From IMG/VR virus record IMGVR_UViG_3300025759_000073, positions 21,076 to 85,075 of that record: DNA of 64,000 nucleotides; one strand, given 5' to 3'. Under the pieces are notes generated by a model. That model saw nothing but the letters and a program-made list of their open reading frames with translations. It did no database searches and had not been told where the DNA came from. Below are positions 1 to 64,000 of the stretch, in pieces. The position numbers and the translations under genes were made by a program. Position 1 is the stretch's first letter. Every line of letters starts with the position of its first letter. The DNA comes from a virus.

Positions 1-1133
1 TCTTTACCTTGTGAAAGCAATTCAGAGTGGTTAAGAGTAACAGACTCGCCGGGAATTGGAAGGGTGCTGAATTTCCCTCGAATTTGTCCCAGCATTTCTT
101 TTGAAAGGGCCAAGGCAAACCTTCTAATCCATTGCTTTCCGATTGAGTTGATACTTTCAAATGGAATATTTGCAAATGGAAGAGTGTTCATATTGTTGAC
201 ACCATCAACACCGGAGGGTCGATCTGCGTCATCCTCCCAAGGATCTCCATCTACAGTGAACTCAAACCACATCTTTTTGTTGTTCAAGAGAGAAGGCGGA
301 ATAGGAAAGATCCTAATCTTGTTATTTCTAATCTCATAAGAATAGTTGGACGTTCTGGTTCTGATTGCATCTTCATACTCGGCTGCTTGGGCCTTGTTCT
401 GCCAAACTGGAACCAATTGGAAAGTAGAATCGTCTGCAAACTGACCATATGTACTCAAGTTGCCTGTTGCGCCCAGACCGCCATAATACCCATAAAACCT
501 CCAGATTGCTCTAGGAGAAAGATAATAAACTCTTCTGATCATAATTCTTTTGTTTTGATAATCAATTGTTGCTGGTAGGGAACCAGATCCAACAGAAGAA
601 GAAATTGCTGAGATCAGATCATAATCTTGCACGTCATCTTTCAAAGTAAACGAAGAAGAATAGAAGTTTTGAGTACCTCCAACAGTCGCTTCTGTGGCCG
701 CTGCATCTCCAAACCTCCTAGCATAACCATAAGAAAATTTTGTATACTTTAAAGCCACGTTTCCGCCGCTTAAAGACGAAGAAAGGGTTCCAGCCTTGTA
801 CTCCCCTAAATGATCAAAAGAAGCTGTTGTAGCCCCCAAAGAATCGCCCAGAGAGTTCTTTGCTTGGTGGATGTTTACAAGATAAGAGTATTCAAGTGTT
901 GCTTCTTCATAAGCAGTGTAAACTTGCTTTTCTGATAATTCAATTTCAAGAAGATCTCCACCCAACTTTCGGTAGGTATAATCCACCTGATCTGCCGCTC
1001 CTGATAAGAAGTCGGTGGAATTAAGGTAAATCCCAAAAGGAACTGCTGTGCTTGTTACATTTGCAACAGACCCAGTTTCAGGTAAGATATTTTTGCTTGT
1101 TTGACTAACAGGTGTTAATGTGGGGATAGCCAT
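1..1133 (-). CDS. gp13: Neck / head-completion protein (T4 gp13-like), truncated by the window edge; not in the ORF track
   Basis: Manual translation from ATG 1133 (GGGAG SD upstream): MAIPTLTPVSQ...YTYRKLGGDLLEIELSEKQVYTAYEEA...LAKEMLGQIRGKFSTLPIPGESVTLNHSELLSQGK. The RKLG..IEL...Q...EEA and LGQIRGKF..PIPG..VTLN motifs are typical of gp13. Directly follows the capsid gene. Confidence 0.75.
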   Translation of the reverse strand, partial: MAIPTLTPVSQTSKNILPETGSVANVTSTAVPFGIYLNSTDFLSGAADQVDYTYRKLGGDLLEIELSEKQVYTAYEEATLEYSYLVNIHQAKNSLGDSLGATTASFDHLGEYKAGTLSSSLSGGNVALKYTKFSYGYARRFGDAAATEATVGGTQNFYSSSFTLKDDVQDYDLISAISSSVGSGSLPATIDYQNKRIMIRRVYYLSPRAIWRFYGYYGGLGATGNLSTYGQFADDSTFQLVPVWQNKAQAAEYEDAIRTRTSNYSYEIRNNKIRIFPIPPSLLNNKKMWFEFTVDGDPWEDDADRPSGVDGVNNMNTLPFANIPFESINSIGKQWIRRFALALSKEMLGQIRGKFSTLPIPGESVTLNHSELLSQGK

Positions 1134-1165
1134 TCATTAGATCTCCCGATTCATAAGGTTTTCTA

Positions 1166-1174
1166 ATAAATAGT
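1166..1174 (-). promoter_or_regulatory. Putative phage late promoter ACTATTTAT
   Basis: Intergenic, 33 nt upstream of the neck gene ATG and just after a terminator. The same motif recurs at 4158, 14082, 26213 and 35086. Confidence 0.6.
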
Positions 1175-1181
1175 TGAAGAC

Positions 1182-1216
1182 AAAAGAAAACCCCCAACCA
1201 ACAAAGGAAGGGGGTT
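1182..1216 (-). terminator. Intrinsic terminator after the major capsid gene
   Basis: Minus strand reads AACCCCC-ttcctttgttggtt-GGGGGTT followed by TTCTTTT. Confidence 0.75.
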
Positions 1217-1257
1217 AACTCAAAGGAGGAGAACCATATGCTAAACTAAGTTAGCAA

Positions 1258-3024
1258 TTAAGCTCCGCTTTCGCCGTTAAGTCCACGACAAACAACCAGA
1301 CCGTACATATCGGGTCGGACCATTTTCTTGGCGTAACGAGTCATGACACCCTTTCGGGGCACGAAATCTTCGACACCAAAGATGGTCGGGGTCACTTGCA
1401 GGGGCACATAAGGTGCGTACACATAACCGCTTTCAAGGAAGCTAGAGCCTTTACGACCAACAAGAATCACGTTCTTGAGGAAGTAGGGATCAACGTAAAC
1501 GTCAAACTTCTTGGAAAGGCTACCGGTCTTGACAGCACCGATGTCGCCTTTGGCAACATCAGCAGTGACGGAAGCACGGAAACCAGAGGTAAACTCAAGA
1601 ATGTTTGCAATCTGCGGCGAACAAACAATGAAGTTTGCACCACCACGGAGAGTTTTGGTGTGGATCTCTGCGGACACATCGTTGATGGTCTCGACCAGAG
1701 TTTCATACCACTCGGAAACAGTACCGGTGAAGTCTGGAGCAGCGGTATTTGCGCCAACTTCTGCACCGGTGGTTCGGTCCACGAAAAGACCGGGCGAACG
1801 CGACCAGTAGCGGGTAGCAGCAGTAGCACCGTTCACGAGGTCGTTCAGAAGCTCGCGGTCGATTTCAAGAGCAATCTGCTCGGAAAGGATCGAGGTAAGT
1901 TCAACTTCTGCATCCAAGTTGTGGTATGCGTTGAGGTCTTGGCCAAGTTCCGGAGACCATTTTGCTTTGAGCTTTTTGGTCTGTGCCGTAACAGCAATCG
2001 AGTCCACTTTGATGTCGATCTCGGGGATTTCATCTTTGTTGACACTAGAGCCAACATTACCAGTTGACGGAGTAGGCTCTTCCAGACCCCAAGGATCAGC
2101 ACCAACAACAGAACCAATAGAACCACCTGCGTTGAAGTTATCGCGAATTGGCTGATCAATTTCAAGAACACCACTGCTGGTCTTCTTGGTAGCAGCGGCA
2201 GAGTTAGTAGTGACAAAGAAAAGTCTAAGATCGGTGCCGCTTTTGGCGGTCAAGCGACGAATAAGTTTAGTGTTTGCGTTGGTAAACGCATCCGTTGAAG
2301 AGGTCACAACTTGGTTCACGCTGGCACCGGTGGTTGAAAGAGCAGACAGATTGTCATAATCCAAATCAGCGTTAAGCTCTGCTTGGGGGATATCCAACCG
2401 AAGGACATAATGTGTGCTATCAAGGTCAAAAAGATCCGGGTCATAATCCACAAGTTTCTTGTTTGCATCAGTAGCGCTAGAAGTGATTTGCCACTGAGTG
2501 ACAACGGTCAAACTACCAGTTCCAAGTTCGGCAACAATTCGAGGGCTAGAATAAGCACCACCCATCAGGTAAGGTCCGCCATTAGACTCTCCACGAGAGC
2601 CAACAATGTTCACACCGGACTGGATGCCTTTTGCCACTTTGTCAGTACCATAAATAGAGCGAGCAGCGGTATTACCAAATCGGCTAGCTTCATAGGTAAA
2701 GTCCAAGAAGAAGATCAGACCAGAGGGAAGGCTCATGGGCTGAACCGAAACGATATCGTTAGCAACGAGACCGCCAAAGACACGACGAACAATCGGGAAA
2801 GCAACAGCAGAGAAGCCTTCCACATCACCAGCAGCCATCGAGGATGCTTCTTTCAAGAGTTGTTTTGCTTGGTTTTCAAGCAGACGAGACATTGACTGAC
2901 GCTGATAGTCAGAAGTGAGACCTTCGAGAAGACCAGTTCTTTCCCATTTGGAAAGAAGTGCTTTGCCTTCTTGTGCAAGGTCGCGCTCAACAATGCCTTC
3001 TGTCAAAGTTTTCAATACAGACAT
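1258..3024 (-). CDS. gp23: Major capsid protein (T4 gp23 family)
   Basis: Motifs KW..TGLLEGL, LLENQAK, VSVQPMSLPSGLIFFLDF, KKLKAKWSPELGQDLNAYHNLDAEVELTSILSEQIALEIDRE, GYVYAPYVPL, PRKGVMTRYA. Strong AAGGAG SD. Likely LLKE/A maturation site. Confidence 0.97.
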   Translation of the reverse strand: MSVLKTLTEGIVERDLAQEGKALLSKWERTGLLEGLTSDYQRQSMSRLLENQAKQLLKEASSMAAGDVEGFSAVAFPIVRRVFGGLVANDIVSVQPMSLPSGLIFFLDFTYEASRFGNTAARSIYGTDKVAKGIQSGVNIVGSRGESNGGPYLMGGAYSSPRIVAELGTGSLTVVTQWQITSSATDANKKLVDYDPDLFDLDSTHYVLRLDIPQAELNADLDYDNLSALSTTGASVNQVVTSSTDAFTNANTKLIRRLTAKSGTDLRLFFVTTNSAAATKKTSSGVLEIDQPIRDNFNAGGSIGSVVGADPWGLEEPTPSTGNVGSSVNKDEIPEIDIKVDSIAVTAQTKKLKAKWSPELGQDLNAYHNLDAEVELTSILSEQIALEIDRELLNDLVNGATAATRYWSRSPGLFVDRTTGAEVGANTAAPDFTGTVSEWYETLVETINDVSAEIHTKTLRGGANFIVCSPQIANILEFTSGFRASVTADVAKGDIGAVKTGSLSKKFDVYVDPYFLKNVILVGRKGSSFLESGYVYAPYVPLQVTPTIFGVEDFVPRKGVMTRYAKKMVRPDMYGLVVCRGLNGESGA

Positions 3025-3047
3025 TTGTTTTCTCCTTAATTATAATT

Positions 3048-4124
3048 TTAATTTTTAATTCCTGCCAATCTCTTCCAACGACTAGAGATGGCTTCTTCAA
3101 TGGTCTCCTGAGTTTCTTTTCTCTTAGGAGCCACTGTCAACAGACTTCGTTTCTCGACTGCTTCACTCAGTGATTTTGGAGCAGACTTGCCGCTTCCCAC
3201 TGCGTTTTGTGATAATGTCTCAAAAATTATCTTAGCCTGTTCTTCATTCTTGGCGCTTGACAAACTTTCGGCAATCTTTTGTTTTTGCCGCTCATTAAGG
3301 GAGTCGTTCATCAGGGCCTTGTTGGTATACATCAATTTTGTGTTATCTAATTTAACTTTTGCAAAACTTTCTTTCAGTTTCTTAAAGTAATTCTCATATT
3401 TTTTGTTTTTGGCTTCAAGATCTTCAATGATCTCGACTGCTTCTTGCATAATGCCTTGTTGGTGTTCAATCTTATCTTCATATTTTTCTTTGATTGCTTC
3501 AAGATCCATTGCCAATTCCATTTCAGAATCGGTGAAAGCACCAACATGACCTGTGGGTTGAGTTTTATAATCCAAGTGGAACGCTTCTTCTAGGAAAAGA
3601 TCATCATCCAATTCAATTTCTTCTTCGAGTCTTTCTTTACACTTTTCACACTTACAGTCTGAAGGGCATTTGCCTTCTTCAAGTTTTTCTTCTTCGTCTT
3701 CTTCCATATAGACTGCATCTTCGTCTTCTTCCATATAGACTGCATCTTCGTCTTCTTTGTGAGGTCCGCCACAACTGGCTTCTTCCAGAACTTCTGGCTC
3801 TGCAATCAGAAAAGATTTTCTTTCTTCGAGCACACCTTCAAATCTTTTGTTGATTTCTTCTTCCAGTTGTTGAAGGTCAATGGAAACCATTTGAGGCTCA
3901 ATATCAGAAGTCCTATGGGCAAAAGGAATTTCCTCTTCCAATGCCGGTTCCAAGTCGCCATTACCAACTTCTTCGCCAGCAGGCTCTTCTTGTTCCAGAA
4001 GTTGATCCAAAGTAGAACGAACTTCGTCGGAATACTTTTCAATGATTGCTCTTTCAGCGTTTTGAATTGCAACTTCTTTTAATGCTTTTGCATCTACGAT
4101 TGCTTGCTCTAACAAAGAAGACAT
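3048..4124 (-). CDS. gp22: Prohead core/scaffold protein (gp22-like)
   Basis: Very acidic coiled-coil protein immediately upstream of the capsid gene, with many L-x-E sites. N-term LLEQAIVDAKALKE, C-term RWKRLAGI. Confidence 0.75.
   Translation of the reverse strand: MSSLLEQAIVDAKALKEVAIQNAERAIIEKYSDEVRSTLDQLLEQEEPAGEEVGNGDLEPALEEEIPFAHRTSDIEPQMVSIDLQQLEEEINKRFEGVLEERKSFLIAEPEVLEEASCGGPHKEDEDAVYMEEDEDAVYMEEDEEEKLEEGKCPSDCKCEKCKERLEEEIELDDDLFLEEAFHLDYKTQPTGHVGAFTDSEMELAMDLEAIKEKYEDKIEHQQGIMQEAVEIIEDLEAKNKKYENYFKKLKESFAKVKLDNTKLMYTNKALMNDSLNERQKQKIAESLSSAKNEEQAKIIFETLSQNAVGSGKSAPKSLSEAVEKRSLLTVAPKRKETQETIEEAISSRWKRLAGIKN
3691..3757. repeat. 27-bp tandem repeat, about 2.5 copies, inside the scaffold gene
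   Basis: tcttcgtcttcttccatatagactgca at 3691-3717 and 3718-3744 plus a partial third copy; encodes EDEDAVYME twice. Confidence 0.95.
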
Positions 4125-4157
4125 GTTTTATACTCCTAGTAAACTTAAATTTTATAA

Positions 4158-4166
4158 ATAAATAGT
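4158..4166 (-). promoter_or_regulatory. Putative late promoter ACTATTTAT for scaffold and capsid genes
   Basis: Intergenic, 34 nt upstream of ATG 4124. Confidence 0.6.
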
Positions 4167-4195
4167 TGTTATTTCTAATAAACACTTTATTTTGA

Positions 4196-4417
4196 TCAAG
4201 AAGAGCCTGTCGGGGCAGTCCATGCTGCCGTTGACATTATTGTTTGTGCTTCTTCTTGTGTTAAAACTGATGCTGAAAGGTTTACAACCCACTGAGGGTC
4301 TAAGCCTTCCCACTCTACAACAGCTAATGTTTCATCCAAAGACTTTCTTACACTGCCCAAATAAGAGAAGTCATAAGATGATAGGTCTGAAGATGAAATA
4401 ATTGCATACTTTGACAT
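4196..4417 (-). CDS. Small hypothetical phage protein (possible fibre-associated chaperone)
   Basis: 73-aa ORF coupled to the LamG gene. The RKSLDET..VVEWEG..P...LT.EEA..IM...WT pattern resembles small proteins seen beside phage fibre genes. Confidence 0.55.
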   Translation of the reverse strand: MSKYAIISSSDLSSYDFSYLGSVRKSLDETLAVVEWEGLDPQWVVNLSASVLTQEEAQTIMSTAAWTAPTGSS

Positions 4418-4419
4418 TT

Positions 4420-5226
4420 TTATTCCTCTAACGCGGTGTTGTTATCAATAACTTCACCTGAGTTATAGAGAGTTGTTACCTGATCTGCTGTTAAAACTTG
4501 ACCCCAAAGTGCAAGCTCATCAACAAAGAAATCTTGGTTTGCTGTTGAAGTGTTATTTCTGGCTATTTCGAACTTAGCACTAGTTGGTATCAAAGGATCG
4601 CCAGATGCAGGGTTTCCGGAACGAAGTAGGGTGCCATTTCCATATTGCTTATGTGTGTCTGTTGTTGGATCATAAGTCCAAACAACGTGAAACCAAGATG
4701 TTGCAGCGCTCCATCCAGCGCCGTATGAAAAATCAATACCACCAAAACCAACACTAACACCACTAAACCCAGCGGTACCCCTGTGCATACCGGACACACC
4801 CCAGCCATACGTTGGGCTGCTGTGACCGTATAAACTACCATCTGCAACGTTTCTGTAGTTAGCATTTCCGTTGCCACTGTCGTATATATTCCAAAATGGC
4901 ACACTCGTATTGCCAAACTGAGTTGGAGAAAGGTTGATCCAAGCTGAGACCGAGTATCCCCCATCTATAGCAGAGCCAATTGTAGCATTGTCAGAGGTAG
5001 AGCCGTAATCATTAACGCCGTCGATAACAAGAGAGTAGGAGCCGCCACCTGTGGGGACAGAACCGGTAAAGGCCGGGGAGCCGTTTAGAGTAAAGTCAAA
5101 AGAATTACCAGCATCAGAAGTATCTGAGCCGTCCTGACTTTCAAACTTATAGTAAACAACTGGGAGAATATAACTTGCTCCGCCACCACTAGCTCTACCA
5201 TATATTCCCATTGGCATAGTAAACAT
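4420..5226 (-). CDS. LamG/concanavalin A-like lectin domain protein (fibre tip/adhesin candidate)
   Basis: Motifs YYKFE, IDGVNDY, YSVSAWIN, WFHVVWTYD...YGNG and VDELALWGQVLTADQVTTLYNSG. Confidence 0.85.
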   Translation of the reverse strand: MFTMPMGIYGRASGGGASYILPVVYYKFESQDGSDTSDAGNSFDFTLNGSPAFTGSVPTGGGSYSLVIDGVNDYGSTSDNATIGSAIDGGYSVSAWINLSPTQFGNTSVPFWNIYDSGNGNANYRNVADGSLYGHSSPTYGWGVSGMHRGTAGFSGVSVGFGGIDFSYGAGWSAATSWFHVVWTYDPTTDTHKQYGNGTLLRSGNPASGDPLIPTSAKFEIARNNTSTANQDFFVDELALWGQVLTADQVTTLYNSGEVIDNNTALEE

Positions 5227-5237
5227 GATATCTTACC

Positions 5238-6071
5238 TTATGCGCTTGAAGAGAAGTTGTTAACAGCGGAGCAAAGAAGTGAGCCGCCATCAACATCTCC
5301 TGTATAAATGCAAGAAACAACGTCAACAGCATTTGCGGCTTCTGTCAAGGTAGGGAGCGTACCTCCCGGAAACAAATACTTTGAACCAAATGTTAACGCC
5401 CTAGAGCCTGTTTCGTCTTGTTTGAAAATAAAGTTGTATACTCCACCGTCTTGGCCGTTGGTTGGGTTTGACATTGTTACATTAGTGGCATTAACAAAGA
5501 AAATTTGACTTGTTCCGTTGTTTAAGTTAACAGAAACTGAGCCGGAGTTTTCAATTGTTGTTCCATACATCACTGCATATGCCTGACCTGACTCGACAGA
5601 AAGATTGCCCTGCACGGAAGTTGTTCCCAAGTTTGTTGCACCTAAAGTGGTAGCGCCATCGACACCCAAAGATCCAGTGATTTGAGTCCCAGAGGACGCA
5701 CTTAGCTGAACCGAGCCTAACTCTGAATGTAGAGCGATAGACGCGGAGCCTGAAAGTCCGACAGACTCTGCTGCCAATTCAGCAATCGTAGATCCGTTAA
5801 GATAGGCTGCGGCGGCGGCGTTGATCTGAAGCTGGTTGGCATCTGCTTGGATGTTGTTTCCACCTTCAACGCCGGAATAAAGATAAAGAGTTGCCGGAGT
5901 TTCAAATTCCCCAACAGCACCAGTCAAAGAAAGGTGTTTGTTTTCCACAGCAACAGAAGATTCTGATACTTTAAAATTTTGACTTCCTGATAAGGTGGTG
6001 CCGGTTGAAACATGTTGCACCGCTCCTGCGCCACCAACACCATCTACCTCTGCACCCTGTTTATAAGCCAT
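5238..6071 (-). CDS. Virion fibre-like protein
   Basis: G/S/T/A-rich beta-repeat body. C-terminal NPTNGQDGGVYNFIFKQDETGSRALTFGSKYLFPGGTLPTLT..ANAVDVVS domain is typical of phage fibre proteins. Confidence 0.65.
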   Translation of the reverse strand: MAYKQGAEVDGVGGAGAVQHVSTGTTLSGSQNFKVSESSVAVENKHLSLTGAVGEFETPATLYLYSGVEGGNNIQADANQLQINAAAAAYLNGSTIAELAAESVGLSGSASIALHSELGSVQLSASSGTQITGSLGVDGATTLGATNLGTTSVQGNLSVESGQAYAVMYGTTIENSGSVSVNLNNGTSQIFFVNATNVTMSNPTNGQDGGVYNFIFKQDETGSRALTFGSKYLFPGGTLPTLTEAANAVDVVSCIYTGDVDGGSLLCSAVNNFSSSA

Positions 6072-6087
6072 TTTCTATATCCTTTTA

Positions 6088-6582
6088 TTAATAAACAAAC
6101 CAGTTGGAGCCGTTTGTAACAAAGTTGATAGCAGCATAGTTTTTAGTAATCGTGAAGGTTGCTCCGCCATCAATTGTTTCAGAGCCATATGCATCTACAA
6201 CAATGTTATAATCTGCTGCACTTCCTTCGGTGTCTTTAACAATAAGCGCAAATCCGTTCCTAACAGTCGCAGCAGCGGGAAGATTGATTGTAACAGAAGC
6301 CTCAGCAGTGGTTGTTTTAACACCAATCACACGGTCATTTGCAGTGACCGTTGTACTTTCTGTAATTTCTCTAAAATTAAAATTCATATTTTCAACCTCA
6401 AATAAAAAATCTTTTGGGCTTTCTCTCTCTGAAACAATATAAGCATTGTTTCTTTGATGCAACCCTGCTGCTGTTAGCGGCCCAATTGAAAAAGGAACCT
6501 GATCAATCGTCTTATCTCTTTGACTAGAAAGCTCTGCCAAAGTTTGAATAACAAAAGAAGAATCAGTATACCTTCTAGCCAT
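6088..6582 (-). CDS. Virion fibre/decoration-type protein
   Basis: C-terminal module VTINLPAAA...G..LIVKD.EGSA...NI....GSETIDG......NY.AI..V.NGSNW is a common phage fibre repeat. Confidence 0.6.
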   Translation of the reverse strand: MARRYTDSSFVIQTLAELSSQRDKTIDQVPFSIGPLTAAGLHQRNNAYIVSERESPKDFLFEVENMNFNFREITESTTVTANDRVIGVKTTTAEASVTINLPAAATVRNGFALIVKDTEGSAADYNIVVDAYGSETIDGGATFTITKNYAAINFVTNGSNWFVY

Positions 6583-6971
6583 TACTCGTCAATTCCTGAG
6601 CCTGTTAGGGCAAACATTCTAGCGTCATCAATCCTTGTCAATTCTGCAAAAACTTCGTAGGAACCAGCAGCCAAGTTTGGCTCTGTAATGTACATTTTGT
6701 CACATTTAACTTCGAAGCGATATCCTTGCGGCAAAGAACCAGTGTTCTTGACCGTGACATAATGATCTGCTTTTGCGTTAGTGTTGTTTAAAAAATGAAC
6801 ACGAAGATCATTAGCACCTTTGTTAATCACAGTAAATGCCTTTGTGACAAAGGGAAAAGAAATCTCAACAGTTGTATTTTGAGTTAATGCAGAGCCAGTA
6901 ACCCACGGGTGTCCACTCACTTGATAAGACGCGGTGTTTCCAATTCCAGCATCGTAATATTTCCAAGTCAT
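6582..6971 (-). CDS. Putative virion (head decoration) protein; paralog of 17948-18358
   Basis: Shares MTW..YD.G.G...SYQVS..P..T.S, ISF..VT....IN and LRV with the ORF at 17948-18358. Confidence 0.55.
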   Translation of the reverse strand: MTWKYYDAGIGNTASYQVSGHPWVTGSALTQNTTVEISFPFVTKAFTVINKGANDLRVHFLNNTNAKADHYVTVKNTGSLPQGYRFEVKCDKMYITEPNLAAGSYEVFAELTRIDDARMFALTGSGIDE

Positions 6972-7216
6972 TTTGATTTATTCCTTTTTCTTGCCTTGAA
7001 CTTTTCGAACTGCTTTGCAGCCTTTCGAGCATCTCTTTCTCTTTGTCTTTGCGCTCTTTCGCGCTTTCTTCTCTTTCTTACAGAAGGTTTAAGATATTCT
7101 TTTCTTTCCCTTGCTTCTTCAACGATCCTTTCTTTTTTGCACTTTTTGATGAATCGCCTAACAAGGTTTTCTTCTGTTTCATTTTTTCTTTTAAAGATTT
7201 TTACATTTGTAGCCAT
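6968..7216 (-). CDS. rpsU: Phage-encoded 30S ribosomal protein bS21
   Basis: VKI..RKNE.EENLVRRFIKKCKKERIVEEARERKEYLKPSVRKRRK matches the bS21 pattern (E..E..LRRF.K......E.R.R..Y.KPS..RR.K). 82 aa, highly basic. Confidence 0.88.
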   Translation of the reverse strand: MATNVKIFKRKNETEENLVRRFIKKCKKERIVEEARERKEYLKPSVRKRRKRERAQRQRERDARKAAKQFEKFKARKRNKSK

Positions 7217-7225
7217 TTTATTCCC

Positions 7226-7621
7226 TTAAATTAGTTTAGACCAGTTTCCCATTCCCGGGAGTGCTGTAATATCAATACCAGCATCATTTGGATCTTGATT
7301 TGCCAAAGGGGAACGGCTGCTTTCCTGAGCAGTCATTGGCTTTGTGTTTTCAAAAACATTCACACCATTGAACCTTTGGCTCCCAATCGAATCCAAAAGC
7401 TTTTTTCTTGCTTCTTGATTTTTTCTATTTTGTTCTTCCACTCTAATCTTTTGAGATTGATTGGTTTTCTTTTCTTCGACAATAACTTGTGCCTTAGCCA
7501 AGCCAATTGCTGTCTCTTGAATAATAGAAGCTAAAAGGCCGTCTTTTGTCAAAGATTCTTCAATAACTTCTTTAACAATGGGTCTGATAATGTTTTTTAG
7601 CTTTTCGAGATTGATCTTCAT
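7226..7621 (-). CDS. Hypothetical head-module protein with MK..LK.II...VKE.IEE leader
   Basis: 131-aa ORF between the protease and bS21 genes, with an amphipathic N-terminal helix. Confidence 0.6.
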   Translation of the reverse strand: MKINLEKLKNIIRPIVKEVIEESLTKDGLLASIIQETAIGLAKAQVIVEEKKTNQSQKIRVEEQNRKNQEARKKLLDSIGSQRFNGVNVFENTKPMTAQESSRSPLANQDPNDAGIDITALPGMGNWSKLI

Positions 7622-7622
7622 A

Positions 7623-8222
7623 TTATCCCTTTAAAATATCGTCTAAAAGTGAATTGATTTTTACATTTTTGTTTTCGTGAAGCCTTTGTTTTTCTTCTTG
7701 GAAAAGAAAAGCACCAGAAGTAGAAGGTTCTTGTACAATGTCAAAGCAAATAAGTTGGAAGTCATCTTCTACTAATGTTCTGCCGGCAGACTCAACAACA
7801 GAGCCTAATCCACGCGATGAGATCCCAATCTTAACTCCACCTTCAACCAAAGCGCGAAGAGTTTGACCAGAAGGTGTATTCAGCACTTGCAATTTTCCAT
7901 AAACGTTATTACCATCCCACCAGCAATCAGTAACTTTGTGGGAAACATTGCGAAGGTTAACAACAGAAGAGTCTGGGTGATCTAATTCACCAACTGCTCT
8001 TCCTTCTTCGATCAGTCTGCGGTAAGTGTCCATTTCTCTTTGCAGGATAGGTCGGGGATAAACTCTGCCATTACCATTCAAATGCTCTGCTCTTTGGATC
8101 ACACCAGAAAGAAAAAGAGCACCGTTTTCCCTAACCATTCTTTTTTCCGATTCCGTTAATATATCTTCGCAAACCCCATTGGGGCATAATTCATAAAACT
8201 CTGTTAATAACTTCTTTGACAT
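7623..8222 (-). CDS. gp21: Prohead maturation protease (T4 gp21 family)
   Basis: Motifs NGNGRVYP, GELDHP, NVSHKV, GISSRGLGS and DFQLICFDIVQEPST.GA. Confidence 0.95.
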   Translation of the reverse strand: MSKKLLTEFYELCPNGVCEDILTESEKRMVRENGALFLSGVIQRAEHLNGNGRVYPRPILQREMDTYRRLIEEGRAVGELDHPDSSVVNLRNVSHKVTDCWWDGNNVYGKLQVLNTPSGQTLRALVEGGVKIGISSRGLGSVVESAGRTLVEDDFQLICFDIVQEPSTSGAFLFQEEKQRLHENKNVKINSLLDDILKG

Positions 8223-8248
8223 TATACAAGTCCCTTTTACTTTTTGAA

Positions 8249-8267
8249 CGCCGCCGCTAGCGGCACG
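8249..8267 (-). promoter_or_regulatory. GC-rich hairpin/palindrome upstream of the protease gene
   Basis: Perfect palindrome GCCGCTAGCGGC at 8253-8264 in AT-rich surroundings, extendable to CGTGCCG-CTAG-CGGCG(G)CG. Confidence 0.45.
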
Positions 8268-8269
8268 AG

Positions 8270-8326
8270 CTACTTACCTTTACAACAGCGTCGAACTGGT
8301 TGCAATTTCCATTTTTCGTTCCACAT
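8270..8326 (-). CDS. 18-aa micro-ORF MWNEKWKLQPVRRCCKGK (not in ORF track)
   Basis: ATG at 8326 is preceded by AAGGAG and sits 2 nt after the stop of 8329-8616; the ORF fills the intergenic gap. Confidence 0.55.
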   Translation of the reverse strand: MWNEKWKLQPVRRCCKGK

Positions 8327-8328
8327 AG

Positions 8329-8616
8329 TTAGCTCCTTTCCACTCTTATTCCAGAGTCTCCAAAAAGATTACACAAAACATATGCTGTGCCTGAATTTAA
8401 ACAACCCAAACAAAAGCAATTTGCTATTGTGACATCAAAATTAAATAGTGATACAAAGGGATTTATTGTACACAAAAAAACCCCAACCCAAAAACCGACG
8501 CACATCGGACAATGAAAAAAATGATGCTTTGGACGAATGTTATCAAAAATAAAACCATAAACCAAAATCTGTGTCATTCCAAAACCAACTAGCAAAAAAT
8601 AAAATAAATCCATCAA
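8329..8616 (-). CDS. Small membrane protein with CxxC (DUF1360-like)
   Basis: Three hydrophobic segments and an FHCPMCVGFWVG motif. Confidence 0.6.
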   Translation of the reverse strand: MMDLFYFLLVGFGMTQILVYGFIFDNIRPKHHFFHCPMCVGFWVGVFLCTINPFVSLFNFDVTIANCFCLGCLNSGTAYVLCNLFGDSGIRVERS

Positions 8617-9164
8617 TTATCCTTCTCAATGCCCTCATAGACATAGGGCCTGTATCCATAACCATATCCATAATATTTATTAGGAGGAACTGATCCTTGT
8701 CTTTCTTTGTGTGGAACTTCGCCAAGCTCCGTGGACTCTTCCGGTGTTGGATTGGTTAGATCTTCTTCATATTGATCTTCAAAAGTTTCAATAAAATTAA
8801 TATACTTTTCGTTTTCTTTTAGATACTTGTGGATTAGAAAAATAACAACATCGAAAGAATTTAAGTCATCATCTTTTGGCTCTAACAGTTTCGCACCCAA
8901 AGAGTTTGGAACATAGCCGGCTTTAATGGACGTGTAATCTGTTGCACCTTTTTGACATAGATAATTTAAAAACTCATCTTGAATCGGATAAGCGTCTGCA
9001 CCGTGCTCCTGCTTTGCAACGGTGATAACCTTTTTGTTTTTCACATCCAAATGTATATCGAATTCAGGATGACTATTAAACATTAGATCGCCATTCAAGG
9101 TCTTGACGCATTCAATTTCAATCTCTTTATGATAGCCCGGAGGTTGAATTTTAATCTTAAACAT
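8613..9164 (-). CDS. Hypothetical head-module protein
   Basis: 183-aa ORF overlapping both neighbours, with an acidic C-terminal region and a YG-rich tail. Confidence 0.7.
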   Translation of the reverse strand: MFKIKIQPPGYHKEIEIECVKTLNGDLMFNSHPEFDIHLDVKNKKVITVAKQEHGADAYPIQDEFLNYLCQKGATDYTSIKAGYVPNSLGAKLLEPKDDDLNSFDVVIFLIHKYLKENEKYINFIETFEDQYEEDLTNPTPEESTELGEVPHKERQGSVPPNKYYGYGYGYRPYVYEGIEKDN

Positions 9165-9969
9165 TCTTGAACTCTCTTATAAGCTGCTGGATTTTAAGAA
9201 TTTTAAGGACCATTTTGTCGTCAATCTGCTCCGCCTCTTTGAGGGTCTGTTTTACTTTGGAAATCTTATCTTTAACTTGTGGGTTGATCTCTTTTGTTTC
9301 GATCAAACGAAGATCAGCTTCAATTTTTTCCATTTCCTGCTCCAAGAAGAGAACAACCTCAGAATTGGAGCCATCTAGGGAGAAAAGATATCTTTTGATC
9401 AGATCTTTTTGTTCTTCGAAGAGATCTTCTCCGTATTTCTCGTTGAACTTTTTCATAAAAACATCAAAAACAAGATTGTCTGTAACAACTTCTTTCTTTT
9501 CTTGGATTGGTTTCAACATTCCTTTAACAACTTCATTCTCCAACAGAACGCGGTTTTTAACACTCGTATCCCTATTGAAGATCTGTGAAATAGAAGCGAT
9601 TGTTTTGTAATTGGGAAGAAAGTAATTGAAAATACCAGAACCCAACTCTTTGTTCATAAAATTGATCAATCTTGTTTGCTCGTTGAAAAGCTCTTTTTCA
9701 TCAATCTTGTAATTTTTATCTTTCGCTTCGTGAAGAAGACGATGAGCATTGTTCAAAGAACAATTGGTGGTATTGTAAAGAGTCTTATAGGTATCCAATT
9801 GCCTATTCAGACTTGTACCTTTTTTGAAAAACTCTTTAAGACAATCTTTAATCTTTGCAGCCTTCTCTTTATCTTTGTTTAATACTGAGATTGTCATTTC
9901 CCTGACTAAACACTCATAAAGAAAAGCAGTGTTTCTTTTCTTATTATGCTTGAGCTTTTTAGTTTTCAT
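9157..9969 (-). CDS. Hypothetical protein following portal (possible prohead core component)
   Basis: KHNKKRNTAFLYECLVRE N-terminus; helical; overlaps the portal stop. Confidence 0.65.
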   Translation of the reverse strand: MKTKKLKHNKKRNTAFLYECLVREMTISVLNKDKEKAAKIKDCLKEFFKKGTSLNRQLDTYKTLYNTTNCSLNNAHRLLHEAKDKNYKIDEKELFNEQTRLINFMNKELGSGIFNYFLPNYKTIASISQIFNRDTSVKNRVLLENEVVKGMLKPIQEKKEVVTDNLVFDVFMKKFNEKYGEDLFEEQKDLIKRYLFSLDGSNSEVVLFLEQEMEKIEADLRLIETKEINPQVKDKISKVKQTLKEAEQIDDKMVLKILKIQQLIREFKNV

Positions 9970-11926
9970 CTTTATTCTCCAATTCTTTCAAGAGCTTATC
10001 CACTTCTCTTGTGTTGTTTATAACATCTGAATAATTAGATCCTTTTCCCTCATACATCCCCCTGCTCGATCTTACAAATGAATTAAAATCTGGAAAGATA
10101 TTCTCTTTAGATCTACTAGCGGAACGATCTGAATACTTTGCTTTGTAGTTTTTCTTTTTTGGAGCCAGTGATGTTCTTTTATCACTGGTGACTGGTTTAT
10201 ACCACTTTCCTTTTGATTTGGAAGTTGTTGTCATTCCATCTTTTTCGTATTTATATTCTTCGTCATCTCTCTTACCCGGGGTAGCTAGCAGCATAGGCTC
10301 TTCTCCACCTCCGCCGGCATCACCGCCTAAATCTAAACCGGTGTCTTCACCACCGCCGGCTTCGCCACCAAGATCTAAATCTAAACCGGTGTCTAATTCT
10401 CCAGCATCTGTTCCGGCAGCATCTCCGCCTAGGTCATCTCCAGCGCCGCCAATTCCACCTCTTTCATTTTCTGCCACTTCTGCTACTTTTTCCAATTCTG
10501 CAATAAACACGCGGTCGTAGAACTGCTCTCTTTCGTTTCTTAGTTGATCTGCCTCGGAAAGGTTGAAAATATTCTCACCAATCCAACGACGAGAGAAGTA
10601 AGTTTCAGTTGCAGATGCAGCAATATCAAACTTGGTTCGCCAGTATTCCAACTCTTGGAGTTCTGCAATTCTGGACGGGTTGCTCAAACGCAGCTTGAAA
10701 GAAACCAGATCTTTGTTTTTGTAGCCTAAAGTGTGAAGGTGAATGATCCCGATCTTTTCCAATTCAGAGATCACCGATCTTTGCAACCTTTGAATTGTTC
10801 TTGCAAAGCGAACGTCTTTTTGCGCCAGAGCGCCTTTTTCGACTTCACCACCAGCCTCTCCGCCGGCAAGGTAAGACTCTGGAACTTTCAAAGCAGCAAA
10901 CAACTTAGCACGAAGATACTTTACATCATCAATATCACCGGTAAACTGACCACCGGCCAAAGAAGAAATGTCAGAGCCAACTCCGTTTCGCACAGGAAGG
11001 AAGTAATCTTCTTCAACAGAAAGAGGGTTATAGCGAAGGTCAACGCGACCGGTGTCAGGGTCAATAACCTGATTTCTTTTCATTTGGGTCATAACCCTTT
11101 GGACATACTGCTCCACTTCCTGCGGAGGAATGTTACCAACTTCAATCTTGAAGATCCTTCTTTCCGGAGAGCGAACAATGCGATAAGCCATCATTGCATC
11201 TTCAATAAGAGTTAATTGTCGCCAAATCCTTCTCGCTGGCTCCAAAACAGAAGTCCCATAGGGAGAATATTTATCATTTCCTAAGATGCGGAAGTGAGCA
11301 ACTTGCCAGTTTTCAAAAGTTAAACCACCCGAGTTCCACTGGTATTGAATATAATTTGGATTTGTTTTATCCAAACCTTCCAACCTTTCAAGCTCGTGCG
11401 TTGGAAGCCCAATGGCATTTGTGATACCTTTTCCTTCTTCGATATCCAAGTAAAGAAAGAAGTCTCCGAACTTACACATCGAACGACACCATCCAAAAAG
11501 ATTAAACTCAACATTCAAAATGTCCATATAAAGCTCTTCTAGAATATATTTAATCTCTTGATTTCTGGTGTCAATTGTTAAAAGATTGTTGATGAAAGTA
11601 GAGGTTGTCATTTCATCTGCGTAAATATCAATGGCTGACGCAATCTCTGGCATATACTCCATTTGCTCGAAGTCTGCGTATCTTTCTGCTCGCCCTTGGG
11701 ATGCAACATAATTGTAGGTTGTATTGGCGAATGGATCGTGAATAGATTTTTTGAATTGCTTACCAGAAGCAGACGTAAAGTTGTACTTATCCATCTGCCT
11801 TCTTCGCTCTTTTCGATAGGTTTGAGAGCGATAATTAACAATCGGACCAGAGAAAAGCCTAGTCAATCTTTGGAAAAGATTAGAATTAGGGTTTCTGTTA
11901 CCTTTATCATTTTTCGGAGCAGCCAT
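9959..11926 (-). CDS. gp20: Portal protein (T4 gp20 family) with a long C-terminal extension
   Basis: Motifs EIASAIDIYADE, LEPARRIWRQLTLIEDAMMAYRIVRSPERRIFKIEVGNIP, EEDYFLPVR, DDVKYLRAKLFAALKVP and FARTIQRLQ. Confidence 0.96.
   Translation of the reverse strand: MAAPKNDKGNRNPNSNLFQRLTRLFSGPIVNYRSQTYRKERRRQMDKYNFTSASGKQFKKSIHDPFANTTYNYVASQGRAERYADFEQMEYMPEIASAIDIYADEMTTSTFINNLLTIDTRNQEIKYILEELYMDILNVEFNLFGWCRSMCKFGDFFLYLDIEEGKGITNAIGLPTHELERLEGLDKTNPNYIQYQWNSGGLTFENWQVAHFRILGNDKYSPYGTSVLEPARRIWRQLTLIEDAMMAYRIVRSPERRIFKIEVGNIPPQEVEQYVQRVMTQMKRNQVIDPDTGRVDLRYNPLSVEEDYFLPVRNGVGSDISSLAGGQFTGDIDDVKYLRAKLFAALKVPESYLAGGEAGGEVEKGALAQKDVRFARTIQRLQRSVISELEKIGIIHLHTLGYKNKDLVSFKLRLSNPSRIAELQELEYWRTKFDIAASATETYFSRRWIGENIFNLSEADQLRNEREQFYDRVFIAELEKVAEVAENERGGIGGAGDDLGGDAAGTDAGELDTGLDLDLGGEAGGGEDTGLDLGGDAGGGGEEPMLLATPGKRDDEEYKYEKDGMTTTSKSKGKWYKPVTSDKRTSLAPKKKNYKAKYSDRSASRSKENIFPDFNSFVRSSRGMYEGKGSNYSDVINNTREVDKLLKELENKDEN
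10327..10394. repeat. 20-bp direct repeat in the portal acidic/Gly tail
   Basis: ctaaatctaaaccggtgtct at 10327-10346 and 10375-10394, encoding DTGLDL twice. Confidence 0.9.
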
Positions 11927-11929
11927 TTT

Positions 11930-13528
11930 TTATCCTTTGTATACCCAGCTAAATTGTTCTTGTTGTTTCGCAGCTTGTCTTGCTTTTCTTTGCAGATCTG
12001 CACTTCTATTATAGTCTTTTTGGCCCGGAACTCTAACATCTAATCCGGATCTTGTTGACATAATCCCACCAATCAAGGCTCTTTTAAAGTCATCGTTTCT
12101 TCTTCCTTGCACAATGGCAGTGTCCCTAACCCAACAGGCAATTGCCAAAGACATTGTAAGGTCATCGTTGTAACCTTTCATCGCCTCTGGGCGACCATTG
12201 TTCCAAACAAACGTTCTTAGCTCTTGTATAAGGCGGTTTGACTTGATATTAAGTAGTTTATTTCTTATGAATTCTTCCAACTTTGCAATGATCAGGGGTC
12301 TGGTCTTATGAGAAGTTGAAAAACCGGGAACAGACCCAGTTCTCGTTTCAGCGGTGAAAGAATCAATATATTCACCTGAACCTTTAATAGAAAAATAAAG
12401 ATTTGGATATCCTGCTTCAATCAATTTTTCTAAAACCGCGTATCCAATGTTGTTATTTTCGACAACCAAAAGAGGATTTCCATATTCCCTTGCAACATCT
12501 TGCAAAAAGGTCGCAAAAAGATCAATTGAAGGCTTCCCGCAGTATTCTGCTACGATGTCCATCTCTTCAACGTCAATAACATGGAAAGCAGAGTGGTCTC
12601 TTCCGTCGCCCCTAGCAACATCTGCCGAGATAAGGTAGTTTTTACCTTTTTCGGCCTCTTTCCAGATCCAATAGTTCCTGTCAAACCCTGACTTGTACTT
12701 TGGAACTGCCACTTTCTTCTCATAATAAGTAAGATCGTCGGCGTGAACAACGGTTTCACCGGAAGCATTGAAAGAGCAAAGGTATTCCTGTGCAATTTTT
12801 CTTTGCGGAAGGTTATTTGTCTCTTTTTTGAACCAATTATCATCTCTTTCAGGGTGGACATCCCATGGCAAAGTGGTCAAAAAGAAGTCGTTTTCGCTGT
12901 TTTCTGCTCCAACACACATTTTGTGGAACCAGTTCCCAACACCCATTGGAGAAGAAAGTGCAATAACGCGACCACCGGTTGAAATTGTAGGATAAAGACC
13001 AGCCCAAAGCTCATCCATATTCTCAATGTGAGCGGCCTCATCAATAACCAAAAGAGAAAGAGCTTCTGAACGACCTGCATCAGCAGAAGTCGCAGATGCT
13101 TTGATTTGTGAGCCGTTTGAAAGTTCAAAAGAAGTTCGGTTGTCAATCTTGATTGATGCAATCCTCATCCAGCTAGGGAGAGAGTTCATCATTTGCTTAA
13201 CTTTTCTAACCAAGTTTCCTGCTGTTTGAAGCTTTGTTGCAATAACAAGAATGTTTTTGTTTTGAGAAAACAACATCATCCAAAGAATATAGGATGCACT
13301 CAAAGTAGAGATGCCCAACTGCCTTGCTTTAAGGATAATGTTGTAGCGATTGTTTTGAAATTCTTTTAAAAGCTCTGTCTGGAAGGGGTAAGTTTTGAAA
13401 GGGACTGCGCCACGAACTGGGTGGACAGTTTTTACATAATTGTTGATAAAATAAACCGGGTCTCTACCTGATTTGAGAATTTCCGCTTTAATTTGTTTCT
13501 TTGAGATTCTTGCAGCATTTTTAGACAT
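11930..13528 (-). CDS. gp17: Terminase large subunit (T4 gp17 family)
   Basis: Walker A ILKARQLGIST, Walker B LLVIDEAAHI, SSPMG, QEYLCSF, and nuclease motifs ADVARGDGRD and NDDLTMSLAI. Confidence 0.96.
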   Translation of the reverse strand: MSKNAARISKKQIKAEILKSGRDPVYFINNYVKTVHPVRGAVPFKTYPFQTELLKEFQNNRYNIILKARQLGISTLSASYILWMMLFSQNKNILVIATKLQTAGNLVRKVKQMMNSLPSWMRIASIKIDNRTSFELSNGSQIKASATSADAGRSEALSLLVIDEAAHIENMDELWAGLYPTISTGGRVIALSSPMGVGNWFHKMCVGAENSENDFFLTTLPWDVHPERDDNWFKKETNNLPQRKIAQEYLCSFNASGETVVHADDLTYYEKKVAVPKYKSGFDRNYWIWKEAEKGKNYLISADVARGDGRDHSAFHVIDVEEMDIVAEYCGKPSIDLFATFLQDVAREYGNPLLVVENNNIGYAVLEKLIEAGYPNLYFSIKGSGEYIDSFTAETRTGSVPGFSTSHKTRPLIIAKLEEFIRNKLLNIKSNRLIQELRTFVWNNGRPEAMKGYNDDLTMSLAIACWVRDTAIVQGRRNDDFKRALIGGIMSTRSGLDVRVPGQKDYNRSADLQRKARQAAKQQEQFSWVYKG

Positions 13529-13536
13529 TTCAATCC

Positions 13537-14049
13537 TTAAAATGGAGTGTTGTTCTTACCCAAGGCGATAAATCTTTTGGTTGCATCTCTTACGAGGTCT
13601 TCACCATCATCGTAGGGGTTAGGCTCTCCCTTGATATTGTTAATCTTGTAATGCTTGACACATTGAACAAAGTTTCTTTTTCTAGAGACCGACTGCATAA
13701 GAATGTCACACTCACCTTCTTCGGTCAAACGAAGGGAACGACCGGTGTGTTTTTTGTATTCTGTTTGAAGATATTTGACAATATTAGCATAAATCTCTTC
13801 TACTTCTTGTTCGTAGTCACAACTATGAATATGCTTCAGATCGACATCAGCTTGATAAGTGATAACCATTTTATTTCCGTGAAAACGAACTTTAAAGCCG
13901 TCCAAAAGTTGATGCTCTGTATGGGGAACTTCTTGATCTCGTTTCAAGCCCACTTTAATTTTCTCACCAGTTCTAGGATCGTAAGCGCCGTGATAGGTAT
14001 TTGCCAATACTTGGGAAATTCCTCTAACTACTGCTAACATTTCTGACAT
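13537..14049 (-). CDS. Hypothetical protein upstream of terminase
   Basis: 170-aa ORF with a GGAG SD and the late motif upstream. Confidence 0.7.
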   Translation of the reverse strand: MSEMLAVVRGISQVLANTYHGAYDPRTGEKIKVGLKRDQEVPHTEHQLLDGFKVRFHGNKMVITYQADVDLKHIHSCDYEQEVEEIYANIVKYLQTEYKKHTGRSLRLTEEGECDILMQSVSRKRNFVQCVKHYKINNIKGEPNPYDDGEDLVRDATKRFIALGKNNTPF

Positions 14050-14081
14050 ATTTAAATCTCCAATAAAACAATTTGTTTGTA

Positions 14082-14090
14082 ATAAATAGT
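14082..14090 (-). promoter_or_regulatory. Putative late promoter ACTATTTAT for the packaging/head operon
   Basis: Intergenic, 33 nt upstream of ATG 14049. Confidence 0.6.
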
Positions 14091-14108
14091 AATTAGAAGG
14101 TTAAAAGA

Positions 14109-14450
14109 CTATTTTTTGTCTGGTCTCCAACCTTCCTTCCATCTTTGTTCTCTGCCTTCAATCCACTGTACATAGCAATCAAAACAGCAGGAAAACTTTG
14201 TGAAATAAACATCGTGTCTTGAGCCAATCTTTGTTTGTTCACAAGTTGAACAAACTCTTGCTACTTTTGAGAGGTTTTGTTTTGCTTTCTTCTCTAAATC
14301 TCTCTTTCTTTTTTCCTTTTCTTTCAATTGTTCAAGATATTCTTTTTCTTTTTCTTGATCCCAGCCTGCTTTTGGGTTTTGAACTGCCTCTGCACCCCAT
14401 TTTTCGGAGATTGCTTTCTCCATTTTCACAACGTAGTTTTGGTCTTTCAT
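14109..14450 (-). CDS. Hypothetical Zn-finger-like protein
   Basis: CSTC...CCFDC cysteine pattern; C-term GREQRWKEGWRP. Confidence 0.65.
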   Translation of the reverse strand: MKDQNYVVKMEKAISEKWGAEAVQNPKAGWDQEKEKEYLEQLKEKEKRKRDLEKKAKQNLSKVARVCSTCEQTKIGSRHDVYFTKFSCCFDCYVQWIEGREQRWKEGWRPDKK

Positions 14451-15238
14451 TAAACCTCCTTAAGTTTCTTTTGAATCAATGGCCACAATTTTTTGTAAAG
14501 ATGTTTTAAATAAGGTTGCTTATCTCTCATTGTATGTTGCAGTGTTTTATTATTTATAAATCTGGGATCGTCTCCCAATTTCGCCTCTTTAAACGCTCGA
14601 CTAACTCCTAATAAGAGTTTAAATAGATTTAACTGCGTAACCTGCCCTTCCTTGTAAAAATTAAACAAACTGTTTAAGTATTCTTTATCTTGTTCGTCTT
14701 CTGAATTTAAAAAGTCAACAACCTCTTTGTATATTTCGCTAGAGTGTGCTAAGATTTCTCTTTTTTGGGAAAGATAACCTTTTTTAAAATCTGATTTTTT
14801 AAAATATTTTGAATCTATCAGGTGAATCAACTCGTGATCAAGCATCCTACTTATGGCAAAGTCAATAGTTTCTTTGTCGAAATCTTCCTTGTATGCTACA
14901 ACTATTTTTAAATGATAATAACCTTTATCGCTTTCTTCCGAAAGAAATGCCAGAGAGTCTTCTTCTCCCTTTAGGGGCCGACCAACTGAAAGAATTAAGT
15001 CAACAACCTGCTCCTCTCCGGCAACATTTTTAAACTTAAAGCCTTCGGCTTGATCATAAATTTCCTCTTCTTTATCGGAAGTTAAATATATATTTAAAAG
15101 CTCACGAAACTTGTCTTCAATCAATTTTAAATTTTCATTTGAAATATGATTTTGAATTTTTAAAACACCTTCTTTCAAAAGTTCTCTTTCGATCTCTTCT
15201 TTGATGATTTTGAGAATGGTTTCTTTCTTGATCTTCAC
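14450..15238 (-). CDS. HExxH zincin-like protein with K-I-x-K..II.EE leader (start revised to GTG 15238)
   Basis: MLDHELIHLID plus a downstream YLSQKREILAH glutamate. GTGA overlap with the upstream stop. Leader (M)KIKKETILKIIKEEIERELLKE. Confidence 0.65.
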   Translation of the reverse strand: MKIKKETILKIIKEEIERELLKEGVLKIQNHISNENLKLIEDKFRELLNIYLTSDKEEEIYDQAEGFKFKNVAGEEQVVDLILSVGRPLKGEEDSLAFLSEESDKGYYHLKIVVAYKEDFDKETIDFAISRMLDHELIHLIDSKYFKKSDFKKGYLSQKREILAHSSEIYKEVVDFLNSEDEQDKEYLNSLFNFYKEGQVTQLNLFKLLLGVSRAFKEAKLGDDPRFINNKTLQHTMRDKQPYLKHLYKKLWPLIQKKLKEV

Positions 15239-15675
15239 TTTTGAATTCCTTGTATTCCGTAAAGAATTAAAATTGTTGTTCCTGCTCCGGCAACAAAGCC
15301 AATTGTGATCCAAAGAGGTGTCCAATTGTTTTGCGGCTTTGCAATCTTTCTTAATCTTGTAATCTCTTCTTGATCAATCTTTCTTAAGTTTTTTCTCAAT
15401 TCTTTTTCAATCTTGAAGTCTACTTTGCACTGATCAATCTTCAATTGAAGCTTTGCTTTTTCTTTTTGTTTCTGATAAGAACAATCCAGCTTCAAGCTTT
15501 TTTTCAAGTAATCTTGTTTTGCTAAAATCTTTGCCACCGCTTCATCATCCAAGAGCGTTCCAGAGAAGGGCGCTTTTGCCCCTTTTTGGAGTCTTGTGGA
15601 CTTATTGGCATAGCAGGGCGAAATTGTGATGAAAGTGGCTAGAATGGTGCTTAAAATGCGTTTAAAGGTGATCAT
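15235..15675 (-). CDS. Spanin-like exported protein (signal peptide, coiled coil, C-terminal TM)
   Basis: N-terminal signal ending ...ISPCYA, KGAKAPFSGTLL motif and C-terminal TM LWITIGFVAGAGTTILILY. Third gene of the holin cassette. Confidence 0.5.
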   Translation of the reverse strand: MITFKRILSTILATFITISPCYANKSTRLQKGAKAPFSGTLLDDEAVAKILAKQDYLKKSLKLDCSYQKQKEKAKLQLKIDQCKVDFKIEKELRKNLRKIDQEEITRLRKIAKPQNNWTPLWITIGFVAGAGTTILILYGIQGIQK

Positions 15676-16076
15676 TCTCCCTCCTTATAATCAAGACCAA
15701 ATTCGTCTGCCAATCTTTTGGACAATTGGGAAGGATCTTTCTTTGTTTGTTTCAAGATCTTTTTAACTTTCTTGTCGTATTCTTTCTTGGCGTTTTCTTT
15801 TCCAATCTTGTATTCTTTTCCAATTTCTTCCAAGATCTTTTCGTGTTTCTTTTCTAGATCTTTCTTTTCTTTTTGTTTTTGATCTTGCTTTTGCTGGATC
15901 TCGTACAATTCATCTTCTCTTCTTTTCTGCAAAGATCTTATAATTTGTCTTAGTCTTTTTTGACCGTCACTGGATACTAAAAGAAAAAGAGCAACTGTCA
16001 CAAAGACAAAGACAATTGCTATAAAATATTTGGATTCTGTCCACTTTCTTTTAATCTCTGCCCAAATCTCATTCAT
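15672..16076 (-). CDS. i-spanin-like protein (N-terminal TM plus coiled coil)
   Basis: TM FIAIVFVFVTVALFLLV followed by a charged coiled coil; follows the holin. Confidence 0.5.
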   Translation of the reverse strand: MNEIWAEIKRKWTESKYFIAIVFVFVTVALFLLVSSDGQKRLRQIIRSLQKRREDELYEIQQKQDQKQKEKKDLEKKHEKILEEIGKEYKIGKENAKKEYDKKVKKILKQTKKDPSQLSKRLADEFGLDYKEGE

Positions 16077-16384
16077 TTTGTCACCGTATCACCTGTTGTA
16101 TCGGAAAGGGGAACTTTTCCTTTCTCATCTTTCTTGTCTTTGTCGGACATGATTGTTTTCACTGCTGTTTCAACTTTCGTTGTAACATTGGTCGAACCTT
16201 TCATTGCTTTCACTGCATCAATAACAGATTGTCCACCAATATAAATAGCAGAGATCACAAGCCAGTCTCCTGATTTAAGATTGCCGGTTGTTAAAAATAC
16301 GATTGTTGCGACAATCCAAACCAATAACTTTTTTGAAATAAATGATGATAAATATTTATCAACAAATGCTTTTTTTCTAGCCAT
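16073..16384 (-). CDS. Putative holin
   Basis: 103 aa with SKKLLVWIVATIVF and WLVISAIYIGGQSVID hydrophobic segments and a charged C-terminal tail. Confidence 0.6.
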   Translation of the reverse strand: MARKKAFVDKYLSSFISKKLLVWIVATIVFLTTGNLKSGDWLVISAIYIGGQSVIDAVKAMKGSTNVTTKVETAVKTIMSDKDKKDEKGKVPLSDTTGDTVTK

Positions 16385-16411
16385 TTTAAACTCCTATTTA
16401 AATTTAATTTG

Positions 16412-17947
16412 TTATTGCTGTTCAAACCAGTTAACCAAAACTTGACCTGCAACGTTTCCGGTGGTTTTTACAGCAATTAGAATATCCTGACCTAATCCAA
16501 AAGCAAATTGCAATTCTGTAATGTCCTTTTGGACACCTTGTCCAGCGCCAACGATAAAGGTATAAAAAGGATCAATATCAGCCAAATTTGAAATTGCATT
16601 CGTAGATGGGCTTAATTGAGCATAAGAAACTACACTGTTATTTTCGTCAACATATTCGAAACTAACGTCCCCGGAGATTTTTGCTTTTTTAAACAATCCA
16701 ACAACCAATGTTTTTGGAGAAGCAGCAGCAGACTCATTGGAAGCACCAATCTCCAAGAGATCAAATTCTCCATAGCAACTCTGATCTCTATAGACTCTAT
16801 TAACTTTTAAAAGCGCCACGGGCTTATAGGTTGCACTGTTGACAGTTGGGAACGTAAATGATTTACCAAACTTTGGATCTAATTTTTGAATTTGCCCTTC
16901 AACAAACCCAGCCATCGAAGCGGTTTTCAAAGTTTTGCCAGTTGTTCCGCCAATGTTTGCAGATGTTACTAAGACTGATGTGTTTGGATTTTTCAAAACC
17001 GGCGTGGTTCTAGCGTTTGCGTTTTTGATCATATGAAAAGGAGCCAACACTCCGGTTTCAGGATTTTCAACAGAAAATGATGCGTTTCCAAACCCAAGAT
17101 ATTGATATTGAATTTCATATACATTTCCTTTTGTAAGATCAATTGTCATGCCGGATGGCCCTTTTCCATCTAATCGATCAATATTAAAAGAAGATGCTGT
17201 AATGAATGTTGTTGTTTGCGCGGTGCTATCCTGTATTTGTGAAAATGAACCAACAATAGAACCACCAGAAGAAACAGAGTAAGAACCATCAAAAGCAGCG
17301 GCGGCGCGAGCAGAGATAAAATAAACAGAGGAAGAAACTGCATCTGCTAACCAACCTCCGGGTGCCAATTGTGAATAGTCCCCCAAAGCAATCTGATAGG
17401 CTGTTTGGGTTACATCTGCTCCGCCGGTGACAGGCACAACAATAGAATTGCCATCCAAAGTAATTGTAACATCCTCTGTACCAGCGCCAGTCGTAATCTC
17501 TAGCTTTCTTATTTCTCTATCGCCGTCCTCTGCGTGTAAAATACCAAAAGAAGTTCCAAAGTATCCAATAAAATACCCATTCTCTGCGTTGCCAACTCCA
17601 ATAAACTGTGCGTTTCCTGCATCTGGGGTGTCGTACAAGGCTGTTGCTTTCATTGAAGCGCCTTGTCCGGGGCGATATTTAAGACTCCTCCTCAACTGAA
17701 CTGTAGCAGAACCTGATGCGTTTGTGCCACTTTGGAGAGAGCATATTCCATTTGTTGATGAAACTGTCGCGCCCATCAAAGACGATGTGGTAAAGTTTTG
17801 ATCATTAATTCCATAGACAAAATCACCTTGGGCAACTGGAAAAAAACTTTCTACCATCACTTGCCCAAACGTAGAAATAGGAGAAGCAATATTAACATTG
17901 TCCGCTCCAAGAGTTTTTTTAGGTTTATTTAAATCTGAAAATCCCAT
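16412..17947 (-). CDS. Putative virion structural protein (beta-rich)
   Basis: Motifs ..FG.V.VE, KYRPGQG, NGYFIGY.GTSFGI, DRLDG.GPSG..ID.TKGNVYEI.YQYLGFG and W.E C-terminus, a pattern seen in phage structural proteins. Confidence 0.6.
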   Translation of the reverse strand: MGFSDLNKPKKTLGADNVNIASPISTFGQVMVESFFPVAQGDFVYGINDQNFTTSSLMGATVSSTNGICSLQSGTNASGSATVQLRRSLKYRPGQGASMKATALYDTPDAGNAQFIGVGNAENGYFIGYFGTSFGILHAEDGDREIRKLEITTGAGTEDVTITLDGNSIVVPVTGGADVTQTAYQIALGDYSQLAPGGWLADAVSSSVYFISARAAAAFDGSYSVSSGGSIVGSFSQIQDSTAQTTTFITASSFNIDRLDGKGPSGMTIDLTKGNVYEIQYQYLGFGNASFSVENPETGVLAPFHMIKNANARTTPVLKNPNTSVLVTSANIGGTTGKTLKTASMAGFVEGQIQKLDPKFGKSFTFPTVNSATYKPVALLKVNRVYRDQSCYGEFDLLEIGASNESAAASPKTLVVGLFKKAKISGDVSFEYVDENNSVVSYAQLSPSTNAISNLADIDPFYTFIVGAGQGVQKDITELQFAFGLGQDILIAVKTTGNVAGQVLVNWFEQQ

Positions 17948-18358
17948 TTATCCTACCCCCACTGAGCCTGACCAGTTGTTAGCCAATCTTTGCTTTGGTA
18001 TACCTGTCAACCCTGCAATGACAGAAGCCGAGCATTCATTTAAAGTATCCGACATTAAATAAAGATCTGTTACTTTAAACTCTGCTTCAAAGCTTTCTCC
18101 ATTGTTCAATGTAAAATAATTGTTATCAACCAAACCTTTCACTCCATTTTCAGATATTCCTACCCGAAGAGGCACGTTTGTTGCGCTCCCGTCTAGCGTG
18201 TTGGTAATTACAACAAATCTAGTGACAGACTCAAAAGAAATGTTCTTTGGTGTCGATCCGGACGCTGGTACCGTTAAAGAAGAAGTCAGATAAGGTCTGG
18301 AACTGACTTGGTACGAACCAACGTGACCCAAACCAACATCATATTTTGTCCAAGTCAT
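17948..18358 (-). CDS. Putative virion (head decoration) protein; paralog of 6582-6971
   Basis: MTWTKYDVGLGHVGSYQVSSRPYLTSS N-terminus; AGGAG SD. Confidence 0.55.
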   Translation of the reverse strand: MTWTKYDVGLGHVGSYQVSSRPYLTSSLTVPASGSTPKNISFESVTRFVVITNTLDGSATNVPLRVGISENGVKGLVDNNYFTLNNGESFEAEFKVTDLYLMSDTLNECSASVIAGLTGIPKQRLANNWSGSVGVG

Positions 18359-18368
18359 TTATAAACTC

Positions 18369-19085
18369 CTATTTTTGAACCAATCTTGAAACAAAGAACT
18401 TTCTTTTAAAACCATTCTTTGTTACGTTTAGACGATAATAATCAAAGCCGTTCCCTGTTGAATAAGGATTTTCAACACCTTTTTCTTTCATCCAAGTTTT
18501 ATCATAATAAGTAGTTGAGGAATAAACGTTGACAACGTCGTTGCCTTTGTATTTGTCCAATCCCAATCCAACTGTAGCGTGACCAGATGAATAATCTTCT
18601 GCGAACTGCATTGAAACCCAATCTCCAAATTGGATCTGATAAGGATCGTGCGTTGTGAAAGTTTCAAACCAATCAAAGCGTTCCGGTCTATTTGCTAGCC
18701 ACTTAAACCAACCCATTGCTCCAAGTTCGTCTGTTCGCATTCCATCAATCTCTTCGTCTTTATAAGCAAAGAAAAAGGCCCTTGCAACCTCCCAAGCTTC
18801 TCTGCCTGTAAAGTTGCCTTCTGGTGTTTCAAGATAATCCCCTGTGAACTCCTTCCACGCACGGAAAAAGATTTCCGAAGTGCATCCAACACAATAAGTT
18901 CCTTCGCCTTTTCTCAAAATCCTTCTTTTGTCATAATAGATATCTTCAGTTGAACCACCCCAGCTACCCCTTTTGTAAGGCATTGCTTTGGCATGAATAT
19001 CAATGATTGCTTTTTTAATGCACCATTGCCAATCTGAAATCTCTTCATCGTGTGGTAGAAGAGGGTACTTTTCGTCCATCTTCAT
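18369..19085 (-). CDS. Possible NlpC/P60/CHAP-like cysteine hydrolase (endolysin candidate)
   Basis: GTYCVGCTSEIF...FGDWVSMQF....SGHATV gives a Cys...GD...GH arrangement; lies about 2 kb upstream of the holin. Confidence 0.4.
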   Translation of the reverse strand: MKMDEKYPLLPHDEEISDWQWCIKKAIIDIHAKAMPYKRGSWGGSTEDIYYDKRRILRKGEGTYCVGCTSEIFFRAWKEFTGDYLETPEGNFTGREAWEVARAFFFAYKDEEIDGMRTDELGAMGWFKWLANRPERFDWFETFTTHDPYQIQFGDWVSMQFAEDYSSGHATVGLGLDKYKGNDVVNVYSSTTYYDKTWMKEKGVENPYSTGNGFDYYRLNVTKNGFKRKFFVSRLVQK

Positions 19086-20899
19086 GATTTCAAAATCCTT
19101 ACAACAAATCTTCTTTTGCTTTCTTTGATGAAGTAGTCCTTGGAGGCTTTTGCTTCAGAATCAAATCTGCCCAGAATGTAATCAACAGCCTTTTCTTTAG
19201 AGAAGTCATCACTCAAGTACAAAAGAATTGAGTCGTGAAGGTTATTGAACTTTCCGGTTCGCATCTGAATGACTTCATTCATAACATAAAATGTTTTAAG
19301 TTCTCCGTATTTTTCTGCGTCTTGATATCTTGTGTCCTTTGGCTTCTTCTTCTTCTCTTTCTTTTCTTTCTTATCTTTCTTTGGTTTAAACTCTGGGCGA
19401 ACAGGATTAAAGCGATCTGGTTCTTTCCCTTTCTTACCAGAGGCTGTGATAGAGCGCACACCGGGAACAACCGTTTTGTCTCCTTTTTTAATTCCCAAGA
19501 TATAATCAGCAGCCTCATCAAAACCTTCTGTTTCAATCTTATCCAAAATAACTTTAAGCCAGCTTTGATCTCCAAACTGTTCTGTATATTCTTTGTCCAT
19601 ATCCAACTCTTTAAGGTATGGGCCGACCAACTTCTTATTAATCCTTTCCTCTTCGCTGAATTGTTGTTTAATCTTTTCTAGGTTGACGATAGATTGTTTA
19701 ATTTGATTGATTGCAAATTCAGTAGTAACACCAAGACCTTTCTCTCCAGTCTTTCTGATTTGAGAAGCAACCCACACAATAGCTTGAAGCTCGTGAGGTA
19801 AGAGGCCTAGTTTTTTCGCTTCTTCAGCAACCAGTCCTGCCATATACCGATAAGTAACAACGTTACCCATCATCTTGCCTTTGATCTTTTCCCACTCTTT
19901 TGCCGTTGTAACACCTCTGACATTTGGATAAAAAGCGTCAATCATCCAAGTGTCAATTGTGGAGTTCCACATATAAAGCTCATCGTAGCTAATTTTCCCT
20001 TCTTTATCTCGCCCACCAGACAAATCTGGGGCGATCAAATTCAGGGTGAAGTTTGGAACTTTGTGCGCATTTGTAAACCCTCGAAATTCTCCCTGATTTT
20101 TCTTTTTACCACCGGGAAAGATATTAATATATTCTCTCAAAAGCTCTTTGTTGTCTTTTGCATCCATTTCAACTGCCTTGAACATAAAGGCCGCTTCAGC
20201 CAAGTTCAAAGCAAACTTGGCTCTGGGGCTGTACGTTGCAATAAGAAGACCTAGCAAAGTAGCGTCTTGATCGTTTCCGGTTTCTTCATCGAGGAGATCT
20301 CTAATTTTATGATACCAATCTCTAGCTTTTTCAAAGAGACTATCAACTTCACCACCCTCTTTTAACTCATTAACCATGGCCTGAAAATCTTCCAGAACCC
20401 CTGCGGAAACGGGGAGGACATACCCCCCTTTTTCGAATTCCTCTGGACTCATACGGCCCAGACCTTTTTTCAAACCACTAACGGCCCCAATGTTCTGCTT
20501 CATTTGACCGGACGGGGTGAAAAGCTCCAACCTTCTCATCACAAGTTCTTTGTCTTCTTCGGGCAATTCGCTCCATGAATCGTATCCAAAATGGCGTAGA
20601 GCAATATAATCCTTTTCCTCTTCGGTGGGCTCCACACCTTGCTCTGCCGACTCATTCAAAGCGGTCGCAACAGGCTCTAGATCTTCTACTTCGATTCTGG
20701 GAATATCTTCCGCAGTTCCTCCGGTTCTTTCTTCAAATGCTTTGTAGATCTTTTCGATTGCTTGGTTGATTTTTGACAAGTCTTCTTTTGAAACAACAAA
20801 ACCACCCAAAGAAGAATCATAAGACATTGTTTTGCCTTCTCTCTCTTTGAATTCTTTCATTGTTTTTCGAAAGCTTTCCATGATTAATTTCATCTTCAT
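19082..20899 (-). CDS. Multidomain protein with MKLIMESFRK leader and an HhH-glycosylase-like (DUF7178-like) core
   Basis: ARDWY...LIATYSPR...LNL...KVPNF.LNL...STIDTWM..AF...Y..MA..V.EEAKKLGL.PHELQAIVW. Confidence 0.55.
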   Translation of the reverse strand: MKMKLIMESFRKTMKEFKEREGKTMSYDSSLGGFVVSKEDLSKINQAIEKIYKAFEERTGGTAEDIPRIEVEDLEPVATALNESAEQGVEPTEEEKDYIALRHFGYDSWSELPEEDKELVMRRLELFTPSGQMKQNIGAVSGLKKGLGRMSPEEFEKGGYVLPVSAGVLEDFQAMVNELKEGGEVDSLFEKARDWYHKIRDLLDEETGNDQDATLLGLLIATYSPRAKFALNLAEAAFMFKAVEMDAKDNKELLREYINIFPGGKKKNQGEFRGFTNAHKVPNFTLNLIAPDLSGGRDKEGKISYDELYMWNSTIDTWMIDAFYPNVRGVTTAKEWEKIKGKMMGNVVTYRYMAGLVAEEAKKLGLLPHELQAIVWVASQIRKTGEKGLGVTTEFAINQIKQSIVNLEKIKQQFSEEERINKKLVGPYLKELDMDKEYTEQFGDQSWLKVILDKIETEGFDEAADYILGIKKGDKTVVPGVRSITASGKKGKEPDRFNPVRPEFKPKKDKKEKKEKKKKPKDTRYQDAEKYGELKTFYVMNEVIQMRTGKFNNLHDSILLYLSDDFSKEKAVDYILGRFDSEAKASKDYFIKESKRRFVVRILKS

Positions 20900-21174
20900 T
20901 TAACTTCTTCCTTTTTTATTTTAACAATAAGGTCGCCACTGCCTTTGATTACTCTGTGATAAACAAAAGCAGGAATATAATAAGTTTTTCCTTCTTCAAG
21001 GGTTTTTGGAATTTCATTGTCCATTTGAAGTTGCCAGTCAGAAGATTGCAAAATTGTAACTTCTCTATTTTCTTTGTCTCTATGCCAGATAAGCTCTTCG
21101 GAGTCAACGTTCTCTTTGAACTCTCTGATTACAATATTATTTTCTAGTTTCTTCTCTTTAAAAGGGAATTCCAT
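20896..21174 (-). CDS. Small cupin-like protein
   Basis: ELIWHRDKENR.V......WQLQMDNE.P..L..G..Y.IP...YHRVIKG is a two-His cupin pattern. Confidence 0.65.
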   Translation of the reverse strand: MEFPFKEKKLENNIVIREFKENVDSEELIWHRDKENREVTILQSSDWQLQMDNEIPKTLEEGKTYYIPAFVYHRVIKGSGDLIVKIKKEEVK

Positions 21175-21175
21175 A

Positions 21176-22021
21176 TTACCACCAAGTAAACCTTTTCTTT
21201 GAACCGGTTAAATGCGGATAGCGACCAACACGACAAGCCCAATATCCTGCTTTTGTTTTGTCTTTCTTTTGTTTGCATTTGTGTCGTGCTGCAAAAGACT
21301 TTCTTCTTTCTGGGCTGGCGACTTTGACCGACATTCCTTTGGAGCCAAACGAAACTTTGCGAATGTTTTTGGTTTTTGGGTCTCTGACATAAACATAAAA
21401 CTTCTTGGAACCACCCCTTTGGGGTTTATTAAGCTTAACGTCCTTTCCTTTGTACTTTGCCTCCAAAAGAGACTCTTCCACCATTGGAAAGTCCAATGGA
21501 ACTCTTTCGCCCTCAAAGATGCCGAATTCTCCAATTTCAGTTTCAGAGATATAATATCTTTCAGCTTCTGTTAAACTAACCAAGCCTTTTTTCCAAAGGT
21601 TTCTTGCTTCTTTGAAAAGAGAAAAGAAGTTGTCAGAGTGAATACGATAAATGTTTTTATCAATGGTAATATTGTTGTCCATATGATACTTCATCCCTTC
21701 GGAAAGTCTTTCTTCAAGCATTCCCTGATCTCTGGCAATCTCACCGGCCAGATAATGTTTAACAGAAGAAAGATAATCGGATGCTTTTGTGATCTTTGCA
21801 TCAACCCACTCCGGAAGATCATCTTCGTCTCTGATCATGGAGAGTAGCTTTTCACAATATCTTTGCGCTTTAGCAAGATTTGTCCTAGCCATTGAACCTT
21901 CGTGATCGTGCTTATCAAAGTCGCGACCGTGTTCGCTCCTGCAATAAGAGCACCCGGAATGTGGACATCTTTCATAAACACCAATACATCCTTTCATCTC
22001 TTTCAAAATCTTTATTTTCAT
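21176..22021 (-). CDS. Modular hypothetical protein with a basic C-terminal DUF6321/DUF5754-like domain
   Basis: Modules EGSMA....LPEWVDAKITKASDYL, LSEGMKYH...FKEAR and EAKYKGKDVKLNKP.RGGSKKFYVYV...KVSFG...RRKSFAARHKC...AGYWAC. Confidence 0.65.
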   Translation of the reverse strand: MKIKILKEMKGCIGVYERCPHSGCSYCRSEHGRDFDKHDHEGSMARTNLAKAQRYCEKLLSMIRDEDDLPEWVDAKITKASDYLSSVKHYLAGEIARDQGMLEERLSEGMKYHMDNNITIDKNIYRIHSDNFFSLFKEARNLWKKGLVSLTEAERYYISETEIGEFGIFEGERVPLDFPMVEESLLEAKYKGKDVKLNKPQRGGSKKFYVYVRDPKTKNIRKVSFGSKGMSVKVASPERRKSFAARHKCKQKKDKTKAGYWACRVGRYPHLTGSKKRFTWW

Positions 22022-24003
22022 TTCTTTTTTCCTTTTTTAGAACTTAAAATGTTTATTTTAAATCTCTTTCTTTCAAACATCAACCGGCCTGTTGAAGATT
22101 CTCCTCTGGCGTAACCTTGAATTGCATTCATAATATTTTTATTGTCTTTGTACTTAGATGACAACTTATTGAGAAGGGAGCGGAATCCAGCTTGATCTTT
22201 AGACATGTACGTAATTGCTTCCTTGCTTTCCATTACGCTAATTAAATGTTCATTATTCTTTGGCAAACTCAACAGCATACTTACATAATCCACCAGCAGA
22301 CTAGGTGAAATTCCATATTTCTTAAAGTTTTTCTCGGCAAAGCCGTAATACTCTATTACTTCTCCAATATAATCATACCCTTTCTCAAAGTCTTTTTTAC
22401 CATATTTTAACACAATTTCCTTTTTTATATCTTCTGGTGTTTGTTTATTTGCTAACAAATATTTCCTCATCAACATTCTTTGTTCTGTGTAGGGTTTCTC
22501 GTACTCTTTGACTTTTTCACGATAATAGCGTTTTATTTGATTTGCATTGAGCTTTTTTATGACTCTCGAAAGATAGCTACTAACGTCTTCTCTATCTTTG
22601 GTGCTAGCCCCTTTGCCAACGTAATCTTCAGTAGATTTCTGGTCCTTGTCGAGTGAACCCTCAAAATAAGGATTTTTGAAAATATCTACTATTTCAAAGC
22701 CAGTTTTACTTAAGACAACAAACTCATCAGGGTGTTTACCTCGGCTCTCTTGGGCTCGGGCATCTCCTGTTTGACCGGTACCTCTTTGGAATTTTTGATA
22801 TATCCTTCTTCTTACGTTGAAACCCATTCTTGCTAGGTAGAATCCGGCGTTGAAGTCAAGGCCATATTTTCTAAGCTTATGTTCCACATCTAAAACCACT
22901 TGATATAATTGGGTTAAAGCACCGCCTTCTTCCCAGTCTCGAATCCCAGCCCACCCACGATGGCCAAACTCTTTTTCTCTTCTTCCTGTTTTTGCAAAAT
23001 CGTCAACTTTTGTGATCAATCTTTCCATATCATTTTTTAATGTACCATTGTCGATGACTTGATTTACTTGTCTGCCGATGGTATGCCTCTCTTTGTTGAT
23101 ATCATTTTTAAATCTGGAAACAAAATCATCAAAATTAAAATATTTCCCCATATACCCTTTATAATGGTTTAACACTTCTTGTTGTTTGAAGGCTTTTTTG
23201 AATAAAATGGGAAGAAATTCTTCATAAACTTTAGCAATATCGATAGACGAATGACTAGTCTGTCTATTCGTCTTAAATATATCAAAAAAATCGGTGTTAT
23301 GATCAATTGTTTTTCCAACTGCACTTATCCACAAAGATTTTGTCATAGGATTATTCCGCTCGAAATCGTTCGCTGCTCTGCGGGCCTTCTTTTGATCTTC
23401 TTCACCTAAGCCTTCGATAGCGTCCTCAAGCATATATACTTTCGCCATAATTATCCAACTATCCATAATAGAAGCTATCACCTCAACCTGATCTTTTTGT
23501 GCTTTTTTGATTGCAACCTTTGAGTGTTTTGTGGCCATTTTTTTTAAGATTTTGGCTTTTTCAGCTATTTCCTCTTCAGAGATATTCTCATTACCATCGA
23601 CCAGATCAAGAACTTCATCTGGTCCTGATTTAAATTTAATCAAGAAAATAAAAGGAAGCCCTGCTGCGTATACTGGTGCGCCAACATTTCTATAGTATTC
23701 CAAACTTTCCTCACTAAGGCCCCACCCATATAATCCGGGAGTGTTTGTTTTATAATCTCTGCCATGGAATGCCGGTCTTTCAGATCTAGCATTGAAGTGA
23801 AGCATGTGGTCCTCCTCTCCAACGGGCTTGGCATACTTTTCTAGATGTTTAAAAAGCTTTTCAAGATCCGGTTCTTGAACCTCTTCTGCTGAAACTTCAC
23901 CTTTTACCGTTTTAAACGCGGTTTTTCCTTTTTCAACTTCTTTGTCTAATCTAGTTTTCTCTTTTAAAAGGAACTTCCGCCAGCTTTCCATTGTCAACTT
24001 CAC
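22018..24003 (-). CDS. Large protein with MKLTMESWRKFL leader; possible ADP-ribosyltransferase-like domain
   Basis: GTG start coupled to the upstream stop. Motifs HMLHF...NTPGLYGW.L...PVYA..LPFIFLI...VLDL and HPDEFVVL....EIVDIFKNP. Confidence 0.5.
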   Translation of the reverse strand: MKLTMESWRKFLLKEKTRLDKEVEKGKTAFKTVKGEVSAEEVQEPDLEKLFKHLEKYAKPVGEEDHMLHFNARSERPAFHGRDYKTNTPGLYGWGLSEESLEYYRNVGAPVYAAGLPFIFLIKFKSGPDEVLDLVDGNENISEEEIAEKAKILKKMATKHSKVAIKKAQKDQVEVIASIMDSWIIMAKVYMLEDAIEGLGEEDQKKARRAANDFERNNPMTKSLWISAVGKTIDHNTDFFDIFKTNRQTSHSSIDIAKVYEEFLPILFKKAFKQQEVLNHYKGYMGKYFNFDDFVSRFKNDINKERHTIGRQVNQVIDNGTLKNDMERLITKVDDFAKTGRREKEFGHRGWAGIRDWEEGGALTQLYQVVLDVEHKLRKYGLDFNAGFYLARMGFNVRRRIYQKFQRGTGQTGDARAQESRGKHPDEFVVLSKTGFEIVDIFKNPYFEGSLDKDQKSTEDYVGKGASTKDREDVSSYLSRVIKKLNANQIKRYYREKVKEYEKPYTEQRMLMRKYLLANKQTPEDIKKEIVLKYGKKDFEKGYDYIGEVIEYYGFAEKNFKKYGISPSLLVDYVSMLLSLPKNNEHLISVMESKEAITYMSKDQAGFRSLLNKLSSKYKDNKNIMNAIQGYARGESSTGRLMFERKRFKINILSSKKGKKK

Positions 24004-25766
24004 TTCTTTTTTCCCTTTTTGGCAGATTTTTTACCCCAAGACTTCCCTTTACCTTTGCTTCCACAAGCAGCCGGCGTTGGACGGCAAGAGGGGTATTTTG
24101 CTCTTTTCTCACCTTTCTGACGACCACAAGACTTGCAGGTTTTCTTTCCTGTTTTCTTGTCTGTTCGGCAAGTATTGCAATCAACCCAGCCTTTGCTTTT
24201 TCCTTTACCACCTTGCCTTTCAAACCAACCGTGAAGACCTTTATCTTTTTCTTTGGAAAAGTCAGTCTTTACTTTTTTTTTAGCCTTCTTTTTTTTCTTC
24301 TTTTTTCTTTCTTGGATCATTTTCTCTAATTTATCTGCTTGGCTAGAATGAGCCTCTGAACCTTTTTCAAGTTTTGCTGCGCCATCTTCTAAGTCTTTTG
24401 CCATTTGAGCGTGAGACTCTGATGCTGCTCTTAGCTTTGTTACAATGTCAGCAATTGTTTCCTTGTCTTCTGGAGTGATTTCCCTCTCTTCTGTCAGACC
24501 TTTCCAGATATTTCTCCTTCGCCTTCTTTCTTGCAAAGTATCCACTTTCTCGCAGCCATTCTGCGTTCCGTATAGTTGTTTGCCAAACTCAGCACAATTG
24601 ATCCTATCATCTAAATATTGATATTGCTCAGTTCTATTGTGTCTTTTTAATACCTCTCTTGCTTTTTTCTGAATGTCTATGTCTTTATCCATGTGTTGGA
24701 CGATTATGTGAAAATGGTCCCAATTTTGGTCAGAAAAGTTATTATAATCTGCATCAGACATCATATTGAATAATTTTTTAAATTCTTCTTGTCTAGAGTG
24801 ATCACCAAACAAATCTTCCTTATCAGTTCCATGTTCTTTTGCAAATTCATCAACTAGTTCTTCCGACCATCCACCTGCCGCCTTCAACCGAATCGCCCAA
24901 ATTTGTCTTAATTCCTGATCGCCTTTTGCTAGTTGCGATAGTTTTTGTTTAATGTCGCCCTCACCTGCCGCCTCGTTTAGCTCTTCTGTTAGACCTTTCC
25001 AGATCTTTCCCCTGCGACACTGAACAACTGCGCCGCTAGCGTAGGCTGAAGGCCACACATCATATTTTCTTTTTGCAATGCGAGTGCAACGATCGTCTTT
25101 GCCTTTCTTCTTTTTGGATTTTTTCTTCTTTTTTTTCTTTTTGGCCTCTTCCAGTGCTAATCTAACCTCCTCTAGAATGATCGCACTTAATTCTTCAATA
25201 TTCATATTTTTGCTTTCCTTATAAAGAACATAATCCATTTCATCAATATGTTCAGGGGCGTTTCTTAACATTTGAGTTGCTTCTTCAAAAGGCACAATCC
25301 TAACATCGTATATGGGAAGCCTTTCAACATCCCACTTCACCTCTTCAACGTAACCATACTTTGGAGGGACATCAGTCTTGAAAATGATTGCTACGATGTC
25401 CTCATCGCCTAGGTGAGTAGTTTGCACTCCGGGTACAAAATCTCCCCAAATCAATGAAACCGCGTCAATCGTATCTGTTCCAAACTTCTTTATACCTTCG
25501 GGCTGTCGAAGTAGTACTCCCATCTCTCTAATCTTGTAAGCTCTATCTCGCAGGGTGAAGTGCAGAAATACATCATCTTCTACGTTTTTGTACAAAGTGT
25601 CTTCCAAGATCAGATCCTCGTTAACTTCTGCTGCATAAAGCGCTTTTTTGTAATCCTCCGGATCGTCTGTGCATCCGACACGCTTTCCGCTTTTTTTGTA
25701 GACAACGTGCGTTCCGGAAGAGCCATCTGATTTTTTACACTTTGTTTTTCTAATCTTATAAGGCAT
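24000..25766 (-). CDS. Modular polyprotein-like accessory protein (ART-like, DUF5872-like and DUF6624-like modules, poly-Lys tracts)
   Basis: Modules LHFT....I.E.G.LL, KYDVWPSAYASGAVV, DQELR...IVQH...YLDDR.....KQLYGTQ and GLHGWF...WVD...CGR...KYPSCRP, separated by L/I-x-E sites. Confidence 0.65.
   Translation of the reverse strand: MPYKIRKTKCKKSDGSSGTHVVYKKSGKRVGCTDDPEDYKKALYAAEVNEDLILEDTLYKNVEDDVFLHFTLRDRAYKIREMGVLLRQPEGIKKFGTDTIDAVSLIWGDFVPGVQTTHLGDEDIVAIIFKTDVPPKYGYVEEVKWDVERLPIYDVRIVPFEEATQMLRNAPEHIDEMDYVLYKESKNMNIEELSAIILEEVRLALEEAKKKKKKKKSKKKKGKDDRCTRIAKRKYDVWPSAYASGAVVQCRRGKIWKGLTEELNEAAGEGDIKQKLSQLAKGDQELRQIWAIRLKAAGGWSEELVDEFAKEHGTDKEDLFGDHSRQEEFKKLFNMMSDADYNNFSDQNWDHFHIIVQHMDKDIDIQKKAREVLKRHNRTEQYQYLDDRINCAEFGKQLYGTQNGCEKVDTLQERRRRRNIWKGLTEEREITPEDKETIADIVTKLRAASESHAQMAKDLEDGAAKLEKGSEAHSSQADKLEKMIQERKKKKKKKAKKKVKTDFSKEKDKGLHGWFERQGGKGKSKGWVDCNTCRTDKKTGKKTCKSCGRQKGEKRAKYPSCRPTPAACGSKGKGKSWGKKSAKKGKKK
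24486..25004. repeat. 24-bp direct repeats (23/24 identical) flanking an inserted domain
   Basis: ctcttctgtcagacctttccagat (24486-24509) and ctcttctgttagacctttccagat (24981-25004); both encode IWKGLTEE. Confidence 0.9.
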
Positions 25767-26185
25767 TATTTTTCACCTTTTTCTTGCCATTCGTAAGAAA
25801 CTTTATCTTCTTTAATTGGCCCGCCTGCTGCCCAAGTGTAGCAAGTTCTTGCGCTGTGGCATTTGAAGTGGTGCATCCAGCAATAGCCCAATCGACCATC
25901 TTCATCAGAGACAGGGCCGGGCATACAATCGTCCATTCTGGGTGAAATATCAAAAGCAACACAATTGCCGCATTTGGACTTTTTAGCCACGTCGGGGGTA
26001 GTGTTCCAATGCTCTGCGGCTCTTTCCCAGTAAGCCTCGTCAGAGAGGTTCAAAGGGCCGTATTGGATGTGTTTTGCCTTGATTGAAGCGTTTCTGTTTT
26101 TGGTGTTTAGCTCTAGATCTTGTGTGGCAGGAGGGCATTTACCTCCTGAAATGGGGAGTTTTTTGAGGAATTTAATTTTGATCAT
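25766..26185 (-). CDS. Cys/His-rich hypothetical metal-binding protein
   Basis: CPPATQD...CGNCVAF...C...LGYCWMHHFKCHSARTCYTW. Confidence 0.65.
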   Translation of the reverse strand: MIKIKFLKKLPISGGKCPPATQDLELNTKNRNASIKAKHIQYGPLNLSDEAYWERAAEHWNTTPDVAKKSKCGNCVAFDISPRMDDCMPGPVSDEDGRLGYCWMHHFKCHSARTCYTWAAGGPIKEDKVSYEWQEKGEK

Positions 26186-26212
26186 TGTTGAGCGCCTTTT
26201 ATATATTTATAT

Positions 26213-26221
26213 ATAAATAGG
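26213..26221 (-). promoter_or_regulatory. Putative late promoter CCTATTTAT heading the accessory block
   Basis: Intergenic, 28 nt upstream of ATG 26185, just after the SbcCD-like stop. Confidence 0.55.
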
Positions 26222-26227
26222 TGCTTT

Positions 26228-29200
26228 TTATTGATTTACTCTCGCAAATCCATCAACTCTATCAATATCAATTGTTGAATCAACAATGTCCTTGAGAGAA
26301 TCCATATGACTTATGATCAAAACCGTTTTAAAGTAGTTTTTAATCATTTGAAGTATTCTAGTGAAGCCTTCCAAGTTATTTTCATCCAAAGCTGTTCCCG
26401 GCTCATCTAAGATGAAAATATCGCTTTTTGGAAGAGAAGAGACATTCAACAGGGCCAGTCTTATAGCCATAGCAGCAATGGACTTTTCGGCTCCAGAACC
26501 TAATTCTAGAGGTCTAGGATCGTGCCCTTGATGTTGGATAAGAATGTTCAATTTCTTTTCTTCTGTTTCAAAGAAAACTTCAAAATCAACAACCCCTGTC
26601 AAGATCTTTTGAACCTCTTCGTTGATCTTTGGGAGTCTTTTTTTGATAATCTCGTATGAGATGCCAGAGTTGTGATAGCAAGTCATGAACAAATGATATG
26701 CTGCAAACTTCTTTTTATTTTCTTCATACTCTTCGGCTTCTTTTTTGACAGTTTCCAGTTTTTGCTCAATCTGACCCTTAACGGTGTGAAGATGAATATA
26801 CTCTGCTTCGCAGGTGTTATATTCGTTTTCTTTTTGTTTGAGGTCTTTTTTAAGCTGCTTCTCTTCTTTTATCAAAGCTTCGAGATTTTCAATCGCTTCC
26901 TTGTTATCTTCGTATTCTTTAATATCAGACCTCAATTCAGAAATAATGCTTTCAGTAGATGAAATCTTGGTTTCACCTTGAAGCACTTTGTTCTTCAATT
27001 TAAGCAGTTCAGAGCTAACTTTGTCCTTTTTCTCAACTAACTTCTCATAGTTTTGAACATACTCTTCTGCTTTCTTATATTCGTCACCATCAATGTAATC
27101 CTGTGCTTCTTCTTTTTCTTTTTGAAGTCCTTTCAAGGCCAACTCCAACTCTGAAACTGTTGTTTTTGCAACAAAAGCATCTTTGATAAATTTGCAAGTT
27201 TTAAACTGATCTCCACAGGGAACCTGATCGAGAAGAGAGATCTTTTTCTCTTCCATTTTCTTCTTGATTTCCTCTTGTTTTACCTCATTTAAGATCAATT
27301 TAACTTGCTTTGCTTTCTCTTTACCAACCTCGTAAGATTGGTAGTATTCTTCCGGATCAAAAGTGGAAAGGAACTCTTTGATTTTGTTCAAATAAGCACT
27401 TTTTTCTTCTTTTTGCCCTTCCAAATTAGCTTGGCTTGCTCTCAAGGTTTCCAAGATTTGATTAGAGTTTTTCAACTCTTTTCTGCACTTCTCAACATTG
27501 ATGATTTTTGCTGGAACTGACTTGATTTTGTGCTCTAAAAGAGAAAGCTCTTTTTCCATTCCTTTCTTCTCATTTTTCAGTATATCGCAGCATTCCTTTT
27601 TCTCATCTAGATCTAATTGGTTGTAGATTAGTGCGCTTTGTTGTTCAAAAATCTCATCTTTGAAGTTTCTTTCTTCTTCTTTTTTGATCAAAGCTTTAAG
27701 GTCTCTGGAATCTTCCTTTGCCGCTTTGAATTTTTCTTCAAAAAACACCAAATCTAGGAATTTTGCCAAGATTTCCTTGCGTTTGGTAGAGCCTTCATTT
27801 ACAAACTGCAATGCTCCGTGTTGTGCTGACATTGATGTAATCAGAAAATCTTCAATTGAGCCAATATATTTGCGAATATTCCTATCTGTCTCCGCCCTTG
27901 TATTTCCATTCAATTCTACAACTTTTTTCGCAGCAGGGTCAAAACAAGAAAAATCAACATTCACTTTTGCTTCATCTGTTGTCTTTCCTTTGAGCTTTTT
28001 TACATACTTTTCAATGCTTCTGGAAATAGTGTACTCTTCCCCTCCAATGTCAAATTTAAGTTCAATGTTTGCATCTGTCTTATTTTGGTTGATAAAGGAA
28101 ATATTCTTCTTTGCCGGCTTTGAAGTGGTGTTAAACGCACCCAAGAGGAAAGAGTCAATAATACTGGACTTTCCAGAGTAGTTCTTCCCAAAGATTCCAA
28201 TGATTCCTTTCATTTTTTCAAAGTCTAGAGAGTTATCACCCCCATAGTTGAAAAGGTTTTCCCATTCCATAGACTTCATCTTCCAGTTCAAATTGCGAAG
28301 TTGATCATCACTACCTTCAACTAATGAATTATATTTTGCATTAAGCTCTACGACCTTGTCCATAATATCATCTTCAACTTCAAACTCTTCAAGGTACTCT
28401 TTCATAAGCTTTTTCTGGACTTCTACATCGCGAAGGTTTTCAATCTCGCCGTCCTTTAGATCAACATTTTTTTTAGCCAACTCTGCTTTGCTCAAGTGGG
28501 TGACAGACTCTGCTTTAAAGTTGATTTTAGCGTCTTCAATAGCTTTTTTAAGAACGTCAAGTGTGATGTTGCTTTCAGACACCAATCGAATCCTAGCTCC
28601 GGCCTTTGGATTGGCTGATTTTGGAATCTTTCCTTTCTTAGTCAACTTGATCGTAACAAAAGGCTTTGGATTCTCCAGAAGAATGTGTCGAACAGAAAAC
28701 TTGTCTTTGTCTTCGATCTCCCAAACCAAAAAACCTTTGTCGTCTGTTTCGCCAAAGTTTTGTTGCACGGTTGACCCGGCATACCTGATCTTTCCTTTGC
28801 GATCGATCTTCTGATTTGTCTTGTGGATGTCTCCCAGAAAGCCATAATCGAACTTTTTAAGGTCTTCAATCTCAACATCGCCGTGTTCGATCACATATCC
28901 AACATCTGTTACCGACCCTTTGACCGCTCCATGGTAAAGAGCAATGTTGATCCGATCAGGATCTTGTGTTAGATCCCAATTGTCTTCGTCAAAGATGCTC
29001 AACACATTCAGCGTAAAGGGCTCTGTAAGCCTTATTTTAGCCGCCTTCTTGATCAAATGGAGGTTAGCTATACCTAGGGCATCTACAATGGGAGAAATGG
29101 CATCCTGACGGCTTTTATTGCGCAGGTTTCCATCGTGGTTCCCCAAGATGATATAAGTTGGCGCAATTGCTGCCAAGTTCTTGAAGAAATCGGAGCAGAT

Positions 29201-29377
29201 TTCAACAAATTCTGGTGAGATTTGGGTTTTGGTGTGAGCAATATCACCACAATGAATAATATAATCTGGCCTTTCTCTTTTCAACTCTTTATAAAGTTGC
29301 TTGAAAACTAGATCATACTCGTAGTGATATTTAAGGTTTTTAATGTGGGTGTCTGCAATATGGGCAAACTTAGTCAT
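26228..29377 (-). CDS. Fused recombination nuclease-ATPase (T4 gp47+gp46; SbcD+SbcC; Mre11+Rad50)
   Basis: N-terminal metallophosphoesterase motifs ADTH, CGDIAH, LGNHD, LYHG, GDIH, YAGS. C-terminal ABC ATPase motifs GKNYSGKS, coiled coil, SGAEK, FILDEP, IISH. Likely start is MTKFAHIAD at 29377 (track start 29389). Confidence 0.92.
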   Translation of the reverse strand: MTKFAHIADTHIKNLKYHYEYDLVFKQLYKELKRERPDYIIHCGDIAHTKTQISPEFVEICSDFFKNLAAIAPTYIILGNHDGNLRNKSRQDAISPIVDALGIANLHLIKKAAKIRLTEPFTLNVLSIFDEDNWDLTQDPDRINIALYHGAVKGSVTDVGYVIEHGDVEIEDLKKFDYGFLGDIHKTNQKIDRKGKIRYAGSTVQQNFGETDDKGFLVWEIEDKDKFSVRHILLENPKPFVTIKLTKKGKIPKSANPKAGARIRLVSESNITLDVLKKAIEDAKINFKAESVTHLSKAELAKKNVDLKDGEIENLRDVEVQKKLMKEYLEEFEVEDDIMDKVVELNAKYNSLVEGSDDQLRNLNWKMKSMEWENLFNYGGDNSLDFEKMKGIIGIFGKNYSGKSSIIDSFLLGAFNTTSKPAKKNISFINQNKTDANIELKFDIGGEEYTISRSIEKYVKKLKGKTTDEAKVNVDFSCFDPAAKKVVELNGNTRAETDRNIRKYIGSIEDFLITSMSAQHGALQFVNEGSTKRKEILAKFLDLVFFEEKFKAAKEDSRDLKALIKKEEERNFKDEIFEQQSALIYNQLDLDEKKECCDILKNEKKGMEKELSLLEHKIKSVPAKIINVEKCRKELKNSNQILETLRASQANLEGQKEEKSAYLNKIKEFLSTFDPEEYYQSYEVGKEKAKQVKLILNEVKQEEIKKKMEEKKISLLDQVPCGDQFKTCKFIKDAFVAKTTVSELELALKGLQKEKEEAQDYIDGDEYKKAEEYVQNYEKLVEKKDKVSSELLKLKNKVLQGETKISSTESIISELRSDIKEYEDNKEAIENLEALIKEEKQLKKDLKQKENEYNTCEAEYIHLHTVKGQIEQKLETVKKEAEEYEENKKKFAAYHLFMTCYHNSGISYEIIKKRLPKINEEVQKILTGVVDFEVFFETEEKKLNILIQHQGHDPRPLELGSGAEKSIAAMAIRLALLNVSSLPKSDIFILDEPGTALDENNLEGFTRILQMIKNYFKTVLIISHMDSLKDIVDSTIDIDRVDGFARVNQ

Positions 29378-29765
29378 TGAAGCCTCCATTTTTAACTTTT
29401 TCTATTGTTTCGCTGATTTCACTTCTGACAACATTAAATATTGCCGGTGACAGGTTGTACAACTCTTTAAATGCTTCGTCTCGCCAAAGATCAACATCTT
29501 TCTCCCTTTTATCAAATTCTTTTTCCAAAGCATAATCTGTATAATCTGGATTTACTCTTTTGAAGCTTTCTTTTTGCTCTTGTATCTCCCTTCTAGTATC
29601 GACATAAACTTGCAAAAGAAAAGAAAGAGATAAATACATTGCAGATTTCATAATTTTATACGCTTGTGCCACACCCACGACAAATTGTAGGCTCATGTAG
29701 GCCAGAATACCACCTAAAAACCAGACCAACTCATAAACACCTTGTTGTTTCAAAAATTCAATCAT
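29370..29765 (-). CDS. Hypothetical membrane-anchored protein
   Basis: N-terminal hydrophobic segments; AGGAG SD. Confidence 0.6.
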   Translation of the reverse strand: MIEFLKQQGVYELVWFLGGILAYMSLQFVVGVAQAYKIMKSAMYLSLSFLLQVYVDTRREIQEQKESFKRVNPDYTDYALEKEFDKREKDVDLWRDEAFKELYNLSPAIFNVVRSEISETIEKVKNGGFND

Positions 29766-29774
29766 TTGTGTCTC

Positions 29775-30698
29775 CTATATGTTAATCATTGAAAATAAAG
29801 TATCAAATCTAACTTCAACTGCTGTCATTTTTAGCCTTTGATATTCATATTTTGAAATGTCGTTCAAATCTTTTCCTTCTGGGACTTCTATTTTCCAAAC
29901 GTCTACTCCATATTTGATCAAGCTTGAAATAATGTCAAGCTCTTTTTTGTAAGCATCTGGATCTAAAGCAATAAAAACCTTTTTGGCTTTTTCGACAATC
30001 TTTTGAAAAAGGTCTGACCTTTCTGAAAGGGTTGATCCTAAGATTGGGATCATATTCTTTTCGTGAATTGCATCAAAAACACCCTCGACCAAGATGATTG
30101 GCTTTTCCCAATCAATTAAAAGGTCATTAAAAACAATATCTTTTGATGCTTTTGGGTTTTTGTACTTTTTCCAATCTTTTTCATATGTTCTTGAAACAAA
30201 ATAACTAACATCCCCTTCATCATCAAAAGAAGGAATGATTATTCTTCCTTTGTATTCTCCCGATGGGCAATACCCAACCTTCCATTCTAAGATCTTTTCT
30301 TGTGAAAAGCCTCTTGATTTAAGATAATTCAAAGGCTTTTGAGAATAAAGGTCAATTGACCCTGTGAAAAGCGGCTTGTACTCTTTTGGCAGATCGATCT
30401 TTTGCTTGATCTTCTCTTGTACCGTTGAGCCAGTGATCATCAGTTCAAAATCACGAACATCGATCTGATTTGTGATCTTAAGCCATTCTTGCTGGTTATC
30501 AAATGATCCAAATCTTTTTAGAAGGTAATAGACGTTTTTACCACTTGTGTCACAAACCCAACATTTGAATACGTTCTTAGAGATGTTCACAGACATTTTT
30601 GGCTTATGGTGCTTGCAGAAAGGACAATAGAAAAGATGCTCGCTCCCTTTGGAGTAAGCATAATCTAATGTGTTTTTAAGGATGGATAGTTCTTTCAT
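29775..30698 (-). CDS. dnaG: DNA primase (DnaG/T4 gp61-like)
   Basis: Zn motif CPFC..H...CWVC, YLKSRG, GRIIIP, KYKNP, TOPRIM LVEGVFDA and IALDPDA. Confidence 0.92.
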   Translation of the reverse strand: MKELSILKNTLDYAYSKGSEHLFYCPFCKHHKPKMSVNISKNVFKCWVCDTSGKNVYYLLKRFGSFDNQQEWLKITNQIDVRDFELMITGSTVQEKIKQKIDLPKEYKPLFTGSIDLYSQKPLNYLKSRGFSQEKILEWKVGYCPSGEYKGRIIIPSFDDEGDVSYFVSRTYEKDWKKYKNPKASKDIVFNDLLIDWEKPIILVEGVFDAIHEKNMIPILGSTLSERSDLFQKIVEKAKKVFIALDPDAYKKELDIISSLIKYGVDVWKIEVPEGKDLNDISKYEYQRLKMTAVEVRFDTLFSMINI

Positions 30699-30727
30699 GT
30701 GTGGCTTCCTTTGAAAAAGTTACACAC

Positions 30728-30756
30728 ATTATATCAAGGATGGGGGGTGTTGTCAA
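30728..30756 (-). promoter_or_regulatory. Perfect sigma70 consensus promoter TTGACA-N17-TATAAT for primase and sbcCD
   Basis: Minus strand TTGACA acaccccccatccttga TATAAT, 30 nt upstream of the primase ATG. Confidence 0.88.
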
Positions 30757-30769
30757 GAGGTTTATTTTC

Positions 30770-31228
30770 TCATCCCATAGGATAATCTTCCATATTCCCA
30801 CTGTCTTCGTAAATAATAGCGCCACCACCGGGAGAATACACATATCTTTTCCATGTTCCTTCACTAACATTAGTCGAATCTGAGAAGAACGAGGACTTCT
30901 TCTTAAGGTTAAATTTAATAACTTGTGTATAGTAACCTGTTTCTTCTCTTAACTCTCCACTTAAGATATCTTCTCTTGTCGCAGGAGGAAGAGGAGGGAC
31001 ATCTTCCGGCGCGAGTTCCACCGAATACTGCTTGTTGCGTCCGACCTGCTTGGCTAAACTGTGATGGTCATATTTCTTAAGTTTTTCTAGATGTTGCTTA
31101 TAGGCTTTCTGATCGGGTCGGCCCTTCCTATCTACAAAGTTACTCTGATCATAATCCCGCACTTCTCTTTCTTCCCTAAGTAACTCCTCCTTGATGATCT
31201 TCATTAGAAACTTCTTGGTGATTTTCAT
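30770..31228 (-). CDS. Hypothetical protein with MKITKKFLMKIIKEE leader
   Basis: ATGA overlap with ruvC. The leader is shared with the ORFs starting at 15238 and 7621. Confidence 0.65.
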   Translation of the reverse strand: MKITKKFLMKIIKEELLREEREVRDYDQSNFVDRKGRPDQKAYKQHLEKLKKYDHHSLAKQVGRNKQYSVELAPEDVPPLPPATREDILSGELREETGYYTQVIKFNLKKKSSFFSDSTNVSEGTWKRYVYSPGGGAIIYEDSGNMEDYPMG

Positions 31229-31743
31229 TTATTTGCTCTCCTTTTTAAAAATCCTGATTTTGCAATGACAATTGCGTCTGACATATCGTAATAAATAGGT
31301 TTTGGATTTCCTTTTTTCGTATATTCCGGATTGATTAACCCTTCTTTCACCAAAACCCCTAGAACAAAGGGCTTTGCCTTTTGGCCTTTTGGAACTTTGA
31401 TACCGCAATCTTTTCTTGCGGAGGAAGCCGAAATGTATTCTGGGGGCATTCCATAGACCTCATAACAGAACCAAGATACAATCCCATTGAAAGCAGACAA
31501 TGTTGAAAGAACTTTTGCAGAGGAGAAGCCTGATCTAAAAGATTGTAAAGACTTTTCAATATAAATGTTATTAATATCATATTCTTTTTTTAATTCTTCA
31601 AGTTTTTCTTTTACTTTTTCTGCTTTTTCATACATATTTTTGTATTTTCTTGTGTCAACAGCAGCATTGTACACAATATTTTCTTCTTTGTCAAGTACAC
31701 AAATTCCAGTTATGCTTGTGCTAACATCCAAACCTAATATCAT
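31225..31743 (-). CDS. ruvC: RuvC-like Holliday junction resolvase
   Basis: ILGLDVSTSITG, IYIEKSL, FNGIV and DMSDAIVIA supply the catalytic acidic residues. Confidence 0.85.
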   Translation of the reverse strand: MILGLDVSTSITGICVLDKEENIVYNAAVDTRKYKNMYEKAEKVKEKLEELKKEYDINNIYIEKSLQSFRSGFSSAKVLSTLSAFNGIVSWFCYEVYGMPPEYISASSARKDCGIKVPKGQKAKPFVLGVLVKEGLINPEYTKKGNPKPIYYDMSDAIVIAKSGFLKRRANK

Positions 31744-31761
31744 TTAAACCTCCAAAGATAT

Positions 31762-31772
31762 ATTATACCACA
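31762..31772 (-). promoter_or_regulatory. Extended -10 promoter TGTGGTATAAT upstream of ruvC
   Basis: TRTGnTATAAT in a short intergenic gap, followed by a GGAGG SD. Confidence 0.65.
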
Positions 31773-32963
31773 TTATAAGTCCATTTTTAACTTAAATGTG
31801 AATGAATCTTTTTCTCTTTTTCTAACAGGATTTGCCAAGTTAGCAACTGCGATCAAGTTCTTGTATTCGTCATAAATGCCAATTTTGGTGATATAAGTGA
31901 TCTTTTCAAACGAACCGGTGGTCTGTGTAAAAGAAGAAGACACGATATTCTTGATTGCTCTTTCTGGATTTTCTTTGTAATAAAGAGAGCCCGTTGTAAT
32001 TGTCGGTAATGTTGAGCTAGAAGAGATAAAAGTTGGATTATTTGAGTAATTCAATTCTCCTCTGTTGGCGTGAGCTAGCATAGTTAAGTTTGGAATCTTC
32101 TCTGTTGCTTGAAAGTCCAAAGTATAGCTGGAAGAAGGCGTTGAGATACCTGTAAAAGTCTCTGATAAGGCACTTCCGTAGTAAATCCACTTGGGATTGT
32201 CGTTTCCATCGCCGGTGTAATCTTCTTGGTGGCTGGCATCCAAGGCCCAAGCCCCTGTGAGAAGGATAAACCCTTCATTATAAAGAACCAGTCCTGCTAC
32301 TTTACCATCATTTGCTGCGATTGTTCCGGAAACTTGAACCAATTCGCCTCTTTCGTTTTTATAATCTGTCAATTCCGCAACCATTGTGCCAGAGACATAA
32401 TATTTTAAAGAAACAGAGCCCTTTTTAATGTTATTTCCAGTAATAATTGCAGGAATATTGATCAAATTAACGTTTTCTTCGTCCAAATTCCTTGTTCTAT
32501 AGGCCGAACCAGCAGGGATCTGACCTGAATAATTGAAATGAGGGCTCATCGGGCGATAATGATTGATTGTATTCTTCAAAGAGCGCAGCTTGTGTTTTAC
32601 AGAAGTGTCGCCACTTTCAAAATAAAACAAACTGATCGACGAAGAAAGTGGATAAGACCCTGTAATGGAGCCCGTAATCTGCTGAACCTGAGAAGCTGTC
32701 GGCAAAGTGGATAAAGCAAATGTCTGATCATACCTAGGATAAACAAAAGGATAGATCAAATTGCCAGAAGCTCGGTTGACGTTTAGTTCGTAAAGGTTGA
32801 CATAGCCCGGTGGAACATTTGTAACGCTAGACGAGTAAGTTCCAGACATTGGCTCATGTTCATTAAGGTAGAGATCATTCTGATAAATGAAAAAATTATA
32901 GGAAGGTCTCGCTACCAAAGTATTAAGCAGGGTGTCGCCCTTGTTAAATTTATACAAAGACAC
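31773..32963 (-). CDS. Tail/baseplate structural protein
   Basis: IKKGSVSL, GLVLYNEG and C-term YITKIGIYDEYKNLIAVANLANPVRK...FKLKMDL; paralogous to 32983-34113. Confidence 0.7.
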   Translation of the reverse strand: MSLYKFNKGDTLLNTLVARPSYNFFIYQNDLYLNEHEPMSGTYSSSVTNVPPGYVNLYELNVNRASGNLIYPFVYPRYDQTFALSTLPTASQVQQITGSITGSYPLSSSISLFYFESGDTSVKHKLRSLKNTINHYRPMSPHFNYSGQIPAGSAYRTRNLDEENVNLINIPAIITGNNIKKGSVSLKYYVSGTMVAELTDYKNERGELVQVSGTIAANDGKVAGLVLYNEGFILLTGAWALDASHQEDYTGDGNDNPKWIYYGSALSETFTGISTPSSSYTLDFQATEKIPNLTMLAHANRGELNYSNNPTFISSSSTLPTITTGSLYYKENPERAIKNIVSSSFTQTTGSFEKITYITKIGIYDEYKNLIAVANLANPVRKREKDSFTFKLKMDL

Positions 32964-32982
32964 TTTTTACCTCCTTAATAGT

Positions 32983-34113
32983 TTAGTAGTCAAGGCGCAC
33001 TTTGATTTTCAAGGCTTGTGCGGGGTTGTTTTCAATTGGCTTGGAAAGCTTTGCAACTGCAAGAAGCTGATCCGCCCCATTGTAAAGGCCGACAGTAGTG
33101 ATATATGCCTTGGGAGGAGATTGTGGGTCGTTTCCTTTAACTCTAATCTTGCTTCCGGTCAGATAAGTTGGGTTAGCACTGAAGTTGAAATCTTCCGGCT
33201 CAATATCGCAAAAGTACATTGTCGAAACCAAGTTCGTAGTGTTGTTGAATGTCATATTGTACATTCTTCTGCGAAGTCCAGTTGCAACCTCTTCGATCGA
33301 ACCCGAAGTCAAAATCTCGTGAATATCTTCTTGTCTAGACGAAGAAGAAAGCCAAAGCAGGTTATTGGTAGACGCACTCATAATCCCGCCATTGGCAGAT
33401 GGCATAAACATCGAAGCAGAAAGAACTGCAACACCTGCTTGGTAGTAAATCAAACCACAAGGAGCAGTTTTATCTGTCGGATCAATACCAACGCCGTCCA
33501 AAGGAGTTCCTGTGGAGTTGTTTGCATAAAGAATGCCATACTCTCCCTTGGGGGAGTTTACTTTGTAAGAAGAAGTTCCGTTAAGGTCTTTGATCTTGAT
33601 TCTTTGTTCAAACGGAGCACTATATCCAGCATCTGATCCGGAAACGCCAAGCTCCAACTCAAACGTTCCTTTTTGAATTCCGTCTTTTGCCAAAAGACGA
33701 GCAACGTTGATTGTGATGACTTCATCAAACTTTGCACCACCGGTAAGGTCGCCGTCTTTGTCGAAACGATGAATGTTATTGTTAATGTCAAAACCAACAA
33801 GAACTTGTGCCATTTCATTATAAATGTTGTTCTTCTTGGAGCCGGACACTTCCCCAGTAACACCATCCAAGTCGGAGTTTGTTCCATACCCAGCAGTCAA
33901 ATCAAAAAGATGGTTTGCCGAGGAGGAAGCATAAGGATAGTCGTAAACAGATTGGAACATCTCGTGAGTATACTCTTTAATGTTCGAGGTTGTTCCTGCG
34001 CCGTTCGGTTCTGCGTATGTCCCAGACACAATTGAGCCAGTAATAGGGATGGATTCCCTTAGTTTGGTTGTAATTGGTTGAGTTTTGGTAATTTTTTTAG
34101 TCGTACCAGCCAT
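32983..34113 (-). CDS. Tail/baseplate structural protein
   Basis: GLIYYQAG, FNFSANPTY and C-term YITTVGLYNGADQLLAVAKLSKPI...KVRLDY. Confidence 0.7.
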   Translation of the reverse strand: MAGTTKKITKTQPITTKLRESIPITGSIVSGTYAEPNGAGTTSNIKEYTHEMFQSVYDYPYASSSANHLFDLTAGYGTNSDLDGVTGEVSGSKKNNIYNEMAQVLVGFDINNNIHRFDKDGDLTGGAKFDEVITINVARLLAKDGIQKGTFELELGVSGSDAGYSAPFEQRIKIKDLNGTSSYKVNSPKGEYGILYANNSTGTPLDGVGIDPTDKTAPCGLIYYQAGVAVLSASMFMPSANGGIMSASTNNLLWLSSSSRQEDIHEILTSGSIEEVATGLRRRMYNMTFNNTTNLVSTMYFCDIEPEDFNFSANPTYLTGSKIRVKGNDPQSPPKAYITTVGLYNGADQLLAVAKLSKPIENNPAQALKIKVRLDY

Positions 34114-34129
34114 TTTTTATCCCTTTGAA

Positions 34130-35056
34130 TTAAATTTCTTTGATAAATCTTAATGGAATATCCAATTGATATCCTGTAACTTTTGCTCGAACTCGAATGA
34201 TAGCATCAATAAAGTAAAGATCGTCTGACCCGGATGCCCCAAAGGTTGTTGAACTCATTGTTCCGCCAAGCTCCGTAAAGATTGTAGTGGAAGTAGTGAG
34301 AAGTTCGGAAGCTTTAATCTTGAATTGCAGGAAAGTTCCTCTTGGCCCCAAGATTGTCATAAATTTTGAATCAGTGTCGTTGCTGATTGGCTGAACGAAA
34401 ACTGTTTCCCCACCATCAGACTCCAAAGACATATCATAAAATGCAACGTTGTCGTCGTCAATGAAAGTCAAAGGAGCATTAACAGCAGTAGTCCCAACTG
34501 AGACCACAGATCCAAAGCGGTTGTCCAGTTCGGCAACATATCCAGTTTCAAAAAACTCTGGACTCAAAGATTGCTTTGGCGAGATAAGGTCTGTGTCCAA
34601 ACCTTGGTGCAAAAGAACAAAAGTGTCTTGCTCAGTCGGGTTTGCACCGGCGAGAACACCCTGAACTGTGGTGTTATTGGTGAAGATTAAATCTTCTGTG
34701 TTTTTGTCAACACAAACCGCAAAATACCCACCAGATGCTTTTTGAGTATTTCTTTGAAGCTCATTCAACTTCACAATTGGCATAAATAAAGTATTGTTGT
34801 TTGTCATTGAGACCAAACGATACTTCAAGCCAATTGAGCTTTCAGTAGATGCTTCAAAAACAGGCAACTGACGTAAAGAAGTAGACTCGGTTCCAGTGCT
34901 AGCAGTAGCATCATAAAGGCTGTAATCAATCTCGTCATCGCCCAAAGCAAAATGCGTAATCTTATAACTTCCATCTGCTCTTGAAAGCAGGTCTCTTCCT
35001 AGGTCTGTAAGGACTGCATCTAAAATAATGTCCCCACTGTTGTCAATAAAACCCAT
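34130..35056 (-). CDS. Tail/baseplate structural protein
   Basis: N-term IILDAVLTDLGRDLLSR...ITHFALGDDEIDYSLY. Confidence 0.7.
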   Translation of the reverse strand: MGFIDNSGDIILDAVLTDLGRDLLSRADGSYKITHFALGDDEIDYSLYDATASTGTESTSLRQLPVFEASTESSIGLKYRLVSMTNNNTLFMPIVKLNELQRNTQKASGGYFAVCVDKNTEDLIFTNNTTVQGVLAGANPTEQDTFVLLHQGLDTDLISPKQSLSPEFFETGYVAELDNRFGSVVSVGTTAVNAPLTFIDDDNVAFYDMSLESDGGETVFVQPISNDTDSKFMTILGPRGTFLQFKIKASELLTTSTTIFTELGGTMSSTTFGASGSDDLYFIDAIIRVRAKVTGYQLDIPLRFIKEI

Positions 35057-35085
35057 TTTTAGTCTCCTAATTTATAAAACTTAAA

Positions 35086-35094
35086 ATAAATAGT
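35086..35094 (-). promoter_or_regulatory. Putative late promoter ACTATTTAT
   Basis: Intergenic, 30 nt upstream of ATG 35056. Confidence 0.6.
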
Positions 35095-35097
35095 CTT

Positions 35098-38000
35098 TTA
35101 TTCTTCTTTTCGTTTAAAGAAGTCACTATCTTCTAGGATTGGTGTTGATTGTCCTAACTCTTGTGTTGGTCTTTCGCTTTCTGGTAGGGTTGCCATATTT
35201 GTCCTGTCTTCTTCGCTTATAACGCCATAGCCTGCCACGTCTGATGCGGTAACTACATCTCCAACATATTTTTTTGTAAAATCAAAGTTAATATCTACTT
35301 TTTTGCCGGACGATTTTGATGTAATCCTAACTTTAAACTTTTTACCCCAAGCGTTATCCACTCCTGAACCCAAAGGCGCAACACCTCCAAGCCCCAATCC
35401 ATATGCTGATTTAAAATTATCAGTTATATCTGTATCTATAATTGTGTTTTCAAAACTTGGTTTGATTTCCAAGTATTTTCTGAACGATTGTGTATATTGA
35501 TAATAATCTTTATCTTCCAATTGAATTACTTTGAACTCTGGGAATATAAACCCAGCCTGATCGTTAACAACAACTTCATAAACCGGCGATGGGTTTGAAA
35601 GGTTGTCGTGGACATCCATCGATCTAAAAGTGTAATAATACTTTTTATTTGGCAGCAAGCGGTCTCTATAGGTTGCTCCGGCATATTTTCCTTGAAGGTC
35701 GATCTCTCTTCTTATTTGTTGATCAAAGTCTTTGTACGACTTTGGCCTCTCTTCCAATCGGAATATTTGAAACTTTCTATTTTCATCGTCTGTTTTGAAA
35801 AGCAACCTTCCGTTCCGATCAGTTCCCTTGCTTTTGATCAGATTATTAAAATAATCTTCTTCAATGTCGTTAAAAGGAATTGGCTTTTCATACATTCTTG
35901 TAGTTTGCGTTTTCAAACTAATAAAGATTTGATTGTTCTTGCCTTTCACGCCGGAAAAATGAACTTCCGGATAGATTGGAGGATTTTCCAAAACTTTCCC
36001 TTCGATAGAGAATAGCGGCACCTCCATAAGAACAATATAATCAGATGTACTAATTTTTATCTTATCAAAATCCGTTGTGAATAAATTTCTTCCCTGTGCT
36101 ATTTCAAAGTTTCTTATTGCGGTATTGAAATATTCATTTGTAGTTGCTGTGATTTCTTTTCGCAAATCAGATGTAGTTGTGAGCCCCTCTGTTATAAGAA
36201 GACCGGTTGTAAACAAAAGAACAAAATTAACCATAGCGTCTCTATAGCCCGCAATTGGGAAGCCCAATTGTTGCTGCGCCTGTGGGTTGGAAAAGATACT
36301 TTTTGTTGTCCCCCCTCCAGAGTTAATATAGAAATCATAAACGACCGTGTCAATTTGCTTAAACAACTGATCATAATAGCCGCGCCTACCACTGGCGGAA
36401 GTAAATCCTGTAAAATACTTCTGAAAGTCAAGCTGTGCATTTTGTAAATTTCTAAAAAGATTTTGGAAATCTAAAAGTATTGCCAAGATAGTGAGATTGA
36501 ATGCTTGTTTCTGTCCTGAACTTTTATAGTTTGAGGTATTTGTTTTTTCCCATTGCCTAATGTATGTCAAAATACGATTTTCAAAAGTGTCTAAACCTTT
36601 TCCAAGATTTGCGGCTAGTTTAATTTTGGGGCTGTTTATAAAAAATTCCGTTCTCAAATCTCTCATCAAGTTCATGAACGTCTTCCATCTAAAAGCATTT
36701 TTATCGTCTGCATAAAACGGAGAGTAATAATATTTCTTTGCTAATACAAGAGGATAAGCGCTAATCTCGTACTCGTATTGCTTATCATACTTAACTTGTG
36801 CATCAAAAAAGTTCAACAATTTTCTTCTTGTTTTGCTTTCTTCTGCCGGTGATGGTAATATAAATGTTTGAAGTTGATTACCATTTCGATCTTTTTTAAC
36901 GATCTTGTAAAACAAAATTTCGTGAGGGGTCTCACTTGAATCAATAAAACACTGCTTTGCTGTTAAACTATTTTTATTGACCAAATTTTTGAAACCTATA
37001 TTAGCTGCCTCCAGCATAAGGTCTTGAAAAAACTTATAAGTTGTATTATTTTGATATTTTTGTATTGCTTCGCTGGATTCTCCCAGAACGGTCACATTTT
37101 TATTGTTGGCTATGTTTAAAATATTTTTAAGAACTGTTTGTGATTGCTTTTTATAATCTAAAAAGAAATCTGTCAGATCCCAAGTCTTATAGCCCACCTT
37201 GTCTAGAGAAAAATCCAAAGGCAATTTTGCTTTCCCTACATTTCCAAACTCAACAAAAGAAAGTTGAGAAATGTATTCAAGACTATCAAACTTTGATATA
37301 CTGCTAGCGGTCAAGTTATTGACACTTTCTTGTGTTAATTGCCCACCTACTCGCTGTGTAGTGTTTCCTTCTGACCGGATCACCAAGTCATACAAATTTA
37401 AATCAGTATTTGTTTTTTTGAAAAGGTTTTTGAAGTCATCCAGATCATCTTCTTTCCCAGTAAGAGTTGGGGGCTCGTATGGAAACTCCAAATAAAAACC
37501 AAAGTTTGCACCACCTCTATATTGTTCTGCTAATTGATTATATTCAATAACATCATCTTGGGTTACAACATAGTTTTTTGCTTTATTCTTTGTAGTTTGT
37601 GGCGCATTTTTAAAGTAATCTTCTTTTGCCGGAAGATAGCCATTTTGATATTCTTGAAAACTAAAATTAATAGTATTCATTCTATTTTTTAGCTTTACCT
37701 CATCTCCGCCATACGACATAAGTTCCAAATATTCTTTATCAAAGTTTTTAACATCTTGATCTGTCAAACTTTCCTTCAAGAAAGAAAACATATGTGCATT
37801 TGGGATAATCCACTCTTCTTGATTTGTTCTTTCGATTAGTTTTTCATAATCTCTCAAATAAAAGTTGTAAACAAATTCAGATTGAAAAGTAGAAATCCTA
37901 GGATCATTATCAACAAATCCGGATTGATGATCTGGCCTTCCAGAGGAGACTTGGTTTTGCCTTACTTCCTCTTGAGAGAAAGGTATGTCTAAGACAAAGT

Positions 38001-38424
38001 TCAAATAAACAAATTCTTTTCCTTTAACGTACTTTTCAAAATCTGATAATGCTTTCGTCTCTTTACTTGAAGGTACGTCAAAAGAAATGGTATCTTTATT
38101 GACTTCTGTCGTGCTAGACTTAACTTGCCCACTAGCGACATCTTTGATCAGAGAGCTAACATCTCCTGTCTGGGAAGTTATGAAGCTATCAAAACCATAG
38201 CCGTCCACCGAAGAGCGAAAGATATCAACACTACTGCCCAAAGAACCAAAATAAATGTCTTTGGAAATAATTCTCAAATGTTTTGAACGAAGGTTCTTGC
38301 CTTTTATAATATTCGGTTGTGATTTAACCGGTGTAAATGGCAAGCCAGTGCTCGGGCCGGTTGGCTTACTCTTTTTAGCAGCAGACTCTTCTTGGCAAAT
38401 ATTAGTAATTTTTGTATTAGCCAT
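35098..38424 (-). CDS. Large hypothetical (probably virion) protein with FN3-like segments
   Basis: 1108 aa; FFDAQVKYDKQYEYEI and DRLLPNKKYYYTFRSMD.H.NLSNPS.VY are FN3-like motifs. Confidence 0.6.
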   Translation of the reverse strand: MANTKITNICQEESAAKKSKPTGPSTGLPFTPVKSQPNIIKGKNLRSKHLRIISKDIYFGSLGSSVDIFRSSVDGYGFDSFITSQTGDVSSLIKDVASGQVKSSTTEVNKDTISFDVPSSKETKALSDFEKYVKGKEFVYLNFVLDIPFSQEEVRQNQVSSGRPDHQSGFVDNDPRISTFQSEFVYNFYLRDYEKLIERTNQEEWIIPNAHMFSFLKESLTDQDVKNFDKEYLELMSYGGDEVKLKNRMNTINFSFQEYQNGYLPAKEDYFKNAPQTTKNKAKNYVVTQDDVIEYNQLAEQYRGGANFGFYLEFPYEPPTLTGKEDDLDDFKNLFKKTNTDLNLYDLVIRSEGNTTQRVGGQLTQESVNNLTASSISKFDSLEYISQLSFVEFGNVGKAKLPLDFSLDKVGYKTWDLTDFFLDYKKQSQTVLKNILNIANNKNVTVLGESSEAIQKYQNNTTYKFFQDLMLEAANIGFKNLVNKNSLTAKQCFIDSSETPHEILFYKIVKKDRNGNQLQTFILPSPAEESKTRRKLLNFFDAQVKYDKQYEYEISAYPLVLAKKYYYSPFYADDKNAFRWKTFMNLMRDLRTEFFINSPKIKLAANLGKGLDTFENRILTYIRQWEKTNTSNYKSSGQKQAFNLTILAILLDFQNLFRNLQNAQLDFQKYFTGFTSASGRRGYYDQLFKQIDTVVYDFYINSGGGTTKSIFSNPQAQQQLGFPIAGYRDAMVNFVLLFTTGLLITEGLTTTSDLRKEITATTNEYFNTAIRNFEIAQGRNLFTTDFDKIKISTSDYIVLMEVPLFSIEGKVLENPPIYPEVHFSGVKGKNNQIFISLKTQTTRMYEKPIPFNDIEEDYFNNLIKSKGTDRNGRLLFKTDDENRKFQIFRLEERPKSYKDFDQQIRREIDLQGKYAGATYRDRLLPNKKYYYTFRSMDVHDNLSNPSPVYEVVVNDQAGFIFPEFKVIQLEDKDYYQYTQSFRKYLEIKPSFENTIIDTDITDNFKSAYGLGLGGVAPLGSGVDNAWGKKFKVRITSKSSGKKVDINFDFTKKYVGDVVTASDVAGYGVISEEDRTNMATLPESERPTQELGQSTPILEDSDFFKRKEE

Positions 38425-38426
38425 TT

Positions 38427-40919
38427 TTATTCTCTAGACCTCTCTTCTCTAATGAAGTATTCATTATAAATAGCAAATTGAGAATCTTTTTGAACTGGCT
38501 TGGCTCTAAATAAATAAGTCTTTCCTTCTTCCAAAGGCTCACTGTATTCTAGGAATATAGGCGATCTCATAATATTTTCTTTGTTTGGGTTCTTTTGATA
38601 TCCTGAAAGGTATTCCAGCCGGACTGTGGCGGTCGGAACTTCTGCGTCAACCTTGGAAAGCGCATCGTTAAAGGCAGCATTCTCAAAAGACATTCCTAAA
38701 TTATCAGAGAAAATAAACTTTTTATCACCTTCATCTAGTCTTTCTAACTGTTTTAGTTTTTTATCTGGCTGTTCACCGGTGGTTGCCGATGGAATAAAGT
38801 TGTAAACAATGCCTTGAGGAAAAGTCAATACTTCTTCTTTTTCTATTGTCTCTTGTTCGCCAGAGAAAAGAACTTCTTCATTATATTCAAACGCTTCATT
38901 ATAGCTAGCAGGAACAAAAATGTTTTTAAATACAAATTTAATTGGTTCTAACCTAACTTGTCTAGTTTTGTTTTGGTTTGATTGGTTTTTCACATTTTTA
39001 GTTTCTAAATCTTTTGCGTTTGTCAACTGCTGCAAAGAAACAACAAAATCTTCAATATTCTTTTGAAGATTTTTAAACTGCTCAACATCTGTATTGCTCA
39101 GATTGTAGCTTTGCATAAACTCTTCCCTAGTATAAGAAAGATTTGGGCTGTAAGTGACTTCTTCAAAAGAGAACATTTGTATTTCGCCGGCTGAAATAAC
39201 ATCTGTAAAAAGAGTTATGGGCGTGGTATAGCTTAAAACAACATCTTCACCGGTGAATTGGTCTTCTTCTTTTTTGAAGATCTCTTCTTTTACTCTTTTT
39301 CTTTTCAAAGTAAGAGCGCCAATTGCAAAATCAGCTAAAAAGTTGGTAGTTAAAGCATCGTAAACTTCATTTGCGACTTGATCAATGTCCTTTTGCATGC
39401 CATTTCCGCCAGTTTCAGCGAAACTTCTAGAAAACTCTCTTGTTACTTTATCGTAATTTTCTTCTTTTTTGGCCTCTTCGAATGCGTTATTCAACAACCT
39501 TTGAGAGTCTGTCAGTCTTTTGATCAAAGTTTCCACATTCTGCTTGAATGTTTCTGAAATTTTGACTTCCAATGAGTATTGATGGCGACCAGAGACCACT
39601 GTCGCGGCTCCTCTGTCGTATATTTCAAATGTTTTTACTGTATCCCCTGTTAACCCTTTTTGAACAAAATCTAAAAGGCTTTCTGGAAGTTCTGAATGTT
39701 GTTTAATAAGCTCAAACAGATCCAAAGAAAACAAAACCTTTACATCTCCGCTCTTTTCCTTTGATAAATAAATATCAGAATTTGGAGTTGGGATTTGAAC
39801 TGTTTGTATCTTCTTATTCAAGCCAATATCCAACTTTTTATCTACTGTTTTTAAATTACTTACAACCGGCTTCAACAGATCATCAGAGAGATCTTGCTTT
39901 GAGAACAAAACATCCATAAAGAAAAGCTGTCTGGGTATAAACGTGAAGTCTGCCCTCAGATTATCCGCTGCATAATATTTCTGATTTTCAAAGAAAAAGG
40001 AAAACGCACCGTTCCAAAACTCTTGGGAGCCTTTATCAAAGTAGTAAGCTCTAATTCTCTTATAAGAAACAACTTCGGAATTAGATGTTTTCTCAATCTT
40101 TATTGCGTCCCACAGCCCATTGTTCTGATTATTCAACATATCTAATACTTGATTTTTCGTATTGTTCAAAAAATCTCTGGAAAAGTCAGGCTGACTGAAA
40201 AAAGTGCGAACTACGACATAATGCTCGTATTGGCCTGTTAAAAACTTCTCTGGTATTTCAATCTGCGCTTCAAAGAAATACTTATTTTCTAATTTATTGC
40301 TTTTATTTTCAAGATCAGTTATGCTTAAAAATGATTTCTTCTCTCTTTTAAAGTCAATTTGATTTGTATAGCCGACATAATCATCAAAAAGAGAAGTTCT
40401 TGTAATGCTTTCATTCTCTATTTCGTCTGTGTTCGGCACCAAATAAGCCTTGAATTTAAAATATTCTAGAAAATCTTCCCAAAACCACTCATCTGACAAG
40501 AAATCTCCAGAAACTTTAACTTTGATTGACAAAACTTTGTTCAAAAGAGGACCACGGTCATTCAACTTAAGATCAATAATCTCTGGCATAGGGAAAGAAG
40601 CGTGAATAGTCTTCAAAAAAGGGTGTATGTCTCCGCCACCACTTAAAGAATTCAGAGCATTGGATAAGGCTGTTGGGTCTACAGTGGGCGCAACAGAGAC
40701 AGTTTGCACTCCAGTTCCGTCTTCGGGCTGCTGCGAGGTTACAGACAAGGCAGACTGCAAATCTGTTGGTGCCCCTGCCGCTTGGCTCAGAATGTCGCCC
40801 GGATCTGGGAGTGGACTTTCTCCAAGCCCCGGCTCGGTCACTAATTGATTGCCGGCTTGGTTTCCCATTCCCGGATCAGCTAACCCCCCTATGAAATCAT
40901 CATAGCCAAAATCTGACAT
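38427..40919 (-). CDS. Large hypothetical protein in the baseplate block
   Basis: 830-aa ORF with TAATG coupling and a low-complexity N-terminus. Confidence 0.65.
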   Translation of the reverse strand: MSDFGYDDFIGGLADPGMGNQAGNQLVTEPGLGESPLPDPGDILSQAAGAPTDLQSALSVTSQQPEDGTGVQTVSVAPTVDPTALSNALNSLSGGGDIHPFLKTIHASFPMPEIIDLKLNDRGPLLNKVLSIKVKVSGDFLSDEWFWEDFLEYFKFKAYLVPNTDEIENESITRTSLFDDYVGYTNQIDFKREKKSFLSITDLENKSNKLENKYFFEAQIEIPEKFLTGQYEHYVVVRTFFSQPDFSRDFLNNTKNQVLDMLNNQNNGLWDAIKIEKTSNSEVVSYKRIRAYYFDKGSQEFWNGAFSFFFENQKYYAADNLRADFTFIPRQLFFMDVLFSKQDLSDDLLKPVVSNLKTVDKKLDIGLNKKIQTVQIPTPNSDIYLSKEKSGDVKVLFSLDLFELIKQHSELPESLLDFVQKGLTGDTVKTFEIYDRGAATVVSGRHQYSLEVKISETFKQNVETLIKRLTDSQRLLNNAFEEAKKEENYDKVTREFSRSFAETGGNGMQKDIDQVANEVYDALTTNFLADFAIGALTLKRKRVKEEIFKKEEDQFTGEDVVLSYTTPITLFTDVISAGEIQMFSFEEVTYSPNLSYTREEFMQSYNLSNTDVEQFKNLQKNIEDFVVSLQQLTNAKDLETKNVKNQSNQNKTRQVRLEPIKFVFKNIFVPASYNEAFEYNEEVLFSGEQETIEKEEVLTFPQGIVYNFIPSATTGEQPDKKLKQLERLDEGDKKFIFSDNLGMSFENAAFNDALSKVDAEVPTATVRLEYLSGYQKNPNKENIMRSPIFLEYSEPLEEGKTYLFRAKPVQKDSQFAIYNEYFIREERSRE

Positions 40920-41971
40920 TATTCACACTCCTCGTCCAACGTTGAAATAAACAAATCAATCCCACCTTCGCTTAAATTATTGTCATAAACAGATGTGGCT
41001 CTCTGCTCTGCCAACACTTCGTCACAATTGATTGGATTTTTAAAGAAAAGAGTTGTGTCGTCTTTTTCTTCGTTTCTACAAACTAAAACCTGATCAACGT
41101 CCGCATCGTATGATATATCTAAATAATAAGATACAAATCCATTGTTAACTTTGTCCAGTGAATCTAAAATTTCCGTATCAGGTTCGACCAAAAGATTATT
41201 TTGAATTTGTTTTTCTTCTTTCAAAAACTTCAATGGTACTAAAAATTCAGTATTCGTCGCAGATACAGGAGTTTCTTTTAAATCAACAACCTCAAACACT
41301 TCAATTTCAAAGTTATCTTTCAAAGAAAGTGTGTTTTTCTCCTCCACCTTTAATAAGATCTTGCCTTCTTTGATTTCCAAAGTTGTTCCATCTCCAAAAA
41401 CAACTTCTGAATTGAAAAAAGCACTTTCTTCTCTTTCACAAGGCTCTAGATCATTGAATTGATCAACGTTTTCAGAGCTTGGTCGCACTTCGTATTGAAT
41501 ACTTTCTTGATCGATATTAATTTGCGGGATTGGAATATCTCTGCTCTCCGCCGATGCTGTTAAAAAGTTATTAGAACCTGTGATCTCTGCTGAGAAGCAA
41601 GAAATAGCCCAAGCAGGGGCGTTGTTATTTGTATTCCTAGAAGCTCCAAGTTGGTTTTCAAACGTTGAGTTAAAATCCATAAGCGGCAAAACATTCTTTT
41701 CAAACTCATCTGGAATAAGAATGGGATTTTTTGCAAAACGATCTGCTTGTTCATAATCGTCAACATCTTTCATAAAGATTGTTTCGTTTTTAACACGATA
41801 TTGAACATCGTTTTGAACTTCTGTTAAGCCACCTTTTGCGCCATCATACATAATTCCATCATCAAAAAAAGCATAATAAGCCGGCTTCATCATTCCCTTG
41901 GAAAGCAATTGGCGACCATAGGAAGTTAATTGAATTTCCATAACTTCTTCTTTTTTATCAAAAAATTCCAT
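40919..41971 (-). CDS. Tail/baseplate structural protein (N-terminus paralogous to 34130-35056)
   Basis: EIQLTSYGRQLLSKG..KPAYYAFFDDGIMYD. Confidence 0.65.
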   Translation of the reverse strand: MEFFDKKEEVMEIQLTSYGRQLLSKGMMKPAYYAFFDDGIMYDGAKGGLTEVQNDVQYRVKNETIFMKDVDDYEQADRFAKNPILIPDEFEKNVLPLMDFNSTFENQLGASRNTNNNAPAWAISCFSAEITGSNNFLTASAESRDIPIPQINIDQESIQYEVRPSSENVDQFNDLEPCEREESAFFNSEVVFGDGTTLEIKEGKILLKVEEKNTLSLKDNFEIEVFEVVDLKETPVSATNTEFLVPLKFLKEEKQIQNNLLVEPDTEILDSLDKVNNGFVSYYLDISYDADVDQVLVCRNEEKDDTTLFFKNPINCDEVLAEQRATSVYDNNLSEGGIDLFISTLDEECE

Positions 41972-44900
41972 TATTCTTCACCTTCCAAAATCTTTCCAAG
42001 CTTGATACCCGCTTCTTCTGCTGTATCTTTTGGCACAATTTTAAGAGTTGCTTCCACCTTTGCCATCTCAACAATGGAGCAGTAGTCGTATGGCCAGTTA
42101 TAACCATAGTCATCAATTGCCGTCTCTCTCAAGTTAACTACATCTAAATAATCTTTTCTTGCTTTTTGTTTAACTTTAAAGATCAGCCAACGAACATCTG
42201 ATGGAATCTCTTTTCCGTGGAAGAATTCATCTTTTCCAGTCATATGCTTGATTGTAACTTCGTCAAACTCTTCATTTCCGGTCAAGGACGCGTCTGGCAT
42301 AACACCTTGCCACATGTAGGCTAGGTCTTGCTGATCAAACTCTACATCGAATTCAAAAAGATACATAACAAAAGGATTGATATCCCTATACTTAACAAAG
42401 TTATAGTTAGGCGGGATAACATAGTTTTGCATTCTTCTGTACATTCTTGTCAACGTAGTGTCTTTATTGTCTTTTATCTGCTGCTCCAAGATCTCACGGT
42501 CAACAGAGAAGAAGTTTTGTTTTTCAATAACAGTCAAATCCGCTTCTTCTTGTGAAATATTCTCCCTCTCCAAGAAAGGAATGGCAACAATTGCTTCTTT
42601 AATAACAGTTTTTTCTGCGATTGCTCCAATTCTTTTCTTTTCTGGTTTAAAGCCCAACTGATCCGCCAAAGAGCCGGTATTGTTCGTTGTAAAGTAAGAG
42701 CCGGAAAAACTTGGCAAGACCGAAAGGAAAATGCCTTCTTTTTCATTGGTTGGCAATTCACCCAAGCCACTCCACATCCCGCGAGAATGGAAAACAACCG
42801 CCTCCTGTTCGTAAAAGTTCAAGACAGGGCATTCGTATTTAGTAGAAATTCTCCAAGATGCCTTGTTTGTATTCAAAGGCTCACCAAGCTCAATTGATAC
42901 ATCTGCTTGTGGTTGAAATACGTTATTAATATTCAACAGGTTGTCCGTTAAAACATTTGTCGTCTCAATTGACAAATTTGAAGTTGAAGAAAGTTCTTTT
43001 TGCCGAACAACTGACTGTAAATCTCTTGTCACAACCTTGATATCCGGCTGTGTTATTTTACCCAACAAGTTGACGCTCGAAGAGAGGGACATTTGGTAAG
43101 CAATTGCCGCACCATTATAAGTTGCAGTTCCTTGAATTGGATCTCCATCCAACCCTTCGTTGAAATAGGTGATACTAGAACTTTTTTGAACTTCTTCTAG
43201 TGTATATCTTCTAGTTTCTGTCGGCGTAAATTCAACCCTAGCCACACTTTTTCCATAAAAATAAGGCGGAGTGTAAGGCGCATAGGATGGATCAGAAGCT
43301 ATGTAGGAAGCGGAAATATTCAACCCGGCATCGCCACCTGCATACCACTCGCCATCAGCGCGATCAACGCCGAAAGGAGGACCGAATGTTCTTCCTTTTC
43401 TTCCGGGATCTGTAAAGATTGTCTGTAATAGGTTAGAACCTGTTCCTTCGTTTTCAACCCAAACCTCGTCAAACATAACATGGTTGGAAGTTTGCTGCAA
43501 AGCGATATCCATATAATAAGTTTTGCCGGCTTCAAACAGTTTAAAGTTTTCTTCAACATCGGACACAAAAGAAGTAAAACTTTTTTCTTTCAAAAAGAAG
43601 TTGGCAGACTCTGCCAAGTAATTGTTCATTGCCTTTTCATAAAGATTAGAAGCCCTTACTCCATCCCATCTAAAAGTCACAAAAGGTCTAGATTGACCTC
43701 CTTCCTCTAGAGCACCGGTGACAAAACTGGGGCATAAATAAGGAATGTCCAAATTAGTTGGAAACTTGTTCAGATCTGTCAACGCTTCAAATGGAACTCG
43801 GATTGGATCGCCCATTCCAGTAATCACGTTTGAAGAAGATGGAAAGTGATCAAAATTTCCTTTTATATTGTTAGTATATGTATCTGTTGCCCACCCTTGT
43901 TCACTTTCCAAGAGAAAATCAACAGCAATACCGGACTTGATAGTGTTAAAGAAAATGCCGGGGGCGAAGAGAGGTTGTAGTGCCGCTTGAAGCATCGCCG
44001 GCCTCATATTAGCATTGATCTGTTCTTGATTATACAATGACGTTCCGTATAATTCACCGTCTGTAGTGCTGGTCTTGAATATCCCCTTTGCTGAGTTTTG
44101 GTTTGCCTCGACCGCGCCATGTTCTGTGTTGGTATATGCGGTTAAGCTTGGCCCAACTGATTGAGAAAACAGTGTTCCAAGTTGCACCGAACGGTTCATT
44201 GGATAAAAACCTTGCTTTGGAAGAAATTTTTTCACACCCTTACATGTGAGAGTTACTTCGCCTGTTTTTCCTATCTTATCGTGGTCTTCTTTGACCACTT
44301 TAAAGCCTTGTAGGAATTCAGTATTAACATAATCTTTATAAAAATCTGCGTTGTAATTCGAAATTTCAGTTTCAGCACTTGAAGTAGTATTGATTGCGCC
44401 TTTTAAATCCAAAAACTTTTTATTTGTTGCTCTAAAGTTTGCACCTTTTTGATCAACATAATAAGACATGTGCTCTGAAATATTAAACTCTGGTATGATA
44501 GCATAATCATCTGTAAGAAACTTAATGCTTTCATTATACTCTGCAAAGGAAGCGAAGAAAGGCTCTCTCTCACTCAAAGCAGGCACCCTATATGTGTGTC
44601 CATGATAGGGAGTGATTTCCCTTAGTTGATAAACCGAGCCCGTTCCAACTGGTGATTTAACTTTATTAACATAAGATAAGGATGCAGTTGGCAAGTAGTG
44701 GTTGTAGATACCATCGGCAAACAAAGAAGAAGAAACAGATGCTGTAATTGTAATTCCAGCAATTGCTAGTTCATCTGCTCCAAATTGTGTGAGGTATTGT
44801 GCATTTTTCATTGCTCGCCCGGAACCAAAAATACCTTCGTTTTTAAAACCACGGTTGTTCAAAGGCGCAGCGTGTCCAATCTCTTTTGTTTGATAAAAAT

Positions 44901-47900
44901 AATTTTCTTTATATTTCACAGGAGTATAGAAAGCATAAAAAGAAGAGTTCAACTCTCCATCTTCTTTTGAATAAACAGTGTTGATATTAGGACCAGACGT
45001 GTCTGTCCAAGCGCCATCCTCACTAGAGCTAACCTCAACAGAGATATTGCCACCTCCATTGGGGGTGGTTAAATAAAGACCCAGCTTATGAGAGTCTGCC
45101 GGAGAAGAAGAGCTAATAACCAGATACCCAGCAAGAACGTGCTGCGAAACGATCGGGTGTTGGTTGATCGTGTTTGCTAAATATTGTAAACTTTGACCAT
45201 ATTCTGTGTGCCTAAACCAGCTATTGTAACCATCATTATCTGTTGCTGACGCTGTTAATTCGTATGCTGTTTCATTAATAGTGAAAGTTACTTTGTCACC
45301 AACATTGAATGTAGCCGACAGCCCACCCAACCCTGAAGTTCCAGCTTTTGCAGATGCTATGTAGAACTCTTCACCATCGAAGTTACGATCTTCTTCCGGC
45401 GTAACCGCATAATCTGATAATGGAAACACATTTTCAGAATAAATCGATTTATGACCCATTGAATTTTTAGCATCAGTGTAAACCGGTGTTTTTCGCACCT
45501 CAGCATCCAAGCGACCACCACGTTTTCTTACTTCTTGAACGCCCTCTTTCTGCCAAATTGTGTTCGCGGTTCCTAAAATGTCCAGTAATTGCTCACTAGT
45601 TGAATCATAATTTGGCTTATCTCTGTGAGAGTTCACGCCTTCAAACTTTTCTTTTGGCCAAACTCTTTCTGAATATTCAACAGAAGTCCATCCTTTGATT
45701 GGGTTTCCATCAATCTTTGCGTTATTAAGATAAAGTTGTTTTACTTTTTCATATCCAGTATCAACTTTCACATTGTCCAAGTTAAACTTCGCATTCAATT
45801 CGCGGTTAGAAAAGGAAGCCAATTTTCCGGCATATGAGCTTTGAACTTCAATAAATTCTTCTGCTTCAGTGTTCAAAACAAAAACGTGACGAATTGGTTT
45901 GTATTTCTTGATCACTAAGGGTTCGGTATAGTTTGTGAACGAATTAGCAATCAAGCCTTTTTCAACAATTCTTTGACCGTTGGAATCCTCCAGTTGCAAA
46001 ATCGGAAGGCTATCATCAACAGAGAGTGTGTTATTCTTCTTGTGTGTCCGGACAACCAAACTATCGCCATTTCTAGTTTGAAGCCAAGTATTGTAGCCAA
46101 ACTTTCCAATCGAACTAAAATAGTTGTTACTGGCAGAAGGAGTTTCCAAGACAACTGTGGATGTGTTTGTGCTGGAGTTGACCTCTGCTCCATAGATGTT
46201 TGTTGCCGAGCCGGGACTTGCAGCCCAAGAAAAGAAAGTTTCTGGCTTGAATGTGATCTCTTCCGAGCCAGTCTGGTTCAAAAGAAACTCTAAGTTTGAA
46301 GAGGAGTAGCTTTTTTCAATCCAATCATACTGCAAGTCGGATGCCGGGATTGGGTACTGGATAAACCCGTTGTCAAAGAAAGACTGCGTTACAAATCCGG
46401 CTGCTGATGTGACGTATTCTTTTCTTGGGTTGCGATAAACACCCAAGAAGTAAGAACCGTCTTCAGGGTTTGCCAAGATTGTTGGATCATCATCCGGTGC
46501 GCTGTAAATTTCATCCAAAGCTTTACGAACAATAGCATTTCTATAGTTCATATTGTTGTAGACAGAGTATTGACTTGTTTCAAAATCCAAATAACCCAAG
46601 GAAGTCACTTCATAACCGCCGGGAGCAGCAAACCTAGTTCTTATAAACTGGGGCTGTGATAATCTAGTTGGTAACGTATAATCAACAACTCCGGAAATCT
46701 GAATGGAGTCCGTTGTTGTAACAACAGAAGCAAAAGGATCTAAGAAATAATCATCATTCCCTTTGATTTCTGTGATCATTATCGAATGAAAACCGTCAGA
46801 AGCAACGCTTCCTTTTTGATCTTTCAGTAAAGTTCTAGGGACACCGATCGTATTCAACTGATCGGAGCCGGAAATATAAAGCCTTCTGTTTACATTGTTG
46901 GTATCTATGCTCGCAATGTTCTTCACAGTTCCGGAAAGGAAAAACGTTGATTGAGCCCCTACAGACGCAGACAAAAATGAACTAGCAGTCAGCGGATTGG
47001 CATTTTGCAAGTTCAACGCCTTGTTACCTTTTGTTGAAAAAGGATAAGAGTTTGGCGCAGCTTGTATTGTCGTCTCATAAACAGTCTGTGGCTTGATTAC
47101 AGGCAGTTTGTGTTGGAACTTGTTTCTTTCTAAAACGTGACTTTCAATAACATTCCAAACTGTGCTTGAAAACTCCGCAGTCGCAGGGATCAACTGCTCA
47201 ATCACCATTGCGATACTAGTATCGACCCACTTGTAGTAATCTAAAAATCTTTCAAAGTCAAGTTCGTTCTGGACTTTGTTGAAGAAATATTGCCTATATT
47301 TCTTCAATTGTTTGTATTCTGGCCTATATCTGTTCGCAGACTCACCAACCAAATTGTTGAAGTCTTTCAAAGTCGAGAAGTATTCTAAAATACGATCATC
47401 AACTGCTTTGTAAAAGCTTTTTTCGGCTGCAAAGTAATAATTGATGGGTCTTTTATCCAATGAAAACACATCATCGTCTTGCGACAAGATTGAAATCATC
47501 TCATTGGAAGATACCGTATCATAAGGTGCTAATTTGTAAGTTGCAACCTTCTCTTTTTTAACAACATCTGTAGAAGATGCTTCAAAGCCGAAGCCTTTTC
47601 CACTGTGATAATACTGATTTTCTGTATCTCCTTGAAAATTTCCTAGGTCATTTACAGTGAAGTTCCCGGAAGAGTCCGAACCTGTTACGGTCTCAAAATC
47701 CCATCGCAACATCAAAGTATCAATGTTTTTGACTTTCGTTGAGTAGTTTGAATCTAGGAGATAAGCGTCTCTTTCGCTGTTCGTTATTCCATAATTGTGA
47801 AGATCTCTCAAATGAGATTTCAAGTCATTATCAGAAAGGTAATTATACCAGAAATTAATGTTTGAAATCTTCGCAAAAGAGTATCCGTTTTGATAAACAG

Positions 47901-50427
47901 AGCCAGTAAAGTTCTCTCTGTGTGCCCCAACATAAAGCCTTTTTGACGCTTCGGTGAAAAGAAGACCTTGCGCCTCGCTTACCGATGCTGTTACTTTAAA
48001 TTCATTTTCAATGTAGTTTGTTGAAGCGTTATAGCCAGAAAACTCCAAAAGATAAGCATCTGCATCAATATCAAAAGCCCCTGACACCCTTTGTGTCAGA
48101 GGGTAATTGACGTGCTTAAAGCGAACCGACACGTTCCAGTTTGTATTCGTGAAAAGATCTTTGACGGTGCTACTGGTTAATTCAATATTTGCACCGCCAA
48201 CTGAACCGGTTAGCAAGAAATAGCCATCTGGTGTCTTCAAAGTTGGTCTAATAGCGTGTGCTTGAAGTTGATTTTGGTCTGGTGAAAGCCAAGTTAAATC
48301 TGTCTCGGCCTGTGCCTCATCAACATCGTGGAAACCGAACAAAGAACAAGTCAAATAAGAATTTGTTATCGTTTGATAATAAAAGTTTGCTCCAATCTTA
48401 TCAGAAGGCAGTGTCAAACAAGAGTCAATTGTAATCGGAGTATAGTAATATTTACCAGTTCCAGAGCCTGAAATAAAAGATTTGCTTGGCTCTGCCGATG
48501 AGCTAAACTGGTGAATAGTTGCCGAGTTGTTGTCTGGATCTTTAAAGTTGATTTTCTTTTTATTGTCCATAATCAACTTTGTGTTGTCTAAAATCTCGTA
48601 CTGTGCATTGTTCGAGTAGAGATTGATATCCACGATCTTTTGTGAGATGCCAAGACTGTTCAGTGTATTTCTAAAAGAATCATAAGTCCCTTTAGACTTG
48701 TAAATATGAGTTAAGTTGTTGTAAAGGTTTTCATAGATCTTGTTTTTGATCTTTGTTAGATCAGTTTGATAATTTGTTTTTTCGTTTCTGTTATAAAGTT
48801 GTTCGACAATGTCCATATCAACGAACAATTCAGGAACCAACATACCTTTGTCGGAAAGAAGCCTATCTCCAAATGGAAGTGGCTTTACAGAACCGGAAGT
48901 ATATTCAACAGATTTAATGTCTTTCAACTCTTCAATTTGAAGATAAAGAGTGTCCAAATAACTTCCCATTATTTGAGTTAAATGACGAAGGTTTTCTCCG
49001 CCATAAGACTCATCCTCTTCAATGATCCAAGAAGGAAGCGAGAAGAAAAGGGCTGATGTGTTTAGATTATCGTGAACCGAGCCGCTATTTTCCAAGTTCG
49101 ACTTCAAAGTCGAAACATCAGGGTGAAAAGAATAGATAATCGGATCTTTGTATTCATATGAAGACGCGCTTGCTGAAACAATTGCGGAGCCAACGTTGCG
49201 ATCTCCTGCTTCATATCCTGTCCAAGAACCGTTGGAAACACGCCCAGAATAGTCCAAAACAGTCGCATCCGTGTCTGTACCTGTCACACCCTCGTTGAAC
49301 TTAAAATAGACCCCTAAGAGCGTGTTTGCGTCATCAGTATTTGTTCCACCGCCAACTTGGTTGTTGTAGTTTTGGAAAATCTGCTTTGCATTTCTTTCTG
49401 TTTTCCAATATCGAAATTCGTCAAACGAAGAAGAAAGAACTTTACCATAACCAAGCATCTCTTCGCCGTGATAAATATTCCCGGAAGGAGCGTTGACAAG
49501 CGCACCAATGTTAGCAGACATTTTTGCGGCGGTTGCATCGCTAAATGCCGTTCCCAAAACCTTCTCTTCGACGTACTGTCCATCCCTGTAGAACTTTGTG
49601 TTGATGCCACCGGACGCAGAGGCAAAAGAAACAGCGTAATGGTGCCAATTGTCGTCTGCAATGGCCGCTGTTGTTAAATTTCCAATCTCTTGTTGGAAAT
49701 ATCCGTCTGTTCCGGACTGGCAAGTTGCTAAAAAGACGTGATCAGACGACACTGCGGAGGCTGAAAGTTCGATTGTAAGCCTTCCATAGTCCGCAGAAGA
49801 AGACAAATTGTTATTCCAAAGGTCAAAAAGCACTTCTTTTTTGGTCAAAGTGTTGTCAAAAGCACCTTTTTTCAACCAAAATTCAACAGTTACACCACCT
49901 TCAAGGTCTAATTTAAGGTTGTTTTCCCTGTTTTTTGATGCTTTAAAGTAATTTGCCTTGGATATTGTTCGATCGCCAGCAGGATCAAAGCCCAAATGCG
50001 GACCACCGGTAAATCCAATGTATTCCGACTGTGTTGATAAAGAATAGTCACCCACAGTAGCATCTTGTGCGCCCCAGCCATCCCCCAAAACAACGTATCC
50101 GTTTGTTCTAGGGTAAAGATTTTCAAAAATATATTGATCTAAATAAGTTCCCCTATTGTACCAATCTTCTCTTTCATATAGGGAGCCATCATAAGGATAA
50201 GAGTTGTAGATATACTCAACAGAAGTGCGATAATATTCTTCTGCCAAGCCATACCTAGCAAAGCTCTCTGGCTTTGAAAAATCTGTTCTTGGTGTGAAAG
50301 ATTTTTGAGTTTTAATCTTTTCTTTGATGAAGTCTTTGGATTCCACTTCTTCTTTCAATTTGTCATAATTGGCAGACGAAATGAACTTATTTGGATTTTG
50401 TTTTTTGAAAAGGTCTTTTTTACTCAT
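41971..50427 (-). CDS. Giant baseplate protein (2818 aa) with LamG-like domains (gp7/wedge-like)
   Basis: LamG motifs TVEFWLK, WHHYAVSF, FDEFRYWK and YFKFNEG. The LSDKG....LF...IYKSKGT..S....L.SLG pattern resembles baseplate wedge proteins. Sits two genes downstream of gp6. Confidence 0.7.
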   Translation of the reverse strand: MSKKDLFKKQNPNKFISSANYDKLKEEVESKDFIKEKIKTQKSFTPRTDFSKPESFARYGLAEEYYRTSVEYIYNSYPYDGSLYEREDWYNRGTYLDQYIFENLYPRTNGYVVLGDGWGAQDATVGDYSLSTQSEYIGFTGGPHLGFDPAGDRTISKANYFKASKNRENNLKLDLEGGVTVEFWLKKGAFDNTLTKKEVLFDLWNNNLSSSADYGRLTIELSASAVSSDHVFLATCQSGTDGYFQQEIGNLTTAAIADDNWHHYAVSFASASGGINTKFYRDGQYVEEKVLGTAFSDATAAKMSANIGALVNAPSGNIYHGEEMLGYGKVLSSSFDEFRYWKTERNAKQIFQNYNNQVGGGTNTDDANTLLGVYFKFNEGVTGTDTDATVLDYSGRVSNGSWTGYEAGDRNVGSAIVSASASSYEYKDPIIYSFHPDVSTLKSNLENSGSVHDNLNTSALFFSLPSWIIEEDESYGGENLRHLTQIMGSYLDTLYLQIEELKDIKSVEYTSGSVKPLPFGDRLLSDKGMLVPELFVDMDIVEQLYNRNEKTNYQTDLTKIKNKIYENLYNNLTHIYKSKGTYDSFRNTLNSLGISQKIVDINLYSNNAQYEILDNTKLIMDNKKKINFKDPDNNSATIHQFSSSAEPSKSFISGSGTGKYYYTPITIDSCLTLPSDKIGANFYYQTITNSYLTCSLFGFHDVDEAQAETDLTWLSPDQNQLQAHAIRPTLKTPDGYFLLTGSVGGANIELTSSTVKDLFTNTNWNVSVRFKHVNYPLTQRVSGAFDIDADAYLLEFSGYNASTNYIENEFKVTASVSEAQGLLFTEASKRLYVGAHRENFTGSVYQNGYSFAKISNINFWYNYLSDNDLKSHLRDLHNYGITNSERDAYLLDSNYSTKVKNIDTLMLRWDFETVTGSDSSGNFTVNDLGNFQGDTENQYYHSGKGFGFEASSTDVVKKEKVATYKLAPYDTVSSNEMISILSQDDDVFSLDKRPINYYFAAEKSFYKAVDDRILEYFSTLKDFNNLVGESANRYRPEYKQLKKYRQYFFNKVQNELDFERFLDYYKWVDTSIAMVIEQLIPATAEFSSTVWNVIESHVLERNKFQHKLPVIKPQTVYETTIQAAPNSYPFSTKGNKALNLQNANPLTASSFLSASVGAQSTFFLSGTVKNIASIDTNNVNRRLYISGSDQLNTIGVPRTLLKDQKGSVASDGFHSIMITEIKGNDDYFLDPFASVVTTTDSIQISGVVDYTLPTRLSQPQFIRTRFAAPGGYEVTSLGYLDFETSQYSVYNNMNYRNAIVRKALDEIYSAPDDDPTILANPEDGSYFLGVYRNPRKEYVTSAAGFVTQSFFDNGFIQYPIPASDLQYDWIEKSYSSSNLEFLLNQTGSEEITFKPETFFSWAASPGSATNIYGAEVNSSTNTSTVVLETPSASNNYFSSIGKFGYNTWLQTRNGDSLVVRTHKKNNTLSVDDSLPILQLEDSNGQRIVEKGLIANSFTNYTEPLVIKKYKPIRHVFVLNTEAEEFIEVQSSYAGKLASFSNRELNAKFNLDNVKVDTGYEKVKQLYLNNAKIDGNPIKGWTSVEYSERVWPKEKFEGVNSHRDKPNYDSTSEQLLDILGTANTIWQKEGVQEVRKRGGRLDAEVRKTPVYTDAKNSMGHKSIYSENVFPLSDYAVTPEEDRNFDGEEFYIASAKAGTSGLGGLSATFNVGDKVTFTINETAYELTASATDNDGYNSWFRHTEYGQSLQYLANTINQHPIVSQHVLAGYLVISSSSPADSHKLGLYLTTPNGGGNISVEVSSSEDGAWTDTSGPNINTVYSKEDGELNSSFYAFYTPVKYKENYFYQTKEIGHAAPLNNRGFKNEGIFGSGRAMKNAQYLTQFGADELAIAGITITASVSSSLFADGIYNHYLPTASLSYVNKVKSPVGTGSVYQLREITPYHGHTYRVPALSEREPFFASFAEYNESIKFLTDDYAIIPEFNISEHMSYYVDQKGANFRATNKKFLDLKGAINTTSSAETEISNYNADFYKDYVNTEFLQGFKVVKEDHDKIGKTGEVTLTCKGVKKFLPKQGFYPMNRSVQLGTLFSQSVGPSLTAYTNTEHGAVEANQNSAKGIFKTSTTDGELYGTSLYNQEQINANMRPAMLQAALQPLFAPGIFFNTIKSGIAVDFLLESEQGWATDTYTNNIKGNFDHFPSSSNVITGMGDPIRVPFEALTDLNKFPTNLDIPYLCPSFVTGALEEGGQSRPFVTFRWDGVRASNLYEKAMNNYLAESANFFLKEKSFTSFVSDVEENFKLFEAGKTYYMDIALQQTSNHVMFDEVWVENEGTGSNLLQTIFTDPGRKGRTFGPPFGVDRADGEWYAGGDAGLNISASYIASDPSYAPYTPPYFYGKSVARVEFTPTETRRYTLEEVQKSSSITYFNEGLDGDPIQGTATYNGAAIAYQMSLSSSVNLLGKITQPDIKVVTRDLQSVVRQKELSSTSNLSIETTNVLTDNLLNINNVFQPQADVSIELGEPLNTNKASWRISTKYECPVLNFYEQEAVVFHSRGMWSGLGELPTNEKEGIFLSVLPSFSGSYFTTNNTGSLADQLGFKPEKKRIGAIAEKTVIKEAIVAIPFLERENISQEEADLTVIEKQNFFSVDREILEQQIKDNKDTTLTRMYRRMQNYVIPPNYNFVKYRDINPFVMYLFEFDVEFDQQDLAYMWQGVMPDASLTGNEEFDEVTIKHMTGKDEFFHGKEIPSDVRWLIFKVKQKARKDYLDVVNLRETAIDDYGYNWPYDYCSIVEMAKVEATLKIVPKDTAEEAGIKLGKILEGEE

Positions 50428-51985
50428 TATTATCTTCTTCTACTCTAAATTTGAAGATGCCTTTTTGCTCTTGGTAATCACCAACAGCGTCGTTGTAAAA
50501 GGCAAATTTTAAACCGTACATATATCCGGGTTCTAACATTGACATATCTAAGTCAAAGTAGTTGCCTTCTGAATCATAGGACATAAGAGTGTGATTTGTA
50601 GTGGAGCCGGTGCCATGGCCAATAACTTCATAGTTGTCTGCTACTCTTATCACTTTGTAAGAGGCACTAACAATCGGTAAAGTTGATTGGGCGGCAACCG
50701 CTCTAGTATAAATATTTGGGTTCCAGTTTTTTTCACGAACAAAAAGTCTAAATTTTCCAACTTCTTGTGTATCGTATGACTTTTTAAGATTGGTTACATT
50801 GATAACATATTTTCTATTGTCGTTGTAACCGAGCGCATCAAAGGTTTGAGGGGAAATTGACCCTGTTTTGAACTCCACCCCTCCAGAATGCCAAACATCA
50901 TACAAAGTAGCGACAGGCGTAGAGGCTGCTGTAACGGCGAATGAGGCACTATAAATCCCAGTTGATACCCAGCCCCCAGTTACATTGAGATCGTTCGTAG
51001 AAACCACTCCTCCGCCCGCTGGAAGCAATAATTTTGAACCAGATGGAGCAGTGTCGTTAGAAGAGCCTGAATAAAGACTGAGCAGGATGGCTCCTTGGCC
51101 TACCGATGGGATGTTTGCCAAGCGACCTCTAACGTAGTTGTAGAGGTATATCGTGTTAAGGTTGTCAGCAGCAGGTGCCAACGAAGACGAATAAAAGAAA
51201 TAATTGCGATCATCTTCAATTCTGGAGTCCCACCTAGCTTCAAGGATTGGTCTTCTATAGAAGAACTCAGATTCTCTTGCAAAAAACTTTTTTGTATAGT
51301 AAGATCTTTGAGCGCCATCCGTATTATGTATAAAAGAGCTTGAGTTTTGCCCGGTTGAAGAAGAATAATAAGCTTCATAAGAAGAGCTTAATCTTACCCC
51401 AATTCCATAATTTGTTTTTGTCCCATCTAACCACTGTTCTACTAAACTTGTAATGTCAAGTTCTATGTTTTCTGTGCCTTCTCTGCCAAAAGAAGCAGTA
51501 TAAGAAGGTGAAGCGTGATAATCACCACCAACAGAAGTCCAAGCAGTTCCCAAAGAAGCAGAAATCCAGTTTGAACCTTCCAATTTGTTATAAGTTTGGT
51601 CTGTGTAGTTATCCATATCCAGACCTTCACCCTCTTCCCAAGACCTAGAAACCGCTTGAATGGTCATTTTATAGTCTCTTGGAAGAGTTTCAGAGTGCTC
51701 TGCGTTAAACATACGAAGATAAAAAGAAACAGAGCCGGCTGCTGGGATTTTTCCTGCTGTTCTGTCTGCCGAAACAGTTGCAATGGGAAAATTAACCAAA
51801 ACTCTTGATAATTCTTGACTTTCTCCAAAATCTGAGCCTGAAACTTGATCATAAATTGAAAAAACTTCAAGAATGTCGGCCCTGCCCATATTGGAGCCAG
51901 TTCCTCTATTAGCTAAAACCAAGCTTGAATCAAAAGCATTTGTAATTGTATTGTCGGCATCTGCTAAATATCTTTTAATAGCCAT
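50420..51985 (-). CDS. Virion structural protein (baseplate-associated)
   Basis: Motifs ADNTITNAF...NMG..DILEVF, SW.EG.G, LDITSLVEQWL....NYG and KKFFARES....RP.LEARWD. Confidence 0.65.
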   Translation of the reverse strand: MAIKRYLADADNTITNAFDSSLVLANRGTGSNMGRADILEVFSIYDQVSGSDFGESQELSRVLVNFPIATVSADRTAGKIPAAGSVSFYLRMFNAEHSETLPRDYKMTIQAVSRSWEEGEGLDMDNYTDQTYNKLEGSNWISASLGTAWTSVGGDYHASPSYTASFGREGTENIELDITSLVEQWLDGTKTNYGIGVRLSSSYEAYYSSSTGQNSSSFIHNTDGAQRSYYTKKFFARESEFFYRRPILEARWDSRIEDDRNYFFYSSSLAPAADNLNTIYLYNYVRGRLANIPSVGQGAILLSLYSGSSNDTAPSGSKLLLPAGGGVVSTNDLNVTGGWVSTGIYSASFAVTAASTPVATLYDVWHSGGVEFKTGSISPQTFDALGYNDNRKYVINVTNLKKSYDTQEVGKFRLFVREKNWNPNIYTRAVAAQSTLPIVSASYKVIRVADNYEVIGHGTGSTTNHTLMSYDSEGNYFDLDMSMLEPGYMYGLKFAFYNDAVGDYQEQKGIFKFRVEEDNNE

Positions 51986-53799
51986 TACTTCACAGTTCCT
52001 TTAATATCAGATTCAGGGAATTTAATTTCAAAAACAGCATTGTCAGGACAAACCACAACTCTTCCATCGGAAGTTAACGCCTCGTCAATGCTTAAGAATA
52101 AATCAGTGTAAGGAGAGCCAAATTTTGACACAATTTCGACATCTAAAACGTCTACCACCTCTTCCAATTCTTTTAAGCTCTTGTATACTTCAATAATATT
52201 GAAATTCTCTCCAATATCGAACTTTCTTTCGGTTAAATCTTCTGTTAACTTGTCGATGCAAAGTTGCAAAACATCAAATTTGTTTGTGTCTTCTTCTGCA
52301 AGTACAGAAAAATTAATGCCCAAGTTTACAATCTTAGCGTCAAAAACATCAACAGTGTCATTGATCATTTTATATCTGGCTAGCCAAGTGCGAAGATTGT
52401 TTTTCAAAACAGAAGAAGCCGCTGAAAAGTTACCTTCTGTGTCTTCTGACAAAATGTATAAGTTTAAATTTCTTTTTTGAGAATCTGGGTCTCTCACTGC
52501 ATTTGCTCTTTTTACAGCGCCCAAAGAAGCCGGCATCAAGTAAGAAAGATAAATGTAATCTTCTCTTGTTACGGCTCTATTCTGCGTTGAAAAAGAGCCA
52601 ATAACTCGCTGCCTTAATTCATCTGCTGTTGGCGCTGAGACATCTCCGGAGATTGCTTTTTCATTGTCCACTTCAACACCGCCACGAACATCTGATACTT
52701 TTGTTTCGTCCAATGTTTCTTCGTCATTAAACTCTAGAGTGGTGGACAAAACTTGATTTACTGCTCCAACAGAGGCATTTGAAAGAACCTCATTGTTCAC
52801 AAGATAGGTAATGTCCAACGTGGTGTTTGATGGCCCAATTCCCAACTTATCGTGATAAGATAAAACATTTGGATCAAAATAGGTTGAAGAAATATAATTC
52901 TTTCCCCTCTGCTGAAGAGCCACAGAAGAAGGATCAGAGATCTCATCATTCAATGTATCTGATTCGCTTCCGCCGCCAAACTGCAAAAAGACTTGACCAG
53001 TAGATGTTCTTTCAACCGTAAATCTTCTGGGCACAACCAATGGCTTTAAAATGTTTGGAACCATACTGTTTGTAGCTGTGTCTTTATTTGAAAATGCTTT
53101 GTAAATAATATCTTGCGAAAGAGAATCAACTTCAAAATATTCATTCCCCTCGGTATCAAATACTGAGATGATTTCAATTATTTCACCTTCAACATTCTCC
53201 CCAACTTCAATTTTATTGAACGCCTCAAAGCCCTCAATCAGAGCCGCTTCCGATTGTTCTGTCCCGGAGACAACTTCACCTGCTTTTCTTAAGACATAAA
53301 AAGTTGGAACACCAGTCGTTTCATCAACTTTAGAAAGAAGAATATCTGCGCTTGCATCGTTGAAGTTGACATCGTCAGTTAGAGTGAAAACACCACCGTC
53401 AACAGATGCGAAGGTGGAACCCTTCTTGACAATTGGAAGATAGTTTGTATTTGGAGTTCCATCTGTATTTGCCGGAATTTCAACATAGATCTCAACCAAT
53501 CCCGTGGAGACCCCGGAAGCAGAATAGCGATAACCCATTTGCTTTCCAATTTTAAGAATGCTTTCCTCTTCTAAGGCCGTTTCCAAGAACGTTTCGTTTG
53601 CTTGGTAATCCAAAAAGAAAGAAAGGGTATCACCAATATAAGAAACTGTATCGATCATCAAAGAGCCAAATCCGGATGTATCAAAATCTTGAAAAGTATC
53701 TGGATAGTACCTTCTTGCGTGATCGACCAAAGCTTCCCTAATTGATTGAAAATCTCTTGCTGTGTAGTCAATTGGTGGTCTTTTATTTTTAAAAGCCAT
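51985..53799 (-). CDS. gp6: Baseplate wedge protein (T4 gp6 / baseplate J-like)
   Basis: IDYTARDFQSIR..L......YP..FQDF, SYIGDTLSFFLDYQANETFL.TA, LQFG.G and FSTQNRAVTREDY. Confidence 0.9.
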   Translation of the reverse strand: MAFKNKRPPIDYTARDFQSIREALVDHARRYYPDTFQDFDTSGFGSLMIDTVSYIGDTLSFFLDYQANETFLETALEEESILKIGKQMGYRYSASGVSTGLVEIYVEIPANTDGTPNTNYLPIVKKGSTFASVDGGVFTLTDDVNFNDASADILLSKVDETTGVPTFYVLRKAGEVVSGTEQSEAALIEGFEAFNKIEVGENVEGEIIEIISVFDTEGNEYFEVDSLSQDIIYKAFSNKDTATNSMVPNILKPLVVPRRFTVERTSTGQVFLQFGGGSESDTLNDEISDPSSVALQQRGKNYISSTYFDPNVLSYHDKLGIGPSNTTLDITYLVNNEVLSNASVGAVNQVLSTTLEFNDEETLDETKVSDVRGGVEVDNEKAISGDVSAPTADELRQRVIGSFSTQNRAVTREDYIYLSYLMPASLGAVKRANAVRDPDSQKRNLNLYILSEDTEGNFSAASSVLKNNLRTWLARYKMINDTVDVFDAKIVNLGINFSVLAEEDTNKFDVLQLCIDKLTEDLTERKFDIGENFNIIEVYKSLKELEEVVDVLDVEIVSKFGSPYTDLFLSIDEALTSDGRVVVCPDNAVFEIKFPESDIKGTVK

Positions 53800-53810
53800 T
53801 TTTTGTTTCC

Positions 53811-54194
53811 TTATTCTTCTGCTAATCCAATAGAGACAGAGTCCACCAGATCAATCTCTGGAATGGAATATGTAACTTGAACAAAAATCTTATTTCTATC
53901 TGTTTCAACTAAGTCAAAACTAACTTCTTCCAAATCAATATAAGAAAGGTAGCTATTGACTTGCTCTATTATCCTTCCTTCGAAATCTAAAAGCATATCT
54001 TTGTCAGAAAAGTTCTCAAACAACATACCAGAAAGACCAACCCCAAACTCTGGAATCATCACTCTTTCTCCGGGGTTTGTTAACAAAACCATTTTTAGGT
54101 TTTGCCTTGCTAGATCTCTGATTTCTTCAATGTGTTCAAACCCCGGCTGTGTTTTATCAGGCAGTAGCGGTAGTTTTGGAGTGTATTTAGGCAT
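53811..54194 (-). CDS. gp25: Baseplate wedge protein gp25/GPW
   Basis: QNLKMVLLTNPGERVMIPEFGVGL..MLFE. Confidence 0.92.
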   Translation of the reverse strand: MPKYTPKLPLLPDKTQPGFEHIEEIRDLARQNLKMVLLTNPGERVMIPEFGVGLSGMLFENFSDKDMLLDFEGRIIEQVNSYLSYIDLEEVSFDLVETDRNKIFVQVTYSIPEIDLVDSVSIGLAEE

Positions 54195-57100
54195 CTTCTA
54201 TATCGTCCCTTTTCACAACTTTTGTCAAAACAACGTTTTCTTCAACTTCTTTATGGTCTTTGCCAGCCATCACTGTCCCATCTTTATGGGTGTGGTACCT
54301 GCCGACATAACTTTTACCATCCGGTGTTATATACTCACCTCCGGATGTTATGCCGTCTGAAACTTTTGGGTTCCTTAATAAATACTCTTCTAAAAGATCT
54401 TTACACGCTTTTTCAAAATTTTCTTCTGGTGCTTTCAAAAATGAAATCTGCCCTTCCGGAACGTCAAACAGTTGATTTTTAAGCTTCTCAATCTCTTCCT
54501 GACCAAGATCCAAAGATATTAAAATAGCTTCGAAAACCAAATATAACACAAATTCAGTCATATTCAACGGAGGTAGACCCAAACCTGCATTTGTAATGGC
54601 AAAAGGAGCTACCGGAGGATTAAACAAGTATTTAAATAATTTATTTCCAGAAACCATCTGCTGCTGTGATGGGAATTTATCTGGTATATCCGCGCCAAAA
54701 AGAGAACCAACATTTTTGGCCCCTTCTTCAACTTTATTGGCTGCTTTAATTGAATTTCTAAACAACTCTCCAACAACACGAGCTTGAACTGCTCCCAAAG
54801 CCACTGCCGGCTCTTTGACCTCTACATCATTCAAAAATGCTTGAATTTTACCTTTCAAAGTAAAAAGAGCAAAGTCAAACAATTGATTACCCACCTCTAC
54901 GCCGACCTGATCCCAATTGACTGACTTGATATATTGTACGTCACGGTCTGTTAAGGAGTTGATTTGGCCTATTTTTAAATCAATAATGTTATTTGCTCTT
55001 TGCAAAGGATCAACATAGTTCAGACTAAACACATCGGAGTTCAAATCCTTTATAACACTGTTGATATGATCTGTGTGTAGGTTCAAGTTAACCGCGATAT
55101 GTGAAAGATACTTCCTAACCGGTAGCGCCTCTTCAAACACATAGCCATACTGATTTGTGAAGAGATCTTTCTTTATATCTTTCAAAAATTCTTCTTTAAT
55201 ACAGTAGTGGAAGTAATCTTCAATGTTCAATCTTCGATCTTTTCCATATTTTTTGACATAATTCTTTCTTAAACTCCCATTTTGGAGAATATCAGAATCG
55301 TATTCTTTTTGATAAATCGGCTTCTTTTCAATCAAAAATCTTCTAGAATTAGAAATATTATCCAATTTGGCAACATATTCCAAAGATTTATCCGCCTTAT
55401 TAGCAAAAAAAGTCTCCTCTGTGGAATTATTTGACTTCAAGACACTAGGAGGCTGATAATTGTAATTTATTGAAGGGTTACTAACCCCTAATTCAAAAGA
55501 TTGTTTGTATGACGGCCCAAAGAAAGAGACATCAGTACCTTCTAAGTCTTTCCATTTTTCAAAAAAACCACCCACACTGCTGTTTGGATATTCAGAGAAT
55601 GTATAAAACACATCTTTTAACACATTTTTACCTTTATCAGAGGTTTTTCTTTTGAGTTTAAAATAAGAATTCTTTCCAAAAACATCTTCAATTAAAAGAT
55701 TTTCTTCTAAATTATGCGCATTATACGACTGGTTATCTGGTTTTTTATTTTTGTCAAACGGCACCACAACTCTGAACCCGTCCACATCTTTGAAGCCAGA
55801 TTGGTTAAAAGTTGCCTCTTCGAATGGGAATGCTTTTCGGACAGAAACTTTAAACTTTCCTGCTGTCTTTTCACTGTAACTGATCGTTGTGATAAGAAAA
55901 TAGTTTCTTCCTAATTGGCTGTCAATGTTTCTTCTCAATTCCTCTTTAACGTATTTTTCAGAAGTGGATAAATTTTCAAAATAAGGAAACTGATAAGAAA
56001 CAGCGTCTTTTAAAAACTCTGTCAAGCCTCGCTTCAGCATTAGTCGATAGTTAAACTGATTGTTGTAATCTAAATTAATGAAGTTCAACTTTTCTTCTAG
56101 AAATCTTTCATCGATTGAAAACACAGAACGATCTTTAATCTCTTCCGGGTAGACAATCTCTTTAAGTCTCTTGGAAATTCTTGAAATTTCCACTGCTATA
56201 AGATCTCTTATTGCAATACAAAAGTCAGTTTCTTGCTTTATTTTTTCAACTTTATTGTGATGGTGTAAAAGAACTTTTGTGATGTCATATGCATCATTCA
56301 CAATCAAATCGTTACCATTTTTTGTTCCAGATATTGAAATCTTGGAAACATCAAGCTGTTTGAATCTCTCAATCATAGAGTTTAGAAACTCTTTCTGTTG
56401 TTTTAAGCTTTCTTTTTCCTTCTGGACTAAGCCAATCTTGTCCAAAGAATTCCTAACATCAATTGCAGATTGATTTAAAAGAGCTTGTATTGCCCTGATC
56501 AGATCCTGCCCTCTCAAACTTCTGTCAATAGTGAACCCCGTATTGGAAATGTTAGCAAAAATTGGATTAACGCTTTGGCTAGAATTTTTAAAAGAAGCAT
56601 TAGCTCCAGTTTTAAATTCATATATTTTAGAATTTTTACCAACATTGCTTATAATCAAATCAGAAGCGTTCCAATCTAAATATTTAAGAACAACATTTGA
56701 AAAGAATGAGTTGTTACGACTAACATTGGTGCCAAAATCAGAAGCTGCTTTTTTCTGATCTGCAATATTTTTACCAGAAAGATTTTTATCTATGTCGTTA
56801 ATTTCTTTTTTAATCTTGTCGGCAAACTCTGGTGCAAAATCAAAATATCTTATCTTTTTTAGAAACTCTTGCTTTTCAGATTGTGTCAATCTTAAATAAT
56901 CAAAACTCTCTTGCGAACCCAGCGCATCTTTGAAGATTAAATTTCTGAACATTTGAATGTAAATGAAATCTTTCATCATATCATCTACATCAACTTCTTC
57001 AAAATCAAACTGGGAAAAGACGTGAATAGACTTTAAAACAAAGCTGGCCACCTGAAGCTTAAACTTCAACAAAAGGTCTAAATACCTTTCTCTTTCCAAC

Positions 57101-59778
57101 TCTTCATCAATGATTTCATTTGCTGCTGGTTTGTAGTAGTCAAAGATATCAACCCCAGCAACAATTCTAGCTTCTTCTTTGAAGTTCACCAATTCTTTAT
57201 ATTTCAAAGAGCCGGCTCGTGATGAAAACAATTTTCCACAAAAACTTCTATCATCTGCCGGGTAATAAGGTGGAATAACATCATATGACGAAATCTTCGA
57301 CGAATCAAAAGAGTTATTAGACGCGGCGACAGGAACTTTTCTAGAATAAACACTATTGTAACAAACCTTTGCTAACTGGTTGTATGTCGTGTGCAATTCT
57401 CTTTTGTATTTTTCATCAATTAAAGAATTTGAATCATCCCTCCCTACCTTGCCATAATCAATGCCAAGAGAGTTGTACAAGTAATTTGTAAATGAATTTC
57501 CTTCCTTGATATCATCTTTCTTCTGCTCTAGAATAACTTCGTTTTTAAACCCTGTAGGGATTGGCCTGTATCGTACATTTTTATCGCCTATCGCAATTAA
57601 GCTGCTAATTTCAGCAAACCGGCTCCTGTTTCTTCTCTTTTTTTCGAACGGAGTATAAGAGTAGGCACACAGCTTTGTATAGAATGGAACTTTTAAATCA
57701 GAATTGTAAAAATATCTCTTAGGATCTGCCCCTTTATCGGTTGCTTTGAACACGTCAACATAATATGATAATGCTCTAGAGCTTTCTGTAAAGTTTCCAT
57801 AATTCTTGAACACGGTGTATTCATATTGCCCATCGGATAATTGGCTACGAATCTCACCTTCGCTTAAAAGAATGTTCTTTTCTAACTGAGGATTGATTTG
57901 CTTGCTTATCTTAGAAATGCCTTCTTTTTCATAAGACTTAATTAAAGAATTCTTTATCCTATTGATATCCCCTTGGGCAGCTTTATTAGAGCCAGTCAAT
58001 TGCCTAAATATTGAATTTAAAAAAGGCTCTGCATCTTCGTTGTAATTAAAATTAAAGTTATAATACTTTTTATAACCATCTATTCCGTTTTTATAATAGG
58101 TTTCATAGCCATCCACAATCGAAAGCAATCTTCTTTCTTTTCTTCTCTGTTCTTCTCTTTCCAAAAGCTTTTGGATTGCTTGCTGATTTGCTCTCATTTC
58201 TTTTGGGAAATAGGCAATCTCAATTGCTCTTGATAAACCTTCTTTTTTATTTTTTATGTAATCTTTTCTAAGAGATTTAAGCTTGTCTTTGTCCCTTTGA
58301 AAAACGCAAGGTCGCAACTTTCCAGCGTAACTATCCGGGTCTAAACAAGGATCGTCTCCAAGTGATGCAACCGCTACATCGGCACACAATTCCTCTCTTT
58401 CCGGTAAGATATTTCCTAAATACACAAAAAGGTTTTTGACTTTCTCTTCTGTATTCAAATATAAAGCAATATTTGGGTAGAATGCTTCAATATAAAATAT
58501 AACAGATTCCACCACTTGTTCTTCTGCCGCCCCTTCAAACAAGGAACAAACCTCAATCTTTGTTAAAAACGAAGAAAGATCTGCCAAAAGACCTATAAAA
58601 TCATCCAAAGTATCAGAATCTAATCCAAACTGCCTTCTTAATTCCTCTTTGAGTTCTGGAATATCATCAAAAGAGAACGTACCAACTTCGTCTTCGTCAC
58701 AAATGTTATTAACAATAACATCAATTGTCTTAGTTGCTGCTGTCACTATAATTGGAACAATTGCATTTAAAAATTGCTCTCTTCTCCTGTTGACAAGAGC
58801 ATCATTAACTGTTCTAATTGGAGCCATTCTTAAGGTTTTTTTAGAATTTGAATAATTTGCAATATATTTACTAACAAAATCAAAACCATCTTCTGTAATG
58901 CCCAAAGCTTTGTCTGCTATGTTCAAACTTTCAGTTATAAATTCATCTGTGTTTTTTGCAAAATCATCAATTTCTTTCTGTTTTTGTTCAAAAACTTCTT
59001 TAACTTCACTGAGGGGGATGTTTTTCGTCAAACACCTTATGGCATCGCCTGCCAAATTATCAACATTGAACTTTCTTACATAATTTCCATAAAAAGCGCT
59101 TACTTGCTTATAGCCAGAAGAGGACATAACTTCTCTTGCAAAGTCCGATTTCAAATTTTTATAATTTGAAGTAAAGAAGTTTCCAACTTTTTGATTGTTA
59201 TTTTTAAATCTTAAAGATGCTTTGTAAAACTGATCAATATAGGTATTAATATAGTTGTTGATTTCGTCCTTTTCTTGCCTTGCTATCTCTGCTGTTTTTA
59301 AAATCTTGTTATTTTGCTTTTTCTGGATCTTTTTAAGCTCTTTGACGGCCTTCTTTTCGCCTCTCGTTTGAGCATCAATCTCATCCAATTCGCTATATGC
59401 ATCTTCAATTTTTCTTTCTTTTTCTCTTTTTTGCCTTTCTTGGACTTTTTTAGACAAAAAGTCATCTAGATATTTAATATATTCTCTGAAATTTGATAAT
59501 TCTCTTTTTCTGGGGGCTACAATTCTGTCTGGGCCGACAAGATTATATGAAAAAGCATTCAAAGACTTCAAAAGCGAAATATACTTTGAAAGATCGGCTT
59601 CTTTTTCAAAAAGAGAGCGAACATATTCTTTATTATTAGCAGGATCTCCAATAGTATTATATACTTTTCTCCAATCAGCCTCTTTACTGCTATCTGCCAA
59701 ATAAAATGCGAAGGAAGAGATCTTTTCAATATTATCTACTGCCAAGCGATCAAATTCTTGAAAACTGTAATTTGCCAT
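54187..59778 (-). CDS. Very large hypothetical protein (1863 aa) in the baseplate-hub block
   Basis: Mostly helical, with a hydrophobic segment near the C-terminus and a terminal TSGGEY...G..YVGRYH.H.DG..MAG.DH module. Confidence 0.65.
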   Translation of the reverse strand: MANYSFQEFDRLAVDNIEKISSFAFYLADSSKEADWRKVYNTIGDPANNKEYVRSLFEKEADLSKYISLLKSLNAFSYNLVGPDRIVAPRKRELSNFREYIKYLDDFLSKKVQERQKREKERKIEDAYSELDEIDAQTRGEKKAVKELKKIQKKQNNKILKTAEIARQEKDEINNYINTYIDQFYKASLRFKNNNQKVGNFFTSNYKNLKSDFAREVMSSSGYKQVSAFYGNYVRKFNVDNLAGDAIRCLTKNIPLSEVKEVFEQKQKEIDDFAKNTDEFITESLNIADKALGITEDGFDFVSKYIANYSNSKKTLRMAPIRTVNDALVNRRREQFLNAIVPIIVTAATKTIDVIVNNICDEDEVGTFSFDDIPELKEELRRQFGLDSDTLDDFIGLLADLSSFLTKIEVCSLFEGAAEEQVVESVIFYIEAFYPNIALYLNTEEKVKNLFVYLGNILPEREELCADVAVASLGDDPCLDPDSYAGKLRPCVFQRDKDKLKSLRKDYIKNKKEGLSRAIEIAYFPKEMRANQQAIQKLLEREEQRRKERRLLSIVDGYETYYKNGIDGYKKYYNFNFNYNEDAEPFLNSIFRQLTGSNKAAQGDINRIKNSLIKSYEKEGISKISKQINPQLEKNILLSEGEIRSQLSDGQYEYTVFKNYGNFTESSRALSYYVDVFKATDKGADPKRYFYNSDLKVPFYTKLCAYSYTPFEKKRRNRSRFAEISSLIAIGDKNVRYRPIPTGFKNEVILEQKKDDIKEGNSFTNYLYNSLGIDYGKVGRDDSNSLIDEKYKRELHTTYNQLAKVCYNSVYSRKVPVAASNNSFDSSKISSYDVIPPYYPADDRSFCGKLFSSRAGSLKYKELVNFKEEARIVAGVDIFDYYKPAANEIIDEELERERYLDLLLKFKLQVASFVLKSIHVFSQFDFEEVDVDDMMKDFIYIQMFRNLIFKDALGSQESFDYLRLTQSEKQEFLKKIRYFDFAPEFADKIKKEINDIDKNLSGKNIADQKKAASDFGTNVSRNNSFFSNVVLKYLDWNASDLIISNVGKNSKIYEFKTGANASFKNSSQSVNPIFANISNTGFTIDRSLRGQDLIRAIQALLNQSAIDVRNSLDKIGLVQKEKESLKQQKEFLNSMIERFKQLDVSKISISGTKNGNDLIVNDAYDITKVLLHHHNKVEKIKQETDFCIAIRDLIAVEISRISKRLKEIVYPEEIKDRSVFSIDERFLEEKLNFINLDYNNQFNYRLMLKRGLTEFLKDAVSYQFPYFENLSTSEKYVKEELRRNIDSQLGRNYFLITTISYSEKTAGKFKVSVRKAFPFEEATFNQSGFKDVDGFRVVVPFDKNKKPDNQSYNAHNLEENLLIEDVFGKNSYFKLKRKTSDKGKNVLKDVFYTFSEYPNSSVGGFFEKWKDLEGTDVSFFGPSYKQSFELGVSNPSINYNYQPPSVLKSNNSTEETFFANKADKSLEYVAKLDNISNSRRFLIEKKPIYQKEYDSDILQNGSLRKNYVKKYGKDRRLNIEDYFHYCIKEEFLKDIKKDLFTNQYGYVFEEALPVRKYLSHIAVNLNLHTDHINSVIKDLNSDVFSLNYVDPLQRANNIIDLKIGQINSLTDRDVQYIKSVNWDQVGVEVGNQLFDFALFTLKGKIQAFLNDVEVKEPAVALGAVQARVVGELFRNSIKAANKVEEGAKNVGSLFGADIPDKFPSQQQMVSGNKLFKYLFNPPVAPFAITNAGLGLPPLNMTEFVLYLVFEAILISLDLGQEEIEKLKNQLFDVPEGQISFLKAPEENFEKACKDLLEEYLLRNPKVSDGITSGGEYITPDGKSYVGRYHTHKDGTVMAGKDHKEVEENVVLTKVVKRDDIEDA

Positions 59779-60773
59779 TAGTTTGTCCCATTAAATCTTG
59801 AAAGTAAGAATGTCTCTTCTTTCGGATTTGTCCAGATTTGTTCCCAATTGGTTAGGTTATCAACTTGCTGCTCTAACCTTCTTCCTATGCTCTCCATTTG
59901 TTTATTCAGCTTTGATGACAAACCAACAAAAGCCTCGATCGTTATAACGCCGGGAGGCGTAGTTGGAGCGCCCGGAGCGCTTGAAAAGTGAGTGTGATTT
60001 GAAACCACCCTATTAAATGAAAGTTGATAACTAACAAACTCTTGCAAAAGCCCATTTAATATTAAAACATTCTCATACATTTGATAATAACTTTGAAAAA
60101 AGTTCTTGCCTTTAACAAATGGCTGTACCTCTAAAACACCTTTGTCTGCATTTTGAGCGATCAATTGAATGCCGGCTGGTGTTTTATCACCTTTGTTGTA
60201 CACACCCGTAACCAACTTAATCCCTTCGTCACCAACAATCCGAACCAAATCTGCTTTCACACCGATAGCGGGACGACCTGTAATGCTAGGCGCTGTGTTG
60301 AAATTATCAGTTTTTACTATCCCAAAGTTTTGATCAATGTCTGTCTTTTCTGATATATAAATTCTAGCAGCATCGTACCGAAAGTTGGGATCTGCGAACA
60401 CTCTTCTTTCAGGGCCACCGCCTTGTCTGATTGTTGTTTTTGCAAATTGAGATACTCTACCCGCAACAATATCGATTGTAGAAGATTTTTGATGACCTAA
60501 GCCTCCATACCCCGATGTCAACCCAGAAGGTCTATCTTTCCCTATTACTATTGACGCATTGGAGTTCTTACTATCTAATATAATATCCCCATCTGCCTTG
60601 ATATACTCTGGCTTTGGGATAAGCATTTGAGAGCCGCCCACGCCTAGCATTCTAGCTTTTCGCAAGCTTGGGTTTAGGTTGTTAATTTCTTTTAACTGAT
60701 CGGTGCTTAAAGCATCTTTATCTGTGTTTAATCTTTTTGCACCCTGAGAAGGTTTACTTGCGCTGATTGTCAT
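59778..60773 (-). CDS. Baseplate spike-like protein (gp5/gpV C-terminal-like)
   Basis: Short beta-repeat segments and an NHTH (HxH) metal-tip motif followed by PGAPTTPP; located between the hub and gp25. Confidence 0.55.
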   Translation of the reverse strand: MTISASKPSQGAKRLNTDKDALSTDQLKEINNLNPSLRKARMLGVGGSQMLIPKPEYIKADGDIILDSKNSNASIVIGKDRPSGLTSGYGGLGHQKSSTIDIVAGRVSQFAKTTIRQGGGPERRVFADPNFRYDAARIYISEKTDIDQNFGIVKTDNFNTAPSITGRPAIGVKADLVRIVGDEGIKLVTGVYNKGDKTPAGIQLIAQNADKGVLEVQPFVKGKNFFQSYYQMYENVLILNGLLQEFVSYQLSFNRVVSNHTHFSSAPGAPTTPPGVITIEAFVGLSSKLNKQMESIGRRLEQQVDNLTNWEQIWTNPKEETFLLSRFNGTN

Positions 60774-60775
60774 TT

Positions 60776-62248
60776 TTATCTATCCCAAAATCCAAATTGA
60801 TCTGCCAAAGCAAATGTGATTGGTATACCAAAAACCACTACGTCTTTTCTGTGTTTTGCTCGTGTCCCTCTCTTGTTTAAAGAGTAAAAAGTTCTTGTTG
60901 CTAATTTTGTTTTATATTGAAAAAACATTGCTTCATATGTTTCTATTTTGTATTTATTTCCTGATTTTTTAAACCCTTTGCCGGCAGACACAGCAACGTG
61001 TCCATATTTTCCACGACTACTATTTCTAACATAAAAAACACAGGCCCCGGGGGTATATGCAAACTGCTCAATGGTGATATCCAAGCCAAAATTCAATGCA
61101 TATAAGGTTTGAGAGTGAGAACCCCTTCCATATTCCCAAGCAACTTTATCATAAGTTTTTGGACTTCTTTTTGCATCATAGCCCCTTAACCCAAGAATAA
61201 AACCCAACTCAAAAGCTAGCCAAGCAGGAATTCCTGAACAATCAAATGTACCATCTTTGAAGACACCGGTTCCATCAGTTGTCATCAAATTGGAATAGTT
61301 ATTAAAATAACCATCTTTTGTAAAACCTTTTCCTGTTGCTTTTAAAATTCCAGCAATATTGTTAGGTTGCTTATATCTTCCGGGGTTTGTGTATTTTTGA
61401 ACTCCACCAAACATATAAGGATAAAACTTTCCGCCGGCAAATCCAGAGTCCATTATTGATCTGATTTTTTGCTCAAATTGCTTGTCTTTCCAAAGGGATT
61501 TGCCTTTCGTGCTTCTAATCCTGTTTCTCATAGAAATAGCGGCTTCTCTTATCTTCTTGTTGCAAGGTTTGCAGTTGTAATTAAAATGTCTAATTTCACC
61601 ATCGTAGTTAAAGATGTAAGAGTTTATCTGACTTCCTTTTATAATAGAGTTTTTTTCACAGTCATCGCTGCTAGTTTTCAAAGAAGATAGCCTTGTTTTT
61701 TGCCTAGTCTTTTGTGCCAGTGCACGAACATCTACCGTTGTACTGAAAGATAAAGCTCCTTGGGCTCCGGGAGGCACACCAGTCCCAACGACAGAGACAA
61801 CCCTACCCTGACTTGGAACGCCTCCAGCAACTGTGTCATACTTTACTTCAACAACATCGCCTTTGTTGAGTGGTGTCTTTGAAGGATTGAAAACATAACT
61901 CTGTGAGTCGTTAAACTCAGAAGAGATCAAAAGAGCAACAATCTTCTCTATCTGATCTTTTGAAAGATCTTTGTTTACTTCGACTTCTAAAGGGTTTCTT
62001 TTATTTGCGTGAATATCGTGAACATAGACATGATAGTATTCGGTTGCTTCTGCGCCGTCTCCATTGATATCCGGAGCCAACACGATAGCGGAATATCTAT
62101 TATTTGAAGAAATTATACCCTTTGGCCTATAAACTGCCTCTCTGATAAACTTGCGCATTTCAACAAATGCTTGGTTATCATCATAGTAAAGATCGTTAAA
62201 ACCTAGAGTGTCAAACTCAGATCCTTTATCATAAAAATCATCAGCCAC
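60776..62248 (-). CDS. Baseplate hub-associated protein with a C-terminal NlpC/P60 peptidase (virion peptidoglycan hydrolase)
   Basis: OB-like N-terminus (Y.V.V...H...P; GDVVEVKY) and Y.FGG...FDCSG...PGACVFY...YGHVAV catalytic Cys/His. GTG start with AGGAGG SD. Confidence 0.7.
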   Translation of the reverse strand: MADDFYDKGSEFDTLGFNDLYYDDNQAFVEMRKFIREAVYRPKGIISSNNRYSAIVLAPDINGDGAEATEYYHVYVHDIHANKRNPLEVEVNKDLSKDQIEKIVALLISSEFNDSQSYVFNPSKTPLNKGDVVEVKYDTVAGGVPSQGRVVSVVGTGVPPGAQGALSFSTTVDVRALAQKTRQKTRLSSLKTSSDDCEKNSIIKGSQINSYIFNYDGEIRHFNYNCKPCNKKIREAAISMRNRIRSTKGKSLWKDKQFEQKIRSIMDSGFAGGKFYPYMFGGVQKYTNPGRYKQPNNIAGILKATGKGFTKDGYFNNYSNLMTTDGTGVFKDGTFDCSGIPAWLAFELGFILGLRGYDAKRSPKTYDKVAWEYGRGSHSQTLYALNFGLDITIEQFAYTPGACVFYVRNSSRGKYGHVAVSAGKGFKKSGNKYKIETYEAMFFQYKTKLATRTFYSLNKRGTRAKHRKDVVVFGIPITFALADQFGFWDR

Positions 62249-62260
62249 AAAAAGACCTCC

Positions 62261-62536
62261 TTACTTTTCATTTTCCAACATATCATAAAGTTCTTCGGAG
62301 GAAAGATCGTCGCTTTCATGACGAAGCTTTTTTTCTTGGAGTGTCAAAACTTTGATCAATTGCTCATTAGACCTTTGAAGAGCTTCAAAATACTTTGCAA
62401 CAACCATTCCGGCACGAGTATGATTTTCTTCGTTCTTTTTCAAATAAACCATTGCATCAACCAAAACAGAGTTGATTGCTGCTCTATCTGTTTTAACGTT
62501 GTCTAAGATCTCTTCTAGCTTTTGATCGTAATCCAT
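62261..62536 (-). CDS. Hypothetical protein
   Basis: 91-aa helical ORF containing AKYFEALQRSNEQLIK. Confidence 0.65.
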   Translation of the reverse strand: MDYDQKLEEILDNVKTDRAAINSVLVDAMVYLKKNEENHTRAGMVVAKYFEALQRSNEQLIKVLTLQEKKLRHESDDLSSEELYDMLENEK

Positions 62537-62537
62537 T

Positions 62538-63263
62538 TTAGATTTCTCCGTTATCCCACTTTTGCTTGAATTCTCTATATCTTTTCCTGATCTTCGTTAA
62601 ACTGGAAGTTAGTTGTTTTGTGTTCATTCCAGTGATTTCTCGAAGATATAGATAAATAGCTTTCTTATTAAAAATTGGGATTGAATCAATGTCTCGGAAA
62701 ATAATCTCAATGGCTTTGATAAGTTTTTCTTCTTGTTCTTTTAGATCCATTTTCTTCCATTCTTGGATTTCATTTCCTAAAAGCATCATAAACTCAGAGT
62801 TTTCTCTTTTTTCGTGGTATTTGTTTTCAACGATCAATTGATCTTTAACTTCATAGATGTCTTCAATAACAATGTGCTTTTTAAGTCTTTTCTTGTGTTT
62901 CTTTGTTTCGTGAATAAACCAGTTTTTAGTGATCACAGAAAAGTAAGAAAAAGCTTTGTGACCCTTTTCAGGTTGAAACTTTTCTAAGATTGTGACTAAC
63001 CAGACTTTGCATTCTTCTCGGAGGGAATCAATATTGGGAAGGCTTGTAAATCGGTAAGTGTAAACAATTTTATCAACCATTTCAGAAAAAACTGGCTTGA
63101 TATCTTGCTTGTAAATGCGGCTTCTAACGTTGATATCTTCTGTGCTGTTGTACTTTATAATCTGCTGTTCGTGAAATTTGGTAAAGTACATATTCTCTTT
63201 TTTTCTTTTTCTACCTCTCTTCTTCGGCTGGTTTTGTTGTTTGTTCGGCTGGGGCATATTCAT
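62538..63263 (-). CDS. Phage sigma-factor-like protein (candidate late sigma, gp55-like)
   Basis: YFT..HE..II.YN and KFQPEKGHKAFSYFSVITKNWFI resemble sigma region 2; C-terminal HTH-like NKKAIYLYLREITG. Confidence 0.6.
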   Translation of the reverse strand: MNMPQPNKQQNQPKKRGRKRKKENMYFTKFHEQQIIKYNSTEDINVRSRIYKQDIKPVFSEMVDKIVYTYRFTSLPNIDSLREECKVWLVTILEKFQPEKGHKAFSYFSVITKNWFIHETKKHKKRLKKHIVIEDIYEVKDQLIVENKYHEKRENSEFMMLLGNEIQEWKKMDLKEQEEKLIKAIEIIFRDIDSIPIFNKKAIYLYLREITGMNTKQLTSSLTKIRKRYREFKQKWDNGEI

Positions 63264-63588
63264 CCTTTATGTTTTCCTCTAATTCTTGCAGCAGTTCTTT
63301 TTCTTCTTCATATTCTTCTTCTTCGTATAAGAGAGAATAAAAGTCTTCAAAGTTTTCTATCTTGTCTTTTAAATGTTTTGTATGTGTTATTAGAGCTTTT
63401 AAAGTTTCATCCCCATAGAACATTTCCATTGAATAAAGAGCTTTAAGGTGTTCTAAGAATTCTAACACCTCTTCTCTTAATTCAGCGACGTTCTCAGCAA
63501 AAAAGAAAAGTTTTCGAAGAAGGGCAACCACATAAAATGTTCCTCCTATAACTAGGAGAGTTAGCAAAGTTGCATAAATAGTTAACAT
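63211..63588 (-). CDS. Hypothetical membrane-anchored coiled-coil protein
   Basis: N-terminal TM, EMFYGDETL motif and acidic tail. Confidence 0.6.
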   Translation of the reverse strand: MLTIYATLLTLLVIGGTFYVVALLRKLFFFAENVAELREEVLEFLEHLKALYSMEMFYGDETLKALITHTKHLKDKIENFEDFYSLLYEEEEYEEEKELLQELEENIKDEYAPAEQTTKPAEEER

Positions 63589-63852
63589 TTATTTTTCCCA
63601 CTCTTTTTGAAGATTTAATTTTTGCTGTTTGATTTCTTCCTTTGTTTCTTCAATGTGTTTTTTCACTAAATCTCCCGGTTTTCTACCTTTTTTGTCTTGA
63701 ATTTTGATAAAATGCCTATGAAAAGAAGGCACTTTTTCTACCTGACACTCTTCTTGTTCGCAATCTGGGTGTCTTTCAAGAGTTTCACTCATTTGATGAC
63801 GATACTCGAAAACAAATCCACAGATCTTGCAACAATAATCGTACTTAGGCAT
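63589..63852 (-). CDS. FmdB-family Zn-ribbon protein
   Basis: MPKYDYCCKICGFVFE...MSE....HPDC. Start is probably ATG 63852, overlapping the upstream stop. Confidence 0.75.
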   Translation of the reverse strand: MPKYDYCCKICGFVFEYRHQMSETLERHPDCEQEECQVEKVPSFHRHFIKIQDKKGRKPGDLVKKHIEETKEEIKQQKLNLQKEWEK

Positions 63853-64000
63853 CCAATTCTTCCGTTTTTCCAACATTTGAAAATTCCTCCAAGGTTTTAC
63901 CTTTTGGAGGATTATTAACGATCAAAAGTTCATTTTGATCTAGTTGGAAGTCAAAATCTTGCAAAACTGGGACAATGTCGGATTGTTCCAAGATTGAATT
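63845..64000 (-). CDS. 3' end of a hypothetical gene entering from outside the window
   Basis: Open frame NSILEQSDIVPVLQDFDFQLDQNELLIVNNPPKGKTLEEFSNVGKTEELDA* ending in an ATGCCTAA overlap. Confidence 0.55.
   Translation of the reverse strand, partial: NSILEQSDIVPVLQDFDFQLDQNELLIVNNPPKGKTLEEFSNVGKTEELDA

What the first reader, a model, noticed from the sequence alone, without database searches (positions are those of the whole stretch)
14450..31228. Candidate capsid-targeted, protease-matured effector cargo system: unrelated proteins share short address peptides
Seen: otherwise unrelated ORFs carry three recurring short peptides. Type A is K-I-x-K/x..II.EE: MKIKKETILKIIKEE (15238), MKITKKFLMKIIKEE (31228), MKINLEKLKNIIRPIVKEVIEE (7621) and internal MNIEELSAIILEE in 24000-25766. 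Type B is MKLIMESFRK (20899) and MKLTMESWRKFLLKE (24003). Type C is a basic beta-strand, either N-terminal (MKIKILKE 22021, MIKIKFLKK 26185, MFKIKI 9164) or C-terminal (IKE-SKRRFVVRILKS, MFE-RKRFKINILSS). Most are bounded by L/I/M-x-E, like LLKE/A in the capsid protein. Established: T4 internal proteins use a short N-terminal capsid-targeting sequence, gp21 cleaves after E in L/I-x-E, and packaged proteins such as Alt and IPI are injected with the DNA. Inference: this phage uses interchangeable address tags to load diverse enzymes (zincin, glycosylase-like, ART-like, basic DNA binders) into the head under a late promoter (26213), for host takeover or anti-defence on injection.
Basis: partly seen in the sequence, partly recalled or inferred. 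Interest (0 to 1): 0.85.

Follow-up and report, generated by a model that had tools for sequence, protein, structure and literature searches.

The report
Shared address peptides on phage proteins
Two short peptide tags sit at the front of many unrelated proteins in this freshwater T4-like phage and its aquatic relatives, and they probably load enzymes into the phage head for delivery with the DNA, although packaging itself has not been shown.

Summary
The window is an uncultured freshwater T4-like myovirus that encodes a gp21-type (S77) prohead protease.

- Type A (consensus MKITKSQLKQIIKEEL) is on w30770 and w14450.
- Type B (MKLLFENWRKYLKE) is on w19082 and w22018.
- Both window pairs beat every shuffle. 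The body of w19082 and that of w22018 show no profile similarity.

In relatives the tags sit on very many different payloads.
- 213 unique B-tagged proteins fall into 100 payload clusters.
- 95 unique A-tagged proteins were found in the same loci.
- A B-tag profile finds 1,307 representative proteins at E<=0.001 among 1.84 billion. In 139 of the best 150 the match starts at residue 1-3.

Further properties:
- Copies differ by synonymous codons, so selection acts on the peptide.
- 202 of 213 B tags end in hydrophobic-x-Glu, the gp21 cleavage motif.
- Tagged genes come and go as cassettes between ~90%-identical genomes.

Not supported: N-terminal "type C", the internal MNIEEL motif, and w7226 as a clear type A member. 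The C-terminal basic strand is real but rare.

Capsid targeting with protease removal is the best explanation (about 0.55), but it is inferred and not shown. First readers of this scan noted the same tags on other genomes; those notes were unchecked.

The parts
30770..31228 (-). w30770, 152 aa, a type A tagged protein (MKITKKFLMKIIKEEL). The tag is roughly 31181-31228.
   Evidence: PSSM-A score 40.3, the best of 2,392 candidate starts in the contig. In the ~90%-identical record L001 the body is replaced between the conserved tag and the C-terminal EDYP.
14450..15238 (-). w14450, 262 aa, a type A tagged protein with a GTG start (VKIKKETILKIIKEEI). The body contains HELIH.
   Evidence: PSSM-A score 35.6. 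The GTG start overlaps the upstream TGA. Its tag equals the tag of one L001 gene and its body equals the next L001 gene, which implies a deletion between two tag copies. No Pfam, PHROG or PDB match.
22018..24003 (-). w22018, 661 aa, type B tag (V/MKLTMESWRKFLLKE) plus a C-terminal basic strand (LMFE|RKRFKINILSS).
   Evidence: PSSM-B score 32.2. HMM E 5.8e-5 in the own genome. Only 3 relatives among 5.8 billion sequences. Absent as a clean cassette from L001. GTG/TGA overlap confirmed.
19082..20899 (-). w19082, 605 aa, DUF7178 protein with a divergent type B tag (MKMKLIMESFRKTMKEFKE) and a C-terminal basic strand (YFIKE|SKRRFVVRILKS).
   Evidence: PF23802 at 29.3 bits against a cut-off of 27. 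145 homologs, whose consensus starts MKLLFENWRK. In the AF2 model the tag helix 2-20 has pLDDT 52-58, and residues 16-32 and 597-605 are below 50. The core 166-394 resembles HhH-GPD glycosylases at Z 7.7.
7623..8222 (-). Prohead protease, S77 (T4 gp21 type).
   Evidence: PF03420, E 7.3e-30, 104 bits. At least 589 relatives in IMG/VR.
7226..7621 (-). w7226, 131 aa, the gene directly after the protease. It is a conserved head-module family whose N-terminus is only weakly type A-like.
   Evidence: PSSM-A score 6.9. The same position in 63 distinct relatives holds about 36 members of this family, 10 proteins with canonical type A tags and 1 with a type B tag.
25766..26185 (-). w25766, 139 aa, Cys-rich payload without a recognisable tag.
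   Evidence: Five orthologs in relatives (66-83% identical) carry type B tags. The alignments begin after residue 5 in one and residue 16-17 in the other four.
24000..25766 (-). w24000, 588 aa, a mosaic of payload modules without an N-terminal tag.
   Evidence: Residues 225-261 and 507-568 match a type A tagged protein of L008. Residues 273-378 match a type B tagged protein of L004. Other modules match B-tagged proteins of L024, L074 and L121. L001 lacks an internal module.
21176..22021 (-). w21176, 281 aa, a fusion of two modules that carry type A tags elsewhere.
   Evidence: Residues 103-265 match L113 (type A tagged, E 6e-53). Residues 36-93 match L099 (type A tagged, E 2e-12). DUF5754 and phrog_7595 hit the C-terminal part.
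26213..26220 (-). Promoter-like motif CTATTTAT about 27 nt upstream of w25766, at the head of the gene run w25766 to w18369.
   Evidence: 11 copies in the window, all on the coding strand. 0 of 100 shuffles reach 11. Seven copies lie 27-62 nt upstream of a start codon (my reading of the coordinates). One of these is at 4158, before the putative scaffold gene.
31291..31298 (-). A copy of the same motif, 62 nt upstream of w30770.
3048..4124 (-). Putative scaffold protein, an acidic 358-aa protein next to the capsid gene.
   Evidence: 20 L/I-x-E sites (5.6% against 1.4% for the proteome, second highest density; composition alone predicts about 10). No family match. The role is inferred from position.
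1258..3024 (-). Major capsid protein, gp23 type, with LLKE|A at residue 59.
   Evidence: phrog_138, E 2.9e-70. Sequence.
18369..19085 (-). w18369, 238 aa. It ends in a similar basic strand (KRKFFVSRLVQK) but without a preceding hydrophobic-x-E.
   Evidence: Sequence. My tail rule is negative for it.

Best explanation
The peptides are modular docking tags, analogous to the capsid-targeting sequence (CTS) of the T4 internal proteins.

Proposed mechanism:
1. Each tag is a 14-16 residue amphipathic helix. Both types fit one template: M-K-h-x-x-x-x-h8-[KR]-x-h11-h12-K-E14-[ED].
2. Late in infection the tag docks its payload onto the scaffolding core of the prohead.
3. The S77 prohead protease (7623-8222) then cuts after the Glu of the closing hydrophobic-x-Glu.
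4. This frees the payload inside the head, and it leaves with the DNA at the next infection.

SHOWN here:
- The tags exist and are position-specific.
- They are selected as peptides, not as DNA.
- They sit on very many unrelated payloads.
- They end in the gp21-type motif.
- They co-occur with an S77 protease.
- Tagged genes are exchanged as cassettes, with recombination between tag copies.

INFERRED, not shown: docking to the core, cleavage, presence in virions, injection, and any host-takeover role.
For: (1) Above chance in the window.

(2) Unrelated bodies.
- hhalign probability is 1.9%.
- In 18 related loci, 59 B-tagged proteins form 30 payload clusters.
- In 137 loci, 213 unique B-tagged proteins were found; the 211 of 60 aa or more form 100 clusters, 72 of them singletons.
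- 95 unique A-tagged proteins were found.
- A whole-library HMM search finds 1,307 representatives at E<=0.001. In 139 of the best 150 the match starts at residue 1-3. Lengths run from 26 to 1,134 aa.

(3) Peptide-level selection.
- Mean entropy is highest at the third codon position (1.18, against 0.85 and 0.60 bits).
- Within single loci, 19-36% of identical-residue pairs use different codons.

(4) Cleavage-type ending.
- 202 of 213 B tags have [LIVMF]-x-E ending at position 13-16 (178 at position 14). The background rate is 2.2% per position.
- 76 of 95 A tags have a second such site at positions 17-30.

(5) Protease.
- The window encodes S77.
- 5 of 5 long tag-bearing records also do.
- The scaffold-like protein is dense in L/I-x-E, and the capsid protein has LLKE|A.

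(6) Link to the head module. The gene directly after the protease carries a canonical type A tag in 10 and a type B tag in 1 of 63 distinct relatives. The null is 0 of 3,000 random windows.

(7) Add-on nature.
- In the AF2 model the tag helix and the tail are low-confidence and separated from the fold.
- In tagged relatives the Pfam domains start right after the tag: NUDIX at residue 26, AAA_33 at 25, the HAD-like domain at 14.

(8) Cassette behaviour between ~90%-identical genomes.

(9) Published precedent, read as passages.
- gp21 cuts after L/I-X-E.
- The first 10 residues of IPIII suffice for packaging.
- Residues 4 and 7 target; residues 8 and 10 govern processing.
- Alt is trimmed at both ends (PMC9026906).
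- T-even internal proteins are diverse and share only the CTS (PMC3012670).
- The CTS string is given in 10.1101/2021.01.19.427310.
Against: - There is no proteomic, structural or genetic evidence that any tagged protein is in a virion or is cut.
- No cultured phage with the type B tag was found. It is absent from Mel-JY01, immuto, RM378, LR756508 and S-B05 (the positive control worked).
- Hydrophobic-x-Glu is a low-information motif inside a K/E-rich helix. Its conservation may simply be part of the helix.
- Payload modules also exist without a tag in this very phage (w24000, w25766, w21176), so the tag is dispensable for at least some of them.
- 25 of the best 150 library hits have two or more tag-like stretches. 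I found 20 internal or C-terminal copies in them. Only 10 of these 20 have a hydrophobic-x-E within 18 residues upstream, against a null of 37%. There is therefore no sign of excision on both sides.
- The enrichment behind the protease (11 of 63) is only a few-fold above the share of tagged genes that I estimate for a genome.
- Similarity to the T4 CTS is a pattern seen by eye, not a scored match.
- The loci were largely fetched by the tag itself, so per-locus densities are biased.
Confidence: 0.55

Rival explanations
1. The tags are docking helices for some other shared partner, not the prohead. Candidates are a phage chaperone or hub, a membrane site, a host protease or adaptor that times degradation, or a host target. 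The closing Glu would then be part of the helix and not a cleavage site.
For: - Everything that shows a modular peptide tag fits this equally well.
- Internal and C-terminal copies show that the motif works away from the N-terminus.
- Tagged genes lie in clusters far from the head genes. In G001 the type B cluster is at 2.4-10.2 kb and the protease at 107.5 kb.
- Several payload modules occur untagged.
Against: - No candidate partner was identified.
- The T4 precedent, the S77 protease in 5 of 5 records, the ending in the protease motif and tagged genes directly behind the protease gene all point to the head.
- T4 internal-protein genes also lie away from the head genes (recalled, not from a call).
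Confidence: 0.27
2. The conserved 5' ends are mainly DNA-level homology arms that let gene cassettes shuffle between phages, like the mobile regulatory cassettes of T4-type phages. On this view the peptide is incidental.
For: Recombination between tag copies is visible. The tag of w14450 aligns to two tag copies of L001, and the roughly 460 nt between them are missing. w22018 and other tagged genes are clean indels.
Against: - Copies keep the residues while changing codons. Several synonymous codons each are used for the conserved Leu and Arg positions, and the third position is the most variable.
- The tag is kept across orthologs that are only ~50% identical.
- Copies occur inside proteins.
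- Recombination is better read as a consequence of the repeats.
Confidence: 0.07
3. The conserved start is a translation signal in the mRNA (a downstream box) used with the phage-encoded ribosomal protein S21.
For: - The phage encodes S21 in the head module (PF01165, 36.1 bits).
- The tags begin ATG AAA.
Against: - Synonymous variation at most positions.
- Internal and C-terminal copies of the peptide.
- Two distinct tag families with the same residue template.
Confidence: 0.04
4. The similarities are chance resemblances of K/E-rich N-termini in an AT-rich genome.
For: This holds for part of the list: w7226 versus type A, the two 'type C' N-termini, w8613 and the internal MNIEEL motif are at chance level.
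Confidence: 0.02

Closest known systems
[quoted passage not shown]
   Same: - A short N-terminal peptide is shared by otherwise diverse proteins.
- It ends in hydrophobic-x-Glu.
- The genome encodes an S77 protease.
- Cargo genes vary between close relatives.
- By eye, the spacing h-x-x-h-h-x-E is the same: T4 Y4..F7-I8-x-E10 against W8..Y11-L12-K-E14 (type B) and L8..I11-I12-K-E14 (type A). These are the T4 positions reported to govern targeting and processing.
   Different: - The tags are 14-16 residues rather than 10, and there is no scored sequence similarity.
- Two tag families occur side by side.
- The payload range is far larger: 100 clusters in 1.36 Mb and 1,307 representative proteins library-wide, against a handful in T-even phages.
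- Internal and C-terminal copies occur.
- The payloads are mostly enzyme-sized and of unknown family.
- Packaging and cleavage are untested.
T4 Alt, a packaged ADP-ribosyltransferase trimmed by gp21 at both termini
   Same: w19082 and w22018 carry a tag at the N-terminus and a short peptide after hydrophobic-x-Glu at the C-terminus. Both ends have low confidence in the model.
   Different: - No sequence or fold relation to Alt was found.
- The C-terminal strand is rare: 7 of 194.
- Processing is not shown.
Processed head and ejection proteins of phiKZ, 201phi2-1 and SPN3US
   Same: Many different head-internal proteins with propeptides are cut after Glu by a distant gp21 homolog (passages).
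   Different: - Those propeptides are not reported there as one shared short tag.
- Their cleavage motif is S/A-X-E.
- The phage lineage is different.
Cargo-loading peptides of encapsulins
   Same: A short, portable peptide directs unrelated enzymes into an HK97-fold shell (recalled, not from a call).
   Different: - Those peptides are usually C-terminal and are not removed.
- There is no protease or DNA delivery.
- No sequence relation was tested.

Membership tests
T4-type capsid-targeting propeptide system | The same genome encodes a gp21-type (S77) prohead protease | tested here: met
   PF03420, E 7.3e-30 in the window. 5 of 5 long tag-bearing records are over the cut-off.
T4-type capsid-targeting propeptide system | A short N-terminal peptide is shared by proteins with unrelated bodies | tested here: met
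T4-type capsid-targeting propeptide system | The peptide ends in the protease motif L/I-x-E | tested here: met
   202 of 213 B tags. All A tags end in I/L/V-[KRQ]-E, which my search pattern required. 76 of 95 A tags have a second site. This is a sequence motif only.
T4-type capsid-targeting propeptide system | Sequence relation to the T4 CTS | tested here: inconclusive
   I compared the consensus only by eye with the CTS string printed in the preprint. The spacing is shared, but nothing was scored.
T4-type capsid-targeting propeptide system | Tagged proteins are present in virions and the tag is cleaved off | not testable with these tools
   No proteomics is available. No cultured phage with the type B tag was found.
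T4-type capsid-targeting propeptide system | The tag is sufficient to package a foreign protein | not testable with these tools
   This needs an experiment.
T4-type capsid-targeting propeptide system | The cargo repertoire varies between close relatives | tested here: met
   Window against L001/G004: w22018 is absent, two extra type A genes are present, and the body of w30770 is replaced.
DUF7178 (PF23802), for w19082 | Pfam score over the gathering cut-off | tested here: met
   29.3 bits against 27. PF23802 is precomputed on most of the 120 listed homologs.
HhH-GPD DNA glycosylase superfamily, for the w19082 core | Shared fold | tested here: inconclusive
   VIA-align: 3n0u Z 7.7 (168 aligned, rmsd 5.0), 7ugk Z 6.7, 1xqp Z 6.1, and lower rows for EndoIII, OGG1, AlkA and Mag. 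Z is under the tool's caution line for helical proteins. Foldseek finds nothing at E<=0.001. The PDB sequence profile finds nothing relevant.
HhH-GPD DNA glycosylase superfamily, for the w19082 core | Catalytic Asp/Lys and the HhH motif in register | not tested
   No residue-level superposition was made.
Zincin metallopeptidase, for w14450 | An HExxH motif in a recognised peptidase fold | tested here: inconclusive
   The HELIH string is present. Pfam, PHROGs and PDB give nothing. In the Atlas, named neighbours score only 0.82-0.85 (LPD23, M78-like), below the tool's lead level.

The most novel reading that the evidence does not exclude
Aquatic far-T4-type phages use a two-address peptide code (A and B) that loads a very large, rapidly exchanged set of enzymes into the capsid for co-injection. 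At least 1,307 representative protein clusters carry tag B alone. Payloads include kinase-like, NUDIX, HAD-like, P-loop kinase, 2H-phosphoesterase-like and HhH-GPD-like proteins. Arrays with internal tags would be processed as polyproteins by the prohead protease. If so, the tag is a sequence handle that finds injected effectors of uncultured phages directly in metagenomes.
Probability: 0.4. Interest if true: 0.85.

Novelty: new variant of a known kind. Interest (0 to 1): 0.7.

Why it matters
- Which phage proteins travel with the DNA into the cell is known for only a few cultured phages.
- A conserved, searchable tag that marks such proteins would turn thousands of "hypothetical" metagenomic ORFs into a defined class of candidate first-strike effectors. 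These could include anti-defence proteins.
- It would extend the T4 CTS principle, which is used for protein packaging in engineered T4, to a large uncultured lineage with two new tags.
- Even if the partner is not the capsid, one peptide on more than a thousand unrelated proteins is a strong lead to an unknown hub.
- Three searches of the paper library found no description of these tags: the tag strings (2 unrelated papers), "capsid targeting sequence" with metagenom* (1 unrelated paper), and prohead protease / propeptide / cyanophage / internal protein (5 listings, none on this lineage by title or abstract).

Tried and rejected
Led nowhere or rejected:
- Megablast of 14000-32000 against cultured phages: no match.
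- tblastn of w19082 against phages: only a 25%-coverage hit in Microcystis phage Mel-JY01.
- Pfam and PHROGs on the window's tagged proteins: almost nothing.
- Cluster look-up for names: none.
- My first null, random internal windows, was flawed because windows from the same long proteins overlap. I used the shuffle null instead.
- Search of residues 1-40 of w30770 against the 5.8-billion set: 45 candidates and 2 hits. The window's tag is too divergent for the word index.
- Foldseek of the w19082 model against PDB: nothing at E<=0.001.
- PDB sequence search for w14450: 0 hits. For the DUF7178 profile: only designed proteins at E>0.05.
- Type B in five reference phages: none.
- Type A in the same five: 15 hits in the 484-kb uncultured phage LR756508, 2 weak hits in Flavobacterium phage immuto and 1 weak hit in Mel-JY01. 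I did not inspect these further.
- The T4 late box TATAAATA occurs upstream of 0 of 299 tagged genes.
- CTATTTA / CTACTTA occurs upstream of 52 of 299 tagged genes, against 45 of 712 other ORFs. The control set includes spurious ORFs, so the enrichment is modest.
- Test for a cleavage site upstream of internal tag copies: 10 of 20 against a null of 37%, no signal.
- RNA-library runs hold only contigs of 90-95%-alike relatives over parts of 18000-27000. The tool itself warns that this does not show transcription, so I draw nothing on expression or timing.
- PHROGs on the genes behind the other promoter-like motif copies named only a baseplate wedge protein and the terminase. Calling the motif "late" therefore rests on the putative scaffold gene and on position.
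- Supplementary files of papers were closed and not asked for. Virion or metaproteome tables there could bear on the packaging claim.
- Not done: a second structure prediction, residue-level checks of the glycosylase or zincin ideas, the ART-like claim, and any multimer model of tag plus head proteins (the tool folds single chains only).

Full report
WHAT THE WINDOW IS

All long genes lie on the minus strand. The window is part of an 85,075-base virus record. It encodes:
- a gp23-type major capsid protein (phrog_138, E 2.9e-70) and a gp20-type portal (phrog_213);
- a large terminase;
- a gp21-type S77 prohead protease at 7623-8222 (PF03420, E 7.3e-30);
- a fused Mre11/Rad50-like protein and a primase;
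- a RuvC-like resolvase;
- a ribosomal protein S21 homolog inside the head module.

The capsid protein is closest to an uncultured 484-kb phage (40% identity), Microcystis phage Mel-JY01 (39%), Flavobacterium phage immuto (48% over 64% of the protein) and Rhodothermus phage RM378 (34%). The head-gene order matches Mel-JY01 and immuto. The DNA is held by 20 runs labelled freshwater metagenome at half or more of the sampled words. Three of these may be the source sample. Many relatives of w19082 come from Tara and other collections.

CHECK OF THE OBSERVATION

The two GTG starts overlap the preceding stop codon as GTGA.

I scored every pair of 70 proteins of the contig for similarity of residues 2-16, allowing shifts of up to 3.
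- Three pairs stand out: w6582/w17948 at 52 (real paralogs over their whole length), w14450/w30770 at 46, and w19082/w22018 at 34.
- None of 300 shuffles of the N-termini reached these values at the same rank.
- w7226 against w14450 (20) and w21176 against w25766 (18) are ordinary.

Position-specific matrices built from relatives give the same picture.
- Type A is clear for w30770 and w14450, weak for w7226, and absent for the internal MNIEELSAIILEE.
- Type B is clear for w22018 and w19082.

The w19082 and w22018 bodies are unrelated by profile-profile comparison (probability 1.9%), yet they share both the N-terminal tag and a C-terminal basic strand after hydrophobic-x-Glu.

THE TAGS IN RELATIVES

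w19082 belongs to DUF7178 and has 145 homologs at E<=0.001. The 120 best are listed, and most are about 50% identical. Their consensus begins MKLLFENWRK. w22018 has only three relatives, and one at 32% identity keeps both ends.

In 18 IMG/VR loci fetched with the DUF7178 alignment, many ORFs of different length and C-terminus begin MKLLFENWRKYLxE. These are 59 proteins in 30 payload clusters.

My own rough estimate of the chance expectation is about two; no tool computed this.

Over 137 loci (1.36 Mb) there are 241 B-tagged ORFs, 213 of them unique. The 211 of 60 aa or more fall into 100 clusters by BLASTP at 1e-4, and 72 of these are singletons.

The same loci hold 95 unique proteins that begin with the type A tag, consensus MKITKxxLKQIIKEEL.

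These loci were mostly fetched by the tag, so their densities are biased. Two sets of figures are unbiased.

Whole-record scans:
- The own contig has two type A and two type B genes.
- The ~90%-identical 157-kb record G004 has ten type A genes scoring 17.7 or more (seven of them at 45.3-50.8 kb), one clear type B gene, and a second weak type B HMM hit at 55,096 (E 8.6e-4).
- The complete 204-kb record G001 has six type B genes (2.4-10.2 kb) and five type A genes.

Whole-library profile search:
- Among 1.84 billion representative proteins, 1,307 match the type B profile at E<=0.001.
- In 139 of the best 150 the match starts at residue 1-3.
- Lengths run from 26 to 1,134 aa. Many short ones are probably fragments.

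WHAT KIND OF SIGNAL IT IS

- Tag copies keep their residues while changing codons. The conserved Leu and Arg positions use several synonymous codons each, the third codon position is the most variable, and 19-36% of identical-residue pairs within one locus use different codons. Selection is therefore on the peptide.
- 202 of 213 B tags have [LIVMF]-x-E ending at position 13-16. When Glu is not at 14 it is usually at 15, with the hydrophobic residue shifted as well. The background rate is 2.2% per position.
- Type A tags end in I-K-E at 12-14. My search pattern required this, so it is not an independent result. 76 of 95 have a second such site at positions 17-30.
- Read side by side, both types fit h8-[KR]-x-h11-h12-K-E14. 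This is my reading.
- In the AF2 model of w19082 (mean pLDDT 80.2) the tag is a helix of low confidence followed by a disordered stretch, and the C-terminal tail is also below 50.
- In tagged relatives, known domains begin directly after the tag: NUDIX at residue 26, AAA_33 at 25, and the HAD-like DUF2608 at 14.
- 14 of 20 payload representatives have no Pfam match. The others are HAD-like, two weak protein-kinase hits, a borderline 2H phosphoesterase, a P-loop kinase and NUDIX.

CASSETTE BEHAVIOUR

Against L001 (a stretch of G004; shared parts 88-95% identical), one search shows:
- w22018 is missing exactly, gene for gene.
- The two genes w16412 and w17948 are missing.
- L001 has two extra type A genes.
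- The 45-nt tag of w14450 aligns to two L001 tag copies with the stretch between them absent. w14450 is therefore the tag of one gene joined to the body of the next.
- The body of w30770 is replaced between a conserved tag and a conserved C-terminal end.

Window proteins without a tag are built from modules that carry tags elsewhere:
- w25766 has five orthologs with type B tags.
- w21176 joins two modules that carry type A tags.
- w24000 is a mosaic of modules found on A- and B-tagged proteins.

It is not a third tag.

LINK TO THE HEAD

- All five long tag-bearing records tested encode an S77 protease.
- The protease clade has at least 589 members in IMG/VR.
- In 63 distinct relatives, the ORF directly after the protease gene has a canonical type A tag in 10 and a type B tag in 1.
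  - 27 further ORFs match my pattern for the w7226 family. About nine more are visibly the same family.
  - The N-terminus of this family (MKKSELKQVLKPLIKE) resembles type A only weakly (scores -4 to 15.5).
  - 0 of 3,000 random windows pass the same threshold.
- The putative scaffold has 20 L/I-x-E sites. Its density is second highest in the proteome and about twice what its composition predicts. The capsid protein has LLKE|A.
- A motif CTATTTAT occurs 11 times, always on the coding strand (0 of 100 shuffles reach 11).
  - Seven copies lie 27-62 nt before a start codon.
  - These include the putative scaffold gene, the run w25766-w18369, and w30770.
  - In relatives it is modestly enriched before tagged genes.
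  - That it is a late promoter is an inference.

INTERNAL COPIES

25 of the best 150 library hits have two or more tag-like stretches. I read all 25 and found 20 internal or C-terminal copies, each closing with hydrophobic-x-Glu. One group shares a ~95-residue first module, then a second tag, then different payloads. Upstream cleavage-type sites are not enriched (10 of 20 against a null of 37%). The copies argue against an N-terminus-only or mRNA-level role. They do not prove polyprotein processing.

COMPARISON WITH WHAT IS KNOWN

In T4, gp21 cuts after L/I-X-E. The first ten residues of IPIII suffice for packaging, with residues 4 and 7 mattering for targeting and residues 8 and 10 for processing. 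Alt is trimmed at both ends. The reviewers suggest that the CTS lets T4-like phages package varied proteins (passages of PMC9026906). T-even internal proteins are diverse and share only the CTS (passage of PMC3012670). The CTS string is printed in 10.1101/2021.01.19.427310 (passage).

The present tags share this logic and, by eye, the spacing of hydrophobic residues before the Glu. They differ in several ways:
- they are longer;
- they come in two families;
- they sit on a vastly larger payload set;
- they occur in a lineage with no cultured member carrying type B.

Membership in the T4 CTS system cannot be claimed, because packaging and cleavage are untested.

PAYLOAD OF w19082

- Foldseek finds nothing.
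- The wide structural search puts HhH-GPD glycosylases and the related queuine-salvage enzyme on top: Z 7.7, 6.7 and 6.1, with further family members at lower Z.
- These values are below the level at which the tool advises trust for helical proteins.
- "Glycosylase-like" is therefore a moderate lead.

VERDICT

The core of the observation (types A and B, and the shared ends of w19082 and w22018) is confirmed and greatly extended. Parts of the list are chance. Capsid targeting with protease removal is the best-supported mechanism and fits every test I could run, but no test here touches a virion.

Earlier first-reader notes of this scan describe the same tags on other genomes: e1-6128512, e1-6065090, e1-5875232 and e1-5829009. 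They were unchecked, and I do not count them as evidence.

Noticed in passing
window 6968-7216 (-): A ribosomal protein S21 homolog (PF01165, 36.1 bits against a cut-off of 27) lies inside the head module. Microcystis phage Mel-JY01 has an annotated RpsU at the same relative place.
   Followed up: partly
window 16412-18358 (-) and 5238-6971 (-): w17948 is a paralog of w6582 (BLASTP 1.7e-11). It sits next to w16412, a virion structural protein (phrog_1645). Both w16412 and w17948 are absent from the ~90%-identical record L001, so a structural-gene pair also varies as a cassette.
   Followed up: partly
related proteins P0148, P0150, P0194; loci L008 and L004; record G001: Many tagged proteins of relatives end with the same extreme C-terminal peptide: NETPT, NETPI or NETPV (also NETST and NETTI). 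Sometimes it comes right after a C-terminal tag copy. None was seen in the window. This may be another short recognition peptide.
   Followed up: no
window 7623-8222 (-) and loci L163-L242: The protease N-terminus is strongly conserved as MSKxLLREYYELCxxGxCxDLLTE. By eye it begins like tag B (K-L-L-x-E-aromatic) and contains Y-Y-E and L-T-E. The C-terminus is a conserved amphipathic KINRALNxIL. T4 gp21 is reported to be processed at its C-terminus and to have a cleavage-type site near its N-terminus.
   Followed up: partly
window 24339-24981: The internal module of w24000 is missing in L001. One contig of an RNA-library run skips 24339-24981. Its homolog in L004 is a separate B-tagged gene.
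   Followed up: partly
window 26228-29389 (-): Single 1,053-aa ORF that joins a Mre11-like phosphoesterase (Metallophos) to an SMC/Rad50-like ATPase. T4 has these as two genes, 47 and 46 (the T4 arrangement is recalled).
   Followed up: no
window 1166, 4158, 14082, 26213, 31291, 35086, 38466 and four more sites (-): The strand-specific motif CTATTTAT has 11 copies, against 2.6 expected. Seven lie 27-62 nt before start codons. In relatives ACTATTTA is found before 37 of 299 tagged genes, against about 2 expected. It is not the T4 late box.
   Followed up: partly
phage record LR756508.1 (W04), 143-220 kb and 440 kb: The 484-kb uncultured phage whose capsid protein is closest to the window's has 15 matches to the type A tag profile at E<=1. 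They cluster at 189-195 kb and around 219 kb, near its capsid gene at 172 kb. It has no type B match.
   Followed up: no
window 4420-5226 (-): A concanavalin-A-like lectin/glucanase domain protein (Laminin_G_3, 34.6 bits) lies between the scaffold and protease genes. It may be a head decoration protein.
   Followed up: no
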